A stretch of 64,000 nucleotides of DNA from an uncultured Acidobacteriota bacterium. GTDB taxonomy: Bacteria > Acidobacteriota > Thermoanaerobaculia > Gp7-AA8. Both the position numbers and the translations under genes were made by a program. Positions 1-64,000 of this stretch are shown here, in pieces (position 1 is the first letter of the stretch; every line of letters begins with the position of its first letter). A model generated the notes under the pieces. That model made no database searches. It saw only the letters and a list, made by a program, of their open reading frames with translations, and was not told the DNA's origin. The stretch is from positions 800,001 through 864,000 of the forward strand of contig CAVUKB010000007.1 in NCBI GenBank assembly GCA_963741955.1, written 5' to 3'.

Positions 1-221
1 TGGCGCCGGCGAAGCTCCAGGAGGTTGCCGACGAGATCGAAACAGCGATCCACGAAACACCCGATCGGGAGATCTCGAGCGGCGATCTCGGAAAGATGGT
101 CATGCGCCGGCTGCGGGAGCTGGACCAGGTCGCCTACGTCCGCTTCGCTTCGGTCTACCGGCGCTTCGAGGCAGTCGAAGAATTCGTCCGTGAGCTCGAC
201 CAGCTCAAGGACGAGGCGTGA
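1..221 (+). CDS. nrdR: Transcriptional repressor NrdR, C-terminal part (5' truncated by window edge)
   Basis: Frame from position 3 reads ...EISSGDLGKMVMRRLRELDQVAYVRFASVYRRFEAVEEF..., containing the NrdR signature LDxVAYVRFASVY. TGA at 219-221. Not in the ORF track because it has no start codon in the window. Confidence 0.93.
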   Translation, partial: APAKLQEVADEIETAIHETPDREISSGDLGKMVMRRLRELDQVAYVRFASVYRRFEAVEEFVRELDQLKDEA

Positions 222-318
222 TGCGGGACGGGAACAGCCATTGCAGTCGAGCTGAGGAACGATTCGCACCCGGGAAAAATCAAACGTCGGTCCGCAGGCC
301 GGCAGTCGAGGGGACACC

Positions 319-2784
319 ATGACAGAGCCGAATGAATCTGCGAAGGAAGAAGCCATCAAGATCCCGGACGTACTTCCAGTGCTTCCGCTCAAGGATCTCG
401 TGATCTTTCCATTCATCATCGTCCCCCTGTCCGTGTCTAGGGAGAAATCGATCAACGCAGTCGATCAGGCGCTCGCCGAGAACCGCGTGATCATGCTCAC
501 CGCGCAGAAGGATTTCCAGAACGAAGATCCGGGCGAGGACGATCTCTACAGGATCGGGACGGTGGCGATCATCATGCGGATGCTCAAGCTTCCCGACGGT
601 CGCATCCGCATTCTGGTGCAGGGCCTGGCGCGGGCACGGGTCGATTACTTCATCCAGACCGCGCCGTTCTTCAAGGCCAAGATCACCCGGATCGAAGAGC
701 CGGTCGTGAAAGAGCGGGGACTGGAGACCGAGGCACTGATCCGCTCGGCCAAACAGAACCTGGACAAGGCCGTGTCGCTCGGGAAGAACATCTCCCCCGA
801 AGTGATGGTGATCGCCGCGAATCTGGACGACCCGGCGCGACTGACCGATCTGGCAGCCTCGAATCTCGATCTCAAGCTGGAAGAAGCGCAGAACATCCTC
901 GAGACGCTCGATCCGGTCGAGCGCCTCAAGAAGGTCAACGACATGCTGGTGCGGGAGATCAACCTCCTCACCATGCAGCAGGAGATCTCCAGCGCGGCCC
1001 AGGGGGAGATGAACAAGAGCCAGCGCGAGTACTTCCTCCGGCAGCAGCTCAAGGCCATCCAATCGGAGCTCGGAGAAGGAGAAGAGCTCGCCGAGGAGAT
1101 CGAGAATTACCGCAAGAAAATCGAAGAGAAGATGATGCCGGAGGAGGCGAAGGAGGAGGTCGACAAGCAGATCAAGCGGCTCGAGCGCTCCCATCCCGAC
1201 TCCGCCGAGACGTCGATCATCCGAACCTATCTCGACTGGATGACCGGCCTCCCGTGGGGTGTGATGTCTCAGGACAACCACGACCTCCAGCACGCCCGCA
1301 CCATTCTCGACGAGGACCACTACGATCTGGAGAAGATCAAAGAGAGGATTCTCGAGTACCTCGCCGTCCGGAAGCTCAAGGGGACGAAGATGAAGGGTCC
1401 GATCCTCTGCTTCGTCGGCCCTCCCGGTGTCGGAAAGACCTCACTCGGCCGTTCCATCGCCCGCGCTCTGAACCGGAAGTTCGTGCGCATCTCTCTCGGC
1501 GGCGTCCGCGACGAGGCCGAGATCCGCGGGCACCGGCGGACGTACGTCGGCGCGCTCCCCGGGCGGATCGTCCAGGGGATCAACCAGGCCCAGACCGGCA
1601 ACCCCGTATTCATGCTCGACGAGGTGGACAAGATCGGCGCCGATTACCGCGGTGATCCTTCGTCGGCGCTGCTCGAGGTTCTCGATCCCGAACAGAACTT
1701 CTCGTTCCGCGACCACTACCTCGGCGTCGCGTACGACCTGTCGAACGTGATGTTCATCGTCACCGCGAATGTCCTCGAGACCATCCAGCCGGCCTTCCTC
1801 GACCGGATGGAGATCATTCGACTCTCCGGCTACACGGACGAGGAGAAGATCATGATCGCGAGGCGCCACCTGATCCCGAAACAGATGGAGGAGAACGGGA
1901 TCACCCAGACCGAAGTGGTCTGGACGGACCTCGGGATCACCAAGATCACCACCGGCTACACGAAGGAAGCGGGCCTGCGGAATCTGGAGCGGGAGATCGG
2001 CACGATCTGCCGGAAGATCGCCGTGGACCTGGCGGAAGGAAAAGCGAAGGAATCGTACCGCATCACCGATTCGACGGTCGAAAGATACCTCGGGCCGATG
2101 CGTCACTTCACCGAAGAACTTCTCGAGCGCGATCAGGTCGGCGTCGCCACCGGTCTCGCCTGGACGGCGGTCGGCGGTGACATCCTCTTCATCGAAGCGA
2201 TCGCAGTGAAGGGGAAGGGGAAGCTGCAGCTCACCGGTCAGCTCGGTGACGTGATGAAAGAGTCCGCTCAGGCTGCGCTCACCTATTCGCGCGCACATGC
2301 CGAAGAGCAGGGAGTCGATCCGGACTACTTCGAGAGTCACGACATCCACATCCACGTTCCCGCCGGTGCGATCCCGAAGGACGGGCCTTCCGCCGGAATC
2401 ACCATGACTCTCGCCATCATCTCCGTGATCACCCGGCGTCCGGTCCGCCGGAACGTCGCGATGACTGGAGAAGTGACCCTCCGCGGAGAGATCCTCCCGA
2501 TCGGAGGGGTGAAGGAGAAAGTCCTCGCGGCACGCGCGGCGAAGCTCAACACGGTGATCCTTCCGAAGCTGAATCAGAGGGATCTGGTCGACGTTCCCGA
2601 TCCGATCAAGAGGGACATGACCTTCTACTTCGTGGAGCACGTCGAAGACGTCCTGAAGATCGCGCTGCTGGAACCGGAGAAAGCGGAACAGAAGACCGTC
2701 GACCGCTCGGCACGGGAGGCGACCCGTCTGTCGGAGCCGAAGCCGGCCACGGATGAAGAGCCGGTCGTGCACCAGGCGAAGTAG
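319..2784 (+). CDS. lon: ATP-dependent Lon protease (LonA)
   Basis: N-terminal LON domain, Walker A GPPGVGKTS, LDEVDK, and protease motif PKDGPSAG with downstream GGVKEK. Confidence 0.98.
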   Translation: MTEPNESAKEEAIKIPDVLPVLPLKDLVIFPFIIVPLSVSREKSINAVDQALAENRVIMLTAQKDFQNEDPGEDDLYRIGTVAIIMRMLKLPDGRIRILVQGLARARVDYFIQTAPFFKAKITRIEEPVVKERGLETEALIRSAKQNLDKAVSLGKNISPEVMVIAANLDDPARLTDLAASNLDLKLEEAQNILETLDPVERLKKVNDMLVREINLLTMQQEISSAAQGEMNKSQREYFLRQQLKAIQSELGEGEELAEEIENYRKKIEEKMMPEEAKEEVDKQIKRLERSHPDSAETSIIRTYLDWMTGLPWGVMSQDNHDLQHARTILDEDHYDLEKIKERILEYLAVRKLKGTKMKGPILCFVGPPGVGKTSLGRSIARALNRKFVRISLGGVRDEAEIRGHRRTYVGALPGRIVQGINQAQTGNPVFMLDEVDKIGADYRGDPSSALLEVLDPEQNFSFRDHYLGVAYDLSNVMFIVTANVLETIQPAFLDRMEIIRLSGYTDEEKIMIARRHLIPKQMEENGITQTEVVWTDLGITKITTGYTKEAGLRNLEREIGTICRKIAVDLAEGKAKESYRITDSTVERYLGPMRHFTEELLERDQVGVATGLAWTAVGGDILFIEAIAVKGKGKLQLTGQLGDVMKESAQAALTYSRAHAEEQGVDPDYFESHDIHIHVPAGAIPKDGPSAGITMTLAIISVITRRPVRRNVAMTGEVTLRGEILPIGGVKEKVLAARAAKLNTVILPKLNQRDLVDVPDPIKRDMTFYFVEHVEDVLKIALLEPEKAEQKTVDRSAREATRLSEPKPATDEEPVVHQAK

Positions 2785-3073
2785 CGGGAAGTTTTCAGAG
2801 TCCCGTCAGTCGAAGGCTCGTCGCTCTCACGCGGGAGTCGCCTGAGGCGAGAGTCCGAGGCCGGCTCCGTCGCGAGCGCCGAACGTCGGGCTCGTGGCAT
2901 CCATCACTCGCGGCGGGACGCCGCTCGCCATCGCGCGGGGACGCGGGACCCACGGTTGGTCTCTGAAACGTTCGGTTTCGCAGCCGATGTCGCGTCGATT
3001 CTTCTGCGACTGAGCACAGTCTCCGAAGAATGTTCTGTTTTTGGAGCTACCGACGAATATTCTGCGCCGCGGA

Positions 3074-3667
3074 TCAGGCGAAGCGCCGGATCAGCCGGTG
3101 TGCCGACGGAAGAATCGCGGCGGCAATCGCGACCTTGACCAGATCACCCGCGAGGAACGGCAGCGAACCGATCGTGAATGCCTTCGCTGCGCCGAGGTGC
3201 AGCGGAGCGGCGAGCCACGACCATCCGCCGACGTGGATCACGGCCGTGGCGGCAAGCATCGAGGCGGTGGTGCCGGCGAGGGTTCGGGTCCATCCCTTTT
3301 CTGCGGCGAAGCCGGTGATGAATGCGGCGGCCGGGAACGCGTAGAGGAATCCCGCGGTCGGTCCGACGAACGGAAGGAGGCCGGCGCCGCCGTGAGCGAG
3401 CACCGGAAATCCGCTCAGCGCTTCCACCAGATAGAGGATCACTGCGGCGGCGCCCCGGCGGGAGCCGAGCACGGCGCCGATCAGCAGCACCGCGAGCGAC
3501 TGCAGAGTCATCGGAACGGGTGAGAAGGGGAGTACAACCGCGACCTGAGCCGAAAGAGCGAGAAGAACACTCGCGCTGACCACGAGCATCACGTTCATCA
3601 TCGCCGAGCGATGGATCACGCGATCCTCAAGTACTTTCGGTAGTGTGACGATGCCGCTTTCGTTCAT
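3074..3667 (-). CDS. bioY: Biotin transporter S-component BioY
   Basis: Motifs PFSPVPMTLQSLAVLL, GPTAGFL and PFLAGDLVK; hydrophobic. Start re-called at ATG 3667 inside the longer track ORF. Confidence 0.9.
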   Translation of the reverse strand: MNESGIVTLPKVLEDRVIHRSAMMNVMLVVSASVLLALSAQVAVVLPFSPVPMTLQSLAVLLIGAVLGSRRGAAAVILYLVEALSGFPVLAHGGAGLLPFVGPTAGFLYAFPAAAFITGFAAEKGWTRTLAGTTASMLAATAVIHVGGWSWLAAPLHLGAAKAFTIGSLPFLAGDLVKVAIAAAILPSAHRLIRRFA

Positions 3668-3696
3668 CCGAGCCCTCCCGACGAATTTCGCGCCCA

Positions 3697-6249
3697 TTAT
3701 GCCATTTCCGTCCTCTCTGACGTCACCCCGGCCCTCTTTTTCTCCAGAACCAGCACGGCCGGAACGAGAGTGATCGCCGCGAGACCGCTCAGAAGAATTC
3801 CGAACGTCGAGGCGTAACCGATCGATCGAAGCCCCGGATAATGCGACAGAGCAAATGATCCGTATCCGACGATGGAAGTGATTGCGGCCATGACCACGGC
3901 TTTTCCGGTCTCCGAGGCGCCGCGGGCGAAGTGATCCCGATTCTCGAGGAACCGTTCGAGCATGTAGACGGCGTAGTCCGTGGCGACGCCGATGATCATC
4001 AGCCCCACGAAGACGTTCATGAAGTTGAACTCGAGATCGAGCGCCGCCATCAGTCCGAGCATTCCCGTCGCTCCGGCGATGAACGGGACGAAGGTCATGA
4101 TGGTCATTTTCACGGTGCGGAAGCTGAGAAACATCAGGAGAAACACCGCGATGAAACCGATCAGCGTCGCGCGGATGGCGTCCGCACGGACGATCCGGCG
4201 GAGCGTTCCGCTGACCAGATTCACTCCGGTCAGAATCGATCCCGGATGACGGTCCTGCAGCGCGAGAAGTGCGGGGGGAACGTCGCGCTCCCACACCCCT
4301 CCCGTCGGATAGACGTAGGTGACGGACATGAAGCCGTCCGGAGTCTTCTTCACGAAGCGGCTGGCGAGCCGCTGGATGTTCGCGTCATCGATGCTCTCGA
4401 GGGTGATCGGACCCTTCGGATCGAGTGCCTGATGGAAGAGGTCGAGGTAGTGGTCCCATCCGCCAGGACGGAACCCGTTCGCGGCGAGCGCCGCGCGGAA
4501 CGTCTGCGAGATGCGGTCGAAGGAGAACGTGTCGTCCCGCCCTTCGTGCAGCATTCGAATCACCTGGTTCTGCTGGGCAGTGGTCGGAAGAAGTGAGCCG
4601 ATCGACTGGTACGAAGCGATGGTTCCGTTCTGCACCAGCTGCTCGAGGTCCGCGCTCGAGGCCTGAGTCCTCTCGAGCGTCGAATCCATGCTCTTCCCTT
4701 CGACCACGTACATCATGAAGTCGAACGACTGCCCGAACTTCTTCGTCAGCTGCTCCTGGACTTCCACTCCCTGATTCCCCTTCGCGCGGAGATCCTGGAT
4801 GTTGTCGCTGAAGCGGATCTTCGTGGCGGCGACTCCCGCCAGGATCACGAAGATCGACCAGAACGCGATCGTCTTCCGCGGATTGGCGATGCTCCAGTCG
4901 ATCACGTGATGCGATCCGAACGAGTGGAGGAAGAGGCGCGGATCTTTCCCGTTGCCGCTGCTCTTCCGTTCCGAACGGATGACCAAAGCGGGAAGGAGGA
5001 ACGTCACGGCGAGAAGAAAGAAGAGGATGCCCGTCCCGGTGAGGAAGCCGAGCTGGCGCATCCCGCGGAAGTCGGTTGCCAGGAACGCGTAGAACGTCGC
5101 GGAGGTGGTGATCGCGGCGATGAAGACGCCGGGAAGCGTCTTTCGCATCACGATGCGGATCGCGTCATCGAGCCCCACCCCGCGATTCCGCTCGTCGACG
5201 TAGCGACCGTACATCACGGTGATGAAATCGATCCCGAGACCGGCGAGGAGCGCCGCGAAGCCGGCGCTGGCGGACGAGAGAATTCCGTAGACCGCGCCGG
5301 CGATCCCGAACGTCATCGCCAGCCCGAGGGCCATCGGGATTCCGGCGTACGCGATCGACGCAGCACGGCGGAACGCGTAGAGGAAGAGCGCCAGGACTCC
5401 GAAGAACGAGAAGAGGACGTTGACCACGATGTCCTTCTTGATCAGCTCCGCGTCGCCGAACGCGATCATGTACCCGCCGGTGTATTGGATGGTCGGAACG
5501 GGAGTGCCGCTTCCGGCGCTCTTCCGGAACGCGTCGACCGCCTTCTTCTCGATCTCCGCCTTCGCGGCCACCAGCTTCCGGGCGAACGGGATGTCCTGCG
5601 CCGGCCGCTTCGGCTTGGTGAGAATCAACAGGGTCGAATGATCTTCGGAGAGGTAGTAGCCGCTGGTGACGTCGAGGCGGAACCCGTTTCCGGCGCTCTT
5701 GAACCGCCGAAGATAGATCGGGAGGAGATTGAACGGGTCGTAACGGATCACCTCCTTCATCGCGAACGACTGCGGAGTGCGGAGGATCTCGCGGTCCCGG
5801 GCGACCGTCTCGCGGATCTGCTCGTCGGTGAGTTTCCCCGCAACCTCCCGGAGCTCGGATGGGGTCAGGAGAAGCATCGATCGGGGGAGGAGCTCCTCGA
5901 TCATCTCCAGCGGATTGGGAATCCGGTAGACGACGTCGTTGATCAGCGGAGACGACTCGTACCCGCGGGCGATGTTCTCGATCAGTGAGTCGTACTCGTG
6001 GACGTCGTGGCCCCCGGGAATCTGCATCACCACGATGTGGTAGTCGATCGTCCCCATCTCGGTGAGCACTTTTCTGAAGTCGTTGACCTCGTGGTTGTGC
6101 TGCGGGATGAGGTTGAGGATGTCGGGGTCGAACGAGAGGAGCGAAGCTCCGGCGAGGGCGGCGAGAGCGAGAACGGCTGAGGCGACGAGGATCCGCCGGG
6201 TGTGGTGGAGGCAGATGTTCGCGATCGTGTCTGTGACTCGGTCGAGCAA
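3697..6249 (-). CDS. MMPL/RND-superfamily lipid exporter (HpnN-like)
   Basis: Two repeats of a large periplasmic loop followed by a TM bundle, with GLGIDF and GVATDYAV motifs. Start uncertain: TTG 6249 with an upstream AGGA, or ATG 6354. Confidence 0.85.
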   Translation of the reverse strand: MLDRVTDTIANICLHHTRRILVASAVLALAALAGASLLSFDPDILNLIPQHNHEVNDFRKVLTEMGTIDYHIVVMQIPGGHDVHEYDSLIENIARGYESSPLINDVVYRIPNPLEMIEELLPRSMLLLTPSELREVAGKLTDEQIRETVARDREILRTPQSFAMKEVIRYDPFNLLPIYLRRFKSAGNGFRLDVTSGYYLSEDHSTLLILTKPKRPAQDIPFARKLVAAKAEIEKKAVDAFRKSAGSGTPVPTIQYTGGYMIAFGDAELIKKDIVVNVLFSFFGVLALFLYAFRRAASIAYAGIPMALGLAMTFGIAGAVYGILSSASAGFAALLAGLGIDFITVMYGRYVDERNRGVGLDDAIRIVMRKTLPGVFIAAITTSATFYAFLATDFRGMRQLGFLTGTGILFFLLAVTFLLPALVIRSERKSSGNGKDPRLFLHSFGSHHVIDWSIANPRKTIAFWSIFVILAGVAATKIRFSDNIQDLRAKGNQGVEVQEQLTKKFGQSFDFMMYVVEGKSMDSTLERTQASSADLEQLVQNGTIASYQSIGSLLPTTAQQNQVIRMLHEGRDDTFSFDRISQTFRAALAANGFRPGGWDHYLDLFHQALDPKGPITLESIDDANIQRLASRFVKKTPDGFMSVTYVYPTGGVWERDVPPALLALQDRHPGSILTGVNLVSGTLRRIVRADAIRATLIGFIAVFLLMFLSFRTVKMTIMTFVPFIAGATGMLGLMAALDLEFNFMNVFVGLMIIGVATDYAVYMLERFLENRDHFARGASETGKAVVMAAITSIVGYGSFALSHYPGLRSIGYASTFGILLSGLAAITLVPAVLVLEKKRAGVTSERTEMA

Positions 6250-6407
6250 TGAGAATTCCTGTCCTGGAGAGTCGCGTGTCGTCGGTGGTCCGGACGTTCC
6301 AGGCGGAGGGCCCGGACCCGGGGTATGGCCGCCTGTGCCGCGCGGGGATACCATGCATCGCGAAGATCCGTCAAGGATCGACCCGATTCGAAAAGAGGAC
6401 AACGAGA

Positions 6408-6995
6408 GTGCCGGAGCGACGATTCCTTCCCGTGATTGCCGCCTTGCTGCTCGCAGCATGCGCCCGACCTGCTCCCTTGACGCCGGCGCGCGCGAAGCAG
6501 ATCGTCGAGTCGCAGGTGTTCCGTTCGGAGCCGGTGTACGCGGAGGTCCCGATGACGGTCCGCTTCGGCCCCTCTTCCCCCGAAGATGCCTACGACGGGC
6601 TCTCGGTCCGCACTCTCCGCAATCTCGAGCGCGCCGGAGTGGTCACCGTGCAGCACGAGATCGAGAAGGATGGGACGGAGGTCTACCGGGCGACGGTGAC
6701 CAGGAAGGGCTTTCCACTTCTCGGAACCGTTCCGAGTGCGCGTGGAACGGCATTCCGGGCGATGATCTGCCGGAAGCTCTACGACGGCGTCCGGAATTTC
6801 GTGCGGCATCCGACCGACCCGACCGTCGGACGGGTCGAGATCGTCTGGCACTACGGAGATCCGACTCCGCTCTATCCGATGTTCGAGACGAGGATCGACA
6901 AGCCTCTCGACCGGCCGATGGTCTCGATCGCGTCGATCCGCTGGGAGTCCGGCGCGTGGCACCTCGATATTGTGGTGAAGAAGGAGCCGGGGTAG
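6408..6995 (+). CDS. Hypothetical lipoprotein
   Basis: GTG start gives MPERRFLPVIAALLLAAC (lipobox LAAC). Resembles the lipoprotein at 26100-26697. Confidence 0.75.
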   Translation: MPERRFLPVIAALLLAACARPAPLTPARAKQIVESQVFRSEPVYAEVPMTVRFGPSSPEDAYDGLSVRTLRNLERAGVVTVQHEIEKDGTEVYRATVTRKGFPLLGTVPSARGTAFRAMICRKLYDGVRNFVRHPTDPTVGRVEIVWHYGDPTPLYPMFETRIDKPLDRPMVSIASIRWESGAWHLDIVVKKEPG

Positions 6996-7006
6996 GAGGC
7001 GGGGAC

Positions 7007-7110
7007 GATTTGCGCGAATTCCGCGATTTGCGCGCGAGATTCCCACGCCTCCGTCGCCGGGCCAGGAGAGAAAAATCGGTTCTCTGAATCGCGCAAATCG
7101 CGCAGTTCGG
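7007..7110. repeat. Short intergenic inverted repeats between convergent genes
   Basis: GATTTGCGCG occurs twice on the left, and the complementary TCGCGCAAATCGCGCA occurs on the right. Confidence 0.5.
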
Positions 7111-7118
7111 ATTCTCAC

Positions 7119-7616
7119 TCACCTCGCCCGGTTTCGTTCCTCCTCCCGCACACGCGCGTCGGACTGCTCGCGCATGTACGTTCCGGCGAGCGTGGCGCGC
7201 TCGAAGATGTGGCCGTCCATCCGCGTCTCGAGCTCTTCGCGGGAAGCTCCGGCGGCAAGATCGACTTCGGTGTCGAGCGCGTACGCCGTGAAGCGGTAGC
7301 GATGGCGCCCTGCGGGTGGACAGGGGCCGGTCCAGCCGGTGGATCCGGTGCCGTTGGTTCCCTGCGTCGCGCCGTTGTCGAGCTTCGAGCGTCCCGCTCC
7401 TTCGGCGAACGTGGCCGCGGTCACCGGGATGTTCCAGACCAGCCAGTGGACGAACGTTCCGCTCGGCGCGTCGGGATCGTCGACGATCAGTGCGAGGCTG
7501 TGAGCTTCCCGCGGAATGGAGGTGATCTGGATCGGGGGAGAGGTGTTCTCTCCGTCGCAGGTGTAGCGGGGCGGGATGTCGCCGCGATCGCGGAATGCCG
7601 AACTTCGAATCTCCAT
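7119..7616 (-). CDS. YbhB/YbcL family (PEBP/Raf kinase inhibitor-like) protein
   Basis: Motifs YTCDGENTSPP, DDPDAP, FVHWLVWNIP, GPCPP and HRYRFTAYALD. RBS AGGAGG upstream. Confidence 0.93.
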   Translation of the reverse strand: MEIRSSAFRDRGDIPPRYTCDGENTSPPIQITSIPREAHSLALIVDDPDAPSGTFVHWLVWNIPVTAATFAEGAGRSKLDNGATQGTNGTGSTGWTGPCPPAGRHRYRFTAYALDTEVDLAAGASREELETRMDGHIFERATLAGTYMREQSDARVREEERNRAR

Positions 7617-7672
7617 GTCGTGCCTCCTGTCGAAGAACGACCGGCGGATCGGGGCCGGTGGGGGGCGAGGTC

Positions 7673-8212
7673 CTACTCGCCGAGCTGCTTCGGAACCTTC
7701 CGGACTGCCTCGTAGCCGTTGTGCAGCCAGTCGGAGACGGTCACCGATGCGAACATCGCGTCGACGAAGCGCGCCGCACTCCGGTTGAAGAGATAGGTCG
7801 AGTAGAGCGCTCCGGCGATCCACGGTCCGGTACAGAATGGACAGGTCAGAAGGTCTCCGATCGCACGCTGCAGACCCGACCCCCTGGACGTCTCGGAGAC
7901 CTCTCCCGAGCCGGTCGACTCGTTGAATTCCGTGAACGGCGCTCGGATGGGACTGGTGATCCAGTCCCTGGTCACGATTCGGGTCAGTTTGTGCGTGGCG
8001 ATTCCGAAGAGCGCGATGTCGCGCCCCGAGAGCCGTCGCGGAAGTTTCTTCCCCGAGATTGCGGCGGCCGCGAGAACGCCCGCCGCGGCCGTCCCGAATG
8101 CCGCAAGGATCGCGACGTAGCCGCCGAGCGGCATCTCGCCTCCGTCGCCGTAGGCGTCGCGCACGAGACGGAGTTTCGACGCGCTTTCTGCCCCATGATC
8201 CGCTTCGGTCAT
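7673..8212 (-). CDS. DUF1360-type membrane protein
   Basis: ATHKLTRIVTRDWITSPIRAPFT and IGDLLTCPFCTGPW. Confidence 0.75.
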   Translation of the reverse strand: MTEADHGAESASKLRLVRDAYGDGGEMPLGGYVAILAAFGTAAAGVLAAAAISGKKLPRRLSGRDIALFGIATHKLTRIVTRDWITSPIRAPFTEFNESTGSGEVSETSRGSGLQRAIGDLLTCPFCTGPWIAGALYSTYLFNRSAARFVDAMFASVTVSDWLHNGYEAVRKVPKQLGE

Positions 8213-8276
8213 ACGAAAAAGGAAAGCAAGAAATGCTCCACGAAGGAGCGGAGACGGGCGTGTCGGAAACCGCGCC

Positions 8277-9722
8277 TCAGGCGTCGAACCAGCGTGCGAT
8301 CTCGAACGGATGGGGACGATTGCGGACCGCGCGGTCATCGGCCCGCAGATGCGCGATCAGATCGAGAATCTGCGCCTCTTCGAAGACGTCGCCGGCCAGG
8401 AGGAAGTCGTGGTCCAGCTCGAGTGCATCGCAGGCTTCCGAGATCGTGGTCGGAAGGCTGCGAATCGCGCGCCGCTGCTCTTCGGTCGCACTGAAGACGT
8501 CGAAGTCGACCGGACCGAACCCTTCCTCTCGCGGATCGATCTGCCGGAGGATCCCGTCGATGCCGGCCATCAGCTGCGCCGCGAGCGCGAGATAGACGTT
8601 GCAGCTCCCGTCCGGCGGGCGGAACTCGATCCGTGCCGTCTCCTCCCGGTCCGCGTACTTCGGGACCCGGATCGCCGCGGAGCGGTTGCCGAGAGAAAAG
8701 ATCGCCGAGACCGGCGCTTCGAAGCCCGGAACCAGACGCCGATAGGAGTTCGTGCTGGGATTGGTGATCGCGAGAAGTGCGGCTCCGTGGCGGAGGATGC
8801 CTCCGATGTAGTGGAGCGCGGTAGTGCTGATGTGCCCGTAACCGCTCGCATCGAAGAAGACGTTGCGGCCGCCGAGCCGCAGCATCTGGTGGAAGTGCAT
8901 CCCGTTGCCGGCTTCGCCGTACAGCGGCTTCGGCATGAAAGTCGCGGTCTGGCCGTGCCGTGCCGCGACGTTCTTCACCACGTATTTGATGATCTGCGTC
9001 GCGTCGCCGGAGAAGAGGATGCCGGCGAGAGGCGTCTCGATCTCGCACTGGCCCGGGCCGCCGACCTCGTGGTGGTGGTACTTGATCGGGATGCCGAGGT
9101 CTTCGAGGAGGAGTGAGATCTCGTCGCGCAGATCGTGGAGCGAATCGTTCGGCCGAATGGCGTGATACCCGCCATGGAGTGGATTGAGATGCCCGTGTCC
9201 CGCCGTCGCGCCGTTCCATGCGGCTTCGTCGCTCTCGATCCGGTACGACGCGACGTTCACTCCGTTCTCGATCGCGATGTTGCGGAAGACGTAGAACTCG
9301 TATTCCGGTCCCCACACGCTCTCGTCCGCGATCCCGGTACTCTGCAGAAATTCTTCGGCGCGCCGGACCACATTCCGCGGATCGGCAGCGAACGGAAGGC
9401 GGGTATCCGCTTCGAACGCCGAACAGATGAAGCTGAGCGTCGGCACCGTGGAAAACGGGTCGCGAAACGCAGTGGTGAGATCGGGGAGGAGAACCATGTC
9501 CCCCGATTTGACCGACTTGAGCCCGACACTCGATCCATCGAAGCCGACCCCTTCCCGGAGAAGCCGCTCGTCGAACTGGCTGACCGGAAGAGTCACGTGG
9601 TGCCACCGTCCCCAGAGGTCGCTGAACTTGAGGTCGATCATCCGGATCCGCTCGGCGGCGATCCGGGCGTTGAGTGTCTGGAGGCGGGACGTCGATTCGG
9701 TCGCTTCGAGAATCGCGGGCAT
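8277..9722 (-). CDS. glnA: Type I glutamine synthetase
   Basis: FDGSS, HHEVGGPGQCE, ATFMPKP, GNGMHFH, NSYRRLVPGFEAP, NRSAAIRVP and RIEFRPPD. Confidence 0.95.
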   Translation of the reverse strand: MPAILEATESTSRLQTLNARIAAERIRMIDLKFSDLWGRWHHVTLPVSQFDERLLREGVGFDGSSVGLKSVKSGDMVLLPDLTTAFRDPFSTVPTLSFICSAFEADTRLPFAADPRNVVRRAEEFLQSTGIADESVWGPEYEFYVFRNIAIENGVNVASYRIESDEAAWNGATAGHGHLNPLHGGYHAIRPNDSLHDLRDEISLLLEDLGIPIKYHHHEVGGPGQCEIETPLAGILFSGDATQIIKYVVKNVAARHGQTATFMPKPLYGEAGNGMHFHQMLRLGGRNVFFDASGYGHISTTALHYIGGILRHGAALLAITNPSTNSYRRLVPGFEAPVSAIFSLGNRSAAIRVPKYADREETARIEFRPPDGSCNVYLALAAQLMAGIDGILRQIDPREEGFGPVDFDVFSATEEQRRAIRSLPTTISEACDALELDHDFLLAGDVFEEAQILDLIAHLRADDRAVRNRPHPFEIARWFDA

Positions 9723-9925
9723 CAGAGTTTCCCTTTCGGCCGGAGCATCACGCCCGGCGAGGAGCGGGAGGAACAGACACTTCTGTCGTGCAGCCTCCCG
9801 GGACGCAAGCTTCTGACGGAGAGGGCGGCAGACGCTACGAGATGGATCACAGGGCCGGGTGATGAGAAAGGAAGAACACCGATGCGGATTGTGGAGCCGT
9901 GAATCGACCGGGGCGAGCTGGGGGG

Positions 9926-9942
9926 AGCGGGCCGCGTGCCGG
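9926..9942 (-). promoter_or_regulatory. Possible sigma54 -24/-12 promoter for glnA
   Basis: Minus strand CCGGCACGCGGCCCGCT has GG-N10-GC spacing and a good GGCACG, but a weak -12 element. Confidence 0.3.
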
Positions 9943-9957
9943 TTGCGGAAAGGGAAT

Positions 9958-9975
9958 ATGCGTGTTACAACACAC
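9958..9975. promoter_or_regulatory. Putative MarR operator 1
   Basis: ATGCGTGTTACAACACAC, 15/18 identical to the palindrome at 10487-10504, just upstream of the marR start. Confidence 0.6.
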
Positions 9976-9990
9976 GTTGCGGGGTGACAG

Positions 9991-10470
9991 ATGGGCAAAG
10001 TGCTGCAGCGCCGGATCCGGCAGACGAGGTTCGAGAGCCCCTTCCAGGAAGCGGTGCTGAACCTCTATCTCGCCGCAAACCACGTCCGGGATCTCGAGGA
10101 GAAGGCGATGCGCGAGCGCGATCTGACCGGACCTCAGTACAACGTCCTGCGGATTCTGAAGGGAGTCCATCCGGAAGGGCACCCGCGCTGCGACATCGCA
10201 TCCCGAATGCTCGACCGCGCTCCTGACGTGACCCGTCTCATCGATCGTCTGGAGCAGAAGGGGCTGGTCGAGCGCGACCGCGACGCCAGCGACCGGAGAC
10301 TCTCGGTCACCCGCATCACGAAGAAGGGACTGGAGCTGGTGGACCGGATCACGGCCGAGCTCCGAATGTCGACGGACACTCTCGCGAAGCGGATCAATCC
10401 CGCGGATGCCCGGGAGCTCTCGCGGATCTGCGAGCTGATCTACGGAGACGAAGTCGAAGGTGAAGGATGA
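9991..10470 (+). CDS. MarR family transcriptional regulator
   Basis: QYNVLRILKG...DVTRLIDRLEQKGLVERDRDASDRR..ITKKG winged helix. Confidence 0.93.
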   Translation: MGKVLQRRIRQTRFESPFQEAVLNLYLAANHVRDLEEKAMRERDLTGPQYNVLRILKGVHPEGHPRCDIASRMLDRAPDVTRLIDRLEQKGLVERDRDASDRRLSVTRITKKGLELVDRITAELRMSTDTLAKRINPADARELSRICELIYGDEVEGEG

Positions 10471-10486
10471 CCCGGATTCTTCCCCA

Positions 10487-10504
10487 ATGTGTGTTACGAC
10501 ACAT
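10487..10504. promoter_or_regulatory. Putative MarR operator 2
   Basis: ATGTGT-GTTACG-ACACAT inverted repeat upstream of the DoxX gene. Confidence 0.6.
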
Positions 10505-10549
10505 AGCGTCGTTACATCGAATCAGTCGAATCACATCGAAGGAGCTGCA

Positions 10550-10942
10550 ATGAAGAGATATCTCGATCCACTCGCCCGGTTTCTGGTCGCACTCATTTTC
10601 ATCCTCTCCGGCGTCAGCAAGATCGGCATGTTCGGAGGAGTGGCGGGGATGCTCGCAGCGAAGCACGTCCCTCTCGCACCGGTGGCGCTCGCGATCGCGA
10701 TAGCCATCGAGATCCTCGGCGGGGTGGGACTGCTGCTCGGCTTCCACACCCGCATCGCGGCAGGGCTTCTGATCATCATGCTGGTTCCGACGACCCTCCT
10801 GATTCACGTCGCCGGAATGGCCGATCCGGCCCAGGCGCAGCAGCAGCTCACGGAAGTTCTGAAGAACCTCGCCATCATCGGCGCGCTCATCCACTACGCC
10901 TCTGAAGGAGCGCGATCGTTCGCACTCGACCTCAGAGCCTGA
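10550..10942 (+). CDS. DoxX family membrane protein
   Basis: ARFLVALIFILSGVSKI, EILGGVGLLLGFHTRIAA and LKNLAIIG; RBS AAGGAG. Confidence 0.9.
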   Translation: MKRYLDPLARFLVALIFILSGVSKIGMFGGVAGMLAAKHVPLAPVALAIAIAIEILGGVGLLLGFHTRIAAGLLIIMLVPTTLLIHVAGMADPAQAQQQLTEVLKNLAIIGALIHYASEGARSFALDLRA

Positions 10943-10978
10943 CCTCGGCACGCCGTTTGAGCGGAAAGGAGACCAGCC

Positions 10979-11575
10979 ATGAACGTCACGCTACGCAAGT
11001 CCGATCTGCCGGTTCACCCGATGTTCGTCGACCGATGGTCGCGACGCGCCTTCAGCCCTGAACCGATCGACCGCGCCACGCTCTCCACTCTCTTCGAAGC
11101 GGCGCGATGGTCGCCCTCTTCGATGAACGAGCAGCCGTGGTTCTTCCTCTTCGCGACCGCGGAGGAAGATCTCGAGCGCTTCCGTTCGGTCCTCGTGCCG
11201 GGCAACCGGACATGGGCGGATCACGCGCCGGTTCTGGTGATCGCATACGCACGAAAAAACTTTTCGAATGATCGTCCGAACCGTTGGGCGGGATTCGATA
11301 CCGGAGCGGCGTGGATGTCGCTCGCGCTGCAGGCGCATCATTCGGGACTGACCACGCACGCGATGGGCGGGTTCGAGCCGGAAGCCGCCCTCGAGCTTCT
11401 AGGCGACCTCGCTGACCAGTACGAGCCGATGGCGGTCATCGCCATCGGCCGCCCCGGCGACGCCTCATCGCTCGATGAGCCGCTCGCCTCGCGCGAGACG
11501 CCGAGCTCGCGACGGCCTCTCGGCGAGGTCGTGCACGAGGGGCCCATCGTCGCGAAGATCGCCGCGGCGGGATGA
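10979..11575 (+). CDS. Nitroreductase family protein
   Basis: RWSRRAF, EAARWSPSSMNEQPW, FDTGAAW and HAMGGF. Confidence 0.93.
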   Translation: MNVTLRKSDLPVHPMFVDRWSRRAFSPEPIDRATLSTLFEAARWSPSSMNEQPWFFLFATAEEDLERFRSVLVPGNRTWADHAPVLVIAYARKNFSNDRPNRWAGFDTGAAWMSLALQAHHSGLTTHAMGGFEPEAALELLGDLADQYEPMAVIAIGRPGDASSLDEPLASRETPSSRRPLGEVVHEGPIVAKIAAAG

Positions 11576-11671
11576 AGTGTCGTCGAGGGTCGGGTACTCA
11601 ACGTCTGACCCTCGACCGGCGTCCTCGCGATCGGAGATTCTCCGGAACATCCCCTCACCACGTACGACCTC

Positions 11672-11749
11672 CTCGCCTCCTCGCCTCTCGCCTCTCGCCT
11701 CTCGTCTCTCGCCTCTCGCCTCTCGTCTCTCGCCCCTCGCCTCTCGCCT
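11672..11749. repeat. Heptamer tandem repeat (CTCGCCT)n
   Basis: 10 contiguous copies at 11680-11749 (variants CTCGTCT and CTCGCCC) plus one copy just upstream. Confidence 0.9.
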
Positions 11750-11796
11750 CGCCCGGCCCTATATTGGCCTTCTGAATGTCCGAATCGAGGTGACGC

Positions 11797-12435
11797 ATGT
11801 CGAAACGCTCTTCCTCGAGCTCCTCCGGGGTCTCGCGCCGGAGCTTCCTGAAGGGTGCAGGGCTCTCTGCCGCGGGAGCGGCAGTCCTGCAGTCCGGCCT
11901 CGCCGCAACGGAAGCAGCGGTCGAAGCGGTCCGCGACTCGCGGGTGATCGGTCCGGGGGCGGTTGCCATCGCGTTGATGGTCAACGGCGTGCGACGCACG
12001 CTTTCGGTCGAGCCGCGCACCACGCTCGCCGAAGCGCTCCGGAACCAGCTCGAACTGACCGGAACGAAGATCGGGTGCGACCGCGGAGCATGCGGCGCCT
12101 GCACGGTGTGGCTGGACGGCGTGCCGGTCTCCTCCTGCATGACGCTCGCGATCGACGTCGGGGGTCGCGAGGTGACCACCATCGAGGGCCTGGCGAAAGA
12201 GGGCCGGCTCCATCCCGTGCAGGAAGCGTTCGTCGCGAATGATGCGATGCAATGCGGCTTCTGCACTCCGGGGATGGTGATGAGCTGTGTGGCGCTGGTG
12301 GATCGCGTCCAGGATCCGACCCGCGAAGACGTGCAGGTCGCGACGAGCGGTAATCTCTGCCGCTGCGGAACCTACCCGAAGATCTTCGACGCGACACTCG
12401 CCGCGGCGAAGCAGCGGGGAAGGAAGGGGGTGTGA
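11797..12435 (+). CDS. Tat-exported 2x[2Fe-2S] subunit of a xanthine-dehydrogenase-family molybdoenzyme (PaoA/YagT-like)
   Basis: Twin-arginine signal SRRSFLK; CDRGACGAC...C and QCGFC...CRC motifs. Confidence 0.93.
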   Translation: MSKRSSSSSSGVSRRSFLKGAGLSAAGAAVLQSGLAATEAAVEAVRDSRVIGPGAVAIALMVNGVRRTLSVEPRTTLAEALRNQLELTGTKIGCDRGACGACTVWLDGVPVSSCMTLAIDVGGREVTTIEGLAKEGRLHPVQEAFVANDAMQCGFCTPGMVMSCVALVDRVQDPTREDVQVATSGNLCRCGTYPKIFDATLAAAKQRGRKGV

Positions 12436-12436
12436 G

Positions 12437-14776
12437 ATGGCCGCGAAGAAAAAGATCACGCTTCCGTTCGGCATCTCCACACGGAAGATCGGCTCGATCG
12501 AGCGTGAAGTTCCGGCCGCAGAGCCGCCGCCGCTCCCGCCGAACCCGGAGCTTCGTGTCATCGGAAAGAGAACGCCGCGCATCGACGGACGGCTGAAGGT
12601 CACCGGCGAGGCGCGTTACACGGCGGACGTCCGTCTGCCGGGAATGCTCTGGGCGACCATGGTCACCGCACCTCATCCGCATGCCCGCATCCGTTCGATC
12701 GACACGGCCGCGGCCGAAGCTCTCCCGGGCGTCAGAGCGGTGCACGTGATCGAGAACATCCAGGGGAGCGCCGTGGTCCGAGATCCGTCGAAAGAGCTCG
12801 TGAGCCGCTGGCCGATCGTCCGCTACGCCGGTCAGCCGATCGCGGCGGTCGCCGCGGTCTCTCCGGAGATCGCGGACGAAGCCGCGAGAAAGGTGAAAGT
12901 CGACTACGAGGTCTTTCCTTTCGTCGTGGACGAAGATCTCGCGCAGAAGGATTCTGCACCGCTCGTCTTTCCGGCCGCCGCAGATCAGGCGGGGACCGCG
13001 GGAGGAGGCGGTGGTCCGGCCGGAGTGCCGCAGAAGGGGAACGTCCGCGGACCGATGGGGCAACCGCGCGGCGACGTCGAGAAAGGATTCGCGGCGGCCG
13101 ACGTCAAGGTCGAGGCGGAGTACCGCACCCAGGTCCAGACTCACAGCGCGATGGAGACTCACGGCGCAGTTGCCGACTGGAATCCGGATGGTCTCACCGT
13201 CTGGGCCTCGACTCAGGGAACGGTCGGAGTGCGCGAAGAGCTGGCGGAGATTTTCGGGCTTCCGCAGAGCCGTGTCCGCGTGATCACCGAGTACATGGGC
13301 GGCGGCTTCGGCGCGAAGTTCGGAGCTGGGAATCCGGGAGTGGTCGCCGTGCACCTGTCGAAGAAGGCGGGAGCGCCGGTGCGGCTGATGCTCGACCGGC
13401 GCAACGAGCACCTCTCGGTCGGAAACCGCCCGAGCTCACACGTGAAGATGCGGGTCGGAGCGACGCGGGACGGAAAGATCACCGCCATCGACGCGCAGTC
13501 GTGGGGAACCGCGGGTGTCGGGACCGGCGCCGGTGCGCTCGCTCCCGCACGGAACATGTACGAGGTCGAGAACGTCGCGACGGCGGAGCACGACGTCTTC
13601 ACCAATGCGGGCCCGGCGGCTGCGATGCGTGCTCCGGGACATCCGCAGGGATGCTTCGCTCTCGAACAGAGCATCGACATGCTCGCGGAAAAGCTCGGAA
13701 TGGACCCACTGAAGCTGCGCGATCTGAACGACTCGCATCCGGCGCGCCGCGAAGAGCGACGGATCGGTGCGGAGCGATTCGGATGGTCAAGGCGTGACTC
13801 GATGCGCCGATCGGCCGGCCCGATCCGCTACGGCACCGGTGTCGCGCAGTCGGTCTGGTACCGGCTCGTCTCGATGACCGCCGCAGCAGAAGTGCGGATC
13901 CTGAGCGATGGTTCGGTCGAGCTCAGGAGCGCGGTTCAGGACATCGGGACCGGGATCCGGACCGTCCTCGCGCAGGTGGTCGCGGAAGAGCTCGGGCTCG
14001 ATCCGCGAGATGTCGCGATCCGCATCGGCGACACCGAATTTCCGCCCGGTCCGCAATCCGGCGGAAGCATGACCACCAGTTCGATCACTCCCGCAGCCCG
14101 GAACGCGGCCCATCAGGCCAGGACCACGATGCTGGAGCGGCTCGCGGGGTCGCTCGGCGTCCCCGACGAATCCGTCGAGTGGCGGAACGGACACGTGGTG
14201 GTGAAGGGAAAGGCGCCTCGGGAGATGACCTTCCGCGAGGCGGCGAGTCAGATGGGAGTTGCCGAGGTCTCCGGCCGCGCGGACCGATCGCCCGACTACG
14301 TCTCCCGGCAGCAGATGGCGATGCTCGGAGGAGTGCACTTCGCGGAAGTCTCGGTCGACACCGGAACCGGTTCGGTAAAAGTGGAGCGCGTACTGGCAGT
14401 GCACGACTGCGGTCGTCCGATGAACCCCCTCCAGCTCGAGAGTCAGATCAACGGGGGAATCATTCAGGGCATCTCCTACGCGCTCTACGAGAGCCGTATT
14501 CTCGACGGCAACCACGGGAAGATGGTCAATCCGAACCTCGAGCAGTACAAGATCGCCGGCGCTCGCGAGGTTCCGCCGATCGACGTCGTGATCCTCGAGG
14601 AATACAACGCCCTCTCGTCGACCGACGCGTTCGGCATCGGCGAGCCGGCGACCATACCGACTTCGGCCGCCATCGCGAACGCCATTCACGACGCGATCGG
14701 AGTGCGGCTGACGGATCTCCCGATCACGCCGGCGAAGATTCTCACCGCACTCGCAGAGAAGGGGAGGACGGCATGA
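12437..14776 (+). CDS. Molybdopterin-binding subunit, xanthine dehydrogenase family (PaoC-like)
   Basis: KVTGEARYTAD, GGGFGAK, MRAPG, GGSMTT, QINGGIIQGIS and catalytic GIGEP. Confidence 0.95.
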   Translation: MAAKKKITLPFGISTRKIGSIEREVPAAEPPPLPPNPELRVIGKRTPRIDGRLKVTGEARYTADVRLPGMLWATMVTAPHPHARIRSIDTAAAEALPGVRAVHVIENIQGSAVVRDPSKELVSRWPIVRYAGQPIAAVAAVSPEIADEAARKVKVDYEVFPFVVDEDLAQKDSAPLVFPAAADQAGTAGGGGGPAGVPQKGNVRGPMGQPRGDVEKGFAAADVKVEAEYRTQVQTHSAMETHGAVADWNPDGLTVWASTQGTVGVREELAEIFGLPQSRVRVITEYMGGGFGAKFGAGNPGVVAVHLSKKAGAPVRLMLDRRNEHLSVGNRPSSHVKMRVGATRDGKITAIDAQSWGTAGVGTGAGALAPARNMYEVENVATAEHDVFTNAGPAAAMRAPGHPQGCFALEQSIDMLAEKLGMDPLKLRDLNDSHPARREERRIGAERFGWSRRDSMRRSAGPIRYGTGVAQSVWYRLVSMTAAAEVRILSDGSVELRSAVQDIGTGIRTVLAQVVAEELGLDPRDVAIRIGDTEFPPGPQSGGSMTTSSITPAARNAAHQARTTMLERLAGSLGVPDESVEWRNGHVVVKGKAPREMTFREAASQMGVAEVSGRADRSPDYVSRQQMAMLGGVHFAEVSVDTGTGSVKVERVLAVHDCGRPMNPLQLESQINGGIIQGISYALYESRILDGNHGKMVNPNLEQYKIAGAREVPPIDVVILEEYNALSSTDAFGIGEPATIPTSAAIANAIHDAIGVRLTDLPITPAKILTALAEKGRTA

Positions 14777-15765
14777 ACCGCTTCGAGTGGGTCTCGGTCT
14801 CGACGGTGGAGGGAGCGATCGCCCAACTCTCCCACGGGGCGACGGCGAAGGCGGGAGGGATCGATCTCCTCGACCGGATGAAGGAAGGTCTCGAGGAGCC
14901 GGAGAGAGTGGTGAATCTCCGTGGGATCGCGGGGCTCGACTCGATCACGGCAGACGACGGGGGATTGCATCTCGGTGCGCTGGCGACACTCGCGCAGATC
15001 GCCGCGTCGCCGGTTGTTCGTTCGCGGTGGCCCGCGCTCGCGACGGCCGCGCTCGGGGCCGCGACGCCTCAGATCCGGAACGCAGCGACTCTCGGCGGCA
15101 ATCTTCTGCAGCGGCCGCGATGCTGGTACTTCCGCTCCGCAGAGTTTCGCTGCCTCAGGAAGGGAGGGAGCGAATGTTTCGCCATTCCCGGTGAGAACCA
15201 GTACCACGCCGTCGTCGACAACGACATCTGCGCGATGGTCCATCCTTCGGCGGCCGCGATCCCGTTGATGGCTTACCGCGCGGTGCTCGAGGTCGCCGGT
15301 CCGGAGGGGAAGCGCGACATCCCTCTCGAGAGCTTCTTCGTCCTCCCGTCCGAAGACGTGACACGCGAGCATTCCCTTCCGCACGATTCGGTGGTGACCG
15401 GAATCCGGGTTCCTGCTCCTCCGAAAGGGGCCAGGTCTGCATATCTGAAGCAGGGGGAGAAGGAGTCGTTCGACTGGCCGCTCGCGGATGCGGCAGCGGT
15501 GCTGGTCATGGACGGCTCGCGCATTCGCAACGCCTCGATCGTCCTCGGCGCGGCCTCTCCCGTGCCGAAGAGGGCGGGAGCCGCGGAACAGTGGCTGGTA
15601 GGGAAACCTCTCGATGACGCGACCGCCCGTGAAGCGGCGCGGCGTGCGATGGAGGGAGCGACACCTCTCTCGAAGAACGGATGGAAGGTTCCGCTGTTCC
15701 AGACCGTGATCGCGCGGGTACTGCTCGCTGCGGCCGGCGGTCCGGCCGCGGGAGGAACGCGATGA
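14773..15765 (+). CDS. FAD-binding subunit (PaoB-like, with probable [4Fe-4S] insert)
   Basis: AGGIDLL, QIRNAATLGGNLLQRPRCWYFR and a Cys cluster C-x8-C-x7-C...C. ATGA overlap with the upstream gene. Confidence 0.93.
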   Translation: MNRFEWVSVSTVEGAIAQLSHGATAKAGGIDLLDRMKEGLEEPERVVNLRGIAGLDSITADDGGLHLGALATLAQIAASPVVRSRWPALATAALGAATPQIRNAATLGGNLLQRPRCWYFRSAEFRCLRKGGSECFAIPGENQYHAVVDNDICAMVHPSAAAIPLMAYRAVLEVAGPEGKRDIPLESFFVLPSEDVTREHSLPHDSVVTGIRVPAPPKGARSAYLKQGEKESFDWPLADAAAVLVMDGSRIRNASIVLGAASPVPKRAGAAEQWLVGKPLDDATAREAARRAMEGATPLSKNGWKVPLFQTVIARVLLAAAGGPAAGGTR

Positions 15766-15992
15766 GCGGGGCTCCCGGGCGAATTCCGGACGTCTGTCAT
15801 CACCTGCGAACGAAGCAGACCGCGGCGACGGTGATCGACGGCGCGGCGCTCCCGTGGCAGATGGGAGAGAACGCCAGTGCGTGCTACTGGTGCATCGCGA
15901 CGACCGGCCCGGTCGGTCCGGACGAGAGGCCGGTGCATCCTCGCTCCTGCCTCGACGGAAGATCGTGCTGGAGAGGGACGCCCGCCGGGTAG
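15762..15992 (+). CDS. Small Cys-rich hypothetical protein (76 aa)
   Basis: ATGA overlap with the FAD subunit stop and RBS GGAGG; VCHHLRTK...CYWC..T.GPVGPD...C....SCW. Confidence 0.7.
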   Translation: MSGAPGRIPDVCHHLRTKQTAATVIDGAALPWQMGENASACYWCIATTGPVGPDERPVHPRSCLDGRSCWRGTPAG

Positions 15993-16066
15993 GCCCAAAT
16001 TCGCATCCCTGGAGCCCGGTACATTCTGCCGAGCGCTCGCTCACGTGAGAGACTGATGGCTTCACG

Positions 16067-16786
16067 ATGTCGTTCTACGGAGAAGATCTCGCATTCATTC
16101 ACGACCGGGGCTTTCGCCAATCGGTCGAAGCTGCGCCCGATCTCCTCGCCATTCTCGTGCGGGCCGGGATTGCCGGAGGGGCGGTGATCGATCTCGGATG
16201 CGGCAGCGGACTGTGGGCGAAAGAGCTCGTCCGTGCCGGATACCGGGTGAGCGGCATCGACATCTCCCCGGCCATGATCCGGATCGCGAAGAAGGAAGTT
16301 CCCGAAGCGAAATTCGTCGCCGGCTCTCTTTTCGACGCCCGACTCGGCGAATGCGATGCAGTTACCGCTCTCGGCGAGGTGATCGGGTACATCGCAGAGG
16401 CACGATCACGTCGCGGGATGCTCCGGACGTTCTTCCGGCGGGTTCACGATGCGCTCCGCCCCGGAGGACTCTTTCTCTTCGACGTGATCGTCACCCCTGG
16501 AAAGCCGATGAACTACCGCTACTGGACCGGCGGGGACGAGTGGGTCGTCCTGGTCGAGGTTCACGAGGACGTGGAAGCGCGACTCCTGACCAGACGGATC
16601 ATCACCTTCCGCCGGAGAGGCGCGGGCTATCGTCGCTCGGAAGAGATCCATCTCGTGCGTCTGTTCGAGCGTGAGCGCATCGAGGAGCTGCTCCGTGACG
16701 CGGGCTTCTCCGTGCGTGCCACCCGGCGATGGGGGCGATTCACTCTGCCGCCGCGGCGACTCGGATTTCAGGCGCGACACACCTGA
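16067..16786 (+). CDS. Class I SAM-dependent methyltransferase
   Basis: VIDLGCGSG, GIDISPAMI and LRPGGLFLFD. Confidence 0.9.
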   Translation: MSFYGEDLAFIHDRGFRQSVEAAPDLLAILVRAGIAGGAVIDLGCGSGLWAKELVRAGYRVSGIDISPAMIRIAKKEVPEAKFVAGSLFDARLGECDAVTALGEVIGYIAEARSRRGMLRTFFRRVHDALRPGGLFLFDVIVTPGKPMNYRYWTGGDEWVVLVEVHEDVEARLLTRRIITFRRRGAGYRRSEEIHLVRLFERERIEELLRDAGFSVRATRRWGRFTLPPRRLGFQARHT

Positions 16787-16911
16787 CCTCCGCCCATTCC
16801 CGGCGACCGAGGATGCTCGAAACGGACCGTCCTTCGCCGTGCTGGAGCTCGTACCCCCTCCGTTCCCTACCTCCACTCTTTACCCGATCTCCACGCGTTC
16901 ACGCAGCGGAG

Positions 16912-16928
16912 TTGGCACCTCACTCGCT
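16912..16928 (+). promoter_or_regulatory. Putative sigma54 promoter
   Basis: TTGGCACCTCACTCGCT fits TGGCAC-N5-TTGC with one mismatch and lies ~30 nt before the GGAGGAGG RBS and ATG 16961. Confidence 0.55.
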
Positions 16929-16960
16929 ACTCTGCAACGGACGAATGGAGGAGGTTGCTG

Positions 16961-17383
16961 ATGCTCAGCCACGGGAACGCTGCGGCTCACGACGACGAGT
17001 CGATCACGGTCATGGACCCGGATAACGCTTACGAATTTCCATACTCCGCATTCATGCGCCACGCATCGCGGCCGATCGTCGAATGCGATCTGCGGGGATT
17101 GATCCGCAGCGTGAACGACCGCTTCCTCGAAGTGACCGGCTGGAGCGTGCGGGAAGTGCTCGGTCGGCCGGTCGAGCAGGTGCTGGAAGAGCTCCCGGTC
17201 GATTGCGAACATCATCGGGATCACTACGACGCGCAGTTGCGGCGCCCTGCCGGCGAGCCGCTCGAGCTTCGAGCGTGCGACGCGGGATTGGTCGACGCGC
17301 GGGGCACTCGCATCGGAACTTTGAAGATCTGTTTCGAGTCGGTCACTGCTTCCGCCGAGGAACGTTGGCCGGAAGCGGTCTGA
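16961..17383 (+). CDS. Stand-alone PAS-domain protein
   Basis: PIVECDLRGLIRSVNDRFLEVTGWSVREVLGRP PAS signature; strong RBS. Confidence 0.75.
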   Translation: MLSHGNAAAHDDESITVMDPDNAYEFPYSAFMRHASRPIVECDLRGLIRSVNDRFLEVTGWSVREVLGRPVEQVLEELPVDCEHHRDHYDAQLRRPAGEPLELRACDAGLVDARGTRIGTLKICFESVTASAEERWPEAV

Positions 17384-17537
17384 CCGGAAGCCGCATCGGC
17401 GGGTTCTCGAGATCCCATCTTCGCGTGGCGTTGTCCCACCGCCAGTTCGCGGACGTGGCGACGACTGCCACTGGATGGTGCGGTACCGGTCGTGCAGGGA
17501 TCTCGTCTCGTCCGGCAAAGCGACGAGGGAGGCGACG

Positions 17538-17855
17538 ATGGAAGTCTATGATTTTCGGGCGATGGCGAAGTGGAGCGATGCCCGCTTCCAGTCGGTCGTG
17601 GTGTTCCGCGAGCCCTCGCAGCGGGGAATGCTCCTCTGCATGAAAGCGGGCCAGGAAGTGCCGGAGCATTCGGCGGACGGAGTCGTGTCGGTCCAGGCCA
17701 TCACCGGCCACGTCGTCTTCTGGGACGAAGAGACTCCGGCCGACCTCGTCCCCGGTCAGGCGGTCCGGGTGGACCGCGGACGTCGCCACCGGGTCGAAGC
17801 GAAGGAAGAATCGATTGTCTTCGTCACCATCACCGCGGTTCCTGATCAGACCTGA
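17538..17855 (+). CDS. Cupin-domain protein
   Basis: MKAGQEVPEHSA..VSVQAITG...PGQAV.VDRGRRHRVEA; RBS GGAGG. Confidence 0.8.
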   Translation: MEVYDFRAMAKWSDARFQSVVVFREPSQRGMLLCMKAGQEVPEHSADGVVSVQAITGHVVFWDEETPADLVPGQAVRVDRGRRHRVEAKEESIVFVTITAVPDQT

Positions 17856-18004
17856 ACCGCAGTCGTTCCCCCTACCCTCTCGATATCGCGTGATCCGCGT
17901 CACACCCGATCCGTGTCACGCGCGCATGTGATCCTCCGTTCCTCCTGATAGCGTTCGCCACCGTGGAACTGCGAAGAGAATCGCGGCCCTCACGGAGGCT
18001 CTCT

Positions 18005-18802
18005 TTGAACAAAATCATCATTGCGGGCGCCATCTCGCTCCTCCTGCTCGGATGCAGCGGAAAGGCGGACATCACCGCGACGAAACAGAAAACGGCTCCG
18101 GCGCCAGCCGCTGCCGAAGCGAAGGCGGAGGCACCCTCACCCTCTCTGGTCCGGGTCGAAGGGAAAGTGCTCGAGACGATGGACGCGGCCGGCTACACCT
18201 ACGTCCGGATGCAGACTCCGGCGGGCGAAGTCTGGGCCGCCGTCTCGGCGACGAAGCTGGAAAAGGGCGCCGACGTGGCGATCGACCAGCAGATGATCGC
18301 CGACAACTTCAAGTCCAGCACTCTGAACCGCACGTTCGATCACCTGATCTTCGGCACCATCGCCCCGGCAGGCTCTCCCGACCCGAACATGGCGGCGGCG
18401 ATTCCGGCCGCAGCCGAGCCGCCGGTTCCCGCCGCGCATGGAAAGATGGTCGCCGCGGCGGAGAAGGATGCGGCTCCGGTGAAGGTCGCCAGGGCGACCG
18501 GAGCGAACGCGAAGAGCGTCGCCGAGGTCTGGTCGGAGCGCAAGGCGCTCTCCGGAAAGCCGGTGGTGATCCACGCCAAGGTGGTCAAGTTTCTCCCGCA
18601 GATCATGGGTCGGAACTGGATTCACCTCCGGGATGGATCGGGATCCGCGGCGGCCAGCGACAACGATCTGGTGGTCACGACCCAGGACACCGCCGCGGAA
18701 GGCGACGTGGTCACTGTGACCGGAACGGTGCAGGCCGATCACGACCTGGGGAGGGGCCTGATCTACCAGGTGGTCGTGGTGGACGGAAAGGTCGCCAAAT
18801 AA
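18005..18802 (+). CDS. NrfJ-like / OB-fold lipoprotein
   Basis: TTG start with lipobox LLGC; GKVLETMDAAGYTY...WAA, FKSSTLNRTFDHLIF, and an OB-like C-terminal IMGRNWIHLRDGSG. Confidence 0.7.
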   Translation: MNKIIIAGAISLLLLGCSGKADITATKQKTAPAPAAAEAKAEAPSPSLVRVEGKVLETMDAAGYTYVRMQTPAGEVWAAVSATKLEKGADVAIDQQMIADNFKSSTLNRTFDHLIFGTIAPAGSPDPNMAAAIPAAAEPPVPAAHGKMVAAAEKDAAPVKVARATGANAKSVAEVWSERKALSGKPVVIHAKVVKFLPQIMGRNWIHLRDGSGSAAASDNDLVVTTQDTAAEGDVVTVTGTVQADHDLGRGLIYQVVVVDGKVAK

Positions 18803-18913
18803 GTTCAACCAAAGCTCTGTGAGGCACGTCACTTCGACCCCGTATCGGAGTCACGTCCTTTTACCCCCGGCTGAAGAGAAAATCACCCTGCCACTATTGA
18901 AAGGGAGGCAAAC

Positions 18914-21058
18914 ATGTCATCAGTCACTCGCGGCCTCGTAGTGATTGCGGCGACGGCGGCACTGAGTTTCGCCGCGGTTGCCCATGCTACGAATACTTCT
19001 TCCTCGCATCGGCGGGGCACTGCCGTTTCGGCAGCGACTGCTCCGACCGCTCCGAGCCTGGTCAATTTCACCTCGGCCCAGCTCGAGTACTACCTCGGCG
19101 ACGACGGTATCGCCTACGTCCGTCCGGGTCTCAAGATCAAGGTGAACTCGGTCACCGTCGGCTCCGATCGGAAGCCGGTGGTCGACTTGAACATCACCGA
19201 CAACTTCGATCAGCCGCTCGACCGTCAGGGCAAGGTGACGCCGGGTCCGGTCTCGATCAGCTTCATCGGCGCCACGTGGGATCCGGCGGCACGGCACTAC
19301 ACCGCCTACACCACCCGGAAGGCGACCAGCGATCCGAGCAGCCCGAACCCGGGCGTGACGGTCGACCAGGCGGGGACCGACTCCGGTGGAACGTGGACCG
19401 ACCTCGAGATGGGGCACGCCACGTACAAGTTCAAGACGGCGATCCCGGCAGGCGTCGATCCGTCGACCACCCAGACCATCGGTCTCTACGCGACCCGTAA
19501 CCTCACCGACATCGTCGGGAAGAACTACTACTCGAACGTCGAGTACGACTTCCGCGGCGATGGAGCGAAGGTCACCGAGACGTGGGACAAGATCAACACT
19601 GCGACCGCGTGCAACGCCTGCCATGACCCGCTCGCGATGCACGGCGGATCGCGCCAGGACGTCAAGCTCTGCGCGATGTGCCACAACCCGCAGACCATCG
19701 ATCCGGATACCGGCAACACGGTCGATCTCAAGGTGATGATCCACAAGATCCACCGCGGTGAGAACCTTCCGAGCGTCCAGGCCGGACAGCCGTACGAGAT
19801 CATCGGTCACAACAACAGCGTGAACGACTACTCGGAAGTCGCGTTCCCCCAGGACATCCGGAACTGCGCCAACTGCCACTCCGGACGCGACCCGAAGGCC
19901 GTGCCTTCGCAGGCGAACGTCTGGTACACCGACCCGAGCCGCGCAGCGTGCGGCTCCTGCCACGACAACATCAACTGGGAGACCGGTGCGAATCACGCCG
20001 GCGGATCCCAGGCGAATGACGCGGCCTGCGCGCAATGCCACGTTCCCGACAGCGGCGCTGAGTTCGACGCGTCGATCAAGGCGGCTCACACCGTTCCCGA
20101 GAAGTCGAAGCAACTCGCCGGGATCAATGCCCAGGTCGTCAGCTTCAGCAACATGACGCCTGGATCCAAGCCGACCGTCGTATTCAAGATCACCAACGAC
20201 GACGGTAGCGCGGTCGACGCCACCAAGCTCGACACGTTCGCGCCGATGATCGGCGGCCCGACCAGCAGTTATACCTACAACGATCGTGAAGACGCGCGGA
20301 AGACGGGAACCTTCGACTCCGCGACCGGCAACACCACCTACACGTTCTCCAAGGCGATTCCCGCGGATGCCAGCGGAACCTGGGTGATCACCGCCGACAC
20401 GTACCGCTTCGTGAACCTCAAGCGCGCCGATGGCAAAGACGACATTCAGGTTCGCGAATGCGCGATGAACCCGATCCAGTATGTCGCGCTGACCGGCACG
20501 CTGACCCCTCGCCGGAAGATCGTCGACATCAACAACTGCAACAGCTGCCACGACCGTCTGGCTCTCCACGGCGGACAGCGGCTCACCACTGAAGAGTGCG
20601 TGATCTGCCACAACCCGACCGCGGACGATTCCTCGCAGCGCCCGGCCGATGCCGGCGCTCCGGAGTCGATCTCGTTCCAGCGGATGATTCACCGGATCCA
20701 TTCCGGCGAGAATCTGACGCAGAACTTCACGGTCTACGGCTACCACGGCAGCGTGAACAACTACAACGGAGTTCTTTTCCCCGGCGACCGCAAGGATTGC
20801 GCGAAGTGCCACGTGAGTGGATCGCAGAACATTCCGGTCGCAACCGGTGCCGATCCGGTGACGACGCTGCGCGACTACTTCTCACCGCAGGGTCCGGCAA
20901 CCGCGGCATGCCTCGGCTGCCACGACAACCGGGACGCCGCGGCGCATGCATATCTCATGACTGCACAGTTCCCCGGCTCCGACACTCCCGCAGAAGCTTG
21001 CGCGACGTGCCACAGCTCTGGTAAAGACTGGGCCGTCGATAAAGTGCACGCCCGGTAA
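18914..21058 (+). CDS. mtrC: OmcA/MtrC-family decaheme c-type cytochrome
   Basis: Ten CxxCH motifs in two 5-heme domains (CNACH, CAMCH, CANCH, CGSCH, CAQCH; CNSCH, CVICH, CAKCH, CLGCH, CATCH), HGG and MIHKIH/MIHRIH motifs, and intervening beta-rich domains. Confidence 0.9.
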   Translation: MSSVTRGLVVIAATAALSFAAVAHATNTSSSHRRGTAVSAATAPTAPSLVNFTSAQLEYYLGDDGIAYVRPGLKIKVNSVTVGSDRKPVVDLNITDNFDQPLDRQGKVTPGPVSISFIGATWDPAARHYTAYTTRKATSDPSSPNPGVTVDQAGTDSGGTWTDLEMGHATYKFKTAIPAGVDPSTTQTIGLYATRNLTDIVGKNYYSNVEYDFRGDGAKVTETWDKINTATACNACHDPLAMHGGSRQDVKLCAMCHNPQTIDPDTGNTVDLKVMIHKIHRGENLPSVQAGQPYEIIGHNNSVNDYSEVAFPQDIRNCANCHSGRDPKAVPSQANVWYTDPSRAACGSCHDNINWETGANHAGGSQANDAACAQCHVPDSGAEFDASIKAAHTVPEKSKQLAGINAQVVSFSNMTPGSKPTVVFKITNDDGSAVDATKLDTFAPMIGGPTSSYTYNDREDARKTGTFDSATGNTTYTFSKAIPADASGTWVITADTYRFVNLKRADGKDDIQVRECAMNPIQYVALTGTLTPRRKIVDINNCNSCHDRLALHGGQRLTTEECVICHNPTADDSSQRPADAGAPESISFQRMIHRIHSGENLTQNFTVYGYHGSVNNYNGVLFPGDRKDCAKCHVSGSQNIPVATGADPVTTLRDYFSPQGPATAACLGCHDNRDAAAHAYLMTAQFPGSDTPAEACATCHSSGKDWAVDKVHAR

Positions 21059-21070
21059 TCGAGTTTCGAT

Positions 21071-21098
21071 CCGAAGGGGACCGCAAGGTCCCCTTCGG
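21071..21098 (+). other. Strong intercistronic stem-loop between mtrC and mtrA
   Basis: CCGAAGGGGACC-GCAA-GGTCCCCTTCGG, a perfect 12-bp stem with a GNRA loop and no immediate U-tract. Confidence 0.75.
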
Positions 21099-21132
21099 TC
21101 TCGAATCTCCGAATTTTGCGGAAAGGATAGTC

Positions 21133-22110
21133 ATGTCGATCCGAAACATTGCACTGGGGGGACTGGCTTTCCTCCTCGTCATCGGTCTGTCGCCCGGCCA
21201 CGGGACTGCCCTCGCGCAGACTCCGGAACAGACGCCTTCCGTGCAGCAGACCACCACTGCGCAGGAGACGCCCCCGGCACAGACGACCACCGAAGCACAG
21301 ACGGAGCAGGCCGAAACCATGTCCTGCTCCGACTGCCACGATCAACCGGCGACCTTCGCCACGAATCCTCACGGCGCGGGCAAGGCCGTCAACGGCACGG
21401 TTCCGAACGCGGTCTGCGAATCGTGTCACGGAAACGGCCAGGCTCACATGGAAGCGGGCGGAGACACCTCTCTGATCGTCAAGCCGGTGGGCCAGACCGG
21501 CGCGAACATCTGCCTCGAGTGCCACGACACGGTGACGAACGCCAAGGCGAGAAAAGACAGCGTCCACGCCAACTCGGCGACCGTGAACTGCCTCACCTGT
21601 CACTCCATCCATCACTCCCCGGTGAGCGTGCCTCACCTCCTGGTGAAAAAGCAGCTCGATCTCTGCAGCTCGTGCCATCAGACGCAGGCCGCGGGATTCC
21701 GGAACAAGCCGTACTCGCACCACATCGGACGTGGCGGGCTGGAGTGCTCGTCCTGCCACGAGCCGCATGCGCCGGCCCTGAAGAAGAATCTGAGGCTGAC
21801 GCGTGCCGGTGAGACGCCGTGCCTCGAGTGCCACAGCGAGAAGCGGGGTCCGTACGTCTTCCCGCACGATGCGGTCGCGCTCGGCGAGTGCACGACCTGC
21901 CATGAGCTTCACGGCTCCAACAACCCGAGGCAGCTCAAGAGGACGAACGTCTTCCAGCTCTGCCTCGAATGCCATTCGCCCATCACGACGGACACGCTCG
22001 GTTCGCAGCCCCCGTCATTCCACAACATTTCCAGCCCGCGGTATCAGAACTGTACGACCTGCCATGTGGCGATCCACGGCTCGAACCGCTCACCGCAACT
22101 GCTGAAGTAG
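21133..22110 (+). CDS. mtrA: MtrA/DmsE-family periplasmic decaheme cytochrome
   Basis: Sec signal, ten CxxCH motifs, KRGPYVFPH and C-terminal CTTCHVAIHGSN. Confidence 0.93.
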   Translation: MSIRNIALGGLAFLLVIGLSPGHGTALAQTPEQTPSVQQTTTAQETPPAQTTTEAQTEQAETMSCSDCHDQPATFATNPHGAGKAVNGTVPNAVCESCHGNGQAHMEAGGDTSLIVKPVGQTGANICLECHDTVTNAKARKDSVHANSATVNCLTCHSIHHSPVSVPHLLVKKQLDLCSSCHQTQAAGFRNKPYSHHIGRGGLECSSCHEPHAPALKKNLRLTRAGETPCLECHSEKRGPYVFPHDAVALGECTTCHELHGSNNPRQLKRTNVFQLCLECHSPITTDTLGSQPPSFHNISSPRYQNCTTCHVAIHGSNRSPQLLK

Positions 22111-22124
22111 AGAAGGAGAAGGCG

Positions 22125-24074
22125 ATGAAAAAGACCAGAATCTTCGCGGCCTGCCTCGTCTCCCTGCTTCTCACGGCAGGGGCGGCACTGCAGGCTCAGA
22201 CCGTACCTTTCGATCTCGAGCTCGGCTGGCAATGGGTCAACGTCGACGGCAACGAAGACGTCTACAAGACTCAGATGAACGAGCAGCAGGGATTCCTCCT
22301 CCGCTCGTTCACCATGCTCACGTCCAACTTCAACGGGAAGACCGATCTCGTCGACCGCTTCCGGATCGACGCCACGGACCTCGGCAACGCCAGCCCCGCC
22401 GGCTCGCTGCGACTCGAGGCGAGTCGAGACGATTCCTATCGATTCACCCTCGGATACCGGACCATGGACAGCTTCAGTGCCCTTCCGGGATTCGCCAATC
22501 CGCTGCTCTCTCAGGGGATCGTCCCCGGGCAGCACACCTGGGATCAGACCCGCAACATGCTGGATGCCGATCTCGAGTTTCTCCCTGGACATCGGTTCGT
22601 TCCGTTCGTCGGCATTTCGTGGAACCGCCTCAATGGTCCCGGAACCACGACGTACAACCTCGGCGGAGACGAGTTCAAGCTGGACTCCGACCTGACCGAT
22701 ACCGACACTGAATACCGTGCCGGCGTGGCGTTCAACCTGGGCAACGTCTACGGACAGGTGACCCAGGGTTGGCGCGACTACAAAGGAACTGAACACCTGA
22801 CCCTTTCGAGCGGCGCGGGGAGTGGCAACAACCCCGGCTCGGTGCTCGGCCAGCCGGTGACGGCGGATACCATCACCCGGAACAGCAAGACCGACGTCAC
22901 CACACCGTTCACCAACATCTACGTAACCGGTCAGGCTTCCGATCGGGTGAAGCTCACCGGAACGTACGTTCGCTTCGCGGCGGATCTCGACGGCAACGAG
23001 AGCGAGGATTCCGCCGGTTCGTTCGTTTCCTTCCCGATCTCCCGCTTTTTCTCCGGGCTGACCGAAGACGTCAGCTCGAAGGCGAAGAACACCACCTGGC
23101 GTGGTGGGGCGCGGGCCGAGGTGACGGTGAGTCAGGGAGTCGACGTGATCGCCGGCTACCGGAAAGAACATCGGGAGCTGGAGGGGAGTGCGCTGTTCAA
23201 CTCGCTCTTTCTCGATGCCATCACCTTCGGTGGCGTGAGTGTCGGCGACCTCCGAACCACACTCGCCACCGACAACTCGCTCACCCGCGATGAAGACGTA
23301 TGGGATCTCGGACTGGTCGCGCATCCGGTCGGAGCATTCTCCGTCCGGGCCGGGTACTCGCAGACATCGCAGGATGCGACCGTCAGCCCCGATCTCGAGG
23401 AGATCGTGGTTCCGGGAAATCAGAGCGGCGACTTCAGCCGCACGATCAAGAGCTTCAACGCCGGCGCGACGTACACCATGTCCGGCGCGACGGTCACCGC
23501 GCAGTGGAAGCGCGACACCGCGGACGATCCGATCGTCCGGACGGACTTCCTCGATCGCAATCGCTATCGCGTGCGCGCGGCATGGAAGACTCCGGGCAAC
23601 ATGTTCCGGTTCGGCGTGACCGGCGACAAGACCGATCAATCCAACGATCGGACCGGAATCGGATACGACGCGACGGTCAAGCAGTACTCGGCCGACGCGG
23701 AGGTCGTTCCGGTTGCGCCGCTGTCGATTCACGCTTCGTACTCGAAGTTCGATTCCGACAGCTCCATCGTCTATCGCATTCCGCAGAACTTCGATCTCGG
23801 CACCTCGGTGCAGACCGAAGACGGGAAATCGGTCGAAGGCGGTCTCACGCTCTCGATCAAGAAGGTGATGCTCGACGCGGCAGCCGGAAAGTTCGACAAC
23901 GACGGAACCAATCCGTTGAAACTCGATCGCTATCGCGCACGAGTCACGTTCGACTTCATCGCGAAAGCCGGTATCGCTGCGGAGTGGTCGCGCGACAAGT
24001 ACAGAGAGACCAACGACGCTCTTGCCAACTACGAAGCAGACCGCTACGGCCTGTTCCTCCGCTGGCATCCCTGA
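22125..24074 (+). CDS. mtrB: MtrB/PioB-like outer-membrane beta-barrel
   Basis: Sec signal, ~650 aa of amphipathic beta strands, C-terminal YGLFLRWHP, and position directly after mtrA. Confidence 0.75.
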   Translation: MKKTRIFAACLVSLLLTAGAALQAQTVPFDLELGWQWVNVDGNEDVYKTQMNEQQGFLLRSFTMLTSNFNGKTDLVDRFRIDATDLGNASPAGSLRLEASRDDSYRFTLGYRTMDSFSALPGFANPLLSQGIVPGQHTWDQTRNMLDADLEFLPGHRFVPFVGISWNRLNGPGTTTYNLGGDEFKLDSDLTDTDTEYRAGVAFNLGNVYGQVTQGWRDYKGTEHLTLSSGAGSGNNPGSVLGQPVTADTITRNSKTDVTTPFTNIYVTGQASDRVKLTGTYVRFAADLDGNESEDSAGSFVSFPISRFFSGLTEDVSSKAKNTTWRGGARAEVTVSQGVDVIAGYRKEHRELEGSALFNSLFLDAITFGGVSVGDLRTTLATDNSLTRDEDVWDLGLVAHPVGAFSVRAGYSQTSQDATVSPDLEEIVVPGNQSGDFSRTIKSFNAGATYTMSGATVTAQWKRDTADDPIVRTDFLDRNRYRVRAAWKTPGNMFRFGVTGDKTDQSNDRTGIGYDATVKQYSADAEVVPVAPLSIHASYSKFDSDSSIVYRIPQNFDLGTSVQTEDGKSVEGGLTLSIKKVMLDAAAGKFDNDGTNPLKLDRYRARVTFDFIAKAGIAAEWSRDKYRETNDALANYEADRYGLFLRWHP

Positions 24075-24100
24075 GCGTCAGTTCGATTGCTGCAAGCACG

Positions 24101-24132
24101 AAGCGCCCGGCATCCGCCGGGCGCTTTCTTTT
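24101..24132 (+). terminator. Rho-independent terminator of the mtr operon
   Basis: AAGCGCCCGG-CATCCG-CCGGGCGCTT followed by TCTTTT. Confidence 0.8.
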
Positions 24133-24179
24133 CCGCAGGCGGGGCGAATCGATGACCGGACCTATTCAGGGCCGGCTGG

Positions 24180-24790
24180 TCATCGTTCGGGTTGAGCGAC
24201 CTTTTCCCGTCGAGCGAAGCTCTTGACCAGAAGATCGGTCGAGAAGTCGAAAGCCGTTCCCGCGAGGGGAATGAAGATGACCCAGAGGATCCATCGCGCG
24301 CCGTCGCCGCTCGCGCGAGCGGAATCAGAAGCATTCCGACGACGAACGCTCCGGCACGCAGGACGAACTCTCGTTTCGGCCTCCCATCCCAATCACGGCC
24401 TGACGAAACGTCGTCGGGTCGAGGCGGCGCAACTCTCGCCATCGCACTCCGGGCCGCGCCTCGCCAGACGATCCGGACCAGATTTGCCGCGATCAGGAGA
24501 ACTTCGGCCTGCCGTCGGAACAAGTCCCATTTCGTCGGCAGTTCACCGTAGTAGGTGCGCTGTATTTCTGCGAACCATCCAAGGAAGGCCCCGCTCATCG
24601 ACGGGAGCGAATCCATCAGGATGACGAGCGACAGAAGTGACCCGGCGACAGCGGCGGTTCCCAGCGTCTCTCTCTGCTGTCCTCTACCGAGCCCCGCGGA
24701 TGGCAGACTCCGCCAGAGGCGAGTCCACTCGAGGGTCGCGATCGACGCGACCACGAGCAGCAGCACGAGCTTAGACGTCCCGAGACTCAC
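24180..24790 (-). pseudogene. Hypothetical membrane protein with apparent one-base deletion near 24312-24318
   Basis: Hydrophobic helices run to ...GMLLIPLA and continue in another frame as SGDGARWILWVIFIPLAGTAFDF..., stopping at 24180. The unshifted frame runs through the mtr terminator. Confidence 0.5.
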
Positions 24791-24814
24791 CCCGATATCG
24801 TAACTCTGCGCGTC

Positions 24815-25198
24815 CTACTCGCCGAACTGCGCGAATCCGACCAGGTGGCCGCCCGGTTCCCGGACGAAGAACTCGGTCGAACCGTATTCCGTCTTCCGGA
24901 TCGGAACGACGACCGGGGATGCGCTCAGGCGCTCGGCGAACGCGCGGACGTCGTCCACTTCGAGGAACAACGCGACGCTTCCCGGCTCGCGCGAGCCGAG
25001 CACCTGCGGGGCATCGTCATGAACACTTGCGAACGTCTGCAGCATCACTTCGGCCGCTCCGTTGCTCAGGATGACGAATCCGAGGCGGTCGCCGTGCGGG
25101 GCCCTGGTCGTCGCCTCGAATCCGGCCGCCTCCCAGAAAGGAAGCGACGGCTCGATGGCTTCGACGAGAAGGTTGGGAGTGAGCTTCGTGACTTTCAT
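24815..25198 (-). CDS. VOC/glyoxalase family protein
   Basis: LTPNLLV..., TEYGSTEFFVREPGGHLVGF; RBS AGGAGG. Confidence 0.88.
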   Translation of the reverse strand: MKVTKLTPNLLVEAIEPSLPFWEAAGFEATTRAPHGDRLGFVILSNGAAEVMLQTFASVHDDAPQVLGSREPGSVALFLEVDDVRAFAERLSASPVVVPIRKTEYGSTEFFVREPGGHLVGFAQFGE

Positions 25199-25292
25199 GG
25201 TTCGATTCCTCCTTTTTGAGATGCCCCATGGTAGGAGGCGGCACGGGCACCGTCTTGTAAAAAGGGAACCAAGGTGACGTTTGCGCCGGATC

Positions 25293-26021
25293 TCATCGCT
25301 GGCGGAAGGCTGCAGGCGGACTGCCGGCAAGCTCGCGAAAATCGCGGTTCATGTGCGCTTGATCGGACCAGCCGAGCGACAGGGCGATTCCTGCGAGGCC
25401 GGCGTGGCGGTCTTTCGCGATCAGCCGAACAGCCTTCCTGAACCGAAGGATCCGGCCGAGCCGCTTCGGGCCGATTCCCACGCGATCGACGAACAGTCGG
25501 CTCAGATGCTGCCGCGTGACGCCGAGCTCGGCGGCGATTCGTTCGACCGCGATTCCGCGACGGAGGAGCGCGACCGCATTCGTGGCGAGGTCTGTCGAGG
25601 GAGACGGTTCGATGATGCGCGATCTCAGTATCGCGGCGAGCTGCCGGAGACGGTCTCCTGGATCGGCTGCCGCGAAACTCCCCTCGGGTCTTCTCGCTTC
25701 GTTGCCCCAGATCTCGTGAAGCGGCACGCGGCGGTCGGTGAGCCGCCTCGCCGGGATGCGAAGAAACGACGCCGCCCCGCCCGGACGGAACCGCACCGCG
25801 AGAAGATCAGCGGCCCGGTTCTCGAACCTCAGCGGAGCGGTCATCGTCCCGACGACCACGCCGGCGGGGAAAGTCTCGCCCGAGAGATCGAAAATGATAT
25901 CGGTGCAGCCGTCCGGAAGCACGCGATCGCTTCGGCCCGCCGCCGCTTCGGAGCGCCGTGTCCAGAAGCACTCGACATACGGAGCGAGGTCGGGAGGAGG
26001 AGCGAATTCCCGGTAGCTCAT
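25293..26021 (-). CDS. AraC family regulator with DUF6597-type N-terminus
   Basis: YREFAPPPDLAPYVECFW, VLPDGCTDII, and HTH end GWSDQAHMNRDFRELAG. Confidence 0.9.
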   Translation of the reverse strand: MSYREFAPPPDLAPYVECFWTRRSEAAAGRSDRVLPDGCTDIIFDLSGETFPAGVVVGTMTAPLRFENRAADLLAVRFRPGGAASFLRIPARRLTDRRVPLHEIWGNEARRPEGSFAAADPGDRLRQLAAILRSRIIEPSPSTDLATNAVALLRRGIAVERIAAELGVTRQHLSRLFVDRVGIGPKRLGRILRFRKAVRLIAKDRHAGLAGIALSLGWSDQAHMNRDFRELAGSPPAAFRQR

Positions 26022-26099
26022 CTTTGGAGCATCGCACTGTGCGCATCGAGGATCAAGCGAACGCCGCGGAAACGAACCCCGTCCCTCACGGGACGCTGC

Positions 26100-26697
26100 T
26101 CATTGTCCCTTCTTGTCCTGGATCAGCCAGACTTTCCACTTGCCGTTCGACGGTTGAAGGATCGCGGTTCCTTCCCGTGGCGTGGTGTAGCGATCGTGGA
26201 GGAAGCCGCTCTTGAAGGACGCGCCGACGGCATTCGGATTCCAGTGCCACTTGAAATCGACCGCGACGTTCCCATCTTCGGCCGGGCGGACCGTCTCCAC
26301 GCCGTCGAATTCCTTCACCGCCATCGGTACCATCTCGACCACGCCGCTCGGACGGGCGATGAAATGTCGGTCGTTGAGCGCTCGAGTGGTCAGGGCGATC
26401 CGTTGCGTGCTCTCGAGAACGATCCACCCGGCTGCCTGAAGGTCCTTCGCCATCTGCAGCGTGATCGGGTTCTCGATCGGGCGGTCCATCGGGAGGGTCC
26501 AGGCGGCCTCGGAGAAGTCGTAGTCGGACCACTCCGGCGCGGCCAGAATCACCTCTTTCGCGTTTTCCGCAGAGGGAAGGGAAAGCTTCGGCGCGGCTGT
26601 GGTCGTCTCTCCGGACGTCGAAGCGGCCTGCCGTTCGCCGCCGCCGCAGGCGAGCGCGAACGCGGGGAGCAGAAGAAGCAGAAACGAGTCGTCTCAT
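26100..26697 (-). pseudogene. Hypothetical lipoprotein with an apparent one-base frameshift after codon 4
   Basis: ATG AGA CGA CTC G|TTT CTG CTT CTT CTG...: shifting one base gives MRRL-FLLLLLPAFALAC (lipobox), continuing in frame into ORF 26100-26552. Span is 598 nt (3n+1). Confidence 0.65.
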
Positions 26698-26777
26698 GGA
26701 GTGAACGATAATCAGCCCCCGGGCGCGGCGCAACTGTTTGCCACACCCGGGGGCTCAGCCCGGACTTTTCACTCCGA

Positions 26778-28088
26778 TCAGGCGTGCGCCACTGCGAGAT
26801 CGAAGCGACGGATGTCGCTGATCTCCTTCCGGAGCTCCTCGCGGAAATCGGGGTGCGCGATGGAGATGAGCGCGTCGGCTCTCTGCCTGAGCGACAGGCC
26901 CCAGAGGTCGACTGCCCCGAATTCCGTGACGATCCAGTGCACGTGGCCACGGGTGGTCACCACGCCGGATCCCGCCTTGAGATTCACCACGATCTTCGAG
27001 AGCGTCCCGTTCTTCGCAGTGGAAGGGAGGGCGATCACCGGCACGCCTCCCGGCGAGAGTGCCGCACCGCGCATGAAGTCCATCTGTCCGCCGATTCCGG
27101 AGTAGATCCGATGTCCGATCGAGTCGGCGACCACCTGACCGGTGAGATCGACTTCGATCGCCGAATTGATGGCAACCACGTTCTCGTTCTTGCGGATCAC
27201 CGAGGTGTCGTTGGTGTGGTCGCAGGGATAGAACTCGACGTAAGGGTTGTCGTCGACGAAGTCGAACAGACGCCGCGAGCCGACCACGAAACTGGTGGTG
27301 ATGCGACCGTTGTGGACTCTCTTCCGCCGGTTGGTGATCACGCCTGCGTGCACCAGATCGATCACGCCGTCGGAGAACATCTCGGTGTGGATTCCGAGGT
27401 CGTGCTTGTCGAACAGGCGCGCGAGGACGGCGTTCGGAATCGCGCCGATGCCCATCTGAAGGGTGCCGCCGTCGGGGACGAGCTTTGCGATGTGGTCGCC
27501 GATCGCAGCCTCGACCGGCGACGGCTCCGCCAGCTCGTGCGACGGAAGCTCGCGGTCGGTGATCACGAACGCATCGATGCGGCTGATCGGGACGAGCGAG
27601 TTGCCGTGGGTGCGAGGCATCTGTTCGTTGATCTCGGCGATCACCACGCGTGCGGACTTCGTTGCCGCCAGAGCGCAGTCGACCGAGGTCCCGAGCGTGC
27701 AGTATCCGTGATGATCGGGCGGAGAGACCTGCACGATGGCGACGTCGAGCGGAACCTTCCCGGTCAGGAAGAGCGACGGAATGTCGGAGAGGAAGATCGG
27801 CGTGAAATCGGCTCGTCCTTCTTCGATCGGCTTCCGCAGCGCGGGTCCGGTGAAGAGGGAGTTGGAGCGGAACCGGCCGGCATGACTGCGGTCGGCGAAC
27901 GGGACCTCTCCCTCGAGGTGAATGTGGTAAACGTGAACGTCCTCGAGATCGGTTCTCTCGGCCAGTGCGTTCAGAAGTGGAGTAGGCGTTGCGGCTTCTC
28001 CGTGGATGAATACGTTGGTTCTGCTCTTGATGAGAGCCACCGCGTCTTCGGCACTTCCGGCGCGTGCTCTCCAGTCGTCGTACGTCAT
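26778..28088 (-). CDS. Acetyl-CoA hydrolase/transferase family (4-hydroxybutyrate CoA-transferase-like)
   Basis: LQMGIGAIPNAV, LGIHTEMFSDG, INSAIEVDLTGQV, SGIGGQMDF and IAHPDFR. Confidence 0.93.
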   Translation of the reverse strand: MTYDDWRARAGSAEDAVALIKSRTNVFIHGEAATPTPLLNALAERTDLEDVHVYHIHLEGEVPFADRSHAGRFRSNSLFTGPALRKPIEEGRADFTPIFLSDIPSLFLTGKVPLDVAIVQVSPPDHHGYCTLGTSVDCALAATKSARVVIAEINEQMPRTHGNSLVPISRIDAFVITDRELPSHELAEPSPVEAAIGDHIAKLVPDGGTLQMGIGAIPNAVLARLFDKHDLGIHTEMFSDGVIDLVHAGVITNRRKRVHNGRITTSFVVGSRRLFDFVDDNPYVEFYPCDHTNDTSVIRKNENVVAINSAIEVDLTGQVVADSIGHRIYSGIGGQMDFMRGAALSPGGVPVIALPSTAKNGTLSKIVVNLKAGSGVVTTRGHVHWIVTEFGAVDLWGLSLRQRADALISIAHPDFREELRKEISDIRRFDLAVAHA

Positions 28089-28355
28089 TTCTTACCTCCC
28101 GCCCATGGGCGATGTCCGAAACTATTGCGGAACGCGTTCCGAGAGCGATGACCGCCGTCACAGGGCTCTGGTGCGCCGAACGGAAATTTCCTCGGTCGGT
28201 CCGTCCAACCTCGGGAGCAGGCCGTCTCGCGGCATTCCAACCTCTGAAACTTATGGCCGAACGAGGGGAATGGAGGCAACGAAACGGAATCGGCACCATG
28301 AACATTCGGAAATGGATTCAATTGCATCAGCTCCCGCCCCTATCGAAAGTCAGTA

Positions 28356-28383
28356 TTGGAGGCAGCAGTTTCGTCTGTATAAT
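28356..28383 (+). promoter_or_regulatory. Putative sigma70 promoter of the adhesin-like cluster
   Basis: TTGGAG-16 nt-TATAAT, 21 nt before ATG 28405. Confidence 0.5.
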
Positions 28384-28404
28384 CCCGAGCCGAGGCGACC
28401 CGTC

Positions 28405-29166
28405 ATGTACAAGCGAGTGTTGAGTATCGTTTTGCCCCTGGTATCCGTCTGTCCAATCGTGATGGCTCAACCGGTGAGTTCTGCCGACGCCATTCTCCCG
28501 GTGGTCGGGTCGACGGCAGGCGCGCACGGAGCGAATTTCAAGACCGGCTTTCAGATGAACAACCGGACGGACGAGGCGATGTCCGGATGGCTCGTCTTTC
28601 ATTCCCAGGGGGTGGCGGCGACGGCAGGTGACGCGAAGCTTCACTACGACCTTCCGCCGCATGCGACGCTCGCGGCGGACGACGTGGTCGCGGAGATGGG
28701 GGCAAGCGGCCTCGGTTCGATGGATCTGGTCGTCGAGCAGGGGGACGTTCCGACCATCGTGGCCCGCGCCTACGACGATCAGGAGAGCGGTACCACCGGA
28801 GTGATGGTTCCTTTGTTCGATCCTGCCCGGGCACTGGCCATGGGCGATTCGCTGTCGCTCATCGTTCCGCGCGATCTCGAGCGGTTCCGATTCAACATCG
28901 GGGTGCGAACACTCGATCAGGGAGCCACGGTGGCCGTGGTCGTGCGTGGAGAGGATGGCATCGTCCGCTCCGAGCTCGGCGAGATGACCTGGCCGGCCGG
29001 GTACTTCATCCAGCAGCCGGCGAATCAGTTCACCGGAGTCGCGCTTCTCCCGAATGAGAGCATCGGCTTTCAGGTCGTCCAGGGGAGCGCAATCATTTAC
29101 GGCACCACCGTCGACAACAGCACCAACGATTCGAGCATCCAGATTCTTCAACGACGGAATCCCTGA
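28405..29166 (+). CDS. Secreted beta-rich hypothetical protein, paralog of the N-terminal domain of the downstream giant protein
   Basis: Sec-like signal; ILPVVGSTAGAHGANFKT ... DVVAEMGASGLGSMD ... DNSTNDSSIQI. Confidence 0.85.
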   Translation: MYKRVLSIVLPLVSVCPIVMAQPVSSADAILPVVGSTAGAHGANFKTGFQMNNRTDEAMSGWLVFHSQGVAATAGDAKLHYDLPPHATLAADDVVAEMGASGLGSMDLVVEQGDVPTIVARAYDDQESGTTGVMVPLFDPARALAMGDSLSLIVPRDLERFRFNIGVRTLDQGATVAVVVRGEDGIVRSELGEMTWPAGYFIQQPANQFTGVALLPNESIGFQVVQGSAIIYGTTVDNSTNDSSIQILQRRNP

Positions 29167-29324
29167 ACTTCCCGGAGGTGACGAGCCGCCGCCGATTCCG
29201 GCTCGCGCACCGAGTCTCGCATGGTGAAGGGGGGCATCCCTTTCACCAGCATGCAGAAATCCGATCGGACGCCCAGCAGGATTCGCACGTCCACATTCAG
29301 AGAAGCGAAAGAAGGGTTCAGGTG

Positions 29325-32300
29325 ATGAGAGCACTCTCGCGCGTACCGCTGCTCAGTCTCGCCATTTTGCTGTCCGCTGTCGCGGTTCTCGCTCAGGCGC
29401 CACCGACCGGTGCGATGCAGGTCATTCCGGTCGTCGGCTCCACCGCCGGCGCGCACGGCGCACAGTTCCGGACCGAGCTCCAGCTCCAGAATCCGACCGG
29501 TGCGACCATCAGCGGAACCATCGTCTATCACCCTGCGGGACAGCCGGGATCTCCGGCGGATCCGCAGCTGCGCTACTCGCTCGATCCATTCGCCGTGAAG
29601 TCGTACGCCGACGTCGTTGCCGAGATGGGGCAGAGTGGACTCGGCTCCATGGACGTCGTGGCGGATTCGGGGATGGCCCTCCCGGACGCGGTGGTGCGCG
29701 CCTACAACACGCGCGAGGATGGCGGAACGACCGGGAGCTCGATCCCGGTGCTGAGCCCCGATGACGCGATGCAGAGCGGCGACCTCGCTTCCCTGATCGT
29801 ACCGGCCGACCTCGGGCGCTACCGGCTGAACGTCGGCATCCGCACCCTCGGAGAGCCGACCTCGATCCGGCTGCGCGTCTACGGTTCCGACGGAACCCAG
29901 CGCGGCGACGCCGTCAGCCTGAGCTATCCCGCGAACTATTTCGAACAGAAACCGGTCGACCAGCTCATTCCTTTCGCCGTCCAGCCGAACGACTCCATCG
30001 TCTTCGAGATCGAATCGGGAAGCGCGTTCGTCTACGGGACGAACACGGACAACCGGACCAACGACCCCAGCGTTCAGATCGATCGTTTCTTCGGGAAACA
30101 ACATGGTGCAAAGGACCAGACCGTCGAGACGGATGAAGACACGCCCGTGGACATCACCCTCGAGGGAGTTGCCCCGGGACGGCGCGTGCTCGACTTCAGC
30201 ATCGTTTCCGGCCCGGCGCACGGAACGCTCTCGTCCCAGACCCGCATCGACGACGAGCACGTGAAGCTGACCTACACTCCGTCGCAGGACTACAACGGAA
30301 CGGACTCGTTCGATTTCCAGGTGTCTGATCCCCTCACCGGAAAGTCCGACCAGGCCACCGTTCACATCATCGTCCATCCGGTGAACGACGCGCCGACCGC
30401 TCAGCCCAACAGTGTGACGGCGGATGAGGACACCCAGGTCACCGTCGATCTGATCGGCGCCGACGTCGATCACGACACGTTGACGTACAGCATTCTGACG
30501 CCGCCCTCGCACGGCACACTGGACGCTGTGACGAAGATCAGCGACCTCCTCGCGCGCGTCGATTACACACCCGACGCGAACTACAATGGATCGGATTCAT
30601 TCGAGTTCCAGGTGAGCGACGGAAGCCTGACGGCGACGGCGACGGTCACGATCGACGTACGCCCGGTCGACGATGCTCCGGTCGCCACCGCCGACTCGTA
30701 CACGTTGCTCGAAGACCAGACGCTCAACGAGGCGGCCCCCGGCGTTCTCGCCAATGACACCGATACCGAAGGCGATCCGCTCACCGCGATCCTGGTGAGC
30801 GGTGCGAGCCACGGAACGGTCACCCTGAACGCCGATGGCTCGTTCACGTACGTCCCCGTCGCGGACTATTTCGGTTCCGATGCCTTCACCTACAAGTCGA
30901 ACGACGGAACGCTCGACTCGGGAGTGGTGTCCGTGAGCCTCACCATCACTCCGGTCAATGATGCACCGAGCTTCGCGAAGGGGGCGGACCAGACCGTGCT
31001 GGAAGACTCCGGCGCGCATTCCGTCTCGAACTGGGCGACGGCGATCAGCGCCGGACCGAACGAGGCCACGCAGACGGTCGTCTTCAACGTCACCGGCAAC
31101 AGTAATCCCGCGCTGTTCAGTACCGCCCCGGCGATTGCGCCGAACGGAACGCTGACGTTCACCTCTGCGCCCGACGCCAACGGTTCGGCAACCATCACCA
31201 TCGCGCTTCAGGACAACGGCGGAACCGCGAACGGCGGCGTGGATACCTCCGCGACGCAGACGTTCACGATCACGGTGACGGCGGTCAATGACGCTCCGGT
31301 CTTCACGAAAGGGGCGGACCAGACGGTGCTCGAGGATGCAGGAGCGCAGACGATCGCCAACTGGGCGAGTGCGATGAGCGCCGGACCATCCGACGAATCG
31401 ACGCAGACCGTGGCCTTCAACGTGACGGCGAACAGCAATGCGGCGCTCTTCAGTGCTCAGCCGGCAATCTCGCCGTCCGGAACACTGACCTACACGCCCG
31501 CTGCGAACGCGTACGGGTCGGCGACGATCACCATCGCGCTTCAGGACGACGGCGGAACGGCCAACGGCGGCGTGGATACTTCCGCGACTCAGACGTTCGT
31601 CATCAATGTCACTCCGGTCAACGACGCCCCGAGCTTCACCGGAGGAGCGAATCAGACCGTCCTGGAGGACGCGGGAGCGCAGAGCATCACGAACTGGGCG
31701 ACGGCGATCAGCGCCGGACCGAACGAGGCCACGCAGATCGTCTCGTTCGTGGTCGACTCGAACAGCAATCCGGCGCTCTTCGCGTCCGGACCGGCGGTGT
31801 CGTCGAACGGGACGTTGACCTGGACACCAGCTCTCAACGCGAACGGCTCCGCCACCATCACCCTCCACGCGATGGACGACGGTGGGACGGCGAACGGCGG
31901 AGTGGATGTCTCGCCGTCGCAGACATTTACGCTCACCGTCACCGCGGTCAATGATGCTCCGTCGTTCACCTCTGGCGGCGACGTCACCGTCGCCGAAGAC
32001 AGCGGCGCGTACTCGTCGGCGTGGGCGAGCGCGATGAGCGCGGGCCCGGCGGACGAAACCGGGCAGACGGTCGCTTTCGCGATCACCGGCAATACGAATC
32101 CCGCACTCTTCTCGTCGGGGCCGGCGATCGACGCCGCCGGAAATCTCACCTTCTCCACCGCGGCGAATGCGAATGGCTCCGCGACGGTCACCGTGACGCT
32201 CTCGGATAACGGAGGGACTGCCAACGGTGGCGTCGATACGTCCGCCCCGGTCTCCTTCACCATCACCCTCACCCCTGTGAACGACGCACCGGTCGCGGTG

Positions 32301-35300
32301 GCGGATGCATATGCGACGAACGAGGACACTCCTCTCAACGTCGCTGCCGCAGGTGTTCTGGCGAACGACACGGACGTCGACGGCGACCCACTGAGTGCGA
32401 TCCAGGTGTCGGGCCCCGCGAACGGCTCGCTGACGTTGAATCCGGACGGATCGTTCACCTACACACCGAACGCGAACTACAATGGATCCGACTCGTTCAC
32501 GTACAAGGCGAACGACGGCTCCGTCGATTCGAACGTCGTCACCGTGTCGATCACCATCAATGCCGTGAACGACCCTCCCGTCGCCGGTGATGATTCGTAC
32601 ACCACGGCCGAGGACACTCCGATGGTCGTCGCCGCGCCTGGCGTTCTCGGGAACGACTCCGACGTGGAGAGTGACCCTTTGACCGCCGTGCTGGTCACCA
32701 GTCCCGCGCACGGATCACTCACGCTCAACCCGGATGGCTCGTTCAGCTACACTCCGGCCCTGAACTACAACGGACCGGACAGCTTCACGTACGAAGCGAA
32801 TGACGGGACGTCCAACTCGAACGTCGCGACGGTCAGCATCACCGTGACTGCGGTGAACGACGCGCCGGTGGCGGTCGATGACTCGTACAGTACCAACGAA
32901 GACACTCCGCTGAACGTCCTGGCTGCTTCGGGGGTCCTGGCGAACGACACCGACGTCGATGGAGATCCGCTGACCGCGATCCTCGTCGCGGGTCCGTCGA
33001 ACGGGGGACTGACACTGAATGCGGACGGATCCTTCAGCTACACGCCGAACGCGAACTACAACGGCTCCGACTCGTTCACCTACAAGGCGAACGACGGCTC
33101 GCTCGACTCGAACGTGGCCACCGTGACCATCACGATCAACGCGGTGAACGATCCCCCGGTGGCGACCGGCGACTCGTACACCACGACCGAGGATACTCCG
33201 CTGAACGTCGTGGCTGCGACGGGCGTTCTTGCGAACGACACCGACCCCGAGAGCGATCCGCTCACTGCGGTCCTGGTGTCCGCACCATCGAACGGTACCC
33301 TGACACTCAATGCGGACGGATCGTTCACTTATACTCCGAGCGCGAACTTCAACGGTTCCGATTCATTCACCTACAAAGCGAACGACGGGACGTCCGACTC
33401 GAATGTCGCCACCGTCGCCATCAATGTGACCGCGGTCAACGACCCTCCGGTCGCGAACGGCGACTCGTTCAGTGTGAACGAGGATACCCCTCTTCCGGTG
33501 GCCGCTCCGGGTGTGTTGGCCAACGATACGGACGTCGAAAACGATCCGCTGGTGGCGGTACTCGTTTCCGGGCCGGCCAACGCGGCGTCGTTCACGTTGA
33601 ATGCCGACGGCTCGTTCAGCTATACGCCGAACCCGAATTTCAACGGAGCCGACTCGTTCACGTACAAGGCAAACGACGGGTCACTCGATTCGAACGTGGC
33701 GACGGTGACGATCACCGTCAATCCGGTCGACGACGCGCCGGTCAACAGCGTCCCCGCCGCACAGACGATGGATCAGGGGACCACGCTCACCTTCTCTACC
33801 GGAGGGGGCAACGCGATCTCGATCTCCGATGTGGATGCGGGAGTGGGAGCCATGGCGGTGACCCTCACCGCTTCCGACGGTACACTCTCGCTCTCCGGTA
33901 CGGCCGGACTGAGTTTCACCACCGGCTCGGGGACGAACGATTCCACGATGACCTTCACCGGGACCGTGGCGAACGTCAACGTCGCGCTGGAAGGGATGAC
34001 TTACACCCCCGGCGCGGCGTTCTTCGGATCGACCTCCGTCACCATCACCACCAGTGACCAGGGGAACACCGGCGCGGGCGGGCCGCTCTCGGACAGCGAC
34101 TCGGTTGCGATCACCGTCAACCAGGTGAATCAGCCACCGGTGAACTCCGTCCCTGCAGCGCAGACGATAGACGAAGACACCTCGCTCACGTTCTCGACCG
34201 CCAACTCGAACCTGATCTCCATCAGTGATCCCGACGCGGGATCGGCGAGCGTCCAGGTGACTCTCGGCGTCACGAACGGGACTCTGACTCTGAGCGGAAC
34301 GACCAACCTGACGTTCACGACCGGCACCGGTACCGCCGATGCAACGATGACGTTCACCGGCACGATCGCCGACATCAACAACGCGCTTGCGGGTCTGGTC
34401 TACTCGCCACCGGCGAACTACAACGGAACCGAGACGTTGACCATCCTCACCGACGATCTCGGGAATACCGGTCCGGGTGGAAACAAGACGGACACCGATT
34501 CGGTGACCATTACGATCAATGCAGTCGACGACGCGCCGGTGCTCACGGCACCGGGCTCCGTCACGATCGACGAAGACAACACGCAGACGTTCTCCGGCAC
34601 CATCTCTGTGGCGGACGTCGACGCAGGATCGAATCCGATCGCCGTGTCGCTCTCGGTCAGTCACGGTAACATCGCACTTGCAAGCCTGGTGGGCCTGAGC
34701 ATCACCAGCGGCGCCGACGGAACGTCGGCCGTGGCGTTTACAGGCACACTCACGGACGTCAATAGTGCGCTCAACGGCCTGGTGTACACGCCTGCTGCGA
34801 ACTACAACGGAAGCGACGCTCTTGCGGCCAGTGTGAATGACCAGGGCTACACCGGCTCGGGCGGACCACTCGCCGACAACAGTTCGGTCGCGATCACGAT
34901 CAATGCAGTGAACGATCCGCCGACCGCAACGGCCGCAGGTCCTTACGGCGCCTACCCGGCGATCCCGATCTCATTTGCCGCGGGAACCCTCGGCGGAACG
35001 GACGTGGACGCGGGAACCACGGTCACCATCGACACGGCGCCTGTGGCCACGACGAACGGCTTCGTCACTCTGAATACCGATGGGAGTTTCACGTTCACAC
35101 CTTCTCACGGGGCCGCTGGTGGAACGGCGTCGTTCCAGTACCGCGTATGTGATGACGGAAGCCCTGCACCCGGACTCTGCAGCAGCGCCGTCACCGTCAC
35201 TTTCAACGTGAGCTCGACCGACGTCTACTTCGTGAAGGCGGCGGGAAGCGGCACGGGGTGCGCGCTCGGGTCCGAATGCACGCTCGCCACGGCGCTCACT

Positions 35301-37691
35301 CAGATCGGCGCAGCGACCGGAAAGTCGATCTTCATCGGTGATGCCGCGAACCACAGTACGGCAGTCACTCTCAACACCGGCGGGGCGCTCGTGGGAGAGG
35401 GTGCGACCGCATCGTTCGACACCATCTTCGGAATCAACAGCGGCATCGGTTCTCCGGGAGTCCTGGCGACGCGGCCGGCCACGAACACGACCGCGCCGAC
35501 GATTCAGCAGACGGTGACGCTCGCGGCGAGCTCCCTTCTGCGAGGGGTGACCGTTTCGACGAGCGGCGCGACTGCGGTCTCGGGTGGCGCGATCGCAGGC
35601 CCGGCGGTCAGTGAAGTCACCGCCAACGCGACGACGGCACCGGCCGTCGTGCTGAACGGATCGACGGCCGTCAATATGAGCTTCTCGGGGATCTCGAGCT
35701 CGTCCAGCGGCAGCAGCGGAGTTTCGCTCACCAACGTCACCGGCAACTTTATCGCTCTCGGCGGGACGCTCTCGAACGCGACCGCGGCCGACTTCCTGGT
35801 CAGCGGCGGAACGGCGAACGTGACGTATGCCGGCTCGATCAGCGACGCGACCGGAACGGCGGTGAGCGTGGCGAACGCAACTGGCGGAACGAAGACTTTC
35901 AGCGGCGCAATCGGCAGCGGCTCCGTGTCGCTCACCTCCAATACAGGAGCGACGATCAGCTTCACCGGCGCACTTACGCTGAGTACCAGCATGGCCACTG
36001 CGTTCACTGCGACAGGTGGTGGAATTGTCACCGCGACCAACACCGCCAGCACGATCACGACGACCAGTGGCACCGCAGTGAACGTCAGCAACACCACGAT
36101 CGGTGGCGGAGGCCTCACCTTCCAAAGGATCGATCACAGTGGGAACAACACCACGATTGCACTGACGAATACTGGATCGGGTCCTTTCACCGTCTCCGGT
36201 AGCGGAACGACAGCGGGGAGCGGCGGCACGATTCAGAACACGGTCGGCGCGGATGCAGTGACATTGAACAACACCGGTGGCGTCGTGACGCTGAAGTACA
36301 TGACCATCCAGGACATCACGGCGGCGACCGACGCCGTCGACGGCGAGGACACGCACAGCAACGTCGACGCGATCCAGGGCCAGAACGTCAACGGAGGCCT
36401 GACGCTCGACAACGTCACGATCCAGCGGATCAGCGACAACGGCGTCAACGGCTCCATCGACGGAGCGCCGCCGAGCTCCACCACCTGGAACGGTCTCACG
36501 CTATCGAACTGTACGTTCACGAACACGAACCGGTTCAACACCAGCCATGCCGACGCGAACAACGAAGGGGCGGTGTACATCCAGGGGATCAAGGGAATCG
36601 TCTCGGTGACCGGAAGCAGCTTCTCGAACGCGGGCAACGGTCTGATCCTGAGAACCGCCAGCACCGGGACGCTGGACATGACGGTACGGAGCAACAGTTT
36701 CACCACTCTGTACAAGGAGATCGGCACGCTCAGTGTGGGTAACTTCGGCATCGACGTGATTCAGGAGGGCTCGCTCTCGTCGACGATCCGCATCGGCGAT
36801 ACGGCGACCGAGTCGAACGCAGCGCTCGGAAACGTTTTCACCAACGGCGGCGACCGAGCGTCGATCCGCATCATCTCCGATACCGGGTCGACCGGAGCGA
36901 TGAAGTCGTCGGTCGCGAAGAACACGTTCACGATCACGGATCACACCTCGCCAGGCACCTCGCCCGGCAGCTTTGTTTTCAACTTCCCGCAGGGCGGCGT
37001 CCTGTTGCGGGCGCTGGGCAGCGGCAACTACGAGGCGATCTTCGCGAGCAATGTTCTCGATCAGGTGATGCATGCCGACGGCGGGCTGGGCCAGCTCACA
37101 ATGTTGGCCGAGAAAGGCGACTCCGAGTTCATCGTTCGCAATAACACGTTCCGGCTCCCGTGGGATGCTCCGGTCGAGCTTCGAGCCGACGGTGCTGCCG
37201 GTGGTCAGAACAGCGCGAAAGTACTCTTCACCAACAACACGTACGTGGACGGGACGGTGGGAAGCGCATCCGACGATCTCGGCGCACCGTTCCCATCGCC
37301 GTACACGCCTTCTTACACGCAGGTGCGAAACAACGGTCGTCTCGATCTCACGGTGCAGAACGACGGCCCGTTCGGCTTAAACGATCCCTCCTCCGGATTC
37401 GCGAATTCGTTCCACGCGCAGACAACCAGCTCAGGCGACGTCTTGAATCTGTTCCTGCTGAACACGGCGTCACCGCTCGGGTACCAGCTGAAGGCAGCGA
37501 CCGCTACGACTTACAACCTGTTCCGCAACGGCTCGGGCTCGGGAACCGCGCAGGGCGTTCTTCAGGACAATAACAATACCGGAGGCGGGGGAGCCGACGG
37601 CACCACGCCACCGGTCGCGAATCTGTCCGGTGCTGGAACGGTGACGCTGTCCGGAGTTCCACCACCACTGCCGAACATCACTCAGCCTTGA
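29325..37691 (+). CDS. Giant Ig-repeat (cadherin-like/Big_9) surface protein, ~2788 aa, putative adhesin
   Basis: Sec signal MRALSRVPLLSLAILLSAVAVLA, a ~220-aa N-terminal domain, 16 (V)ND(A/P)P-delimited ~100-aa repeats, and a C-terminal G/S/T/N-rich beta-helix-like region. Confidence 0.9.
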   Translation: MRALSRVPLLSLAILLSAVAVLAQAPPTGAMQVIPVVGSTAGAHGAQFRTELQLQNPTGATISGTIVYHPAGQPGSPADPQLRYSLDPFAVKSYADVVAEMGQSGLGSMDVVADSGMALPDAVVRAYNTREDGGTTGSSIPVLSPDDAMQSGDLASLIVPADLGRYRLNVGIRTLGEPTSIRLRVYGSDGTQRGDAVSLSYPANYFEQKPVDQLIPFAVQPNDSIVFEIESGSAFVYGTNTDNRTNDPSVQIDRFFGKQHGAKDQTVETDEDTPVDITLEGVAPGRRVLDFSIVSGPAHGTLSSQTRIDDEHVKLTYTPSQDYNGTDSFDFQVSDPLTGKSDQATVHIIVHPVNDAPTAQPNSVTADEDTQVTVDLIGADVDHDTLTYSILTPPSHGTLDAVTKISDLLARVDYTPDANYNGSDSFEFQVSDGSLTATATVTIDVRPVDDAPVATADSYTLLEDQTLNEAAPGVLANDTDTEGDPLTAILVSGASHGTVTLNADGSFTYVPVADYFGSDAFTYKSNDGTLDSGVVSVSLTITPVNDAPSFAKGADQTVLEDSGAHSVSNWATAISAGPNEATQTVVFNVTGNSNPALFSTAPAIAPNGTLTFTSAPDANGSATITIALQDNGGTANGGVDTSATQTFTITVTAVNDAPVFTKGADQTVLEDAGAQTIANWASAMSAGPSDESTQTVAFNVTANSNAALFSAQPAISPSGTLTYTPAANAYGSATITIALQDDGGTANGGVDTSATQTFVINVTPVNDAPSFTGGANQTVLEDAGAQSITNWATAISAGPNEATQIVSFVVDSNSNPALFASGPAVSSNGTLTWTPALNANGSATITLHAMDDGGTANGGVDVSPSQTFTLTVTAVNDAPSFTSGGDVTVAEDSGAYSSAWASAMSAGPADETGQTVAFAITGNTNPALFSSGPAIDAAGNLTFSTAANANGSATVTVTLSDNGGTANGGVDTSAPVSFTITLTPVNDAPVAVADAYATNEDTPLNVAAAGVLANDTDVDGDPLSAIQVSGPANGSLTLNPDGSFTYTPNANYNGSDSFTYKANDGSVDSNVVTVSITINAVNDPPVAGDDSYTTAEDTPMVVAAPGVLGNDSDVESDPLTAVLVTSPAHGSLTLNPDGSFSYTPALNYNGPDSFTYEANDGTSNSNVATVSITVTAVNDAPVAVDDSYSTNEDTPLNVLAASGVLANDTDVDGDPLTAILVAGPSNGGLTLNADGSFSYTPNANYNGSDSFTYKANDGSLDSNVATVTITINAVNDPPVATGDSYTTTEDTPLNVVAATGVLANDTDPESDPLTAVLVSAPSNGTLTLNADGSFTYTPSANFNGSDSFTYKANDGTSDSNVATVAINVTAVNDPPVANGDSFSVNEDTPLPVAAPGVLANDTDVENDPLVAVLVSGPANAASFTLNADGSFSYTPNPNFNGADSFTYKANDGSLDSNVATVTITVNPVDDAPVNSVPAAQTMDQGTTLTFSTGGGNAISISDVDAGVGAMAVTLTASDGTLSLSGTAGLSFTTGSGTNDSTMTFTGTVANVNVALEGMTYTPGAAFFGSTSVTITTSDQGNTGAGGPLSDSDSVAITVNQVNQPPVNSVPAAQTIDEDTSLTFSTANSNLISISDPDAGSASVQVTLGVTNGTLTLSGTTNLTFTTGTGTADATMTFTGTIADINNALAGLVYSPPANYNGTETLTILTDDLGNTGPGGNKTDTDSVTITINAVDDAPVLTAPGSVTIDEDNTQTFSGTISVADVDAGSNPIAVSLSVSHGNIALASLVGLSITSGADGTSAVAFTGTLTDVNSALNGLVYTPAANYNGSDALAASVNDQGYTGSGGPLADNSSVAITINAVNDPPTATAAGPYGAYPAIPISFAAGTLGGTDVDAGTTVTIDTAPVATTNGFVTLNTDGSFTFTPSHGAAGGTASFQYRVCDDGSPAPGLCSSAVTVTFNVSSTDVYFVKAAGSGTGCALGSECTLATALTQIGAATGKSIFIGDAANHSTAVTLNTGGALVGEGATASFDTIFGINSGIGSPGVLATRPATNTTAPTIQQTVTLAASSLLRGVTVSTSGATAVSGGAIAGPAVSEVTANATTAPAVVLNGSTAVNMSFSGISSSSSGSSGVSLTNVTGNFIALGGTLSNATAADFLVSGGTANVTYAGSISDATGTAVSVANATGGTKTFSGAIGSGSVSLTSNTGATISFTGALTLSTSMATAFTATGGGIVTATNTASTITTTSGTAVNVSNTTIGGGGLTFQRIDHSGNNTTIALTNTGSGPFTVSGSGTTAGSGGTIQNTVGADAVTLNNTGGVVTLKYMTIQDITAATDAVDGEDTHSNVDAIQGQNVNGGLTLDNVTIQRISDNGVNGSIDGAPPSSTTWNGLTLSNCTFTNTNRFNTSHADANNEGAVYIQGIKGIVSVTGSSFSNAGNGLILRTASTGTLDMTVRSNSFTTLYKEIGTLSVGNFGIDVIQEGSLSSTIRIGDTATESNAALGNVFTNGGDRASIRIISDTGSTGAMKSSVAKNTFTITDHTSPGTSPGSFVFNFPQGGVLLRALGSGNYEAIFASNVLDQVMHADGGLGQLTMLAEKGDSEFIVRNNTFRLPWDAPVELRADGAAGGQNSAKVLFTNNTYVDGTVGSASDDLGAPFPSPYTPSYTQVRNNGRLDLTVQNDGPFGLNDPSSGFANSFHAQTTSSGDVLNLFLLNTASPLGYQLKAATATTYNLFRNGSGSGTAQGVLQDNNNTGGGGADGTTPPVANLSGAGTVTLSGVPPPLPNITQP

Positions 37692-37754
37692 CGGGGCGTC
37701 ACCCAGCTGGAGGAGCTCTTGGAAATACACAGTGGACTGAGGAGGAGGTATTAA

Positions 37755-38264
37755 ATGGCAGAACCTTTCCTGAGCGAGATCAGGCTCTTTACCTTTACAT
37801 TCGCGCCGAAAGGATGGGCGCTTTGCGACGGCCAACTGCTGCCGATCAATCAGAATCAGGCGCTCTTCTCATTGCTCGGCACGACGTATGGCGGGAACGG
37901 ACAGACGAATTTCGCACTGCCCGATCTCCGCGGGCGAGTTCCGATCCACACGGGCAGCGGGTTTACACTCGGTGAGCGTGGCGGGGAACAGGCCCACACT
38001 CTGTCGATCTCCGAGCTTCCGACGCACACGCACGTCGCTTCAGGCGTCAATGCGACGGCCACTTCGGCCTCTCCGGCGGGCGCATTCTTCGCGACCTCGC
38101 CGACCGCCCTCGGCTCGGTGTACGGACCTCCCTCCAATTTGGTCGCGACGAATGCCGCGTCAGTCGCGAACGCAGGAGGGTCTCAGGCTCATCTCAACAT
38201 GCAGCCGTACCTGACGTTGTCGTTCGGGATTGCATTGCAGGGGATCTTCCCGAGCCCGAACTAG
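37755..38264 (+). CDS. Phage tail collar domain protein 1 (microcystin-dependent-protein-like)
   Basis: PFLSEIRLF..FAPKGWALCDGQLLPI.QNQALFSLLGTTYGGNG..NFALPDLRGR, HTH motif and NMQPYL...IALQGIFP. Confidence 0.92.
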   Translation: MAEPFLSEIRLFTFTFAPKGWALCDGQLLPINQNQALFSLLGTTYGGNGQTNFALPDLRGRVPIHTGSGFTLGERGGEQAHTLSISELPTHTHVASGVNATATSASPAGAFFATSPTALGSVYGPPSNLVATNAASVANAGGSQAHLNMQPYLTLSFGIALQGIFPSPN

Positions 38265-38279
38265 GAGAAGGAGCAGAAG

Positions 38280-38780
38280 ATGGCACAACCCTATATTGGA
38301 GAGATCCGGATGTTTGCGGGGAACTTCGCTCCGGCCGGATGGATGTTTTGCTCAGGGCAACTCCTCCCGATCAGCGAATACGATGCCCTTTTCAACCTGA
38401 TCGGAACGACCTACGGAGGCGACGGCCAGAGCACGTTCGCGCTCCCCGACCTGCGCGGGCGGATACCGATCCACCAGGGAAACGGGTTCATCATGGGCGA
38501 GACCGGTGGAGCCGAGGAGGTCACGTTGACGGTGCCCCAGATTTCAGCGCATTCGCACCCGTTCCTTGCGGCGAATGCGACGGCCGCGAGCTCGAATCCG
38601 GCCGCGGCTCTCCTGGCAGAGCCGACGGCGAGCATCTACAACGCCGGAACGAATCCAGTCGGCATGTCGCCGCAGGTCGTGAGCTCGACCGGCGGTTCGC
38701 AGCCACACAACAATTTCCAGCCGTATCTCTGCGTGGATTTCATCATCTCCCTCTTCGGGATCTACCCGAGTCCGACCTAG
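38280..38780 (+). CDS. Phage tail collar domain protein 2
   Basis: PYIGEIRMFAGNFAPAGWMFCSGQLLPI...TFALPDLRGR, HSH motif and HNNFQPYL. Confidence 0.92.
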   Translation: MAQPYIGEIRMFAGNFAPAGWMFCSGQLLPISEYDALFNLIGTTYGGDGQSTFALPDLRGRIPIHQGNGFIMGETGGAEEVTLTVPQISAHSHPFLAANATAASSNPAAALLAEPTASIYNAGTNPVGMSPQVVSSTGGSQPHNNFQPYLCVDFIISLFGIYPSPT

Positions 38781-38836
38781 GACTTCCGTCCCGCTGGCGA
38801 TGACGAGAATGCGCACTGTGCATGAGGAGGTGAATG

Positions 38837-39364
38837 ATGGCTGATCCATTCGTTGCAGAGATCAGGATATTTCCGTTCAACTTCGCCCCGAAGGGATGGG
38901 CGTGGTGTAGCGGGCAGCTCTTGCCCATTTCACAAAACACGGCGTTGTTCTCTCTTCTGGGAACGACGTATGGCGGCGACGGAAAATCCACCTTCGCGTT
39001 GCCGGATCTTCAGGGACGGGCGCCCATGCATCCGGGACAAGGTCCCGGCCTGTCGCTGCACGATCTCGGAGAAGAGGGGGGATCGCAGACGGTCTCTCTT
39101 CTCGAATCGGAGATTCCATCGCACTCGCACACGATGCAGGGATCGAGCGACACGGCCGACCAGAATCTCCCTTCCGGAAATATGGCGGCCATACCCCTCG
39201 GCCGCGGCAACAACCTGTACACGGCGACGAACACGCCCCGCGTGGCGATGAACGACAATGCGATTTCGCCCGCCGGTGGGAACCAGCCGCACAACAACAT
39301 GCAGCCGTTTCTGACGTTGTACTTCTGCATCGCGCTGCAGGGTGTCTTTCCGCCGCGGAGCTGA
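38837..39364 (+). CDS. Phage tail collar domain protein 3
   Basis: PFVAEIRIFPFNFAPKGWAWCSGQLLPI...FALPDLQGR, HSH motif and HNNMQPFL; RBS GAGGAGG. Confidence 0.92.
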   Translation: MADPFVAEIRIFPFNFAPKGWAWCSGQLLPISQNTALFSLLGTTYGGDGKSTFALPDLQGRAPMHPGQGPGLSLHDLGEEGGSQTVSLLESEIPSHSHTMQGSSDTADQNLPSGNMAAIPLGRGNNLYTATNTPRVAMNDNAISPAGGNQPHNNMQPFLTLYFCIALQGVFPPRS

Positions 39365-39367
39365 TCG

Positions 39368-40075
39368 ATGGATTCGACGGACTACTTTCATTCGGAGGCC
39401 CCGGCCGGGAGGTCGGGGCCGTGGTTGATCGAAAAGATCACCATTCCGGATCGCGAATACGACGCAGCTGCCGACCCGCGGCCGGACTGCTTCAAGTTCC
39501 GCCCGGGGCGGTACACCGTTCTTCGTCGCGAATCCGAACAGTTCATGACCGATCTCTATGATGAGTGGTGGACGCAACGGCCGGGAATCGCCGAGGCGGT
39601 CGCACGAGGGGGGGACGTCCTGGTCACCGGACTGGGGCTGGGCCTGGTCGCCGAAGCGATGTTGCGCCCGAGTGAAAGTCGCGTGAAGAGCATCACGATC
39701 GTGGAGCTCTCACCGGACGTCATCCGTCTCGTCGGACCTTATCTGCTCTCGCGCCATCCCGGCCGGATCGACCTGGTCGAGGCGAGCGCCTTTGCGTGGG
39801 AGCCGCCTGATCGCGCACATTTCTCCGTCGCCTGGCACGACATCTGGCCGAATCCGTACGCGCCGGAAGTGACCGCGGAGATGCGGCGTCTCCAGGAGCG
39901 ATACGGTGATTGGTGCGACTGGCAGGGATTCTGGCCCCGAACCTATTTCGAAGCCGCGGTCAGTAAGCGCCGTCCGTTCGAGACCGTTGCGTCAGGCCTC
40001 GAGCCGGTACAAGCTTCACAGAAGCATGCAGCGGAATCTGACGTTCCACGACAGCATTTCGACCGAAGGAGTTGA
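39368..40075 (+). CDS. Spermidine-synthase-like class I SAM-dependent methyltransferase
   Basis: VLVTGLGLG, ITIVELSPDVI and WHDIW; starts 3 nt after the third collar gene. Confidence 0.75.
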   Translation: MDSTDYFHSEAPAGRSGPWLIEKITIPDREYDAAADPRPDCFKFRPGRYTVLRRESEQFMTDLYDEWWTQRPGIAEAVARGGDVLVTGLGLGLVAEAMLRPSESRVKSITIVELSPDVIRLVGPYLLSRHPGRIDLVEASAFAWEPPDRAHFSVAWHDIWPNPYAPEVTAEMRRLQERYGDWCDWQGFWPRTYFEAAVSKRRPFETVASGLEPVQASQKHAAESDVPRQHFDRRS

Positions 40076-40113
40076 TCCGGCCCGCCACTGACGCGCCGGA
40101 GGAAGAGCACATC

Positions 40114-40827
40114 ATGTTCGAGATCGATCGCAGACGCTTCGTCATCCTCGGGACCGCCGCCACGGCGGGTCTCGCTCTCCGCTCCAATCTGTTCGCAGAG
40201 AGCTGGCAGAATCCATCGTTCGTTTCAGTCGGATACTGCAGCACCGTCCGACGGGTCCGTACCCGGCGGGCGCCGGGTCCGCGCTTCTTCGAATCCGCCA
40301 CCGGAGTTCCCGGTGGTGATCCGGCATTCTTCCGAGACGGAGCTCGTTTCCGCATCCACGACTTCTGCCGTGCATCCGCGCCCGCTACACCGGAGCGGAT
40401 CGACGTCGACGTTCTTTTCCCGGCCGAAGGTCTCGAGCAGAAAGTCTCGTTTCTCGCGTGGCAGAGTCGCTCGAATGGCGGATCGGAGGGGACAGCGAAT
40501 CCTCTCGCATTCCGGATTCCGGTTCAGTCGACTGGTACGACGGATGTGGTGATGCGCCGCCGGATCGGCGAGATCGACGAGAATGTGACCATACCGTTCA
40601 GCGTCAACGACGGAGCCGCCGCCATCAAACTGAACCACGGTATCTACGCGATTGCACTCCTTCGCGAAGGCGACTCCGCGCCGCGGTGGGGCTCCGTGCA
40701 GGCCGAAGGGGTGAACCCTGCGGAGGACCGGATGTCGATCCGTCTGGTGCGCGATTCTCTCGACGGGCCGGTCCCCGTCACTTTCGACTATCTCCTTCTT
40801 TCCGTATCCTATCCGGAGAATGACTGA
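40114..40827 (+). CDS. Tat-signal hypothetical protein
   Basis: MFEIDRRRFVILGTAATAGLAL twin-arginine signal followed by a beta-rich body. Confidence 0.7.
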   Translation: MFEIDRRRFVILGTAATAGLALRSNLFAESWQNPSFVSVGYCSTVRRVRTRRAPGPRFFESATGVPGGDPAFFRDGARFRIHDFCRASAPATPERIDVDVLFPAEGLEQKVSFLAWQSRSNGGSEGTANPLAFRIPVQSTGTTDVVMRRRIGEIDENVTIPFSVNDGAAAIKLNHGIYAIALLREGDSAPRWGSVQAEGVNPAEDRMSIRLVRDSLDGPVPVTFDYLLLSVSYPEND

Positions 40828-42772
40828 CCGTTTTCCCGCAGACGGATCGCTGAGCCGATCCCTTTCCCCGAGAGTGCGGGCGCTCTTCGGAACGCTCGCG
40901 ATCCTTCTCGCGCTTGCAGCACCTGACGTGGCGGCATCTGCGGATACGGCCTGGATTCCATGGAGCGACGCCGCGATCGCGCACTCCGCGAAGAGCGGAA
41001 CCCGGCCGCTTCTGATTCTCATCGGTGACGGGAGCTGCATCGAATGCTCGCAGCTTCGAGGGATCGAGGTCGGTGAGGGAGAGCTCGGCCGGCTCTGGCT
41101 CGATGCGGACCTTCATCCCGAGCTCGCACGTGCGTATCTGGTCGCGGCGCGAGTTCTCGGGGCGTCCGGCCCCTCCGCGGTCGTCGTCGTGACTCCGGAC
41201 CTCGAACCGGTCGCGGCGACTTCGGACCTCCAGACTCTTCCGGAGTTTGTCTCCTCATTCTTCTCCCGCTGGAAAGCCGGCCCCACGACGGTCTCGGACC
41301 AGGCGGCACTCGCGATCCGACGCTATCGTCTGAACGGCGGAGCCCTTCCGTTTGAGGATCCGATGACCGCGCGCGGAGTGGCCGTCGAGGCGGAGGCCGC
41401 ACTCTGGGGCGAGGGACGCGAGAACGCCCTGACCGAGCTCCGGAGGCTCACCGCTTCCGCGGTGTACGACCAGCTGGGGGGAGGGTTCCACCGTGCCGCC
41501 AGAGATTCCGAGTGGCGCGTCCCGCGATTCGAGAAACGCCTCGCCGATCAGACCCTCCTGATCGAAACGTATCTCGACGCATCACGCATCACCGACGATC
41601 CGCTCTTCTCTCGCGTCGCCCGCGACTCCGCGGCATTCCTCGTGCGGGAAATGTCCGACGTACGGCGACCGCTCTTCTTCAACGCGCTCGGTCCGAAGAG
41701 CCTCGTCCCCCGCGGAGGACCGGAGATGCTCACCGGCGCGTATTACAGCTGGCAGATCTCGGAGATCACGGCGCTTCTGGGTGACGACGCCCGCCCGTTC
41801 ATCGCGTACTACGGAATGGCTCCCGAAGGGAATGTCCCTGCCGCGTACGACCCGGCCGGAGCGCTCGCGGGACGGAACGTTCTCTTCGTGAGCGGAGCGA
41901 CTTCCGAACCTCCGGCGCTCGACGAATCGAAACAGCACCTCCTCGCGGTCCGGATGCATCGGCCGCCTCCGACCGCAGACGGGAAGGCCGTGACCGAATA
42001 CGAGGCCGCGGCGATCTCCGCACTCGCGAGAAGCTCCATCGCGTTCGACAACGACGACTGGGGCCGTGTCGCGGTCGACGCGCTCCACGCCCTGGACGGA
42101 GTGAATCGCGATTCGAAGAGTCACGCCCTCTACCGCGAGCGCGCGGCGGGCGTCCCTGCGCTCCTCGCCGATTACGTCTATCTGGTTCAGGCGAATCTCG
42201 ACGTGTATGCCTTGACGTTCGATCCCTCGTTTCTGCATCGCGCGGTCGAGCTTCAGAAGGAGTGCGATGCTCTTTTTCTGGACCAGAGCTCGAAGGGCTA
42301 CGCCGCCGCGAAAGCGCTCCCGCCGCCGGTTTCCGGCCTCACCTCTCCCGATCCGATCATGCTCGGCGTCCTTGCGCGGGATCTCGGGAGAATCGGTGCA
42401 ATGACTGCGGATGCCGCGATGGTCGGCCGGGCCACCTCGATCTCCGCAGGAACGACTCTGCCTGCGCAACTGATCGTCGCCGGAGATCGCGGCGACGCGG
42501 CGGTGCGTGCGCTTCTCGAGGCGGCCCGGTCGGACATCCGAGGCAATCTCGAGATTCGCCTATTCGACCGGAAATCGGCCCGTGCGCTCGCAGCTCTGTT
42601 TCCATACGCCGGATTCGTCGCGGAATGTCCCGTCGCGTTCCGGATCGAGAAGTCGAACGGACGCCACGAGTGCAGCCCCTTCGCAACCTTGTGCGACATG
42701 GGGAAGTGCCGCACGCCGACGGCGGATCCCGCCATGATCGCCGCGTGGGTGTCGAAAGGAACATCGAAGTGA
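40820..42772 (+). CDS. Exported YyaL/SSP411-like (DUF255 thioredoxin plus alpha-helical barrel) protein, divergent
   Basis: Signal-like N-terminus; WIPWSDAA, CIEC, YDQLGGGFHR, WRVPRFEKRLADQ, GAYYSW, LADY and C-terminal LCDMGKCRTP. Confidence 0.8.
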   Translation: MTDRFPADGSLSRSLSPRVRALFGTLAILLALAAPDVAASADTAWIPWSDAAIAHSAKSGTRPLLILIGDGSCIECSQLRGIEVGEGELGRLWLDADLHPELARAYLVAARVLGASGPSAVVVVTPDLEPVAATSDLQTLPEFVSSFFSRWKAGPTTVSDQAALAIRRYRLNGGALPFEDPMTARGVAVEAEAALWGEGRENALTELRRLTASAVYDQLGGGFHRAARDSEWRVPRFEKRLADQTLLIETYLDASRITDDPLFSRVARDSAAFLVREMSDVRRPLFFNALGPKSLVPRGGPEMLTGAYYSWQISEITALLGDDARPFIAYYGMAPEGNVPAAYDPAGALAGRNVLFVSGATSEPPALDESKQHLLAVRMHRPPPTADGKAVTEYEAAAISALARSSIAFDNDDWGRVAVDALHALDGVNRDSKSHALYRERAAGVPALLADYVYLVQANLDVYALTFDPSFLHRAVELQKECDALFLDQSSKGYAAAKALPPPVSGLTSPDPIMLGVLARDLGRIGAMTADAAMVGRATSISAGTTLPAQLIVAGDRGDAAVRALLEAARSDIRGNLEIRLFDRKSARALAALFPYAGFVAECPVAFRIEKSNGRHECSPFATLCDMGKCRTPTADPAMIAAWVSKGTSK

Positions 42773-43263
42773 GTGTCGGAAACCGCGATGCCGCTCACAC
42801 ACGACTCGGACCGGTGTCGAACGACGACACTCCGTTTCTCTTCGCGCTGTACGCTTCGACTCGCGAAGAGGAGCTGTCGGTCGTGCCGTGGACTCCGGAG
42901 CAGAAGAACGCGTTTCTCCGGATGCAGTTTCAGGCGCAGCAGACGTCATACGACGGGAACTACCCCGGAGCGAGTCGCGATCTCATACTGCTCGGCGAGG
43001 AGCCCATCGGCCGCCTCTACGTTCAGCGAACTCCCGACGAGATCCGGGTCATCGACATCGCGCTCCTACCGGCATGGCGCGGACGGGGGATAGGATCGAG
43101 ATACCTCCGGGATCTCTGCCGCGAGTCGGACGCGACGGGGATCCCTCTCGCCATTCACGTCGAGAAACAGAACCGAGCGTTGCAGCTTTACCAGCGCCTG
43201 GGGTTCGCGATCGCCGACGACCGAGGGGTCTACTGGTTCATGAAGCGGATGCCGGCCTCGTGA
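42769..43263 (+). CDS. GNAT family N-acetyltransferase
   Basis: GTGA overlap with the upstream stop; FLFALYASTREEEL, QFQAQ, IDIALLPAWRGRGIG and NRALQLYQRLGF. Confidence 0.9.
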   Translation: MSVGNRDAAHTRLGPVSNDDTPFLFALYASTREEELSVVPWTPEQKNAFLRMQFQAQQTSYDGNYPGASRDLILLGEEPIGRLYVQRTPDEIRVIDIALLPAWRGRGIGSRYLRDLCRESDATGIPLAIHVEKQNRALQLYQRLGFAIADDRGVYWFMKRMPAS

Positions 43264-43342
43264 AACGCGGGCGCAGACTCCTGGGAAGGAGAGCGACGCG
43301 GAGGTGCTTTGTCCCGGCCGCATGATCGCCCGCTCAGGGCGA

Positions 43343-43642
43343 TCAGTTGAAAACCGCTTCGTAGCGGCTTCCGTCGGGCTCGGGCTGGACCGGAACGATG
43401 AACAGAGGCAGCTCTCCGAGCTTGTCGTGGCGCAATGAGTACGTTCCCTGGGCGAGTATCCGCTCGCGCTCGCCGCGGAAGATCAGGGAGAAGGGTGAGC
43501 GGGTCGATTCGCTCCTTCGAAATTGCGGCTGTTCGATCACCTCGACGAGCGTCAATTCGTAACGGTCCGATGGAACTTCGATGACGAAGTTCGAGCCGAC
43601 GTGCTCTCTGAAGTCGCTGGCCGTCGCCTGATCGAGATCCAC
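43343..43642 (-). CDS. DUF6916-like small protein
   Basis: F..HVGSNF...LTLVEV...RSPFSLIFRG....LAQGTY.L.H..LG...LFIVP......YEAVFN; RBS GAGGAGG. Confidence 0.8.
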   Translation of the reverse strand: MDLDQATASDFREHVGSNFVIEVPSDRYELTLVEVIEQPQFRRSESTRSPFSLIFRGERERILAQGTYSLRHDKLGELPLFIVPVQPEPDGSRYEAVFN

Positions 43643-43737
43643 GTAGCGTCCCCTCCTCGAACCACGTTGTCCATGGTTCGCGATTGATCAACATCCGCGT
43701 GCGGCCCCTCGTTAGAAGTGCGGCTCGCGTGGCGTGC

Positions 43738-44265
43738 TCACTCTCCCGGCAGCGCCTGCGTCTGGGCGCGGCCTCGATTCCTCGGTTGCGGCATCCAGAC
43801 CGACCAGAGCGCGGCGGTCGAATACGCGAGATCGCGCCGGATGCCGGTGACCATCAGCGCCTCGTCCGGACAGAGCTGGACCAATGCCTCGCCGAGTGTT
43901 CTCGTGTCCGTCGGATCGTCCGTCTCGACGATGAACGTCGATTCGAACGGCAGCTCCCACACCCGGCCGAGACGCTCGATCCCTTCGTGAAGCTCGCGGT
44001 AGTCTGCGCCCGGCGTCAGACTGTGGCGGATCAGCAGAAGCTCGCGGTGTCGCGAGTATTGAGCGCGTGCGACGAGAAGCCGCGCATTCCCTCCGATCAG
44101 CATCCGCAGATACCGTGCGATTGCGCCGGCGGATCGTGTCGCCGGCAGCCGGACTTCCCAGCTCTGGTCGAAATTCGGTTCGGCCCGGAGACGTCGCAGC
44201 GCCGCGCAGACCTCGACCGTCAGATCACCTTCGTAGCAGATCTGGAACAGTGCTTCTCCACCCAT
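43738..44265 (-). CDS. Hypothetical protein with two tandem Cas2/VapD-like ferredoxin-fold units
   Basis: The two halves share a pattern: LFQICYE...AALRRL...FDQSWEV...LLV and LLIRHSL...YRELHEGIERLG...FESTFIV...LMV. Confidence 0.55.
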   Translation of the reverse strand: MGGEALFQICYEGDLTVEVCAALRRLRAEPNFDQSWEVRLPATRSAGAIARYLRMLIGGNARLLVARAQYSRHRELLLIRHSLTPGADYRELHEGIERLGRVWELPFESTFIVETDDPTDTRTLGEALVQLCPDEALMVTGIRRDLAYSTAALWSVWMPQPRNRGRAQTQALPGE

Positions 44266-44362
44266 CACACCCTCCCATTCAGATTGTCCGAACGCTGGAG
44301 TCGACGGAAAGTGTAGCAGAGTCGGTAGGATCACTTCAAAGAGGAAGAAATGCGGGCTAGAA

Positions 44363-44582
44363 CCAATGGCCCGAACTTAAGCAAAACCCGCGTGTCAGCC
44401 GGGAGTCTGCGCGAGCTTGCTGAGCAGCGAAGGATCCTCTCTCCGAGGGGCGCCACGGCTCCCGCCGCGGCCGCGCAGATCGCCTTCAGAACGGAACGAG
44501 ACGAAACCTGCGGCAGATGCGCAGTAACTCCGCACATCGGCTCTGTGAACACCCACCGTGCCACTGAAGTTCGGGCCATTGG
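44363..44582. mobile_element. MITE-like element with terminal inverted repeats
   Basis: CCAATGGCCCGAACTT (44363-44378) and its exact reverse complement AAGTTCGGGCCATTGG (44567-44582); intergenic; no transposase. Confidence 0.6.
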
Positions 44583-44661
44583 GACCAGAACCCGTCTCGC
44601 GCGGCTGCTTCGATCGAACACTTCCCGCAGCCTGCACCTCGGATCACATATCATCGCCGGA

Positions 44662-45261
44662 ATGAAACGATACGACCGCGCCTACTTCGACCGCTGGTAC
44701 CGCGATCCGGAAACGAGCGTCATCGACGACGATGCGGTCCGCCGGCGTGCCACGATGGTGCTGGCCGTCGCTGAACATCTCCTCCGCCGCCCGGTGCGCT
44801 CCCTTCTCGACATCGGATGCGGGGAGGGAAACTGGGAACCGCATCTGCGCCGGATCCAGCCGGGAATCCGCTATCTGGGGATCGACTCGAGCCGTTACGC
44901 GATCCGGCGCTTCGGTCGCGAGCGGAACCTGAGACTCGGCTCCTTCGCCGATGCATCGACCCGGATCGGAGCTGCGCGGTTCGACGTCCTCGTCTGCTCG
45001 GACGTCCTTCACTATCTGACCGCCCGCGAGATCGATCGCGGTCTCCCTCCTCTGGTGGATCGAGTCGACGGAATCGCTTATCTGTCGGCCTACACCTCCG
45101 ACGACGACACCAGTGGTGATCTCGAAGGCGGCTATCGACGTCCTGCATCCTGGTACCGGGATCGATTCCGGAGGGTCGGTCTCACCGAGCTCGGTTTGCA
45201 GTGCTGGGCCGGTCCTCTGATGCAGGAGAGCGGAGCCGCGCTCGAATACTCCCCGGAGTGA
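44662..45261 (+). CDS. Class I SAM-dependent methyltransferase
   Basis: YDRAYFDRWY, LLDIGCGEG and FDVLVCSDVLHY. Confidence 0.88.
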   Translation: MKRYDRAYFDRWYRDPETSVIDDDAVRRRATMVLAVAEHLLRRPVRSLLDIGCGEGNWEPHLRRIQPGIRYLGIDSSRYAIRRFGRERNLRLGSFADASTRIGAARFDVLVCSDVLHYLTAREIDRGLPPLVDRVDGIAYLSAYTSDDDTSGDLEGGYRRPASWYRDRFRRVGLTELGLQCWAGPLMQESGAALEYSPE

Positions 45262-45388
45262 GGGGTGCTCTGCCGATCGCCGATCGGAGCCCGTGCGCGA
45301 GTCACCGCGCGCGGTGACGGTTGCCGTGGTCTCGATTCACGTCGCCCGATAAGATCCCTCTTCGAGATTCGAAACGGAGGATTGGCAT

Positions 45389-45814
45389 ATGGGTCAGGTG
45401 ATGACCGCGGAGCAGGTGGAGAACCGGATCGGGCTGGAGATGTTCGCGCGTCTCGGCTGCTATGCGGAGGGGAAAGTCTACGTCGTCCCGATCACGTATG
45501 CGTACGAGAACGGCGTCATCTACAGCATCGGGGGGGAAGGAATGAAGATGCGGATGATGCGAAAGAATCCGGAAGTCTGCCTCGAGATCGAGCATCTGGA
45601 AGGGCCGGAGGATTGGGAGACCGTGATCGCATGGGGTCGATTCGAGGAGCTTACCGGCGACGACGCCCGGCACGGACTCGAGCTCTTCATCAGGCGGGTC
45701 ACTCCTCCCGGCGCGGAAGCGAAGAAAGAACAACCGGCGGGTCCCCCGCCGCTGGTTTACCGGATCATCCTCGGCGAGAAGACGGGACGGTACGAGAGCG
45801 CATCGACAGTCTGA
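45389..45814 (+). CDS. Pyridoxamine 5'-phosphate oxidase-like (NimA-type) flavin-binding protein
   Basis: ARLGC...YVVPITYAY, EGMKMRMMRKNPEVCLE and WETVIAWGRFEEL. Confidence 0.88.
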   Translation: MGQVMTAEQVENRIGLEMFARLGCYAEGKVYVVPITYAYENGVIYSIGGEGMKMRMMRKNPEVCLEIEHLEGPEDWETVIAWGRFEELTGDDARHGLELFIRRVTPPGAEAKKEQPAGPPPLVYRIILGEKTGRYESASTV

Positions 45815-45822
45815 GATCTGAC

Positions 45823-46377
45823 TCACGCCATCAGATGTTCGATCAGGGTATGCACCCCGATCCCGATCAACACGAGGCCGCCGAGGATCTCGATCCCTGA
45901 GCCGAAACGCTCGCCGAACCGGCGGCCTGCCCACGCTCCACCGAGCGACAGAACGAACGTCACAGCTCCGATCACCAGCGCGGAGAGGAACAGCGGGAGG
46001 TGGAGAGTCGGGAGGGTGACTCCGACCGCGAGAGCGTCGATGCTGGTTGCGACGCCGAGGACGAGCAGGGTGTGAATTCCGAGATCGCCTTTCGACAGGG
46101 CGTGCTCGTGTTCGACGGAAAGCGCCTCGTGAATCATCTTGCCCCCGACGACCGCAAGAAGGACGAACGCGACCCAGTGATCCCACGCTTCGGTCCATCG
46201 TGTGAGACCGGCTCCCCCCACCCCTCCGGCGAGCGACATTCCGAACTGAAAGACCCCGAACGTGGAAGCCAACGCGATCAGAATGCCGGGGCGTGCCCTC
46301 CGCAGGGCCATGCTTGCGGAAACGGCAGTCGCATCCATGGCGACGGCAAAAGCGATCAGGAAGAGTGTGGGAAGCAT
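45823..46377 (-). CDS. mntP: Manganese efflux pump MntP family
   Basis: AVAMDATAVS, FGVFQ, DHWVAFVLL, ATSIDALAVG and EILGGLVLIGIG. Confidence 0.9.
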   Translation of the reverse strand: MLPTLFLIAFAVAMDATAVSASMALRRARPGILIALASTFGVFQFGMSLAGGVGGAGLTRWTEAWDHWVAFVLLAVVGGKMIHEALSVEHEHALSKGDLGIHTLLVLGVATSIDALAVGVTLPTLHLPLFLSALVIGAVTFVLSLGGAWAGRRFGERFGSGIEILGGLVLIGIGVHTLIEHLMA

Positions 46378-46398
46378 GGCCGGCGTCGAGGCCGGGTC

Positions 46399-46404
46399 AT
46401 TATA
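46399..46404 (-). promoter_or_regulatory. Putative -10 box (TATAAT) of mntP
   Basis: Perfect TATAAT on the minus strand 21 nt before the ATG; no good -35 element. Confidence 0.4.
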
Positions 46405-46589
46405 GCGAGTCGCGATCGGGCACCGCACCTCGCTTCGGCAGACGGACCATTGACGCCTCTTTCGCGGAGATCGCATCGGTGTACTCCCCGAGTACATCGG
46501 AGGATTCCCTCTCGACGGAGAATCATTTCGGATATCAGATTCGAGAGAGCGTTTCACCCTTGCCGAATTCGCGCGGCACCTGGCTCAGG

Positions 46590-46607
46590 TTGGTCGCTGA
46601 TTTGCTT
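46590..46607 (+). promoter_or_regulatory. Possible sigma54 promoter of the kinase-RR-EAL operon
   Basis: TTGGTCGCTGATTTGCTT has GG-N10-GC spacing and a TTGC -12 element. Confidence 0.4.
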
Positions 46608-46651
46608 ACGAGCAGATCAGTAGTCCTCGTCCGCCGACTCGAAGGAAGCTG

Positions 46652-48652
46652 ATGACACACGAGCTGATAGTCGAAGGTGCCGCCGGAGGGCTGACCCCGT
46701 CCAGGGCGCCGGACCTTCTCGATGCGGTGCTCGAGAACACGACCGATCCGACGATCATCGTCGATGGAGAAGGGGTCGTTCTCCGTTTCAATTCCGCGGC
46801 GGTTCAGTGGTCCGGCCGGAGCCTCGGCGCGGCGATCCGTGTGGGGAGAAAGCTGGAGGGTATCGTTGGCGGCCCCCCCCAGGCTTCCGTCTGGACGGAC
46901 CTTTTCGCACGCGCGAAGCGCGGTGCGGTGGTTTTTGCCGAGACCACTCAGGGCATTTCGGGAGAGATCCGCCAATACAGTCTCGCGACGAGGCCTGCGC
47001 CTCCTGGTGTGGTCTTCACGCTTCGCGACATCTCCGATTATCGACGGGCGGAGAGTCACGAGTTTTTCCAGCTCGCTCTCGGCCGGATTTTCGCGCAGAA
47101 CCTTCCGGTGGTGGAAACGCTCGAGCTGGTGCTGGAGGCCTTCTGTGAGTCGATCGGATGGGATTTCGGCGTGGCATGGCTCGTCGATTCCGAGAACCGT
47201 ATTCTGCGTGCGGAGACGGAGTGGTTCGCGCCTGGATTCGTACGGAGCGTCGCGCCGCGGCCGTGGCCGGAATTCGCACTCGGCCATGGTATTCCGGGAA
47301 GAGTCTGGGCGACGCGGGAGAGCATCTGGTATCCCGATCTGCTCGACGAGACGCGGGCGGACCGCTTCTTCCTCTCGTCGCATCTCGGGCTGCGCGCAAC
47401 CGTCGCCTTTCCTCTTCTCGGAACCGAGTCGGTTCTCGGCGTGCTGGAGTTCTTCAGCCGGCGCGTGACACCGGTGGGAAGCCATCTGACGGTCGCACTC
47501 GAGGAAGTCGGGTCGGAGATCGGCCATTACCTGGAGCGAAAAAAGGCGGAGTCGGAACGAACCAAGCTCAATGCGGCTCTCGAACGAAGCACATCCGAGT
47601 GGCAACAGACCTTCGACGCGATCAACTCGCCGATCCTGATCACCGACCGGGAAGGGGTCATCGTTCGCCTCAACAACGCCGCACGGGATCTGGGACGCAT
47701 CGACTCTCCCGACCAGACTCTCGTGGGACGGCACGTCGCGGAGGTCGGCTCCTGTCCGCTCTGGCGGAGCATCGGAGAAGTGATCCGTTCGGTGTCGGAT
47801 TCCGAGCAGGCGGTCAGTCTGAATCAGGGCGACGAGAGCGAGGGGAAGATCTGGGACATCGACGGGAGCTTCAGCCCCGGGCTTGATGATGGCAACGACC
47901 GGGTGATCGTGATTCTGCGGGACCTCACCACCGTGGTACAGCTCCAGGATTCGGTGCGGAAAGGCGAGCAGCTCTGGGCGATGGGAGAGCTTGTGGCAGG
48001 GGTCGCCCACGAAGTCCGCAACCCGCTCTTCGGCATCTCGGCGACACTCGATGCGTTGGAAGTCTCCGTTCCGGTGAAGGACCAGTCGCGGGAGCTGTTC
48101 GACGCCCTCCGTCAATGGATCGACAGGCTCAACGATCTGATGGAGAACCTTCTGGAGTACGGAAAGACGTGGTCGATGAACCTTGCGCGAGGAACTCTCG
48201 ATCCGGTGGTCGACCAGGCGATGGAGCTCTGTGAGCCGCTCGCGAGATCACATTCCATCACGTTCTCGGGCGGTGGTACCTTCGACGGCGAGCTCATTCT
48301 GATCGATCCGGTCCGGCTGGTTCAGGTCTTCCAGAATCTGATCACCAACGCCATTCAGCATTCTCCGGAGGGGACCCGGGTCGACATCGAACGGAGGGTC
48401 TCCCGCGATCGCGATCGGACGTGGCTGGTCTGCGAGGTTCTCGATCGTGGAAACGGTTTCCGGGAGGAGGACCTCAGCCGGATCTTCCAACCCTTCTTCA
48501 CCCGACGCCGTGGTGGTACCGGCCTCGGTCTATCCATCGTCCAGCGAATCGTCGAGGAGCACGGAGGCGTGCTTCATGCGTCGAATCGCGAAGGTGGAGG
48601 CGCGTCATTACGTGTCGCGTTTCCTTCCATGCGCAAAGGCGGCTCATCATGA
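46652..48652 (+). CDS. PAS-GAF-PAS sensor histidine kinase
   Basis: H-box AHEVRNPL, N-box QVFQNLITNA, DRGNG, FQPFFT and GTGLGL; GAF segment GIPGRVW. Confidence 0.95.
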   Translation: MTHELIVEGAAGGLTPSRAPDLLDAVLENTTDPTIIVDGEGVVLRFNSAAVQWSGRSLGAAIRVGRKLEGIVGGPPQASVWTDLFARAKRGAVVFAETTQGISGEIRQYSLATRPAPPGVVFTLRDISDYRRAESHEFFQLALGRIFAQNLPVVETLELVLEAFCESIGWDFGVAWLVDSENRILRAETEWFAPGFVRSVAPRPWPEFALGHGIPGRVWATRESIWYPDLLDETRADRFFLSSHLGLRATVAFPLLGTESVLGVLEFFSRRVTPVGSHLTVALEEVGSEIGHYLERKKAESERTKLNAALERSTSEWQQTFDAINSPILITDREGVIVRLNNAARDLGRIDSPDQTLVGRHVAEVGSCPLWRSIGEVIRSVSDSEQAVSLNQGDESEGKIWDIDGSFSPGLDDGNDRVIVILRDLTTVVQLQDSVRKGEQLWAMGELVAGVAHEVRNPLFGISATLDALEVSVPVKDQSRELFDALRQWIDRLNDLMENLLEYGKTWSMNLARGTLDPVVDQAMELCEPLARSHSITFSGGGTFDGELILIDPVRLVQVFQNLITNAIQHSPEGTRVDIERRVSRDRDRTWLVCEVLDRGNGFREEDLSRIFQPFFTRRRGGTGLGLSIVQRIVEEHGGVLHASNREGGGASLRVAFPSMRKGGSS

Positions 48653-49047
48653 TCGAACAGCGCGCTATGAACGACAACCGGAGAATCCTGATCGTGGACG
48701 ACGAGGCACTGATCGCTCTCGCGATGCGACGCTACTTCGAGGTTCTTGGATACGACGTCGATTGTGCCCAGGAGCTCGAAGAAGCCCAGGCTCTTCTCGC
48801 CAATTACACCTACGATCTGGTCATCGCCGACCTGCGGCTGACCGGCATCGGGGGAGTGGAGGGCCTCCAGATCGTTTCGGATATTCATCAGAAATGTCCG
48901 TCCACACGGGTGATACTGCTGACCGCATACGGGACTCCGGAGATCGAGAAGGAATCGTACAACCGTGGAGCCGATGCTTTTCTGCACAAACCGGCAGCGA
49001 TGATGGAGATTGCGAACATCGCCACCGAACTGATGGGGAGGACGTGA
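48649..49047 (+). CDS. Single-domain response regulator
   Basis: ILIVDDE, VIADLRL, LLTAYG and FLHKP; ATGA overlap. Confidence 0.93.
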   Translation: MIEQRAMNDNRRILIVDDEALIALAMRRYFEVLGYDVDCAQELEEAQALLANYTYDLVIADLRLTGIGGVEGLQIVSDIHQKCPSTRVILLTAYGTPEIEKESYNRGADAFLHKPAAMMEIANIATELMGRT

Positions 49048-49925
49048 TGGATCGCTCCCTCCTTGAAACGGTACTCGCTCCCGGAGGTCTGAGGCCTCTG
49101 TTTCAACCGGTCGTGGACGTCTCGGATGCGGCTTCGGTGACGATCCACTACATCGAGTGTCTGATGCGAGGGCCGGTCGGAACCCACCTCGAGCCGGCCA
49201 ATGTCCTGTTCGACTACGTCCGGCTGAAGCGGGAAGAGAGTCTGGTCGACCGCGCCTGCGTCGCTGCAGCTTTGCACGGTCTGGCCCGGCTCGATGATTC
49301 CGTTCGGATGAGTGTGAACGTCCACGCCTCGACGCTCGGCCGGGACCACGGATTCGTGGGGTACTTCCAGGAAGTGGCCGAAGCGGCCCGGATCGACATC
49401 GAGCGGGTGACGCTGGAGATCGTGGAACATGCACCACCGTGGGATGGTGTGAGCTTCCTCGCCGCGATTGCGGATCTCCGGTCGCTCGGAGTGGCCATCG
49501 CGCTCGACGACGTCGGACTGGGGCTCTCGAACTACAAGATGATTCTCGACGTCTGCCCCGATTATCTGAAGGTGGACCGGTACTTCGTTTCTTCGTGCGA
49601 CGAAGATCCGAAACGCCGCGCAGTGATTCGCTCCATCCGCCAGCTCGGATCCGAGTTCGGTGCGCGGATCGTGGCCGAAGGGGTGGAGCGGCGGGAAGAG
49701 CTCGAGACGCTCCGCGGGCTCGGAGTCAGTCTGGTTCAGGGGTTCCTCTTCGCGGAGCCGTCGACCCATCCCGAAATTCCGAGGAGCGCTCACGAGCTGC
49801 TTGTACGGGAGGAAGAGGGAGGACACGGGAACGTGAGCCTCGGCGCCATCCGGTCGAAGAAAAAATCAGATCGCCGCTCCCGGGCGCTTCCTTCCTCAGA
49901 CGTCCTTGGGCTTCGTGACCGGTGA
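49047..49925 (+). CDS. Stand-alone EAL-domain protein
   Basis: FQPVVD, ECL (EAL variant), SVNV, LEIVE, ALDDVGLG, KVDRYF, AEGVE and QGFLF. Confidence 0.9.
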   Translation: MDRSLLETVLAPGGLRPLFQPVVDVSDAASVTIHYIECLMRGPVGTHLEPANVLFDYVRLKREESLVDRACVAAALHGLARLDDSVRMSVNVHASTLGRDHGFVGYFQEVAEAARIDIERVTLEIVEHAPPWDGVSFLAAIADLRSLGVAIALDDVGLGLSNYKMILDVCPDYLKVDRYFVSSCDEDPKRRAVIRSIRQLGSEFGARIVAEGVERREELETLRGLGVSLVQGFLFAEPSTHPEIPRSAHELLVREEEGGHGNVSLGAIRSKKKSDRRSRALPSSDVLGLRDR

Positions 49926-50342
49926 GATCGGAATTCGCTCCGGAGCCGGATCCACCGCGACCGACGGATCTGCGGCCGTCGCGAGATGGTGCACGTAATG
50001 GGCGAACGCGTCGAACTGGAGCGGTTTGAAGAAGATCGCATGGGCGACGCTGCGATCCACTTTCGCGATCTCCGATACCGGCGCGCCCGTGATCACGATG
50101 ACGCGCGGGCGATCGTCGTCGGGGAAGTGCTTGATCGCCTGCACGAGATAGTGCCCGGACGAGAAGCCGGCCAGCATCAGGTCGAGGATGATGATGCTCC
50201 ATTGCTCTCGGCGGACCGCAGCAATCGCATCCTCGGCAGTCGGTACGAGCTCGACCGAGAGATCATTCTGCTTCTGGATGTACGTCAGAATGCCGCGGGA
50301 GACGAACGGGTCGTCCTCCACGAGCAGGATCCGTGCACTCAT
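49896..50342 (-). CDS. Single-domain response regulator
   Basis: ILLVEDD, IILDLML, VITG and FFKP. Confidence 0.85.
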   Translation of the reverse strand: MSARILLVEDDPFVSRGILTYIQKQNDLSVELVPTAEDAIAAVRREQWSIIILDLMLAGFSSGHYLVQAIKHFPDDDRPRVIVITGAPVSEIAKVDRSVAHAIFFKPLQFDAFAHYVHHLATAADPSVAVDPAPERIPISPVTKPKDV

Positions 50343-50460
50343 TGATGTCGCCCATCCGGCCTTTCGGCCGTACAACTCCTGTCCCTCTGCCAACCTACTA
50401 AACGAAAGATAGATTGACAACCTCAGCGGATTGCGGTGCAAGAGCGTTGCCTGCGGGCGC

Positions 50461-50826
50461 TCAGGTCAGCGGAATGAACTCGTCGTCGTCCTGGTGCTCT
50501 CTTTCCCAGGAGAGAAACTCCCAATAGCCGCAGCGAGGTGTATCGGGATATTCACGGCAGACCTCGGGGCGATCTTCATAGATGGTGCAGCGACGGCTCT
50601 CCAGATCGAGGAAACGACAGATCGTTCCGTAGATCTCGTCCTTCTGATGCCGGAGGACGCGCTCCCCTTCGTAGATTTTCGTGAAGCGGCGTCGAGCATT
50701 CTCGACCGTCACGCCGAATCGTTTCGCGATTCGCGAGATGTCGCTTCTGCTGACGTTGATCTTCGGATAGCTGCAGCAGTAGGCGGGGCAGCGGGAGCAG
50801 TCGTACAGCATCTTTTTAGGAGCCAT
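50461..50826 (-). CDS. YkgJ family CxxCxxxCC cysteine-cluster protein
   Basis: CSRCPAYCC ... CRFLD....CTIYEDRPEVCREYP. Confidence 0.9.
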   Translation of the reverse strand: MAPKKMLYDCSRCPAYCCSYPKINVSRSDISRIAKRFGVTVENARRRFTKIYEGERVLRHQKDEIYGTICRFLDLESRRCTIYEDRPEVCREYPDTPRCGYWEFLSWEREHQDDDEFIPLT

Positions 50827-50936
50827 AATATATATCTATTATCTGGTATCTATTATCTGGTATCTGTTTAGTATCTGGTAAGTGATTGGTTGTATGTAGT
50901 CTATTATTAATTCAGTGATTGGATATCTAATTTTCG
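50827..50936. repeat. AT-rich patch with TATCTnn heptamer repeats
   Basis: TATCTATTATCTGG twice (50833-50860), further TATCTG copies, and AGTGATTGG twice; strongly AT-rich against GC-rich flanks. Confidence 0.8.
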
Positions 50937-51173
50937 TGTCTGATTCTGCCGGATCGATGAGGCTGAAGCGCGTCCGACAGAGATCGGGCGTCTCGGCACA
51001 CTCACGATCCAGGTCGGCCGCTCCCGCAAGCCTGCGCGGCATCATAGAATAGCAGGGAACCGCTGCTGAATGGAGGGGCGAATGGCCCGGGAGGGTATTT
51101 CCGTATCCCGGAGATCGGTGCGAAAATCGTTCTGTCTCGTCATGTCGCGCGAACGCTTTCCCGGGAGGCTCTC

Positions 51174-51626
51174 ATGGATTCTCGAAAACGGACAGTCGTC
51201 GACCTCGAGCGTCCCGCTGTGGTCGGGCTCATGTTGTTCGTGGCTCTCGCGATCGGTGGCTGCAGCACCGCTTCACCGAAGCAGGGGGGAGATCCGCGTC
51301 TCGAGGTCGAGGCGGCCCTGGCGTCGCCGCGGAGCGGTCGCCAGGAGGCCTACCTTCTCTATCGCGTGCTGGTTCGAAACGTCTCGGAGCACACGCTGGT
51401 GATCCGGCGCGTGGAAGTGGAGCCGATCGGTGGACCGGAAGTGCGGAACGCGTACGTCACCGACTCGAAGACGATCGAACCGGGTGAGGCCGCACATTTC
51501 GAGATCTGGGCCGAGGTGCTCGCTGATCCCTCGAGTCCGGATCATACGAGCGGAATGGCCCGGGTGGCGGTCAGTTTCGACGACCACGGTCAGCCGTTCA
51601 TGCGGAGCTGGGTGGTCGAGGTCTGA
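51174..51626 (+). CDS. Hypothetical lipoprotein (Ig-like beta sandwich)
   Basis: LMLFVALAIGGC lipobox; VRNVSEHTLVIRRVEV...TIEPGE. Confidence 0.65.
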   Translation: MDSRKRTVVDLERPAVVGLMLFVALAIGGCSTASPKQGGDPRLEVEAALASPRSGRQEAYLLYRVLVRNVSEHTLVIRRVEVEPIGGPEVRNAYVTDSKTIEPGEAAHFEIWAEVLADPSSPDHTSGMARVAVSFDDHGQPFMRSWVVEV

Positions 51627-51722
51627 AAACGACCCGGTCCCACGCAGCAGGCCGCTCTGCAGATTTCTCGCCGCGAGACGACGTGAGAAATCCGGGAACA
51701 GCGCGACCCCGTGAATCCACCT

Positions 51723-52946
51723 TCAGCTCCGATAGTCGGCGTTGAGCGAAACGTAATCGTGTCCGAGATCGCTCACCATCAGCACCGCGGTGGCTGAACC
51801 GCCCCCGAGGTCCACCGTCACCGGCACACGCTCCCTGGAAAACAGCTTTGCAGCGTCGGCCTCCCGGTACTCTGCAGGCTCGCCGTTCTCGACTAGGGTC
51901 AGGTCTCCGATTCGGAGTGAGACCCGTTTGGCCGAAAAGCGGGCTCCACTTCGTCCGACAGCCGCGAGAATCCGTCCCCAGTTAGGGTCGCCGCCGTTCA
52001 GCGCGGTCTTCACCAGAGGCGATGTCCCGATTGCGTGCGCGGCGAGCTTCGCATCCCGTTCGTTCCGGGCGCCGCGGATCTCGATCTCCATCACCCGCGT
52101 CGCTCCCTCGCCGTCCCGTACGATCATCCAGGCCAGCTCGCGACAGACCTTCTCCAGCGCAGCCAGAAAGCTCGCTGGATCCGCTCCGCCTCCGAGTGTC
52201 TCACCGGCGAGTTTCCCCGACGCCATCAGGAGAACCGTGTCGTTCGTCGATGTGTCGCCATCCACGGAGATCGCGTTGAAGCTGGTTGCGGCGGCTTGAC
52301 GGAGTGCCTTCCTGAGAAACTCCGGGGTGGCTGCGGCATCCGTCATGAGGAACGCGAGCATCGTGGCCATGTTCGGGTGGATCATCCCCGCGCCCTTCGC
52401 CATCCCGACGATCCGTCCACGTTTCCCGCCGAGCGTGAAGGTGGCTCGAGCGACCTTGGGGCCGACGTCCGTGGTGAGAATCGCGTGCGATGCGGCCTCG
52501 ATCCCCGACGAGGAGAGCCGGTGCAGAGCATCGGGAAGCGCGGCGCGAATCTTCGCGTCGGGCAGAAGGACACCGATCACGCCGGTCGAAGCGACGAAGA
52601 TCTCTTCCGGAGTGCAGCCGGCCAGTTCCGCTGCCTTGCTCTGTACTCGCTTCGCCGCATTCATCCCTTCCTTTCCGGTGACGGCGTTCGCGCAACCGGC
52701 GTTCACGACCACTCCCTTCACTCGCCCGCGCGACTTTTTGAGGGCAGTCTTCGAGAGCACCACCGGGGCGGCCTGAAAGCGATTGGTGGTGAAGATCGCC
52801 GCAGCGTTCGCGCCGTCCTCAGCGAGGATCAATGCGACGTCGGGTCGCTTCTTCCGGATCCCGGCACGAACGCCGGAAGCGAGAAATCCCTTTGGTAACT
52901 TCATGACGAGAGTCCCCGGTATCGTTCGAACTGTTTCGAGGCGCAT
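51723..52946 (-). CDS. argJ: Ornithine acetyltransferase / N-acetylglutamate synthase
   Basis: KGAGMIHPNMATML, VDGDTSTND, RDGEGAT and DPNWGRI. Confidence 0.96.
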   Translation of the reverse strand: MRLETVRTIPGTLVMKLPKGFLASGVRAGIRKKRPDVALILAEDGANAAAIFTTNRFQAAPVVLSKTALKKSRGRVKGVVVNAGCANAVTGKEGMNAAKRVQSKAAELAGCTPEEIFVASTGVIGVLLPDAKIRAALPDALHRLSSSGIEAASHAILTTDVGPKVARATFTLGGKRGRIVGMAKGAGMIHPNMATMLAFLMTDAAATPEFLRKALRQAAATSFNAISVDGDTSTNDTVLLMASGKLAGETLGGGADPASFLAALEKVCRELAWMIVRDGEGATRVMEIEIRGARNERDAKLAAHAIGTSPLVKTALNGGDPNWGRILAAVGRSGARFSAKRVSLRIGDLTLVENGEPAEYREADAAKLFSRERVPVTVDLGGGSATAVLMVSDLGHDYVSLNADYRS

Positions 52947-52959
52947 ATGCGTGCGAAGG

Positions 52960-54330
52960 TCATTTCGCGTCGCTCTTCCACTTCTTCGCCGCCTCGCGCA
53001 CGCGCCACGGCGCGGTGCCGCCGATGACGTCCTTCTTCGCCAGCGCCGCGTGGACGTCGAGCGCCTGGAGATCCGATTCGAGGATCTCTTCCGTCGCTCC
53101 GAGCTCGCGCAACGTCTTCCCACGTCGCACCGCCTCGCCGATCCTCCGGCTGACGATCTCGTGTGCGTCGCGAAACGGCACGCCGCGCGCGGTCATCGCA
53201 TCCATCACCTGAGTAGCGAGCAGAAGGTCGCTCGAGGCCGCCTCCTTCATCCGTGTCCGGTTAAGGCCGAGGCCGGAGAGTAGCCCGTCGAGCGCCGGGA
53301 GCGCAGCGGACAGGATCTCGCGGGTCCTGAACAACGGCTCCTTGTCCAGCTGCAGATCCTTGTCGTAGGCCAGCGGAAGACCCTTCATCATCGCGAGAAG
53401 TCCGGCCAGCTCGCCGATGGCGCGGCCCGCGTGCCCCCGCACCAGTTCCAGCACGTCGGGGTTCTTCTTCTGCGGCATTCGCGACGATCCGGTCGCGTAC
53501 GCGTCGGGGAGATCCACGTATCCGGCTTCATCCGACGAAAAGAAGATCAGATCTTCGGCGAGCCGTGAGAAGTGTCCCAGGAGCAGTGCCGCGCAGAAGA
53601 GATACTCGGCGGCGCCGTCCCGATCGGAGACCGCGTCGAGCGAGTTGGGGGTCGCCCGGGCGAACCCGAGCCGCCGCGCGAGTCTCCCGCGGTCGATGGA
53701 GAGCGGAGATCCCGCCATCGCCGCGGATCCGAGCGGACATTCGTCCCCCCTTTCCGAAGCAGCGCGAAGCCGGTCGACGTCACGGCCGAGCATCGTCACG
53801 TAGGCCAGAGCCCAGTGGCCGAACGACACCGGTTCCGCCTGTTTCAGATGGGTGTACCCGGGCATCGGCGTTCCCGCTTCCCGTTCGCCGATGCTCGACA
53901 GCGTCGCGATGACCGCCGAAACGAGAGCGATCGCTTCACCGAATGCCTTCTTCAGCCAGAGTCGCAGGTCCGTCGCGACCTGGTCGTTTCTCGAACGTCC
54001 GGTGTGGAGCTTTGCCGCCAGCGGTCCGACCTTCTCCCGCAGTCGCGACTCGACGTACGAGTGAACGTCCTCGTAATCATCGAAGGGAAGGCGTCCGGAT
54101 CTCGATTCTTCTCCCACTTCGCGGAGGCCGTCGATCAGCGCCTTCCCTTCCGTCGTGGAGACGATTCCCGCTTCCTCGAGCGCGGAGACCCACCCGACCG
54201 ATCCTTCGACGTCCTCTTCCAGGAGAAGCCAGTCGAACCGGAAAGAATCGTTCAGACGGCGCAGGGCATCGGCTGGTCCGCTCGCGAACCTGCCGCCCCA
54301 CATCTGTTGACTGCGCTTCTCCTCGGACAT
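52960..54330 (-). CDS. argH: Argininosuccinate lyase
   Basis: MWGGRF, HTGRSRNDQV, PGYTHL and GSSRMPQKKNPD. Confidence 0.97.
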   Translation of the reverse strand: MSEEKRSQQMWGGRFASGPADALRRLNDSFRFDWLLLEEDVEGSVGWVSALEEAGIVSTTEGKALIDGLREVGEESRSGRLPFDDYEDVHSYVESRLREKVGPLAAKLHTGRSRNDQVATDLRLWLKKAFGEAIALVSAVIATLSSIGEREAGTPMPGYTHLKQAEPVSFGHWALAYVTMLGRDVDRLRAASERGDECPLGSAAMAGSPLSIDRGRLARRLGFARATPNSLDAVSDRDGAAEYLFCAALLLGHFSRLAEDLIFFSSDEAGYVDLPDAYATGSSRMPQKKNPDVLELVRGHAGRAIGELAGLLAMMKGLPLAYDKDLQLDKEPLFRTREILSAALPALDGLLSGLGLNRTRMKEAASSDLLLATQVMDAMTARGVPFRDAHEIVSRRIGEAVRRGKTLRELGATEEILESDLQALDVHAALAKKDVIGGTAPWRVREAAKKWKSDAK

Positions 54331-54398
54331 CCGTGGCCTCTCTCCATCATTCTGCGGCGCGGAACGGTCTCCATCGGCCGTCCCGCATCCGAGATCGT

Positions 54399-55625
54399 CT
54401 ACGACTCGGCTACCTTCTGAAGGCCGAACGGCGCGAGCCGCGACCGCCCTTTCGTCTGCAGCCCGAAGAGCCGGATGAAGCCGGCCGCGTCGTTGCCATC
54501 GTAGTCGCCCATGGTGAAGGAGGCGAGATCCTGCGAGTAGAGCGAGTCGACGGCCTTCCTTCCGACCACCGCCGCTGTTCCCTTGTAGAGCTTGAGGGTC
54601 ACGTCTCCAGTCGTATTCTCGGAGAGCTTCGTGGCGAAGGCGTCGAGCGCTTCACGGAGAGGAGTGAACCACTGACCGTTGTAGACCAGCTCCGCGTAAC
54701 GGACCGCCATCCGCTCCTTCTCGTGCGCACTCTCTTTGTCGAGCGTGAGCGACTCGAGCGCCTTGAGCGCATTCACCAGGATGGTCCCGCCCGGCGTTTC
54801 GTAGACTCCACGCGACTTGATTCCGATCAGCCGGTTCTCGACGATGTCCGCCCGCCCGACTCCGTGGCGTCCTCCGATCGCATTCAACGCATCGATCAGC
54901 TCCGCCGGAGGAAGCGCCCTCCCGTTCACCGCCACCGGCAGTCCCTCCACGAATGTGACGGTGACCTTCTCCGGAACGTCCGATGCCTCCATCGGGTCGA
55001 CGGTCAACTTGAACATCGACGCTTCGGGCTCGAACGCAGGATCCTCGAGCGGACCTCCCTCGTGGGAGAGATGCCACAGGTTCCGGTCCCGTGAGTAGGG
55101 ATCTTTCTTCGTCACCGGAATCGGGATCCCCTTCGAGCTCGCGTAGTCGATCGCATCTTCGCGCGAGTTGATCGTCCACTCCCGCCACGGAGCGATCACC
55201 GCGAGCTCCGGAGCGAGTGCCTGGTAGGCCAGCTCGAACCGGACCTGGTCATTTCCCTTCCCGGTGCAGCCGTGGGCGACCGCGTCGCAGCCGGTCGCCA
55301 GTGCGACCTCCACCTGCTTCCGCGCGATCAGCGGCCGCGCGGATGAAGTACCGAGCAGATAATCCTTCTCGTAGATCGCCCCGGCCCTAAGAACCGGGAA
55401 GAGGTAATCGGCGGCGAATTCTTCGACCGCGTCGACGAGGTGGAACTCGCACGCGCCGGTTCGAAGCGCCTTCTCTTCGAGATGTGCGGTCTCTTCCTTC
55501 TGGCCGACGTCGACCGCGACGGCGACCACTTCGCAGCCGTAGTTCTCCTTCAACCAGGAGATGATGATCGACGTATCGAGGCCGCCGGAGTAGGCGAGTG
55601 CGACTTTCTTGACGGGCTGTTTCAC
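54399..55625 (-). CDS. argG: Argininosuccinate synthase
   Basis: LAYSGGLDTS, HGCTGKGNDQVRFE and KSRGVYETPG; GTG start overlaps the argD stop. Confidence 0.97.
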   Translation of the reverse strand: MKQPVKKVALAYSGGLDTSIIISWLKENYGCEVVAVAVDVGQKEETAHLEEKALRTGACEFHLVDAVEEFAADYLFPVLRAGAIYEKDYLLGTSSARPLIARKQVEVALATGCDAVAHGCTGKGNDQVRFELAYQALAPELAVIAPWREWTINSREDAIDYASSKGIPIPVTKKDPYSRDRNLWHLSHEGGPLEDPAFEPEASMFKLTVDPMEASDVPEKVTVTFVEGLPVAVNGRALPPAELIDALNAIGGRHGVGRADIVENRLIGIKSRGVYETPGGTILVNALKALESLTLDKESAHEKERMAVRYAELVYNGQWFTPLREALDAFATKLSENTTGDVTLKLYKGTAAVVGRKAVDSLYSQDLASFTMGDYDGNDAAGFIRLFGLQTKGRSRLAPFGLQKVAES

Positions 55626-56827
55626 TGGTGGATCTCCTTCTCGTTCGAGAGAATGTCGTCGAGTGCGTCGATGAGCTCGACGAGTGCTTTTTTGGGAACG
55701 ATGTACGGCGGCAGGAGACGGATGACATTCTCCCGCGCCGTACCCACGATGAATCCGCGATCGAGGAGCTCGCCCGCGATCGGACCGGCGGGTCTGTCGA
55801 TCTCGATCCCCCACATCAGACCGCGGCCGCGAACGTCGACCACCGCTCCGCAGCGGGCGTGGAGCGCAGTGAGCTCACCCTCGAGCCACGTACCGAGTGC
55901 GCTGATTTTTTCGAGCAACCGCTGATCGTGGATCTCGTCGAGCACGGCGATGCCGAGTCGGCACGCCAGCGGGTTGCCGCCGAACGTCGTGCCGTGGTGG
56001 CCGGGCTTGACCACTCCCTCGAGCCGCGGTCCGGTGAGCACCGCGCCGAGCGGCAGGCCCCCGCCGAGCGGCTTCGCGAGCGTGACGATGTCCGGGACGA
56101 TCCCGGCCTGCTGGAACGCGAAGAGTGAACCGGTCCGCCCGAGACCGCACTGGATCTCGTCGCAGATCAGCACTGCTCCGAAGCGGTCGGCGAGCGCACT
56201 CGCGGTCTGGAGGAATCGCGGCGTGAGAGGGATGATCCCTCCCTCGCCCATGATCGGCTCGACGATGATTGCCGCGGTCTCCGCGCCGATCGCGTTCTCG
56301 AGTGCGACGCAGTCGTTCGGTTCGACGAAGCTCACGCCGGGAACGAGCGGCTGGAACGGCTCGCGGTATGCGTCGTGTCCGGTGAGCGAGAGTGCGCCGA
56401 GGGTCCGGCCGTGGAAGCTCTCCCTGAGCGCGACGATTCCGGGACGTCCGGGATTCCGAAGACGCGCGAACTTCAACGCCGCTTCGTTCGCCTCGGTTCC
56501 GCTGTTGCAGAAGAACGCCCGGCTCAGTCCCGACTCGCTCACCAGCCGCTCCGCGAGAATTCCCTGCGTGGGGTGATAGAAGAGATTCGAGACGTGAAGG
56601 AGTCCTTTCGCTTCTTCGCGCAGGATTCGGACGATTGCCGGATGCTGGTATCCGAGAACGTTCACGGCGATGCCGCCGAGAAGATCCCAGTAACCCACGC
56701 CGGCGGCGTCGAAGAGGCGTGCTCCCTTCCCGTCACGGGGGTGGAAATGCGTGCGCGCGTACGTGCCGAGTACGAATGCGTGGTCGCGCGACTCGACTGC
56801 GAGCGGCGATTCGTCATGCAGCAACAA
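55622..56827 (-). CDS. argD: Acetylornithine aminotransferase
   Basis: NSGTEANEAA, FHGRT, DEIQCGLGRTG, AKPLGGG and HGTTFGGNP. Confidence 0.93.
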   Translation of the reverse strand: MLLHDESPLAVESRDHAFVLGTYARTHFHPRDGKGARLFDAAGVGYWDLLGGIAVNVLGYQHPAIVRILREEAKGLLHVSNLFYHPTQGILAERLVSESGLSRAFFCNSGTEANEAALKFARLRNPGRPGIVALRESFHGRTLGALSLTGHDAYREPFQPLVPGVSFVEPNDCVALENAIGAETAAIIVEPIMGEGGIIPLTPRFLQTASALADRFGAVLICDEIQCGLGRTGSLFAFQQAGIVPDIVTLAKPLGGGLPLGAVLTGPRLEGVVKPGHHGTTFGGNPLACRLGIAVLDEIHDQRLLEKISALGTWLEGELTALHARCGAVVDVRGRGLMWGIEIDRPAGPIAGELLDRGFIVGTARENVIRLLPPYIVPKKALVELIDALDDILSNEKEIHQ

Positions 56828-57590
56828 GGTTCGTCCCTCCTGTTCCTTCGGTCAGTGCTACGACGTGACGTGCGGGCCCGGCGATGACCACTCGTCCCAC
56901 TCCGGTTGCGATCGCGTCCATCGACGCGCGCAGCTTCGGTTGCATCCCTCCGGTCACCACCCCTCGGGCGATCAACTCCTCTGCGAGATCGGGAGTGACG
57001 GTCGGGATGAGCGAGCCGTCGCCGTCGAGGAGACCTTCCACGTCGGTGAGAAAGACCAGCCGTGAGGCGCGGGTGGCCACGGCGATCGCTGCCGCGGCGG
57101 CGTCTGCGTTGACGTTGAGAAGACCTCCGTCGATGGCTCCGGCCATCGACGCGACCACCGGGAGGAAGCCGCCGCCGTAAACCGCCTCGATCAGGCTCGC
57201 GCTCGCTCCTGCGATGACGCCGACGTGACCCAGGTCGATCCCGTCGAGCGGGGGATGCGGTTCCGCGACCAGCGTCTCACCGTCCGCACCGCTGATCCCC
57301 GCCGCGGCGACGCCGAGAGCGTGCAGCTCGGAGACCAGCATCTTGTTCACTGTTCCGCCGAGCACCGAGACGACGACGTTCAGAGTCGCATCGTCGGTGA
57401 TCCGGAGCCCGCGATGGGTTCTCTTTTCGATTCCGAGTGTTCGGAGCGAGGCGTCGATGTGTTTCCCGCCGCCATGGACGACCACCAGCTCCGTACCCTC
57501 CCTCCAGCTTTTCGCGATCGCGGAGAGAGCGCTCGACCGCAGAAGGGGATCCTCGAGAAGGCTTCCGCCGAGCTTCACCACCATGGTCAT
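56814..57590 (-). CDS. argB: Acetylglutamate kinase
   Basis: VVKLGGS, VHGGG, GLRITD, NVNAD and GGMQPKL. Confidence 0.95.
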   Translation of the reverse strand: MTMVVKLGGSLLEDPLLRSSALSAIAKSWREGTELVVVHGGGKHIDASLRTLGIEKRTHRGLRITDDATLNVVVSVLGGTVNKMLVSELHALGVAAAGISGADGETLVAEPHPPLDGIDLGHVGVIAGASASLIEAVYGGGFLPVVASMAGAIDGGLLNVNADAAAAAIAVATRASRLVFLTDVEGLLDGDGSLIPTVTPDLAEELIARGVVTGGMQPKLRASMDAIATGVGRVVIAGPARHVVALTEGTGGTNLVAA

Positions 57591-58618
57591 GCGAGCCCCT
57601 CCTTCTCGTCGAATCCGAAGACCCGGTTGAAGTTCTGTACCGCCTGCGATGCGGCGCCCTTGAGGAGGTTGTCGATCACCGAGACCACGACGGCACGCCG
57701 GCCGTAATCGACGAGCGAGAAGCCGATCTCGCAGCGCGGAGTTCCGACGACGTTCTTCAGCTCGGGGAGAACGCCCGGCTTGCGCAGAGTCACGAACGGT
57801 TTGCCGTGGTAGGCCTGTTCGTAAGCAGCGGTGATCGCCTCGCTCTCCTTCCGGTGCGCGAAGCTGAGGTAGAGCGTCGCGAGGATTCCGCGCACGGTCG
57901 GAAGAAGATGCGGGACGAAGAAGAACGGCACGCTCCAGCCGATCGGAAGGTTCTGCCGGATCTCCGGCGTGTGGCGGTGATTACCGACGCCGTAGGCCTT
58001 GAAGTTCCCGGCCAGCTCGGAGAAGGAGTACGAGACGTCGCTCTTCCGACCCGCCCCGGAGACGCCGCTCGCGGCATCGCAGACGATCGCCTGCTCCGGG
58101 TCGAGGTGCGGCACCAGGGGCCGGAGTGCGAGAACCACCGCCGTCGCATAGCAGCCGGGATTTGCCACCAGCCGGGCGTTTCTCAACTCGCCGTTGCACC
58201 ACTCCGGCAGACCGTAGACGGATTCGTCGAGCAGGTCGGGGCGCGGATGCTCGAATCCGTACCACTCCGGATAGGCGGCGGGATTGCGGAGGCGGAACGC
58301 ACCGGAGAGGTCGATCACTGGAATCCCGCTGTCGACCAGCTGCGGCACGAGCGTCGCGGAGATCTCGTTCGGCGTGGCGAGGAACACGCAGTCGGGCGCC
58401 GCGGCCTGCAGCCGGGCGGGATCGAACCCGACGACGTCCGGTCCCTCGAGACCGGTGAGCGATGGATGGATCGCGTCGTACGGGGTCGCAGCCGTCTCGC
58501 GACTCTCAGGGCTCCGGAAGAGGGCGGCGACCGAGACGGACGGATGCCGCTCGAGGAGCGCGGTCAGTTCGGCTCCAGCGTATCCGGTTGCTCCAATGAT
58601 GGCGACACGTTTCGTCAT
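57587..58618 (-). CDS. argC: N-acetyl-gamma-glutamyl-phosphate reductase
   Basis: IGATGYAG, DLSGAFRL, ANPGCY, SGVSGAG and DNLLKGAA. Confidence 0.96.
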   Translation of the reverse strand: MTKRVAIIGATGYAGAELTALLERHPSVSVAALFRSPESRETAATPYDAIHPSLTGLEGPDVVGFDPARLQAAAPDCVFLATPNEISATLVPQLVDSGIPVIDLSGAFRLRNPAAYPEWYGFEHPRPDLLDESVYGLPEWCNGELRNARLVANPGCYATAVVLALRPLVPHLDPEQAIVCDAASGVSGAGRKSDVSYSFSELAGNFKAYGVGNHRHTPEIRQNLPIGWSVPFFFVPHLLPTVRGILATLYLSFAHRKESEAITAAYEQAYHGKPFVTLRKPGVLPELKNVVGTPRCEIGFSLVDYGRRAVVVSVIDNLLKGAASQAVQNFNRVFGFDEKEGLA

Positions 58619-58664
58619 GACGAAATCTCCCAGGCGCTCTGTTGAGGGAAGCGGCGCGCCTGGA

Positions 58665-59168
58665 TCAGGCGCGGGTACGTCGCGGATGCGACGTCGCGAT
58701 GAGGTTGGACAAGCGGCGGACCAGTGCCGCGGCGGCCCGCTCGGTGCGGAGAGCGAGGAAGATCGTGTCGTCCCCGCCGACAGTGCCGAGGACGTCGTTC
58801 AGGCCCGCTTCGTCGATCGCACGCGCGACCGGTTGAGCGTCGGCGGGAGGGGTCCTGATCACGACGAGCGTTCCGCCCTGCTCGACGGAGAGGACGAATT
58901 CGCGGACGAGCTGCTCGAGCCGCCCCTGCCGCCACTGCTGCGGGACGAAGCTGATCGGGTCAGCGGTGGCGGGGGCGAGGTCGGCCGGGAGTGTGTAGCC
59001 GTTCGGTGTCTTGATCAGGCCGAGCTCGCGAACGTCGCGCGAGAGGGTGGGCTGAGTGACACGGTGCCCCCGCTTCCGGAGAGCGTGGAGAAGATCCTCC
59101 TGGGAGCGGATTTCCAGCTCCCGGACCGCCCGGAGGATCTCTTCACGTCGTCGGAGTGCGTTGGTCAT
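58665..59168 (-). CDS. argR: Arginine repressor
   Basis: SQEDL...VTQPTLSRDVRELGL and GTVGGDDTIF. Confidence 0.95.
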   Translation of the reverse strand: MTNALRRREEILRAVRELEIRSQEDLLHALRKRGHRVTQPTLSRDVRELGLIKTPNGYTLPADLAPATADPISFVPQQWRQGRLEQLVREFVLSVEQGGTLVVIRTPPADAQPVARAIDEAGLNDVLGTVGGDDTIFLALRTERAAAALVRRLSNLIATSHPRRTRA

Positions 59169-59180
59169 GGTCGTCGTGCG

Positions 59181-59234
59181 TGCGAATAGTTATGCAGCAC
59201 AACGAATATTTATACAGAAGATTCCCGATGTCAA
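59181..59234 (-). promoter_or_regulatory. arg operon promoter with two tandem ARG boxes
   Basis: Minus strand: TTGACA (59229-59234), then TCTGTATAAATATTCGTT (59201-59218) and GCTGCATAACTATTCGCA (59181-59198), 2 nt apart and resembling the WNTGMATAAWWATTCANW consensus. Confidence 0.85.
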
Positions 59235-59240
59235 GAGGAG

Positions 59241-59529
59241 CGAGGCTCGAGGCTCGAGACTCGAGGCTCGTGCGCTGGAGGTTGGAGACTCTTCGCTGGA
59301 GATTTTGGCTCAGGATGGCTTCGCTCCCCGAGCCCTGGACTTCTCGCCCCGAACCTCGCGCATGGCGAGCCCCATAGGGGCGTTTGACAACAGCCAGGGC
59401 GAGGCCCCGGGGACCACGATCGCGATCCGAATTGAGATCGTTGCATCCCGAGCCCCGTAGGGGCGATTGAACCGGAACCTCGATCTCCGGGATGACTCGA
59501 TCGAGCCCCGAGCCCCGAGCCCCGCGCCT
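59241..59529. repeat. Opposed heptamer repeat clusters
   Basis: CGAGGCT-like x4 (59241-59268) and CGAGCCC x3 plus CGCGCCT (59502-59529), roughly reverse-complementary to each other. Confidence 0.65.
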
Positions 59530-59533
59530 CTCT

Positions 59534-59986
59534 CTACTTCCCGCTTCGCGTCATCCGGTCCGGCGACATCAGGACGTCCGGATCGCTCTTCAGTTCCACC
59601 ACCGTCGTCTCATCCGAATCCTGCGAGACGATGAGCATCCGCACCAGGCTCCCGGCCGGAGCGGCGAACACCACCGTCCGCTCACCGTCGCGGCGTGAGC
59701 TCGCCACCACGATCGGCTGCCACTCCGGTCCGGCGAGCCGCCTCGCGATTGCGACCACGTCCCTCGTGGCCGGAACATTCTCGAATGTCGCGAGCTTCAC
59801 ATCGTGCACTCCGTCCGGATGCATGATTCGGATGGCGATCCGTCCCAGACCCATGAATGGGATCCCGGTGCGGGTGACGCGCGGGATCGAGCCGATCTCC
59901 CGTGCAATCTCGTCGAAGCCGGCGCGCGCCGGGATCGCGACGACGACGCCGAGGAGGGCGATGGAGAGAGCCCGGAGCGCTCTCAC
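59534..59986 (-). CDS. Secreted hypothetical protein (DUF4252-like partner)
   Basis: Signal peptide ending ARA; GPEWQPIV parallels GPEWQKIV of the upstream gene; overlapping start. Confidence 0.7.
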   Translation of the reverse strand: MRALRALSIALLGVVVAIPARAGFDEIAREIGSIPRVTRTGIPFMGLGRIAIRIMHPDGVHDVKLATFENVPATRDVVAIARRLAGPEWQPIVVASSRRDGERTVVFAAPAGSLVRMLIVSQDSDETTVVELKSDPDVLMSPDRMTRSGK

Positions 59987-60528
59987 TCCTTCCCTCCCTT
60001 CGGAGTCGTGTCGATGTGCGGGATTCCGAACTGACCTTCGATGCTCCCCAGCTTCTCGAGATCGATCGGACCAACGAGCTGCACTACGGTGAACTCCTTC
60101 GGCTCGGCTGCGATGATCACCATCCCGCCGATCCGATCACCGCTCTTCGGAAGGAGGTAAATCTCCACGTTCTCCGAGTTGCGGTTCTTCACGTTCACGA
60201 TCTTCTGCCACTCCGGGCCGAGCTGTCTCCGGACTTTGTCGGCCTCGGCGATGTCGTACGCACCCTCCTGGTCGAACTCGAAGCTGCGGACGTAGATCCC
60301 GTCGAGGCCGCGGATGATCTCCTTCGCGCTCTTCTCGTCCTGCTGGTCGCTGGAGAGAAATCCCGAGGCGAGGCGGAGCATCTTTCCATCGAGCGTCACT
60401 TCGACCGACTCAGCGGCCTTTGCGGCGAGCCGGCTGAAGTCGAGATCGAGAGGTCGCGTTTGCGCGGACGCACTCGATGCGGCAGCGATGCCGAACACGA
60501 TCATGGCGAGGGTACGAATCGATCTCAT
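59983..60528 (-). CDS. DUF4252-like secreted protein
   Basis: Signal peptide; AAESVEVTLDGKML, GIYVRSFEFDQEGAY and VVQLVGPIDLEKL. Confidence 0.8.
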   Translation of the reverse strand: MRSIRTLAMIVFGIAAASSASAQTRPLDLDFSRLAAKAAESVEVTLDGKMLRLASGFLSSDQQDEKSAKEIIRGLDGIYVRSFEFDQEGAYDIAEADKVRRQLGPEWQKIVNVKNRNSENVEIYLLPKSGDRIGGMVIIAAEPKEFTVVQLVGPIDLEKLGSIEGQFGIPHIDTTPKGGKE

Positions 60529-60539
60529 CGGATTCTCCT

Positions 60540-60884
60540 TCATTGGCCGGGCGCGTTCTCAGCGTCTCCGGTAATCACTTCGATCTGGTGTCGAGCGAGA
60601 GCGCTCTTTTCTCCGGTGATCCGGAGCGCGAGAAGGACTTCCTCCTTCGCGCGCTCTCCCGCGAGTCGGTGCTGGTGGGTCTCGAAGAGGGCAACGGAGC
60701 TCCCTCCGGCGACGAGTAAGAGAAGAGCGGCGACGGCCGCCCGCCACGGCTGCTGCCACCGAGCCGCCCGCTTCGGCGTCGCCGATGCATCGCCGCGACG
60801 GATCCGCTCCATGACCCGCTCTTCGAATCCCGCTGGCGGGTCCGTTCTCTTCAGAAGCTGCTTCAATTGCGATTCGAGGTTCAT
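60540..60884 (-). CDS. Putative single-pass anti-sigma factor
   Basis: LESQLKQLLKRTDPPAGFEERVM plus one TM helix; coupled to the ECF sigma gene. Confidence 0.7.
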   Translation of the reverse strand: MNLESQLKQLLKRTDPPAGFEERVMERIRRGDASATPKRAARWQQPWRAAVAALLLLVAGGSSVALFETHQHRLAGERAKEEVLLALRITGEKSALARHQIEVITGDAENAPGQ

Positions 60885-61444
60885 GACGGGACTCCGGTGG
60901 GGTTTTCCAGGCGCCGGCGCAGTGACGAGAGAGCCCGGCGGAGATGACTACGGACGGTGTTGAGCGGAAGCTCGAGGAGCGAGGCGATCTCGCCCGGCGC
61001 GAGCTCCTCCTGGTAGCGAAGCGTGACGACGGTTCTCTGGATGAGCGGAAGGGTCGCCATCGTGTTTCGGAGATTCGACTGAAGGAAAGGGTCGGGCTCG
61101 CGCTCCGTCGCGTGGACCGGCGACACCTCTTCCAGCGGAAGGAGGAGCGGGCGTCGCTTCCGGCTCTCGTCGATGCAGCGGTTCACAGTGACCCGGCGGA
61201 GCCAGTAGACCAGGTGCTCGTCCGATTCGATCTCTCCGAGATGCCGGTAGAGCTGGAGGAAGACTTCCTGTGCGAGCTCCTCCGCGAGTGCCGCGTCGTG
61301 GATCGAATGAACGGCAATGCCGTAGACCATCGACTGATGCTGCCGGACGATCTCCGTGAACGCCTCCTCGTCCCCCTCGAGGGATCGCGCCACGAGCGAA
61401 ATGCCCGCGTCGGAAGGAGCCGGATCGGGGACCAGTGCGATCAT
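60881..61444 (-). CDS. ECF RNA polymerase sigma factor
   Basis: GDEEAF, AEELAQEVF, WLRRVTVNRCID and EIASLLELPLNTVRSHLRRA. Confidence 0.93.
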   Translation of the reverse strand: MIALVPDPAPSDAGISLVARSLEGDEEAFTEIVRQHQSMVYGIAVHSIHDAALAEELAQEVFLQLYRHLGEIESDEHLVYWLRRVTVNRCIDESRKRRPLLLPLEEVSPVHATEREPDPFLQSNLRNTMATLPLIQRTVVTLRYQEELAPGEIASLLELPLNTVRSHLRRALSSLRRRLENPTGVPS

Positions 61445-61576
61445 CTCTCTTGCCTATACGGAAAAATCCGGCAGTCGGACGCAGTCCGCCCGCTTTATCA
61501 GTGGTGGACGCGGACGCGAAGCGAATGATGTGGATTACGAGGCCGGCGACATGCCTTGACGCGGCTCGAGTCGCCT

Positions 61577-61885
61577 TCAGCCGAGATCTTCCGCGATTTC
61601 GTAGAGCCGGACCTTCGCCTCCATCTCCAGGAGGTAGCGTCGATCGTCCGGGTAATAGACCGCGGTCTCCGGGTTGTCGCCGGCGTAACGGCACACCGCT
61701 TCGATCGAGCTCCAGAGCGTGAAGAGAATGAACTCGGTGACGTCGCCATTGTCGCGACGCAGCACCATCACCCGGAGGTTCCCCTCAGTGGAGCGATAAG
61801 CAGGAATCGCGGTCTCCTGAAGGTACCGCAGATACTCGTCTGCCTTTTCGCGTCGGGTCCTGCCACGCCAGGTGCGTCCGATCAA
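61577..61885 (-). CDS. Antibiotic-biosynthesis-monooxygenase-like (dimeric alpha/beta barrel) protein
   Basis: TTG start after GGAGG; IGRTWRG...ADEY..YL, TLWSSIEAV..YAG...AVYYPDD..YL. Confidence 0.8.
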   Translation of the reverse strand: MIGRTWRGRTRREKADEYLRYLQETAIPAYRSTEGNLRVMVLRRDNGDVTEFILFTLWSSIEAVCRYAGDNPETAVYYPDDRRYLLEMEAKVRLYEIAEDLG

Positions 61886-61988
61886 TCGATCCTCCGGTCC
61901 GGCAAATGATAGCGGGATTCCGGCCGCCGGTCGAAAAGAAGCCGTCCTCGCCGGGGGATCATGAATCCGGCGGTAGAATGGCCCGGCC

Positions 61989-63512
61989 ATGACGCCGGAT
62001 CCGCCGAGCGGCGACACAGACCGCGATCTCGCCAGGAAGATCTTCCTCCTGGCGCTGGTCACCTGCGCGTGGTTTTTCGGAGGATCGGGATTCAACCAGG
62101 GATCGAATATCGACCTGACGCGCGCAATCATCGAGCGGCATACCCTTTCGATCGACCCCTACATCGAGAATACGGGCGACATCTCCGTCCACGGCGGGCA
62201 CATCTACTCGAACAAGGCTCCCGGACTCTCCTTCCTCGCGCTGGTGCCTTATGGCCTGGTCCATTCGATCGAGCGGCTCGAAGGGATCGATCCCGGCGAC
62301 CCTCTGGTGATGACCGTGAATCTCTATTTCGTCACCGTGGCGCTCTGCGCCACGGCTGGAGCAGTGATTCCTGCGGTGCTTTTCCTGATCGGGCGATTCG
62401 CCGGTGTGTCGAGACGCTGGTCGATGATCGTGGCGCTGCTCGTGATGTTCGGGACCCCGCTCTTCCCCTTCTCCACGGTACTCTTCGCACACGTTCCGAG
62501 CGCGCTGATGCTCCTGCTGGCGTACCGCGATCTCTTCTTCCGCGACAGGCCGAGACCCTTTGCCGCGGGCGCGTGGATCGGAGTGGCCGGACTGACGAAC
62601 TATCTCTGCATCCCGGTCGCAGCAATTTTCGCAGTGGCGGTTGCCGCGACACGTGAAGCTCGCTGGCGGCGGACCGCTCTCTTCATTCTCGGCGGACTCC
62701 CGTCGGTGGTACTTCTCGGTGCGTACCAGTACGCCGCGTTCGGTTCGTTCCTCCGGACGTCCGTCGAGGCGACCGATCCCCGCTACCTGACCCGCGGCGC
62801 ACTGTTCGGGGTTCTTCAGCTCCCGAATCCCGAGGCACTCTACGGGATCACGTTCTCTCCGTACCGCGGCCTCTTCGTCTTCTCGCCACTCCTCGTGCTG
62901 GCGCTTGCCGGAGCGGTCCTGATGCTGCGGCGCTTCCGGATCGCCGGCACTGCGCTCTGGGTCATCATCTTCTACTTCTTCCTCGTGAATGCGAGTTTCA
63001 ACGGGTGGCACGGCGGATCGTCGAGCGGACCGCGCTACCTCATCCCGCTGATACCTCTTCTCGGTGTCGCACTCCTTTTCTTCGCCAGCCGGCTCCGGCC
63101 ACTCTGGATCGGCCTCGGCACTGCCGCGCTCCTCTTCAACTTCGCGGCGACTGCGGTCGACCCGCAGGCGCAAAGCACCATCAGGGATCCGATACGCGCT
63201 TATCTCGGTCCGGCACTCGTTCACGGACGGATCCCCGAGAGCGAGACGTCGGTTCCTGCGGGGATCCGGATGTTTTACACGGGACACGTCGGGATCAACC
63301 GGGTCGCTGCCGACGAAGTGAATCCGTTCGAGCGGCATCGACCGGGCTCGCTCGCTTCGGAATGGGCCAGCTTCAATCTCGGAGAGCTGGCGTTCGGAAC
63401 CGGGAGTGCCGCCTCCGTCGCGCCGATCGTCGCCTGGATGCTCCTCGGTTCGATCTACCTCCTGCAGCGCGGTGCTCGGGAGGAGGCGGTCGGGGCAACC
63501 GAAGGGTCGTGA
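61989..63512 (+). CDS. Polytopic membrane protein, GT-C glycosyltransferase-like
   Basis: About 11 TM segments; YSNKAPGLS loop, SPYRGLFVFSP and WHGG...GPRYLIP. Confidence 0.7.
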   Translation: MTPDPPSGDTDRDLARKIFLLALVTCAWFFGGSGFNQGSNIDLTRAIIERHTLSIDPYIENTGDISVHGGHIYSNKAPGLSFLALVPYGLVHSIERLEGIDPGDPLVMTVNLYFVTVALCATAGAVIPAVLFLIGRFAGVSRRWSMIVALLVMFGTPLFPFSTVLFAHVPSALMLLLAYRDLFFRDRPRPFAAGAWIGVAGLTNYLCIPVAAIFAVAVAATREARWRRTALFILGGLPSVVLLGAYQYAAFGSFLRTSVEATDPRYLTRGALFGVLQLPNPEALYGITFSPYRGLFVFSPLLVLALAGAVLMLRRFRIAGTALWVIIFYFFLVNASFNGWHGGSSSGPRYLIPLIPLLGVALLFFASRLRPLWIGLGTAALLFNFAATAVDPQAQSTIRDPIRAYLGPALVHGRIPESETSVPAGIRMFYTGHVGINRVAADEVNPFERHRPGSLASEWASFNLGELAFGTGSAASVAPIVAWMLLGSIYLLQRGAREEAVGATEGS

Positions 63513-63520
63513 CGCAACTC

Positions 63521-63705
63521 CTAGCCTGCATTTCTCACATCGTCTCTGCTGCGGAGACGGATAGCGGGCTGTCTACTACGTTGCGCACATCTTCGGCTCC
63601 TCGACATAGTCACCACTATGCCTTCGTCGCCGAAGCTGAGCGCGCCTTGTATCCAGGCCGCTCTCCGCCTCCTCGCGTCGAGACGGTGTGAGAAATGCGG
63701 GCTTG
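63521..63705. mobile_element. MITE/REP-like palindromic element
   Basis: 26-nt terminal inverted repeats CTAGCCTGCATTTCTCACATCGTCTC and GAGACGGTGTGAGAAATGCGGGCTTG (23/26 match), with nested internal palindromes CTTCGGC/GCCGAAG and CATAGT/ACTATG. Confidence 0.7.
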
Positions 63706-63766
63706 GGCTTTTGATGACAATTCTGTAAGCTGAGCCGTCTCATCCAGAAAGGAGACCGCTCGGCTC

Positions 63767-64000
63767 ATGGCAACAGCGACCGAAAAGCATCCAAAAGGCC
63801 TCTACGTTCTCTTCGCCACGGAGATGTGGGAGCGCTTCGGCTTCTACACGATGTTGGCGATGCTCACCCTCTACATGAGGGACGGGCTCCAGGGTTTCGG
63901 CTGGACAACGGCGAAGGCGACCGGGGTCTACTCCTGGTACCAGGCGTTCGTCTATGCAACGCCACTGATCGGCGGATGGCTCGCCGACCGGTTCCTCGGG
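63767..64000 (+). CDS. POT/PTR family proton-dependent oligopeptide transporter (3' truncated)
   Basis: MATATEKHPKGLYVLFATEMWERFGFY (ExxERFxYY-type motif) ... PLIGGWLADRFLG. Confidence 0.93.
   Translation, partial: MATATEKHPKGLYVLFATEMWERFGFYTMLAMLTLYMRDGLQGFGWTTAKATGVYSWYQAFVYATPLIGGWLADRFLG

Follow-up and report, generated by a model that had tools for sequence, protein, structure and literature searches.

A widespread, horizontally mobile bacterial cassette couples three tail-collar paralogues to a giant exported protein and may encode a surface recognition device

Organization of the locus

The locus lies within a 64,000-nucleotide stretch of DNA, referred to here as the window. All ten genes that a preliminary description had assigned to positions 28405-43642 were found at those coordinates, co-oriented but for the last (Table 1). 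A whole-genome search returned exactly three collar domains and one DUF6916 domain, every one of them at this locus.

Table 1 Features of the locus, with positions in the window
Feature	Position	Strand	Remarks
Small secreted protein	28405-29166	+	253 aa; signal-like N-terminus
Giant exported protein	29325-37691	+	2788 aa; Sec-type signal peptide
β-helix-like module (our reading), C-terminus of the giant protein (aa 1960-2788)	35202-37688	+	matches in the giants of other cassettes
Collar paralogue 1	37755-38264	+	169 aa; PF07484 at 9.8e-30
Collar paralogue 2	38280-38780	+	166 aa; PF07484 at 2.8e-30
Collar paralogue 3	38834-39364	+	176 aa; PF07484 at 6.5e-28
Methyltransferase-like protein	39368-40075	+	235 aa; starts 3 nt past collar 3
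Tat-signal protein	40114-40827	+	237 aa; motif DRRRFVILG
YyaL/DUF255-like protein	40820-42772	+	650 aa; 8-nt overlap with the Tat gene
GNAT acetyltransferase	42769-43263	+	164 aa; GTGA overlap; PF00583 at 5e-10
DUF6916 protein (convergent)	43343-43642	-	99 aa; PF21880 at 1.9e-29

The collar paralogues

The three collar proteins are 54-56% identical to one another in pairwise comparisons, and each of their genes is preceded by a GGAGG-type ribosome-binding site. None of the three has a signal peptide. The proteins begin directly with the collar domain (at residue 8 in collar 1) and have no shaft or N-terminal baseplate-attachment part, so that each corresponds to a phage fibre tip alone, comprising collar and head. 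Their top PHROG match is the tail protein family phrog_9116. An HxH motif, located at residues 91-93 in both collar 1 and collar 2 and 97-99 in collar 3, aligns with the HxH of the solved long tail fibre 8kec_A and is followed by a hypervariable insert (residues 94-138, 98-136 and 102-143, respectively). Collar 3 has a double ATG, the second of which starts the conserved N-terminus MADP, and a match to Gp10_C that is below the cut-off (7e-5).

Cellular collar orthologues are 66-77% identical between phyla (67-75% in the collar 1 alignment), and the HxH is invariant throughout all three orthologue sets. Conservation is 86-99% for residues 1-93 and the last ~30 residues, and 31-55% in the insert after the HxH. 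For a receptor-binding protein, a scaffold identity of 66-77% is unusually high, and the constraint may come from a conserved protein partner instead. Collar 1 orthologues start with MAE in 75 of 83 cases, those of collar 2 with MAQ in 72 of 75, and those of collar 3 with MAD (52) or MD (13) among 74; 200 of 235 collar ORFs have Met-Ala ahead of the conserved proline. The collar tree resolves three separate clades, one per paralogue, with phyla mixed inside each and the phage sequences as outgroup.

Distribution of the cassette

The locus represents one copy of a non-viral cassette that is horizontally mobile and widespread, occurring in many bacterial phyla, with a core comprising the giant protein, the three collar paralogues, the GNAT and DUF6916. 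Judged by record titles, cassette loci span eight phyla, plus Deinococcus megaplasmids, and the collar order 1-2-3 is kept in 71 of the 72 related loci that have a complete trio. The preliminary description had stated a recurrence of the collar trio, GNAT and DUF6916 beside large proteins and had proposed a neighbourhood survey. This recurrence was upheld by the 46 loci with long flanks, in which a GNAT lies within 4 kb of the trio in 44, DUF6916 within 4 kb in 41 and a same-strand ORF of at least 1000 aa within 3 kb in 43; all three occur together in 38/46. In the remaining 3/46 loci the giant ORF is on the other strand (as in L002 and L018) or is split into pieces. The giant is upstream of the trio in 25 loci and downstream in 18, and because its position and strand vary between loci, the operon linkage of trio and giant is loose.

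Recurrence was also evident at the genome level. In an evenly sampled set of 401 genomes of the phylum, with trio genomes defined by at least three collar matches, DUF6916 was carried by 36 of 39 trio genomes versus 3 of 362 others. Most genomes have exactly three collar matches; one genome (G424) has a single collar adjoining DUF6916. Unbiased clustering of the remaining neighbour ORFs yielded no extra recurrent family beyond other giants and the Tat family.

The GNAT is a dedicated core member of the cassette. Its top NCBIfam match, rimI, is below the cut-off (1.3e-9), and its PDB matches, all weak, include the N-terminal acetyltransferases 6wqb/6wqc and RimI (2cnm). DUF6916 is modelled as a small β-barrel (AF2, pLDDT 93), and fold comparison with this model gave no significant match.

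The giant protein and the small secreted protein

The giant protein is composed of a Sec signal, a lineage-specific N-terminal domain (residues 26-255), a repeat region (residues ~260-1960) with 10-11 Big_9/Cadherin_4/Cadherin_5 matches and 16 tandem-95 repeats, and the C-terminal module, which we read from its sequence as β-helix-like. No Pfam, NCBIfam or PDB sequence match was found for this module. In phmmer searches with the giants of other loci, the matches fall mostly on residues ~1850-2590 of this giant, with E-values down to 3e-40, and include giants that lack a repeat match (for example, Mesorhizobium L009, L011, L052 and L054). The earlier portrayal of the giant as an Ig-repeat protein holds for the copy in the window, where the repeats are present; across phyla, however, it is the C-terminal module that is conserved, and conservation does not extend to the Ig/cadherin stalk or the N-terminal domain. 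Homology of this module in giants across phyla would be hard to explain without a functional tie to the trio.

The small secreted protein consists of a single free-standing domain of ~230 aa that recurs as the N-terminus of the giant, with 46% identity between the two. The protein has no Pfam or NCBIfam match; the domain has 11 copies in the same genome, 3-19 copies in 36 of 41 related genomes, and no match in 80 cassette loci from other lineages. The protein had been counted as part of the run, but it is not cassette-specific and belongs to a domain family that is expanded throughout the lineage.

Accessory genes

The Tat protein is the regular member of this lineage between collar 3 and the GNAT. 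Homologues were found in 8 of 11 related genomes fetched, in five of them directly between these two genes (L089, L090, L092, L096 and L097), and also at L038 and L048. In its AF2 model (pLDDT 71.6) the signal region is disordered and the mature part is a predicted β-sandwich, with no detectable homology to DUF6916. TatC is encoded in the same genome. Across the survey, an ORF with a strict Tat-signal motif is present within the small-gene block in 20/46 loci, none of them from Bacteroidota; the motif occurs in 20 of 587 ORFs inside such blocks versus 13 of 1853 outside.

The methyltransferase-like protein gave nothing in a Pfam search, and matches phrog_15480 'methyltransferase' (4e-21), NF002956 (0.008) and spermidine-synthase-like Atlas clusters (score 0.96-0.98, TM 0.73), 62-93% of whose members are viral. 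Homologues outside the window occur at two loci, L001 (1 of 80 survey loci) and L099 (genome G039, among the 11 related genomes fetched), and only in these two does the gene sit directly past collar 3. The YyaL-like protein consists of a signal-like N-terminus, a thioredoxin-like part with CIEC and a region (residues 200-490) that matches PDB entry 7tkv_A, 'Thioredox_DsbH domain-containing protein' (5.7e-32). This match and the CxxC motif are shared with the YyaL/DUF255 (Thioredox_DsbH) family. The window copy differs from ordinary members in its signal-like N-terminus, in its location inside a cassette and in the lack of a Pfam match, including to the thioredoxin-like domain model of the family; phrog_18279 is matched at 1e-24 and Thioredoxin_7 at only 0.16. 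The YyaL-like gene has no match in the 80 survey loci; of the 11 related genomes, three have it in linkage with the cassette, adjoining the Tat gene in G018 (L088) and sharing the cassette contig in G012 and G014; paralogues are present in 40 of 41 related genomes. Both proteins had been proposed as maturation factors, and with these distributions they are occasional accessories and not core maturation factors.

Relationship to phage fibres and to known systems

The collar domain and HxH head are shared with phage fibre tips, including T4 gp12 (1ocy/1pdi), 8kec and minor tail proteins of Microbacterium and Arthrobacter phages. The phage versions are single genes among tail genes, and their collar domain usually terminates a longer protein that includes the shaft (577 aa in Clayda5, 443 aa in CastorTray), whereas the window encodes three shaft-less paralogues of 166-176 aa. 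None of the 355 phage homologue records reaches 60% identity (42% at best), and most are single copy, with the domain located inside tail gene clusters.

The preliminary description maintained that this is no remnant of a prophage or tailocin, and the absence of any phage structural family from the 20 flanking ORFs supports it; nor does the trio group with recent phage fibres, which lie outside its clades. The accompanying statement that sheath, tube and baseplate genes are missing is correct for the same 20 ORFs, but such a cluster exists ~145 kb away on the same contig, outside the window. A decayed prophage, tailocin or defence island with an incidental neighbourhood is already disfavoured and we consider it very improbable. 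In its favour, both the collar domain and the methyltransferase-like family are otherwise characteristic of phages, and the YyaL-like protein matches a PHROG family too; against this, the flanks are free of phage structural families, the genes are intact and strongly conserved between phyla, phage homologues are at most 42% identical, DUF6916 is coupled to the trio at the genome level, and PADLOC gave no match except a marginal one to a methyltransferase domain.

By its published description, virophage DSLV2 of the Aquatic Virophage 1 lineage likewise has three consecutive PF07484 genes; the products purify together as a heterotrimer (1:1:1), which takes the form of a 16-nm fibre and binds Synechococcus lipopolysaccharide (PMC12724248). 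The reported mass of ~58 kDa for the DSLV2 complex implies subunits about as large as the window collars (PMC12724248). However, the DSLV2 genes are located beside capsid genes and their products are part of the virion (PMC12724248), whereas the window trio is chromosomal and cellular, has no virion genes nearby and, unlike that of DSLV2, is linked with a GNAT, DUF6916 and a giant exported protein. A cellular, non-phage tail-collar domain is also described for RhiB of Rhizobium leguminosarum (COG4675, 'microcystin-dependent protein'), which has a presumed role in interactions with other organisms and no established function in these accounts (PMC13133039, PMC6969944). The rhi cluster is flanked by the quorum-sensing genes rhiI and rhiR, RhiA and RhiC are without a Pfam domain, and the operon descriptions in these sources mention no GNAT, DUF6916 or giant protein (PMC13133039, PMC6969944).

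Proposed function and alternative explanations

From its sequence, the cassette probably encodes a recognition head for the cell surface, best read as a putative heterotrimeric, metal-clamped binding head with hypervariable loops. One copy of each paralogue would assemble (1:1:1) into a single trimeric fibre head, within which six histidines, one HxH per chain, would clamp a metal, and the three hypervariable loops of ~40 residues would make up the tip that binds the ligand, probably a glycan. The head would fold in the cytoplasm and, in this lineage, may be exported by riding on the Tat-signal β-sandwich protein of the cassette. In Tat hitch-hiker export, a signal-less subunit is carried by a Tat-signal partner, as in HybO/HybC of Escherichia coli hydrogenase-2. 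The window similarly encodes a putative metal-binding oligomer without a signal near a small Tat-signal protein, a candidate for binding it; unlike in those systems, many cassettes are without any Tat-signal gene. As the strict motif detected a Tat partner in only 20/46 loci and in no Bacteroidota locus, piggy-backing cannot be the general export route. Two published observations, both tied to the cassette by annotation and set out below, would accord with export and joint expression of the head: a PF07484 protein in the exoproteome of Ruegeria pomeroyi (PMC4949626) and gene co-induction in Acaryochloris (PMC11633204). Once at the surface, the head and the giant protein would act together in recognition or adhesion. 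The GNAT would modify some cassette protein, and we guess that its target is the N-terminal alanine that would be exposed on all three collars by removal of the initiator methionine. The phage-type methyltransferase-like protein and the exported thioredoxin-like YyaL-type protein would be lineage-specific accessories. Taken jointly, the reading of a mobile non-viral cassette in which a 1:1:1 collar head and a giant form a putative surface recognition or adhesion device has, in our judgement, about an even chance of being correct.

The head could instead be a soluble, secreted or released lectin-like protein that acts alone, as suggested for RhiB and the Ruegeria pomeroyi exoprotein, with the giant a surface or matrix protein that is co-located and co-regulated and never docks. 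Such a free lectin would suit the variable position and strand of the giant, the genome with a lone collar beside DUF6916, RhiB of the quorum-regulated rhiABCD operon, for which the available descriptions give no giant neighbour (PMC13133039, PMC6969944), and the reported presence of one PF07484 protein, likened to the cassette by annotation and not by sequence, in the exoproteome of Ruegeria pomeroyi (PMC4949626). Nevertheless, a giant ORF accompanies the trio within 3 kb in 43/46 loci, with the other three having it split or on the opposite strand, and its C-terminal module is homologous across phyla, and we regard the giant-independent lectin as rather unlikely. Somewhat less probable still are three distinct homotrimers serving as alternative tips. 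The solved phage collar fibres are homotrimers, among them the T4 gp12 entries 1ocy and 1pdi matched by the collars, and in the reported DSLV2 simulations one homotrimer of the three likewise showed fair stability (PMC12724248). A single mixed trimer is favoured by the strict one-each content and fixed order in 71/72 loci, by the three ancient clades, with invariant residues particular to each, by the exactly three matches in most genomes and by the experimental 1:1:1 precedent reported for DSLV2 (PMC12724248).

The collar trimer might also act in trans, as the targeting fibre of an extracellular contractile injection system whose genes lie elsewhere in the genome. The cluster ~145 kb away contains sheath, gp19-type tube, VgrG-like spike, gp25 and baseplate J genes, and in the phylum sample a gp19-type tube (PF06841) is present in 20 of 39 genomes with the trio versus 41 of 362 without it; in other phyla, 17 of 46 trio genomes have one. 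Trio genomes are large, and genome size and lifestyle confound this enrichment; about half or more of the trio genomes have no such tube, and trio and injection genes are never adjacent among the matches listed. Moreover, the collars have no N-terminal shaft or baseplate-attachment part, and the conserved neighbour of the cassette is the giant protein. A role as an injection-system fibre appears quite improbable to us, although the tube enrichment hints at another possible partner. In Acaryochloris, whose genes are related to the cassette by annotation and not by sequence, a run of three adjacent 'phage tail collar' genes is reported to be co-induced in low far-red light with an acetyltransferase gene and hypothetical genes close by (AM1_3684, 3686-3690), and the list of top induced genes that contains this run also includes 'tail sheath' and 'baseplate assembly' genes (PMC11633204).

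Gene content of the cassette

The cassette at positions 28405-43642 of the window is real, ancient, mobile and non-viral. It comprises ten genes, nine on the forward strand and one convergent, and every gene named in the preliminary description is found in this run. The three collar proteins match the phage tail-fibre-tip domain PF07484 with scores of 97-105 bits (Pfam cut-off of 24) and share pairwise identities of 54-56%. A GGAGG-type ribosome-binding site lies upstream of every collar gene. The giant gene ends 63 nt upstream of collar 1, and the intergenic gaps within the trio are 15 and 53 nt. Collar 3 and the GNAT gene are 3.4 kb apart, a wide spacing that results from the insertion of three genes, and the DUF6916 gene follows directly after the GNAT gene. 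The genome (5.44 Mb, 99% complete) contains exactly three collar domains and one DUF6916 domain, all at this locus.

Features of the cassette, its surroundings and the injection-type cluster of the same genome (window positions unless stated otherwise)
Feature	Position	Strand	Description
Small secreted protein	28405-29166	+	253 aa
Giant		+	2788 aa; Sec-type signal; 10-11 Big_9/Cadherin_4/Cadherin_5 repeats; 16 tandem-95 repeats
Collars 1, 2, 3		+	169, 166, 176 aa; PF07484, E 1e-28 to 3e-30
Methyltransferase-like gene	39368-40075	+	235 aa; starts 3 nt past collar 3
Tat protein		+	237 aa; twin-arginine motif
YyaL-like protein		+	650 aa; 8-nt overlap with Tat gene
GNAT		+	164 aa; start inside GTGA overlap; PF00583, 5e-10
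DUF6916		- (convergent)	99 aa; PF21880, 1.9e-29
ORF of 198 aa	43738-44334	-	no family; adjoins DUF6916 on the same strand
Class I methyltransferase	44350-45261	+	PF13489, 7e-11; after the 198-aa ORF
Multihaem outer-membrane cytochrome	18914-21058		MtrC/MtrF-like; PF22113, 4e-54
Protein of 701 aa	21969-24074		weak outer-membrane beta-barrel match; after the cytochrome
argJ, argG, argB, argC	51723-58618	-	single run; ordinary arginine-synthesis genes
Contractile-injection-type cluster (L103)	contig C7 of the window genome (G000), 982500-995000		outside the window; the only one in the genome

Three earlier labels hold on evidence other than Pfam, the YyaL-like one over the C-terminal part of the protein. 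The methyltransferase-like protein matches phrog_15480 ('methyltransferase', 4e-21), and the Tat protein combines its motif with a disordered N-terminus in the model. The YyaL-like protein has no PF03190 match listed in Pfam; it carries a CIEC motif, its C-terminal part matches PDB entry 7tkv_A, a Thioredox_DsbH-domain protein (5.7e-32), and its N-terminal thioredoxin-like part matches only Thioredoxin_7 (E 0.16).

The cytochrome and the 701-aa protein may together form an extracellular electron-transfer conduit.

Neighbourhoods across phyla

The survey, with one genome per species, returned at least 600 pattern matches, 566 of which were confirmed to encode a relative. The best 80 of these at least 566 loci were kept, a sample biased towards close relatives of collar 1. 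By their record labels they belong to Pseudomonadota, Bacteroidota, Acidobacteriota, Gemmatimonadota, Verrucomicrobiota, Chloroflexota and Actinomycetota, with one 'Eubacteriales' genome. All ORFs of the 80 loci were translated and searched with the ten window proteins, which yielded 243 collar ORFs and 85 DUF6916, 77 GNAT, 60 giant-like, two Tat and one methyltransferase-like match; the YyaL-like and small secreted proteins had no match in these loci.

The trio is complete in 72 of the 80 loci and keeps the order 1-2-3 in 71 of these, including one locus with three trios (L007) and one with two (L022); the sole exception has the order 2-1-3 (L057). In the other eight, a contig end truncates the locus or collar 2 is broken (L026 and L042). 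Among the 46 well-flanked loci, defined by a complete trio with no less than 5 kb of sequence on either side, a GNAT gene lies within 4 kb of the trio in 44 and a DUF6916 gene within 4 kb in 41; 43 have a same-strand ORF of at least 1000 aa no more than 3 kb away, upstream in 25 and downstream in 18. The full set of GNAT, DUF6916 and long ORF occurs in 38 of the 46. The misses include loci with the giant on the opposite strand (L002, L018) or in three pieces (L053), with DUF6916 placed after a second giant (L006, L069) or with the flank occupied by a second giant (L048, L076); no DUF6916 was seen in L036. The recurrence of trio, GNAT, DUF6916 and large proteins, which the preliminary description had stated, reappears in the survey.

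Clustering of all remaining ORFs yielded two recurrent groups, other giants (27 loci) and a family of Tat proteins (6 loci), and no further recurrent family such as a secretion ATPase, a regulator or a phage gene.

The three tandem trios of L007 (Gemmatimonadales) and the two of L022 (Chiayiivirga) are each preceded by their own giant ORF. L026 and L042 have intact collars 1 and 3 next to a collar 2 that is short or divided between two ORFs, perhaps through decay or misassembly.

Coupling of DUF6916 to the trio

Coupling at the genome level was assessed across 401 genomes sampled evenly from the phylum of the window. A collar match is present in 60 of these genomes, three or more in 39 (a cassette frequency of about one genome in ten) and DUF6916 in 39. 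Trio and DUF6916 occur together in 36 genomes. The trio occurs without DUF6916 in three (G061, G228 and G390), and DUF6916 without the trio in three; G050 and G078 have the DUF6916 match at a contig end, and in G424 a single collar is directly adjacent to DUF6916. Another 13 genomes have one or two strong collar matches and lack DUF6916. Because 36 genomes share both and these 13 partial-collar genomes lack DUF6916, DUF6916 tracks the trio and not collar domains in general; no p-value is given, since related genomes are not independent. Within the family of the window, 14 of 24 genomes, a count that takes in the unpublished genome G022, have collar matches, mostly exactly three.

The DUF6916 model is a small beta-barrel (pLDDT of 93). 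A fold search with it reached E 0.001 in neither the PDB (best 0.08) nor BFVD (best 0.009, TM 0.47); the weak hits labelled as phage neck, terminator or Hcp proteins lie above E 0.001 and were not taken as evidence. Complex predictions of collars 1, 2 and 3 with DUF6916 scored 0.46, 0.45 and 0.41 and those with unrelated partners 0.00 and 0.00; as an unrelated protein in the place of chain 3 still gave 0.52, these scores support nothing either way.

Age and anatomy of the collar paralogs

A tree of 125 collar sequences (quick search, LG+G4, no bootstraps), with three phage rows as outgroup, separates paralogs 1, 2 and 3 into three clades with SH-aLRT values of 97, 100 and 99 (cores of 40, 40 and 39 rows). 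The window trio falls into these clades in the same order. Phyla are mixed inside each clade, and window collar 3 is nearest to a sequence from Saprospiraceae. The N-termini are paralog-specific: MAE in 75 of 83 collar 1 sequences, MAQ in 72 of 75 collar 2 sequences, and MAD (52/74) or MD (13/74) in collar 3. The mixed-phylum clades and the paralog-specific N-termini therefore place the triplication before the spread, with the set moving as a unit.

The collar domain begins at residues 7-9, and the proteins have neither a signal nor a shaft. An HxH motif is invariant in the alignment containing the window collars (A1) and in all three ortholog alignments (A4-A6), and aligns with the HQH of a solved fibre (PDB entry 8kec_A). 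In T4-type fibres, the three-fold axis carries a metal coordinated by six such histidines, and the HxH of the collars is a putative metal-binding motif of the head. Conservation reaches 86-99% over residues 1-93 and the last ~30 residues, and falls to 31-55% in a ~40-residue insert that follows the HxH (residues 94-138, 98-136 and 102-143 in collars 1, 2 and 3). Judged from these alignments, this profile fits a constant scaffold bearing a variable tip for binding.

The giant protein

Giants of other cassettes match the window giant at residues ~1850-2590, the C-terminal, beta-helix-like module, with E-values down to 3e-40; the matches include giants without any repeat match. A PDB sequence search with the C-terminus found nothing.

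A domain of ~230 aa is present in the window at 28405-29166 and 29400-30089, and on contigs C4, C5, C6 and C10 of the same genome. The genome encodes 11 copies, and 36 of 41 related genomes encode 3-19 each; the domain is often N-terminal in frames of 1000-4000 aa. Neither Pfam nor NCBIfam matches it, and it seems to serve exported proteins across the lineage as an N-terminal module.

Tat partners and accessory genes

In many cassettes DUF6916 has a second, longer paralog that bears an evident twin-arginine signal; in others the place between collar 3 and GNAT is taken by an unrelated protein of 170-285 aa with a Tat signal. A strict Tat motif, which misses some cases visible by eye (for example, L063), finds such an ORF inside the small-gene block in 20 of 46 loci, that is, in 20 of 587 ORFs inside the block versus 13 of 1853 outside. 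DUF6916 paralogs account for seven of the 20, and by the strict motif no Bacteroidota locus has an in-block Tat-signal ORF.

The window Tat protein has RRRF followed by a hydrophobic stretch, the candidate cargo collars lack a signal, and TatC is encoded in the genome. As judged from the genes, the locus shares with a Tat hitch-hiker pair the signal-bearing partner, the signal-less candidate cargo and the Tat machinery, and export in the lineage of the window probably proceeds via this partner. Cassette regions were compared in 11 related genomes: homologues of the Tat protein are present in eight, directly between collar 3 and GNAT in five (L089, L090, L092, L096 and L097). The Tat and YyaL-like genes are adjacent in G018, as in the window, and the YyaL-like gene lies on the cassette contig in G012 and G014. 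The fold search with the Tat model gave no meaningful match, and an Atlas search was uninformative (best score of 0.75). The idea that the Tat protein is a diverged DUF6916 paralog was dropped, as profile-profile comparison aligned only the signal peptides (probability of 8.7%) and BLASTP found nothing.

The methyltransferase-like gene directly follows collar 3 in only two other loci, L001 and L099, so that with the window it is found in cassettes of three unrelated lineages, each time right behind collar 3. The nearest relatives of its product are small phage proteins, in spermidine-synthase-like Atlas clusters with 62-93% viral recorded members. PDB sequence searches found nothing for the methyltransferase-like protein, DUF6916 or the Tat family.

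Non-viral character of the locus

The 20 flanking ORFs searched are ordinary cellular genes, among them glutamine synthetase, molybdopterin dehydrogenase, the MtrC-like cytochrome, an AraC regulator, acetyl-CoA hydrolase, MntP, a histidine kinase and arginine-synthesis genes. No phage structural family was found among them, nor any recurrent phage family in the 80 surveyed loci. PADLOC gave no defence-system match except a marginal methyltransferase-domain hit at 0.0011. Collar 1 has phage homologues in 355 records, all below 60% identity, and these hold 391 matching places, so the domain is mostly single copy. In three phages that were examined, it is part of a 'minor tail protein' amid tail genes; in one the protein has 577 aa and ends with the domain, and in another it has 443 aa and the domain is internal. 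Identity reaches at best 42% with phage homologues versus 66-75% with cellular relatives in many phyla, and the trio accordingly does not group with recent phage fibres. The earlier assertion that the locus is not a phage element is therefore upheld, and a prophage or tailocin remnant is rejected, given these identities and the absence of phage families from the 20 flanking ORFs.

A separate possibility is that the collars form a fibre serving a contractile injection system encoded elsewhere in the genome. The genome does contain one such cluster (sheath, gp19-type tube, VgrG-like spike, gp25 and baseplate J), ~145 kb away on the same contig. Within the phylum sample, the tube family PF06841 is present in 20 of the 39 genomes with a trio, 18 of them above the cut-off, and in 41 of the 362 others, the 41 including the unpublished genomes G030 and G183. 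We regard this enrichment as real, although genome size is an obvious confounder. PF06841 is also found in 17 of 46 trio genomes of other phyla. However, the tube is missing from half or more of the trio genomes, and the trio and tube gene sets are never adjacent among the matches listed. We consider a fibre of this kind unlikely. The cassette locus itself differs from an injection system or tailocin in that the flanking ORFs searched include no sheath, tube or baseplate gene. In the distant cluster, where baseplate J has 856 aa, the injection-type genes are followed by an unknown protein of 284 aa and one of 341 aa that has two PASTA domains; a DUF7933/DUF11 repeat protein of 1702 aa adjoins the cluster.

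Proposed mechanism and related systems

The cassette most likely encodes a binding head, a mixed trimer clamped by a metal, that acts at the cell surface together with the giant; both the assembly and the docking are inferred. The three collars would form one mixed trimer, with folding and metal loading in the cytoplasm, and the trimer, the presumed target of the dedicated GNAT, would be acetylated at its N-termini. It would be exported folded, carried in some lineages by a Tat-signal partner, and would dock on the beta-helix end of the giant adhesin, with the hypervariable loops determining what the cell recognizes. The whole reading, a three-chain phage head domesticated by many phyla as an organelle of their own surface, with cytoplasmic folding, GNAT acetylation, folded export, docking on the giant and recognition set by the loops, is tentative and rather unlikely to hold in every part. 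If true, it would add a new class to the recognition devices of bacteria, one exchangeable by horizontal transfer, and would show how a viral receptor-binding head is put to use in the surface recognition of cells; DUF6916 and the dedicated GNAT family would gain a function.

A report on virophage DSLV2 (PMC12724248) describes three consecutive PF07484 proteins that co-purify via a tag on one of them, form a tripartite complex of ~55 kDa natively with 16-nm fibres, and bind Synechococcus cells or LPS. The window trio likewise consists of three consecutive PF07484 genes for small proteins (166-176 aa); the capsid genes expected of a virus particle of the DSLV2 type are absent from the 20 flanking ORFs. 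For a putative 1:1:1 heterotrimer of the window trio the evidence is indirect, namely one copy of each paralog in constant order at 71 of 72 loci and the three ancient clades. RhiB of rhiABCD also bears a collar domain, according to two reports (PMC13133039, PMC6969944). The window differs from a rhiABCD-type cluster in that the LuxI/LuxR family is absent from the 20 flanking ORFs searched, the flank regulators being instead an AraC-type protein and a PAS/GAF histidine kinase with a response regulator. A PilV-collar shufflon fusion (PMC9881135) was dropped as a parallel because its architecture is different.

The literature searched contained nothing on DUF6916 by name or on the phage tail collar domain together with GNAT; as far as searched, no description naming 'phage tail collar' covers the cassette, and no function for it is in print. 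One PF07484 protein is reported in the exoproteome of Ruegeria pomeroyi (PMC4949626). By record labels, cultured carriers of the cassette are Ruegeria sp. TM1040, Aminobacter (A. aminovorans), Mesorhizobium sp. WSM4083, Chiayiivirga flava DSM 24163 and Flavobacterium maritimum. Acaryochloris marina is a further cultured carrier, its genes being matched to the cassette by annotation only: an expression study (PMC11633204) places AM1_3684, AM1_3686 (acetyltransferase), AM1_3687 and AM1_3688-3690 (three 'phage tail collar' genes) within the top 35 genes induced by low far-red light (log2 changes between -3.2 and -4.0) and lists orthologs of AM1_3686-3689 in the corresponding set of a second Acaryochloris strain.
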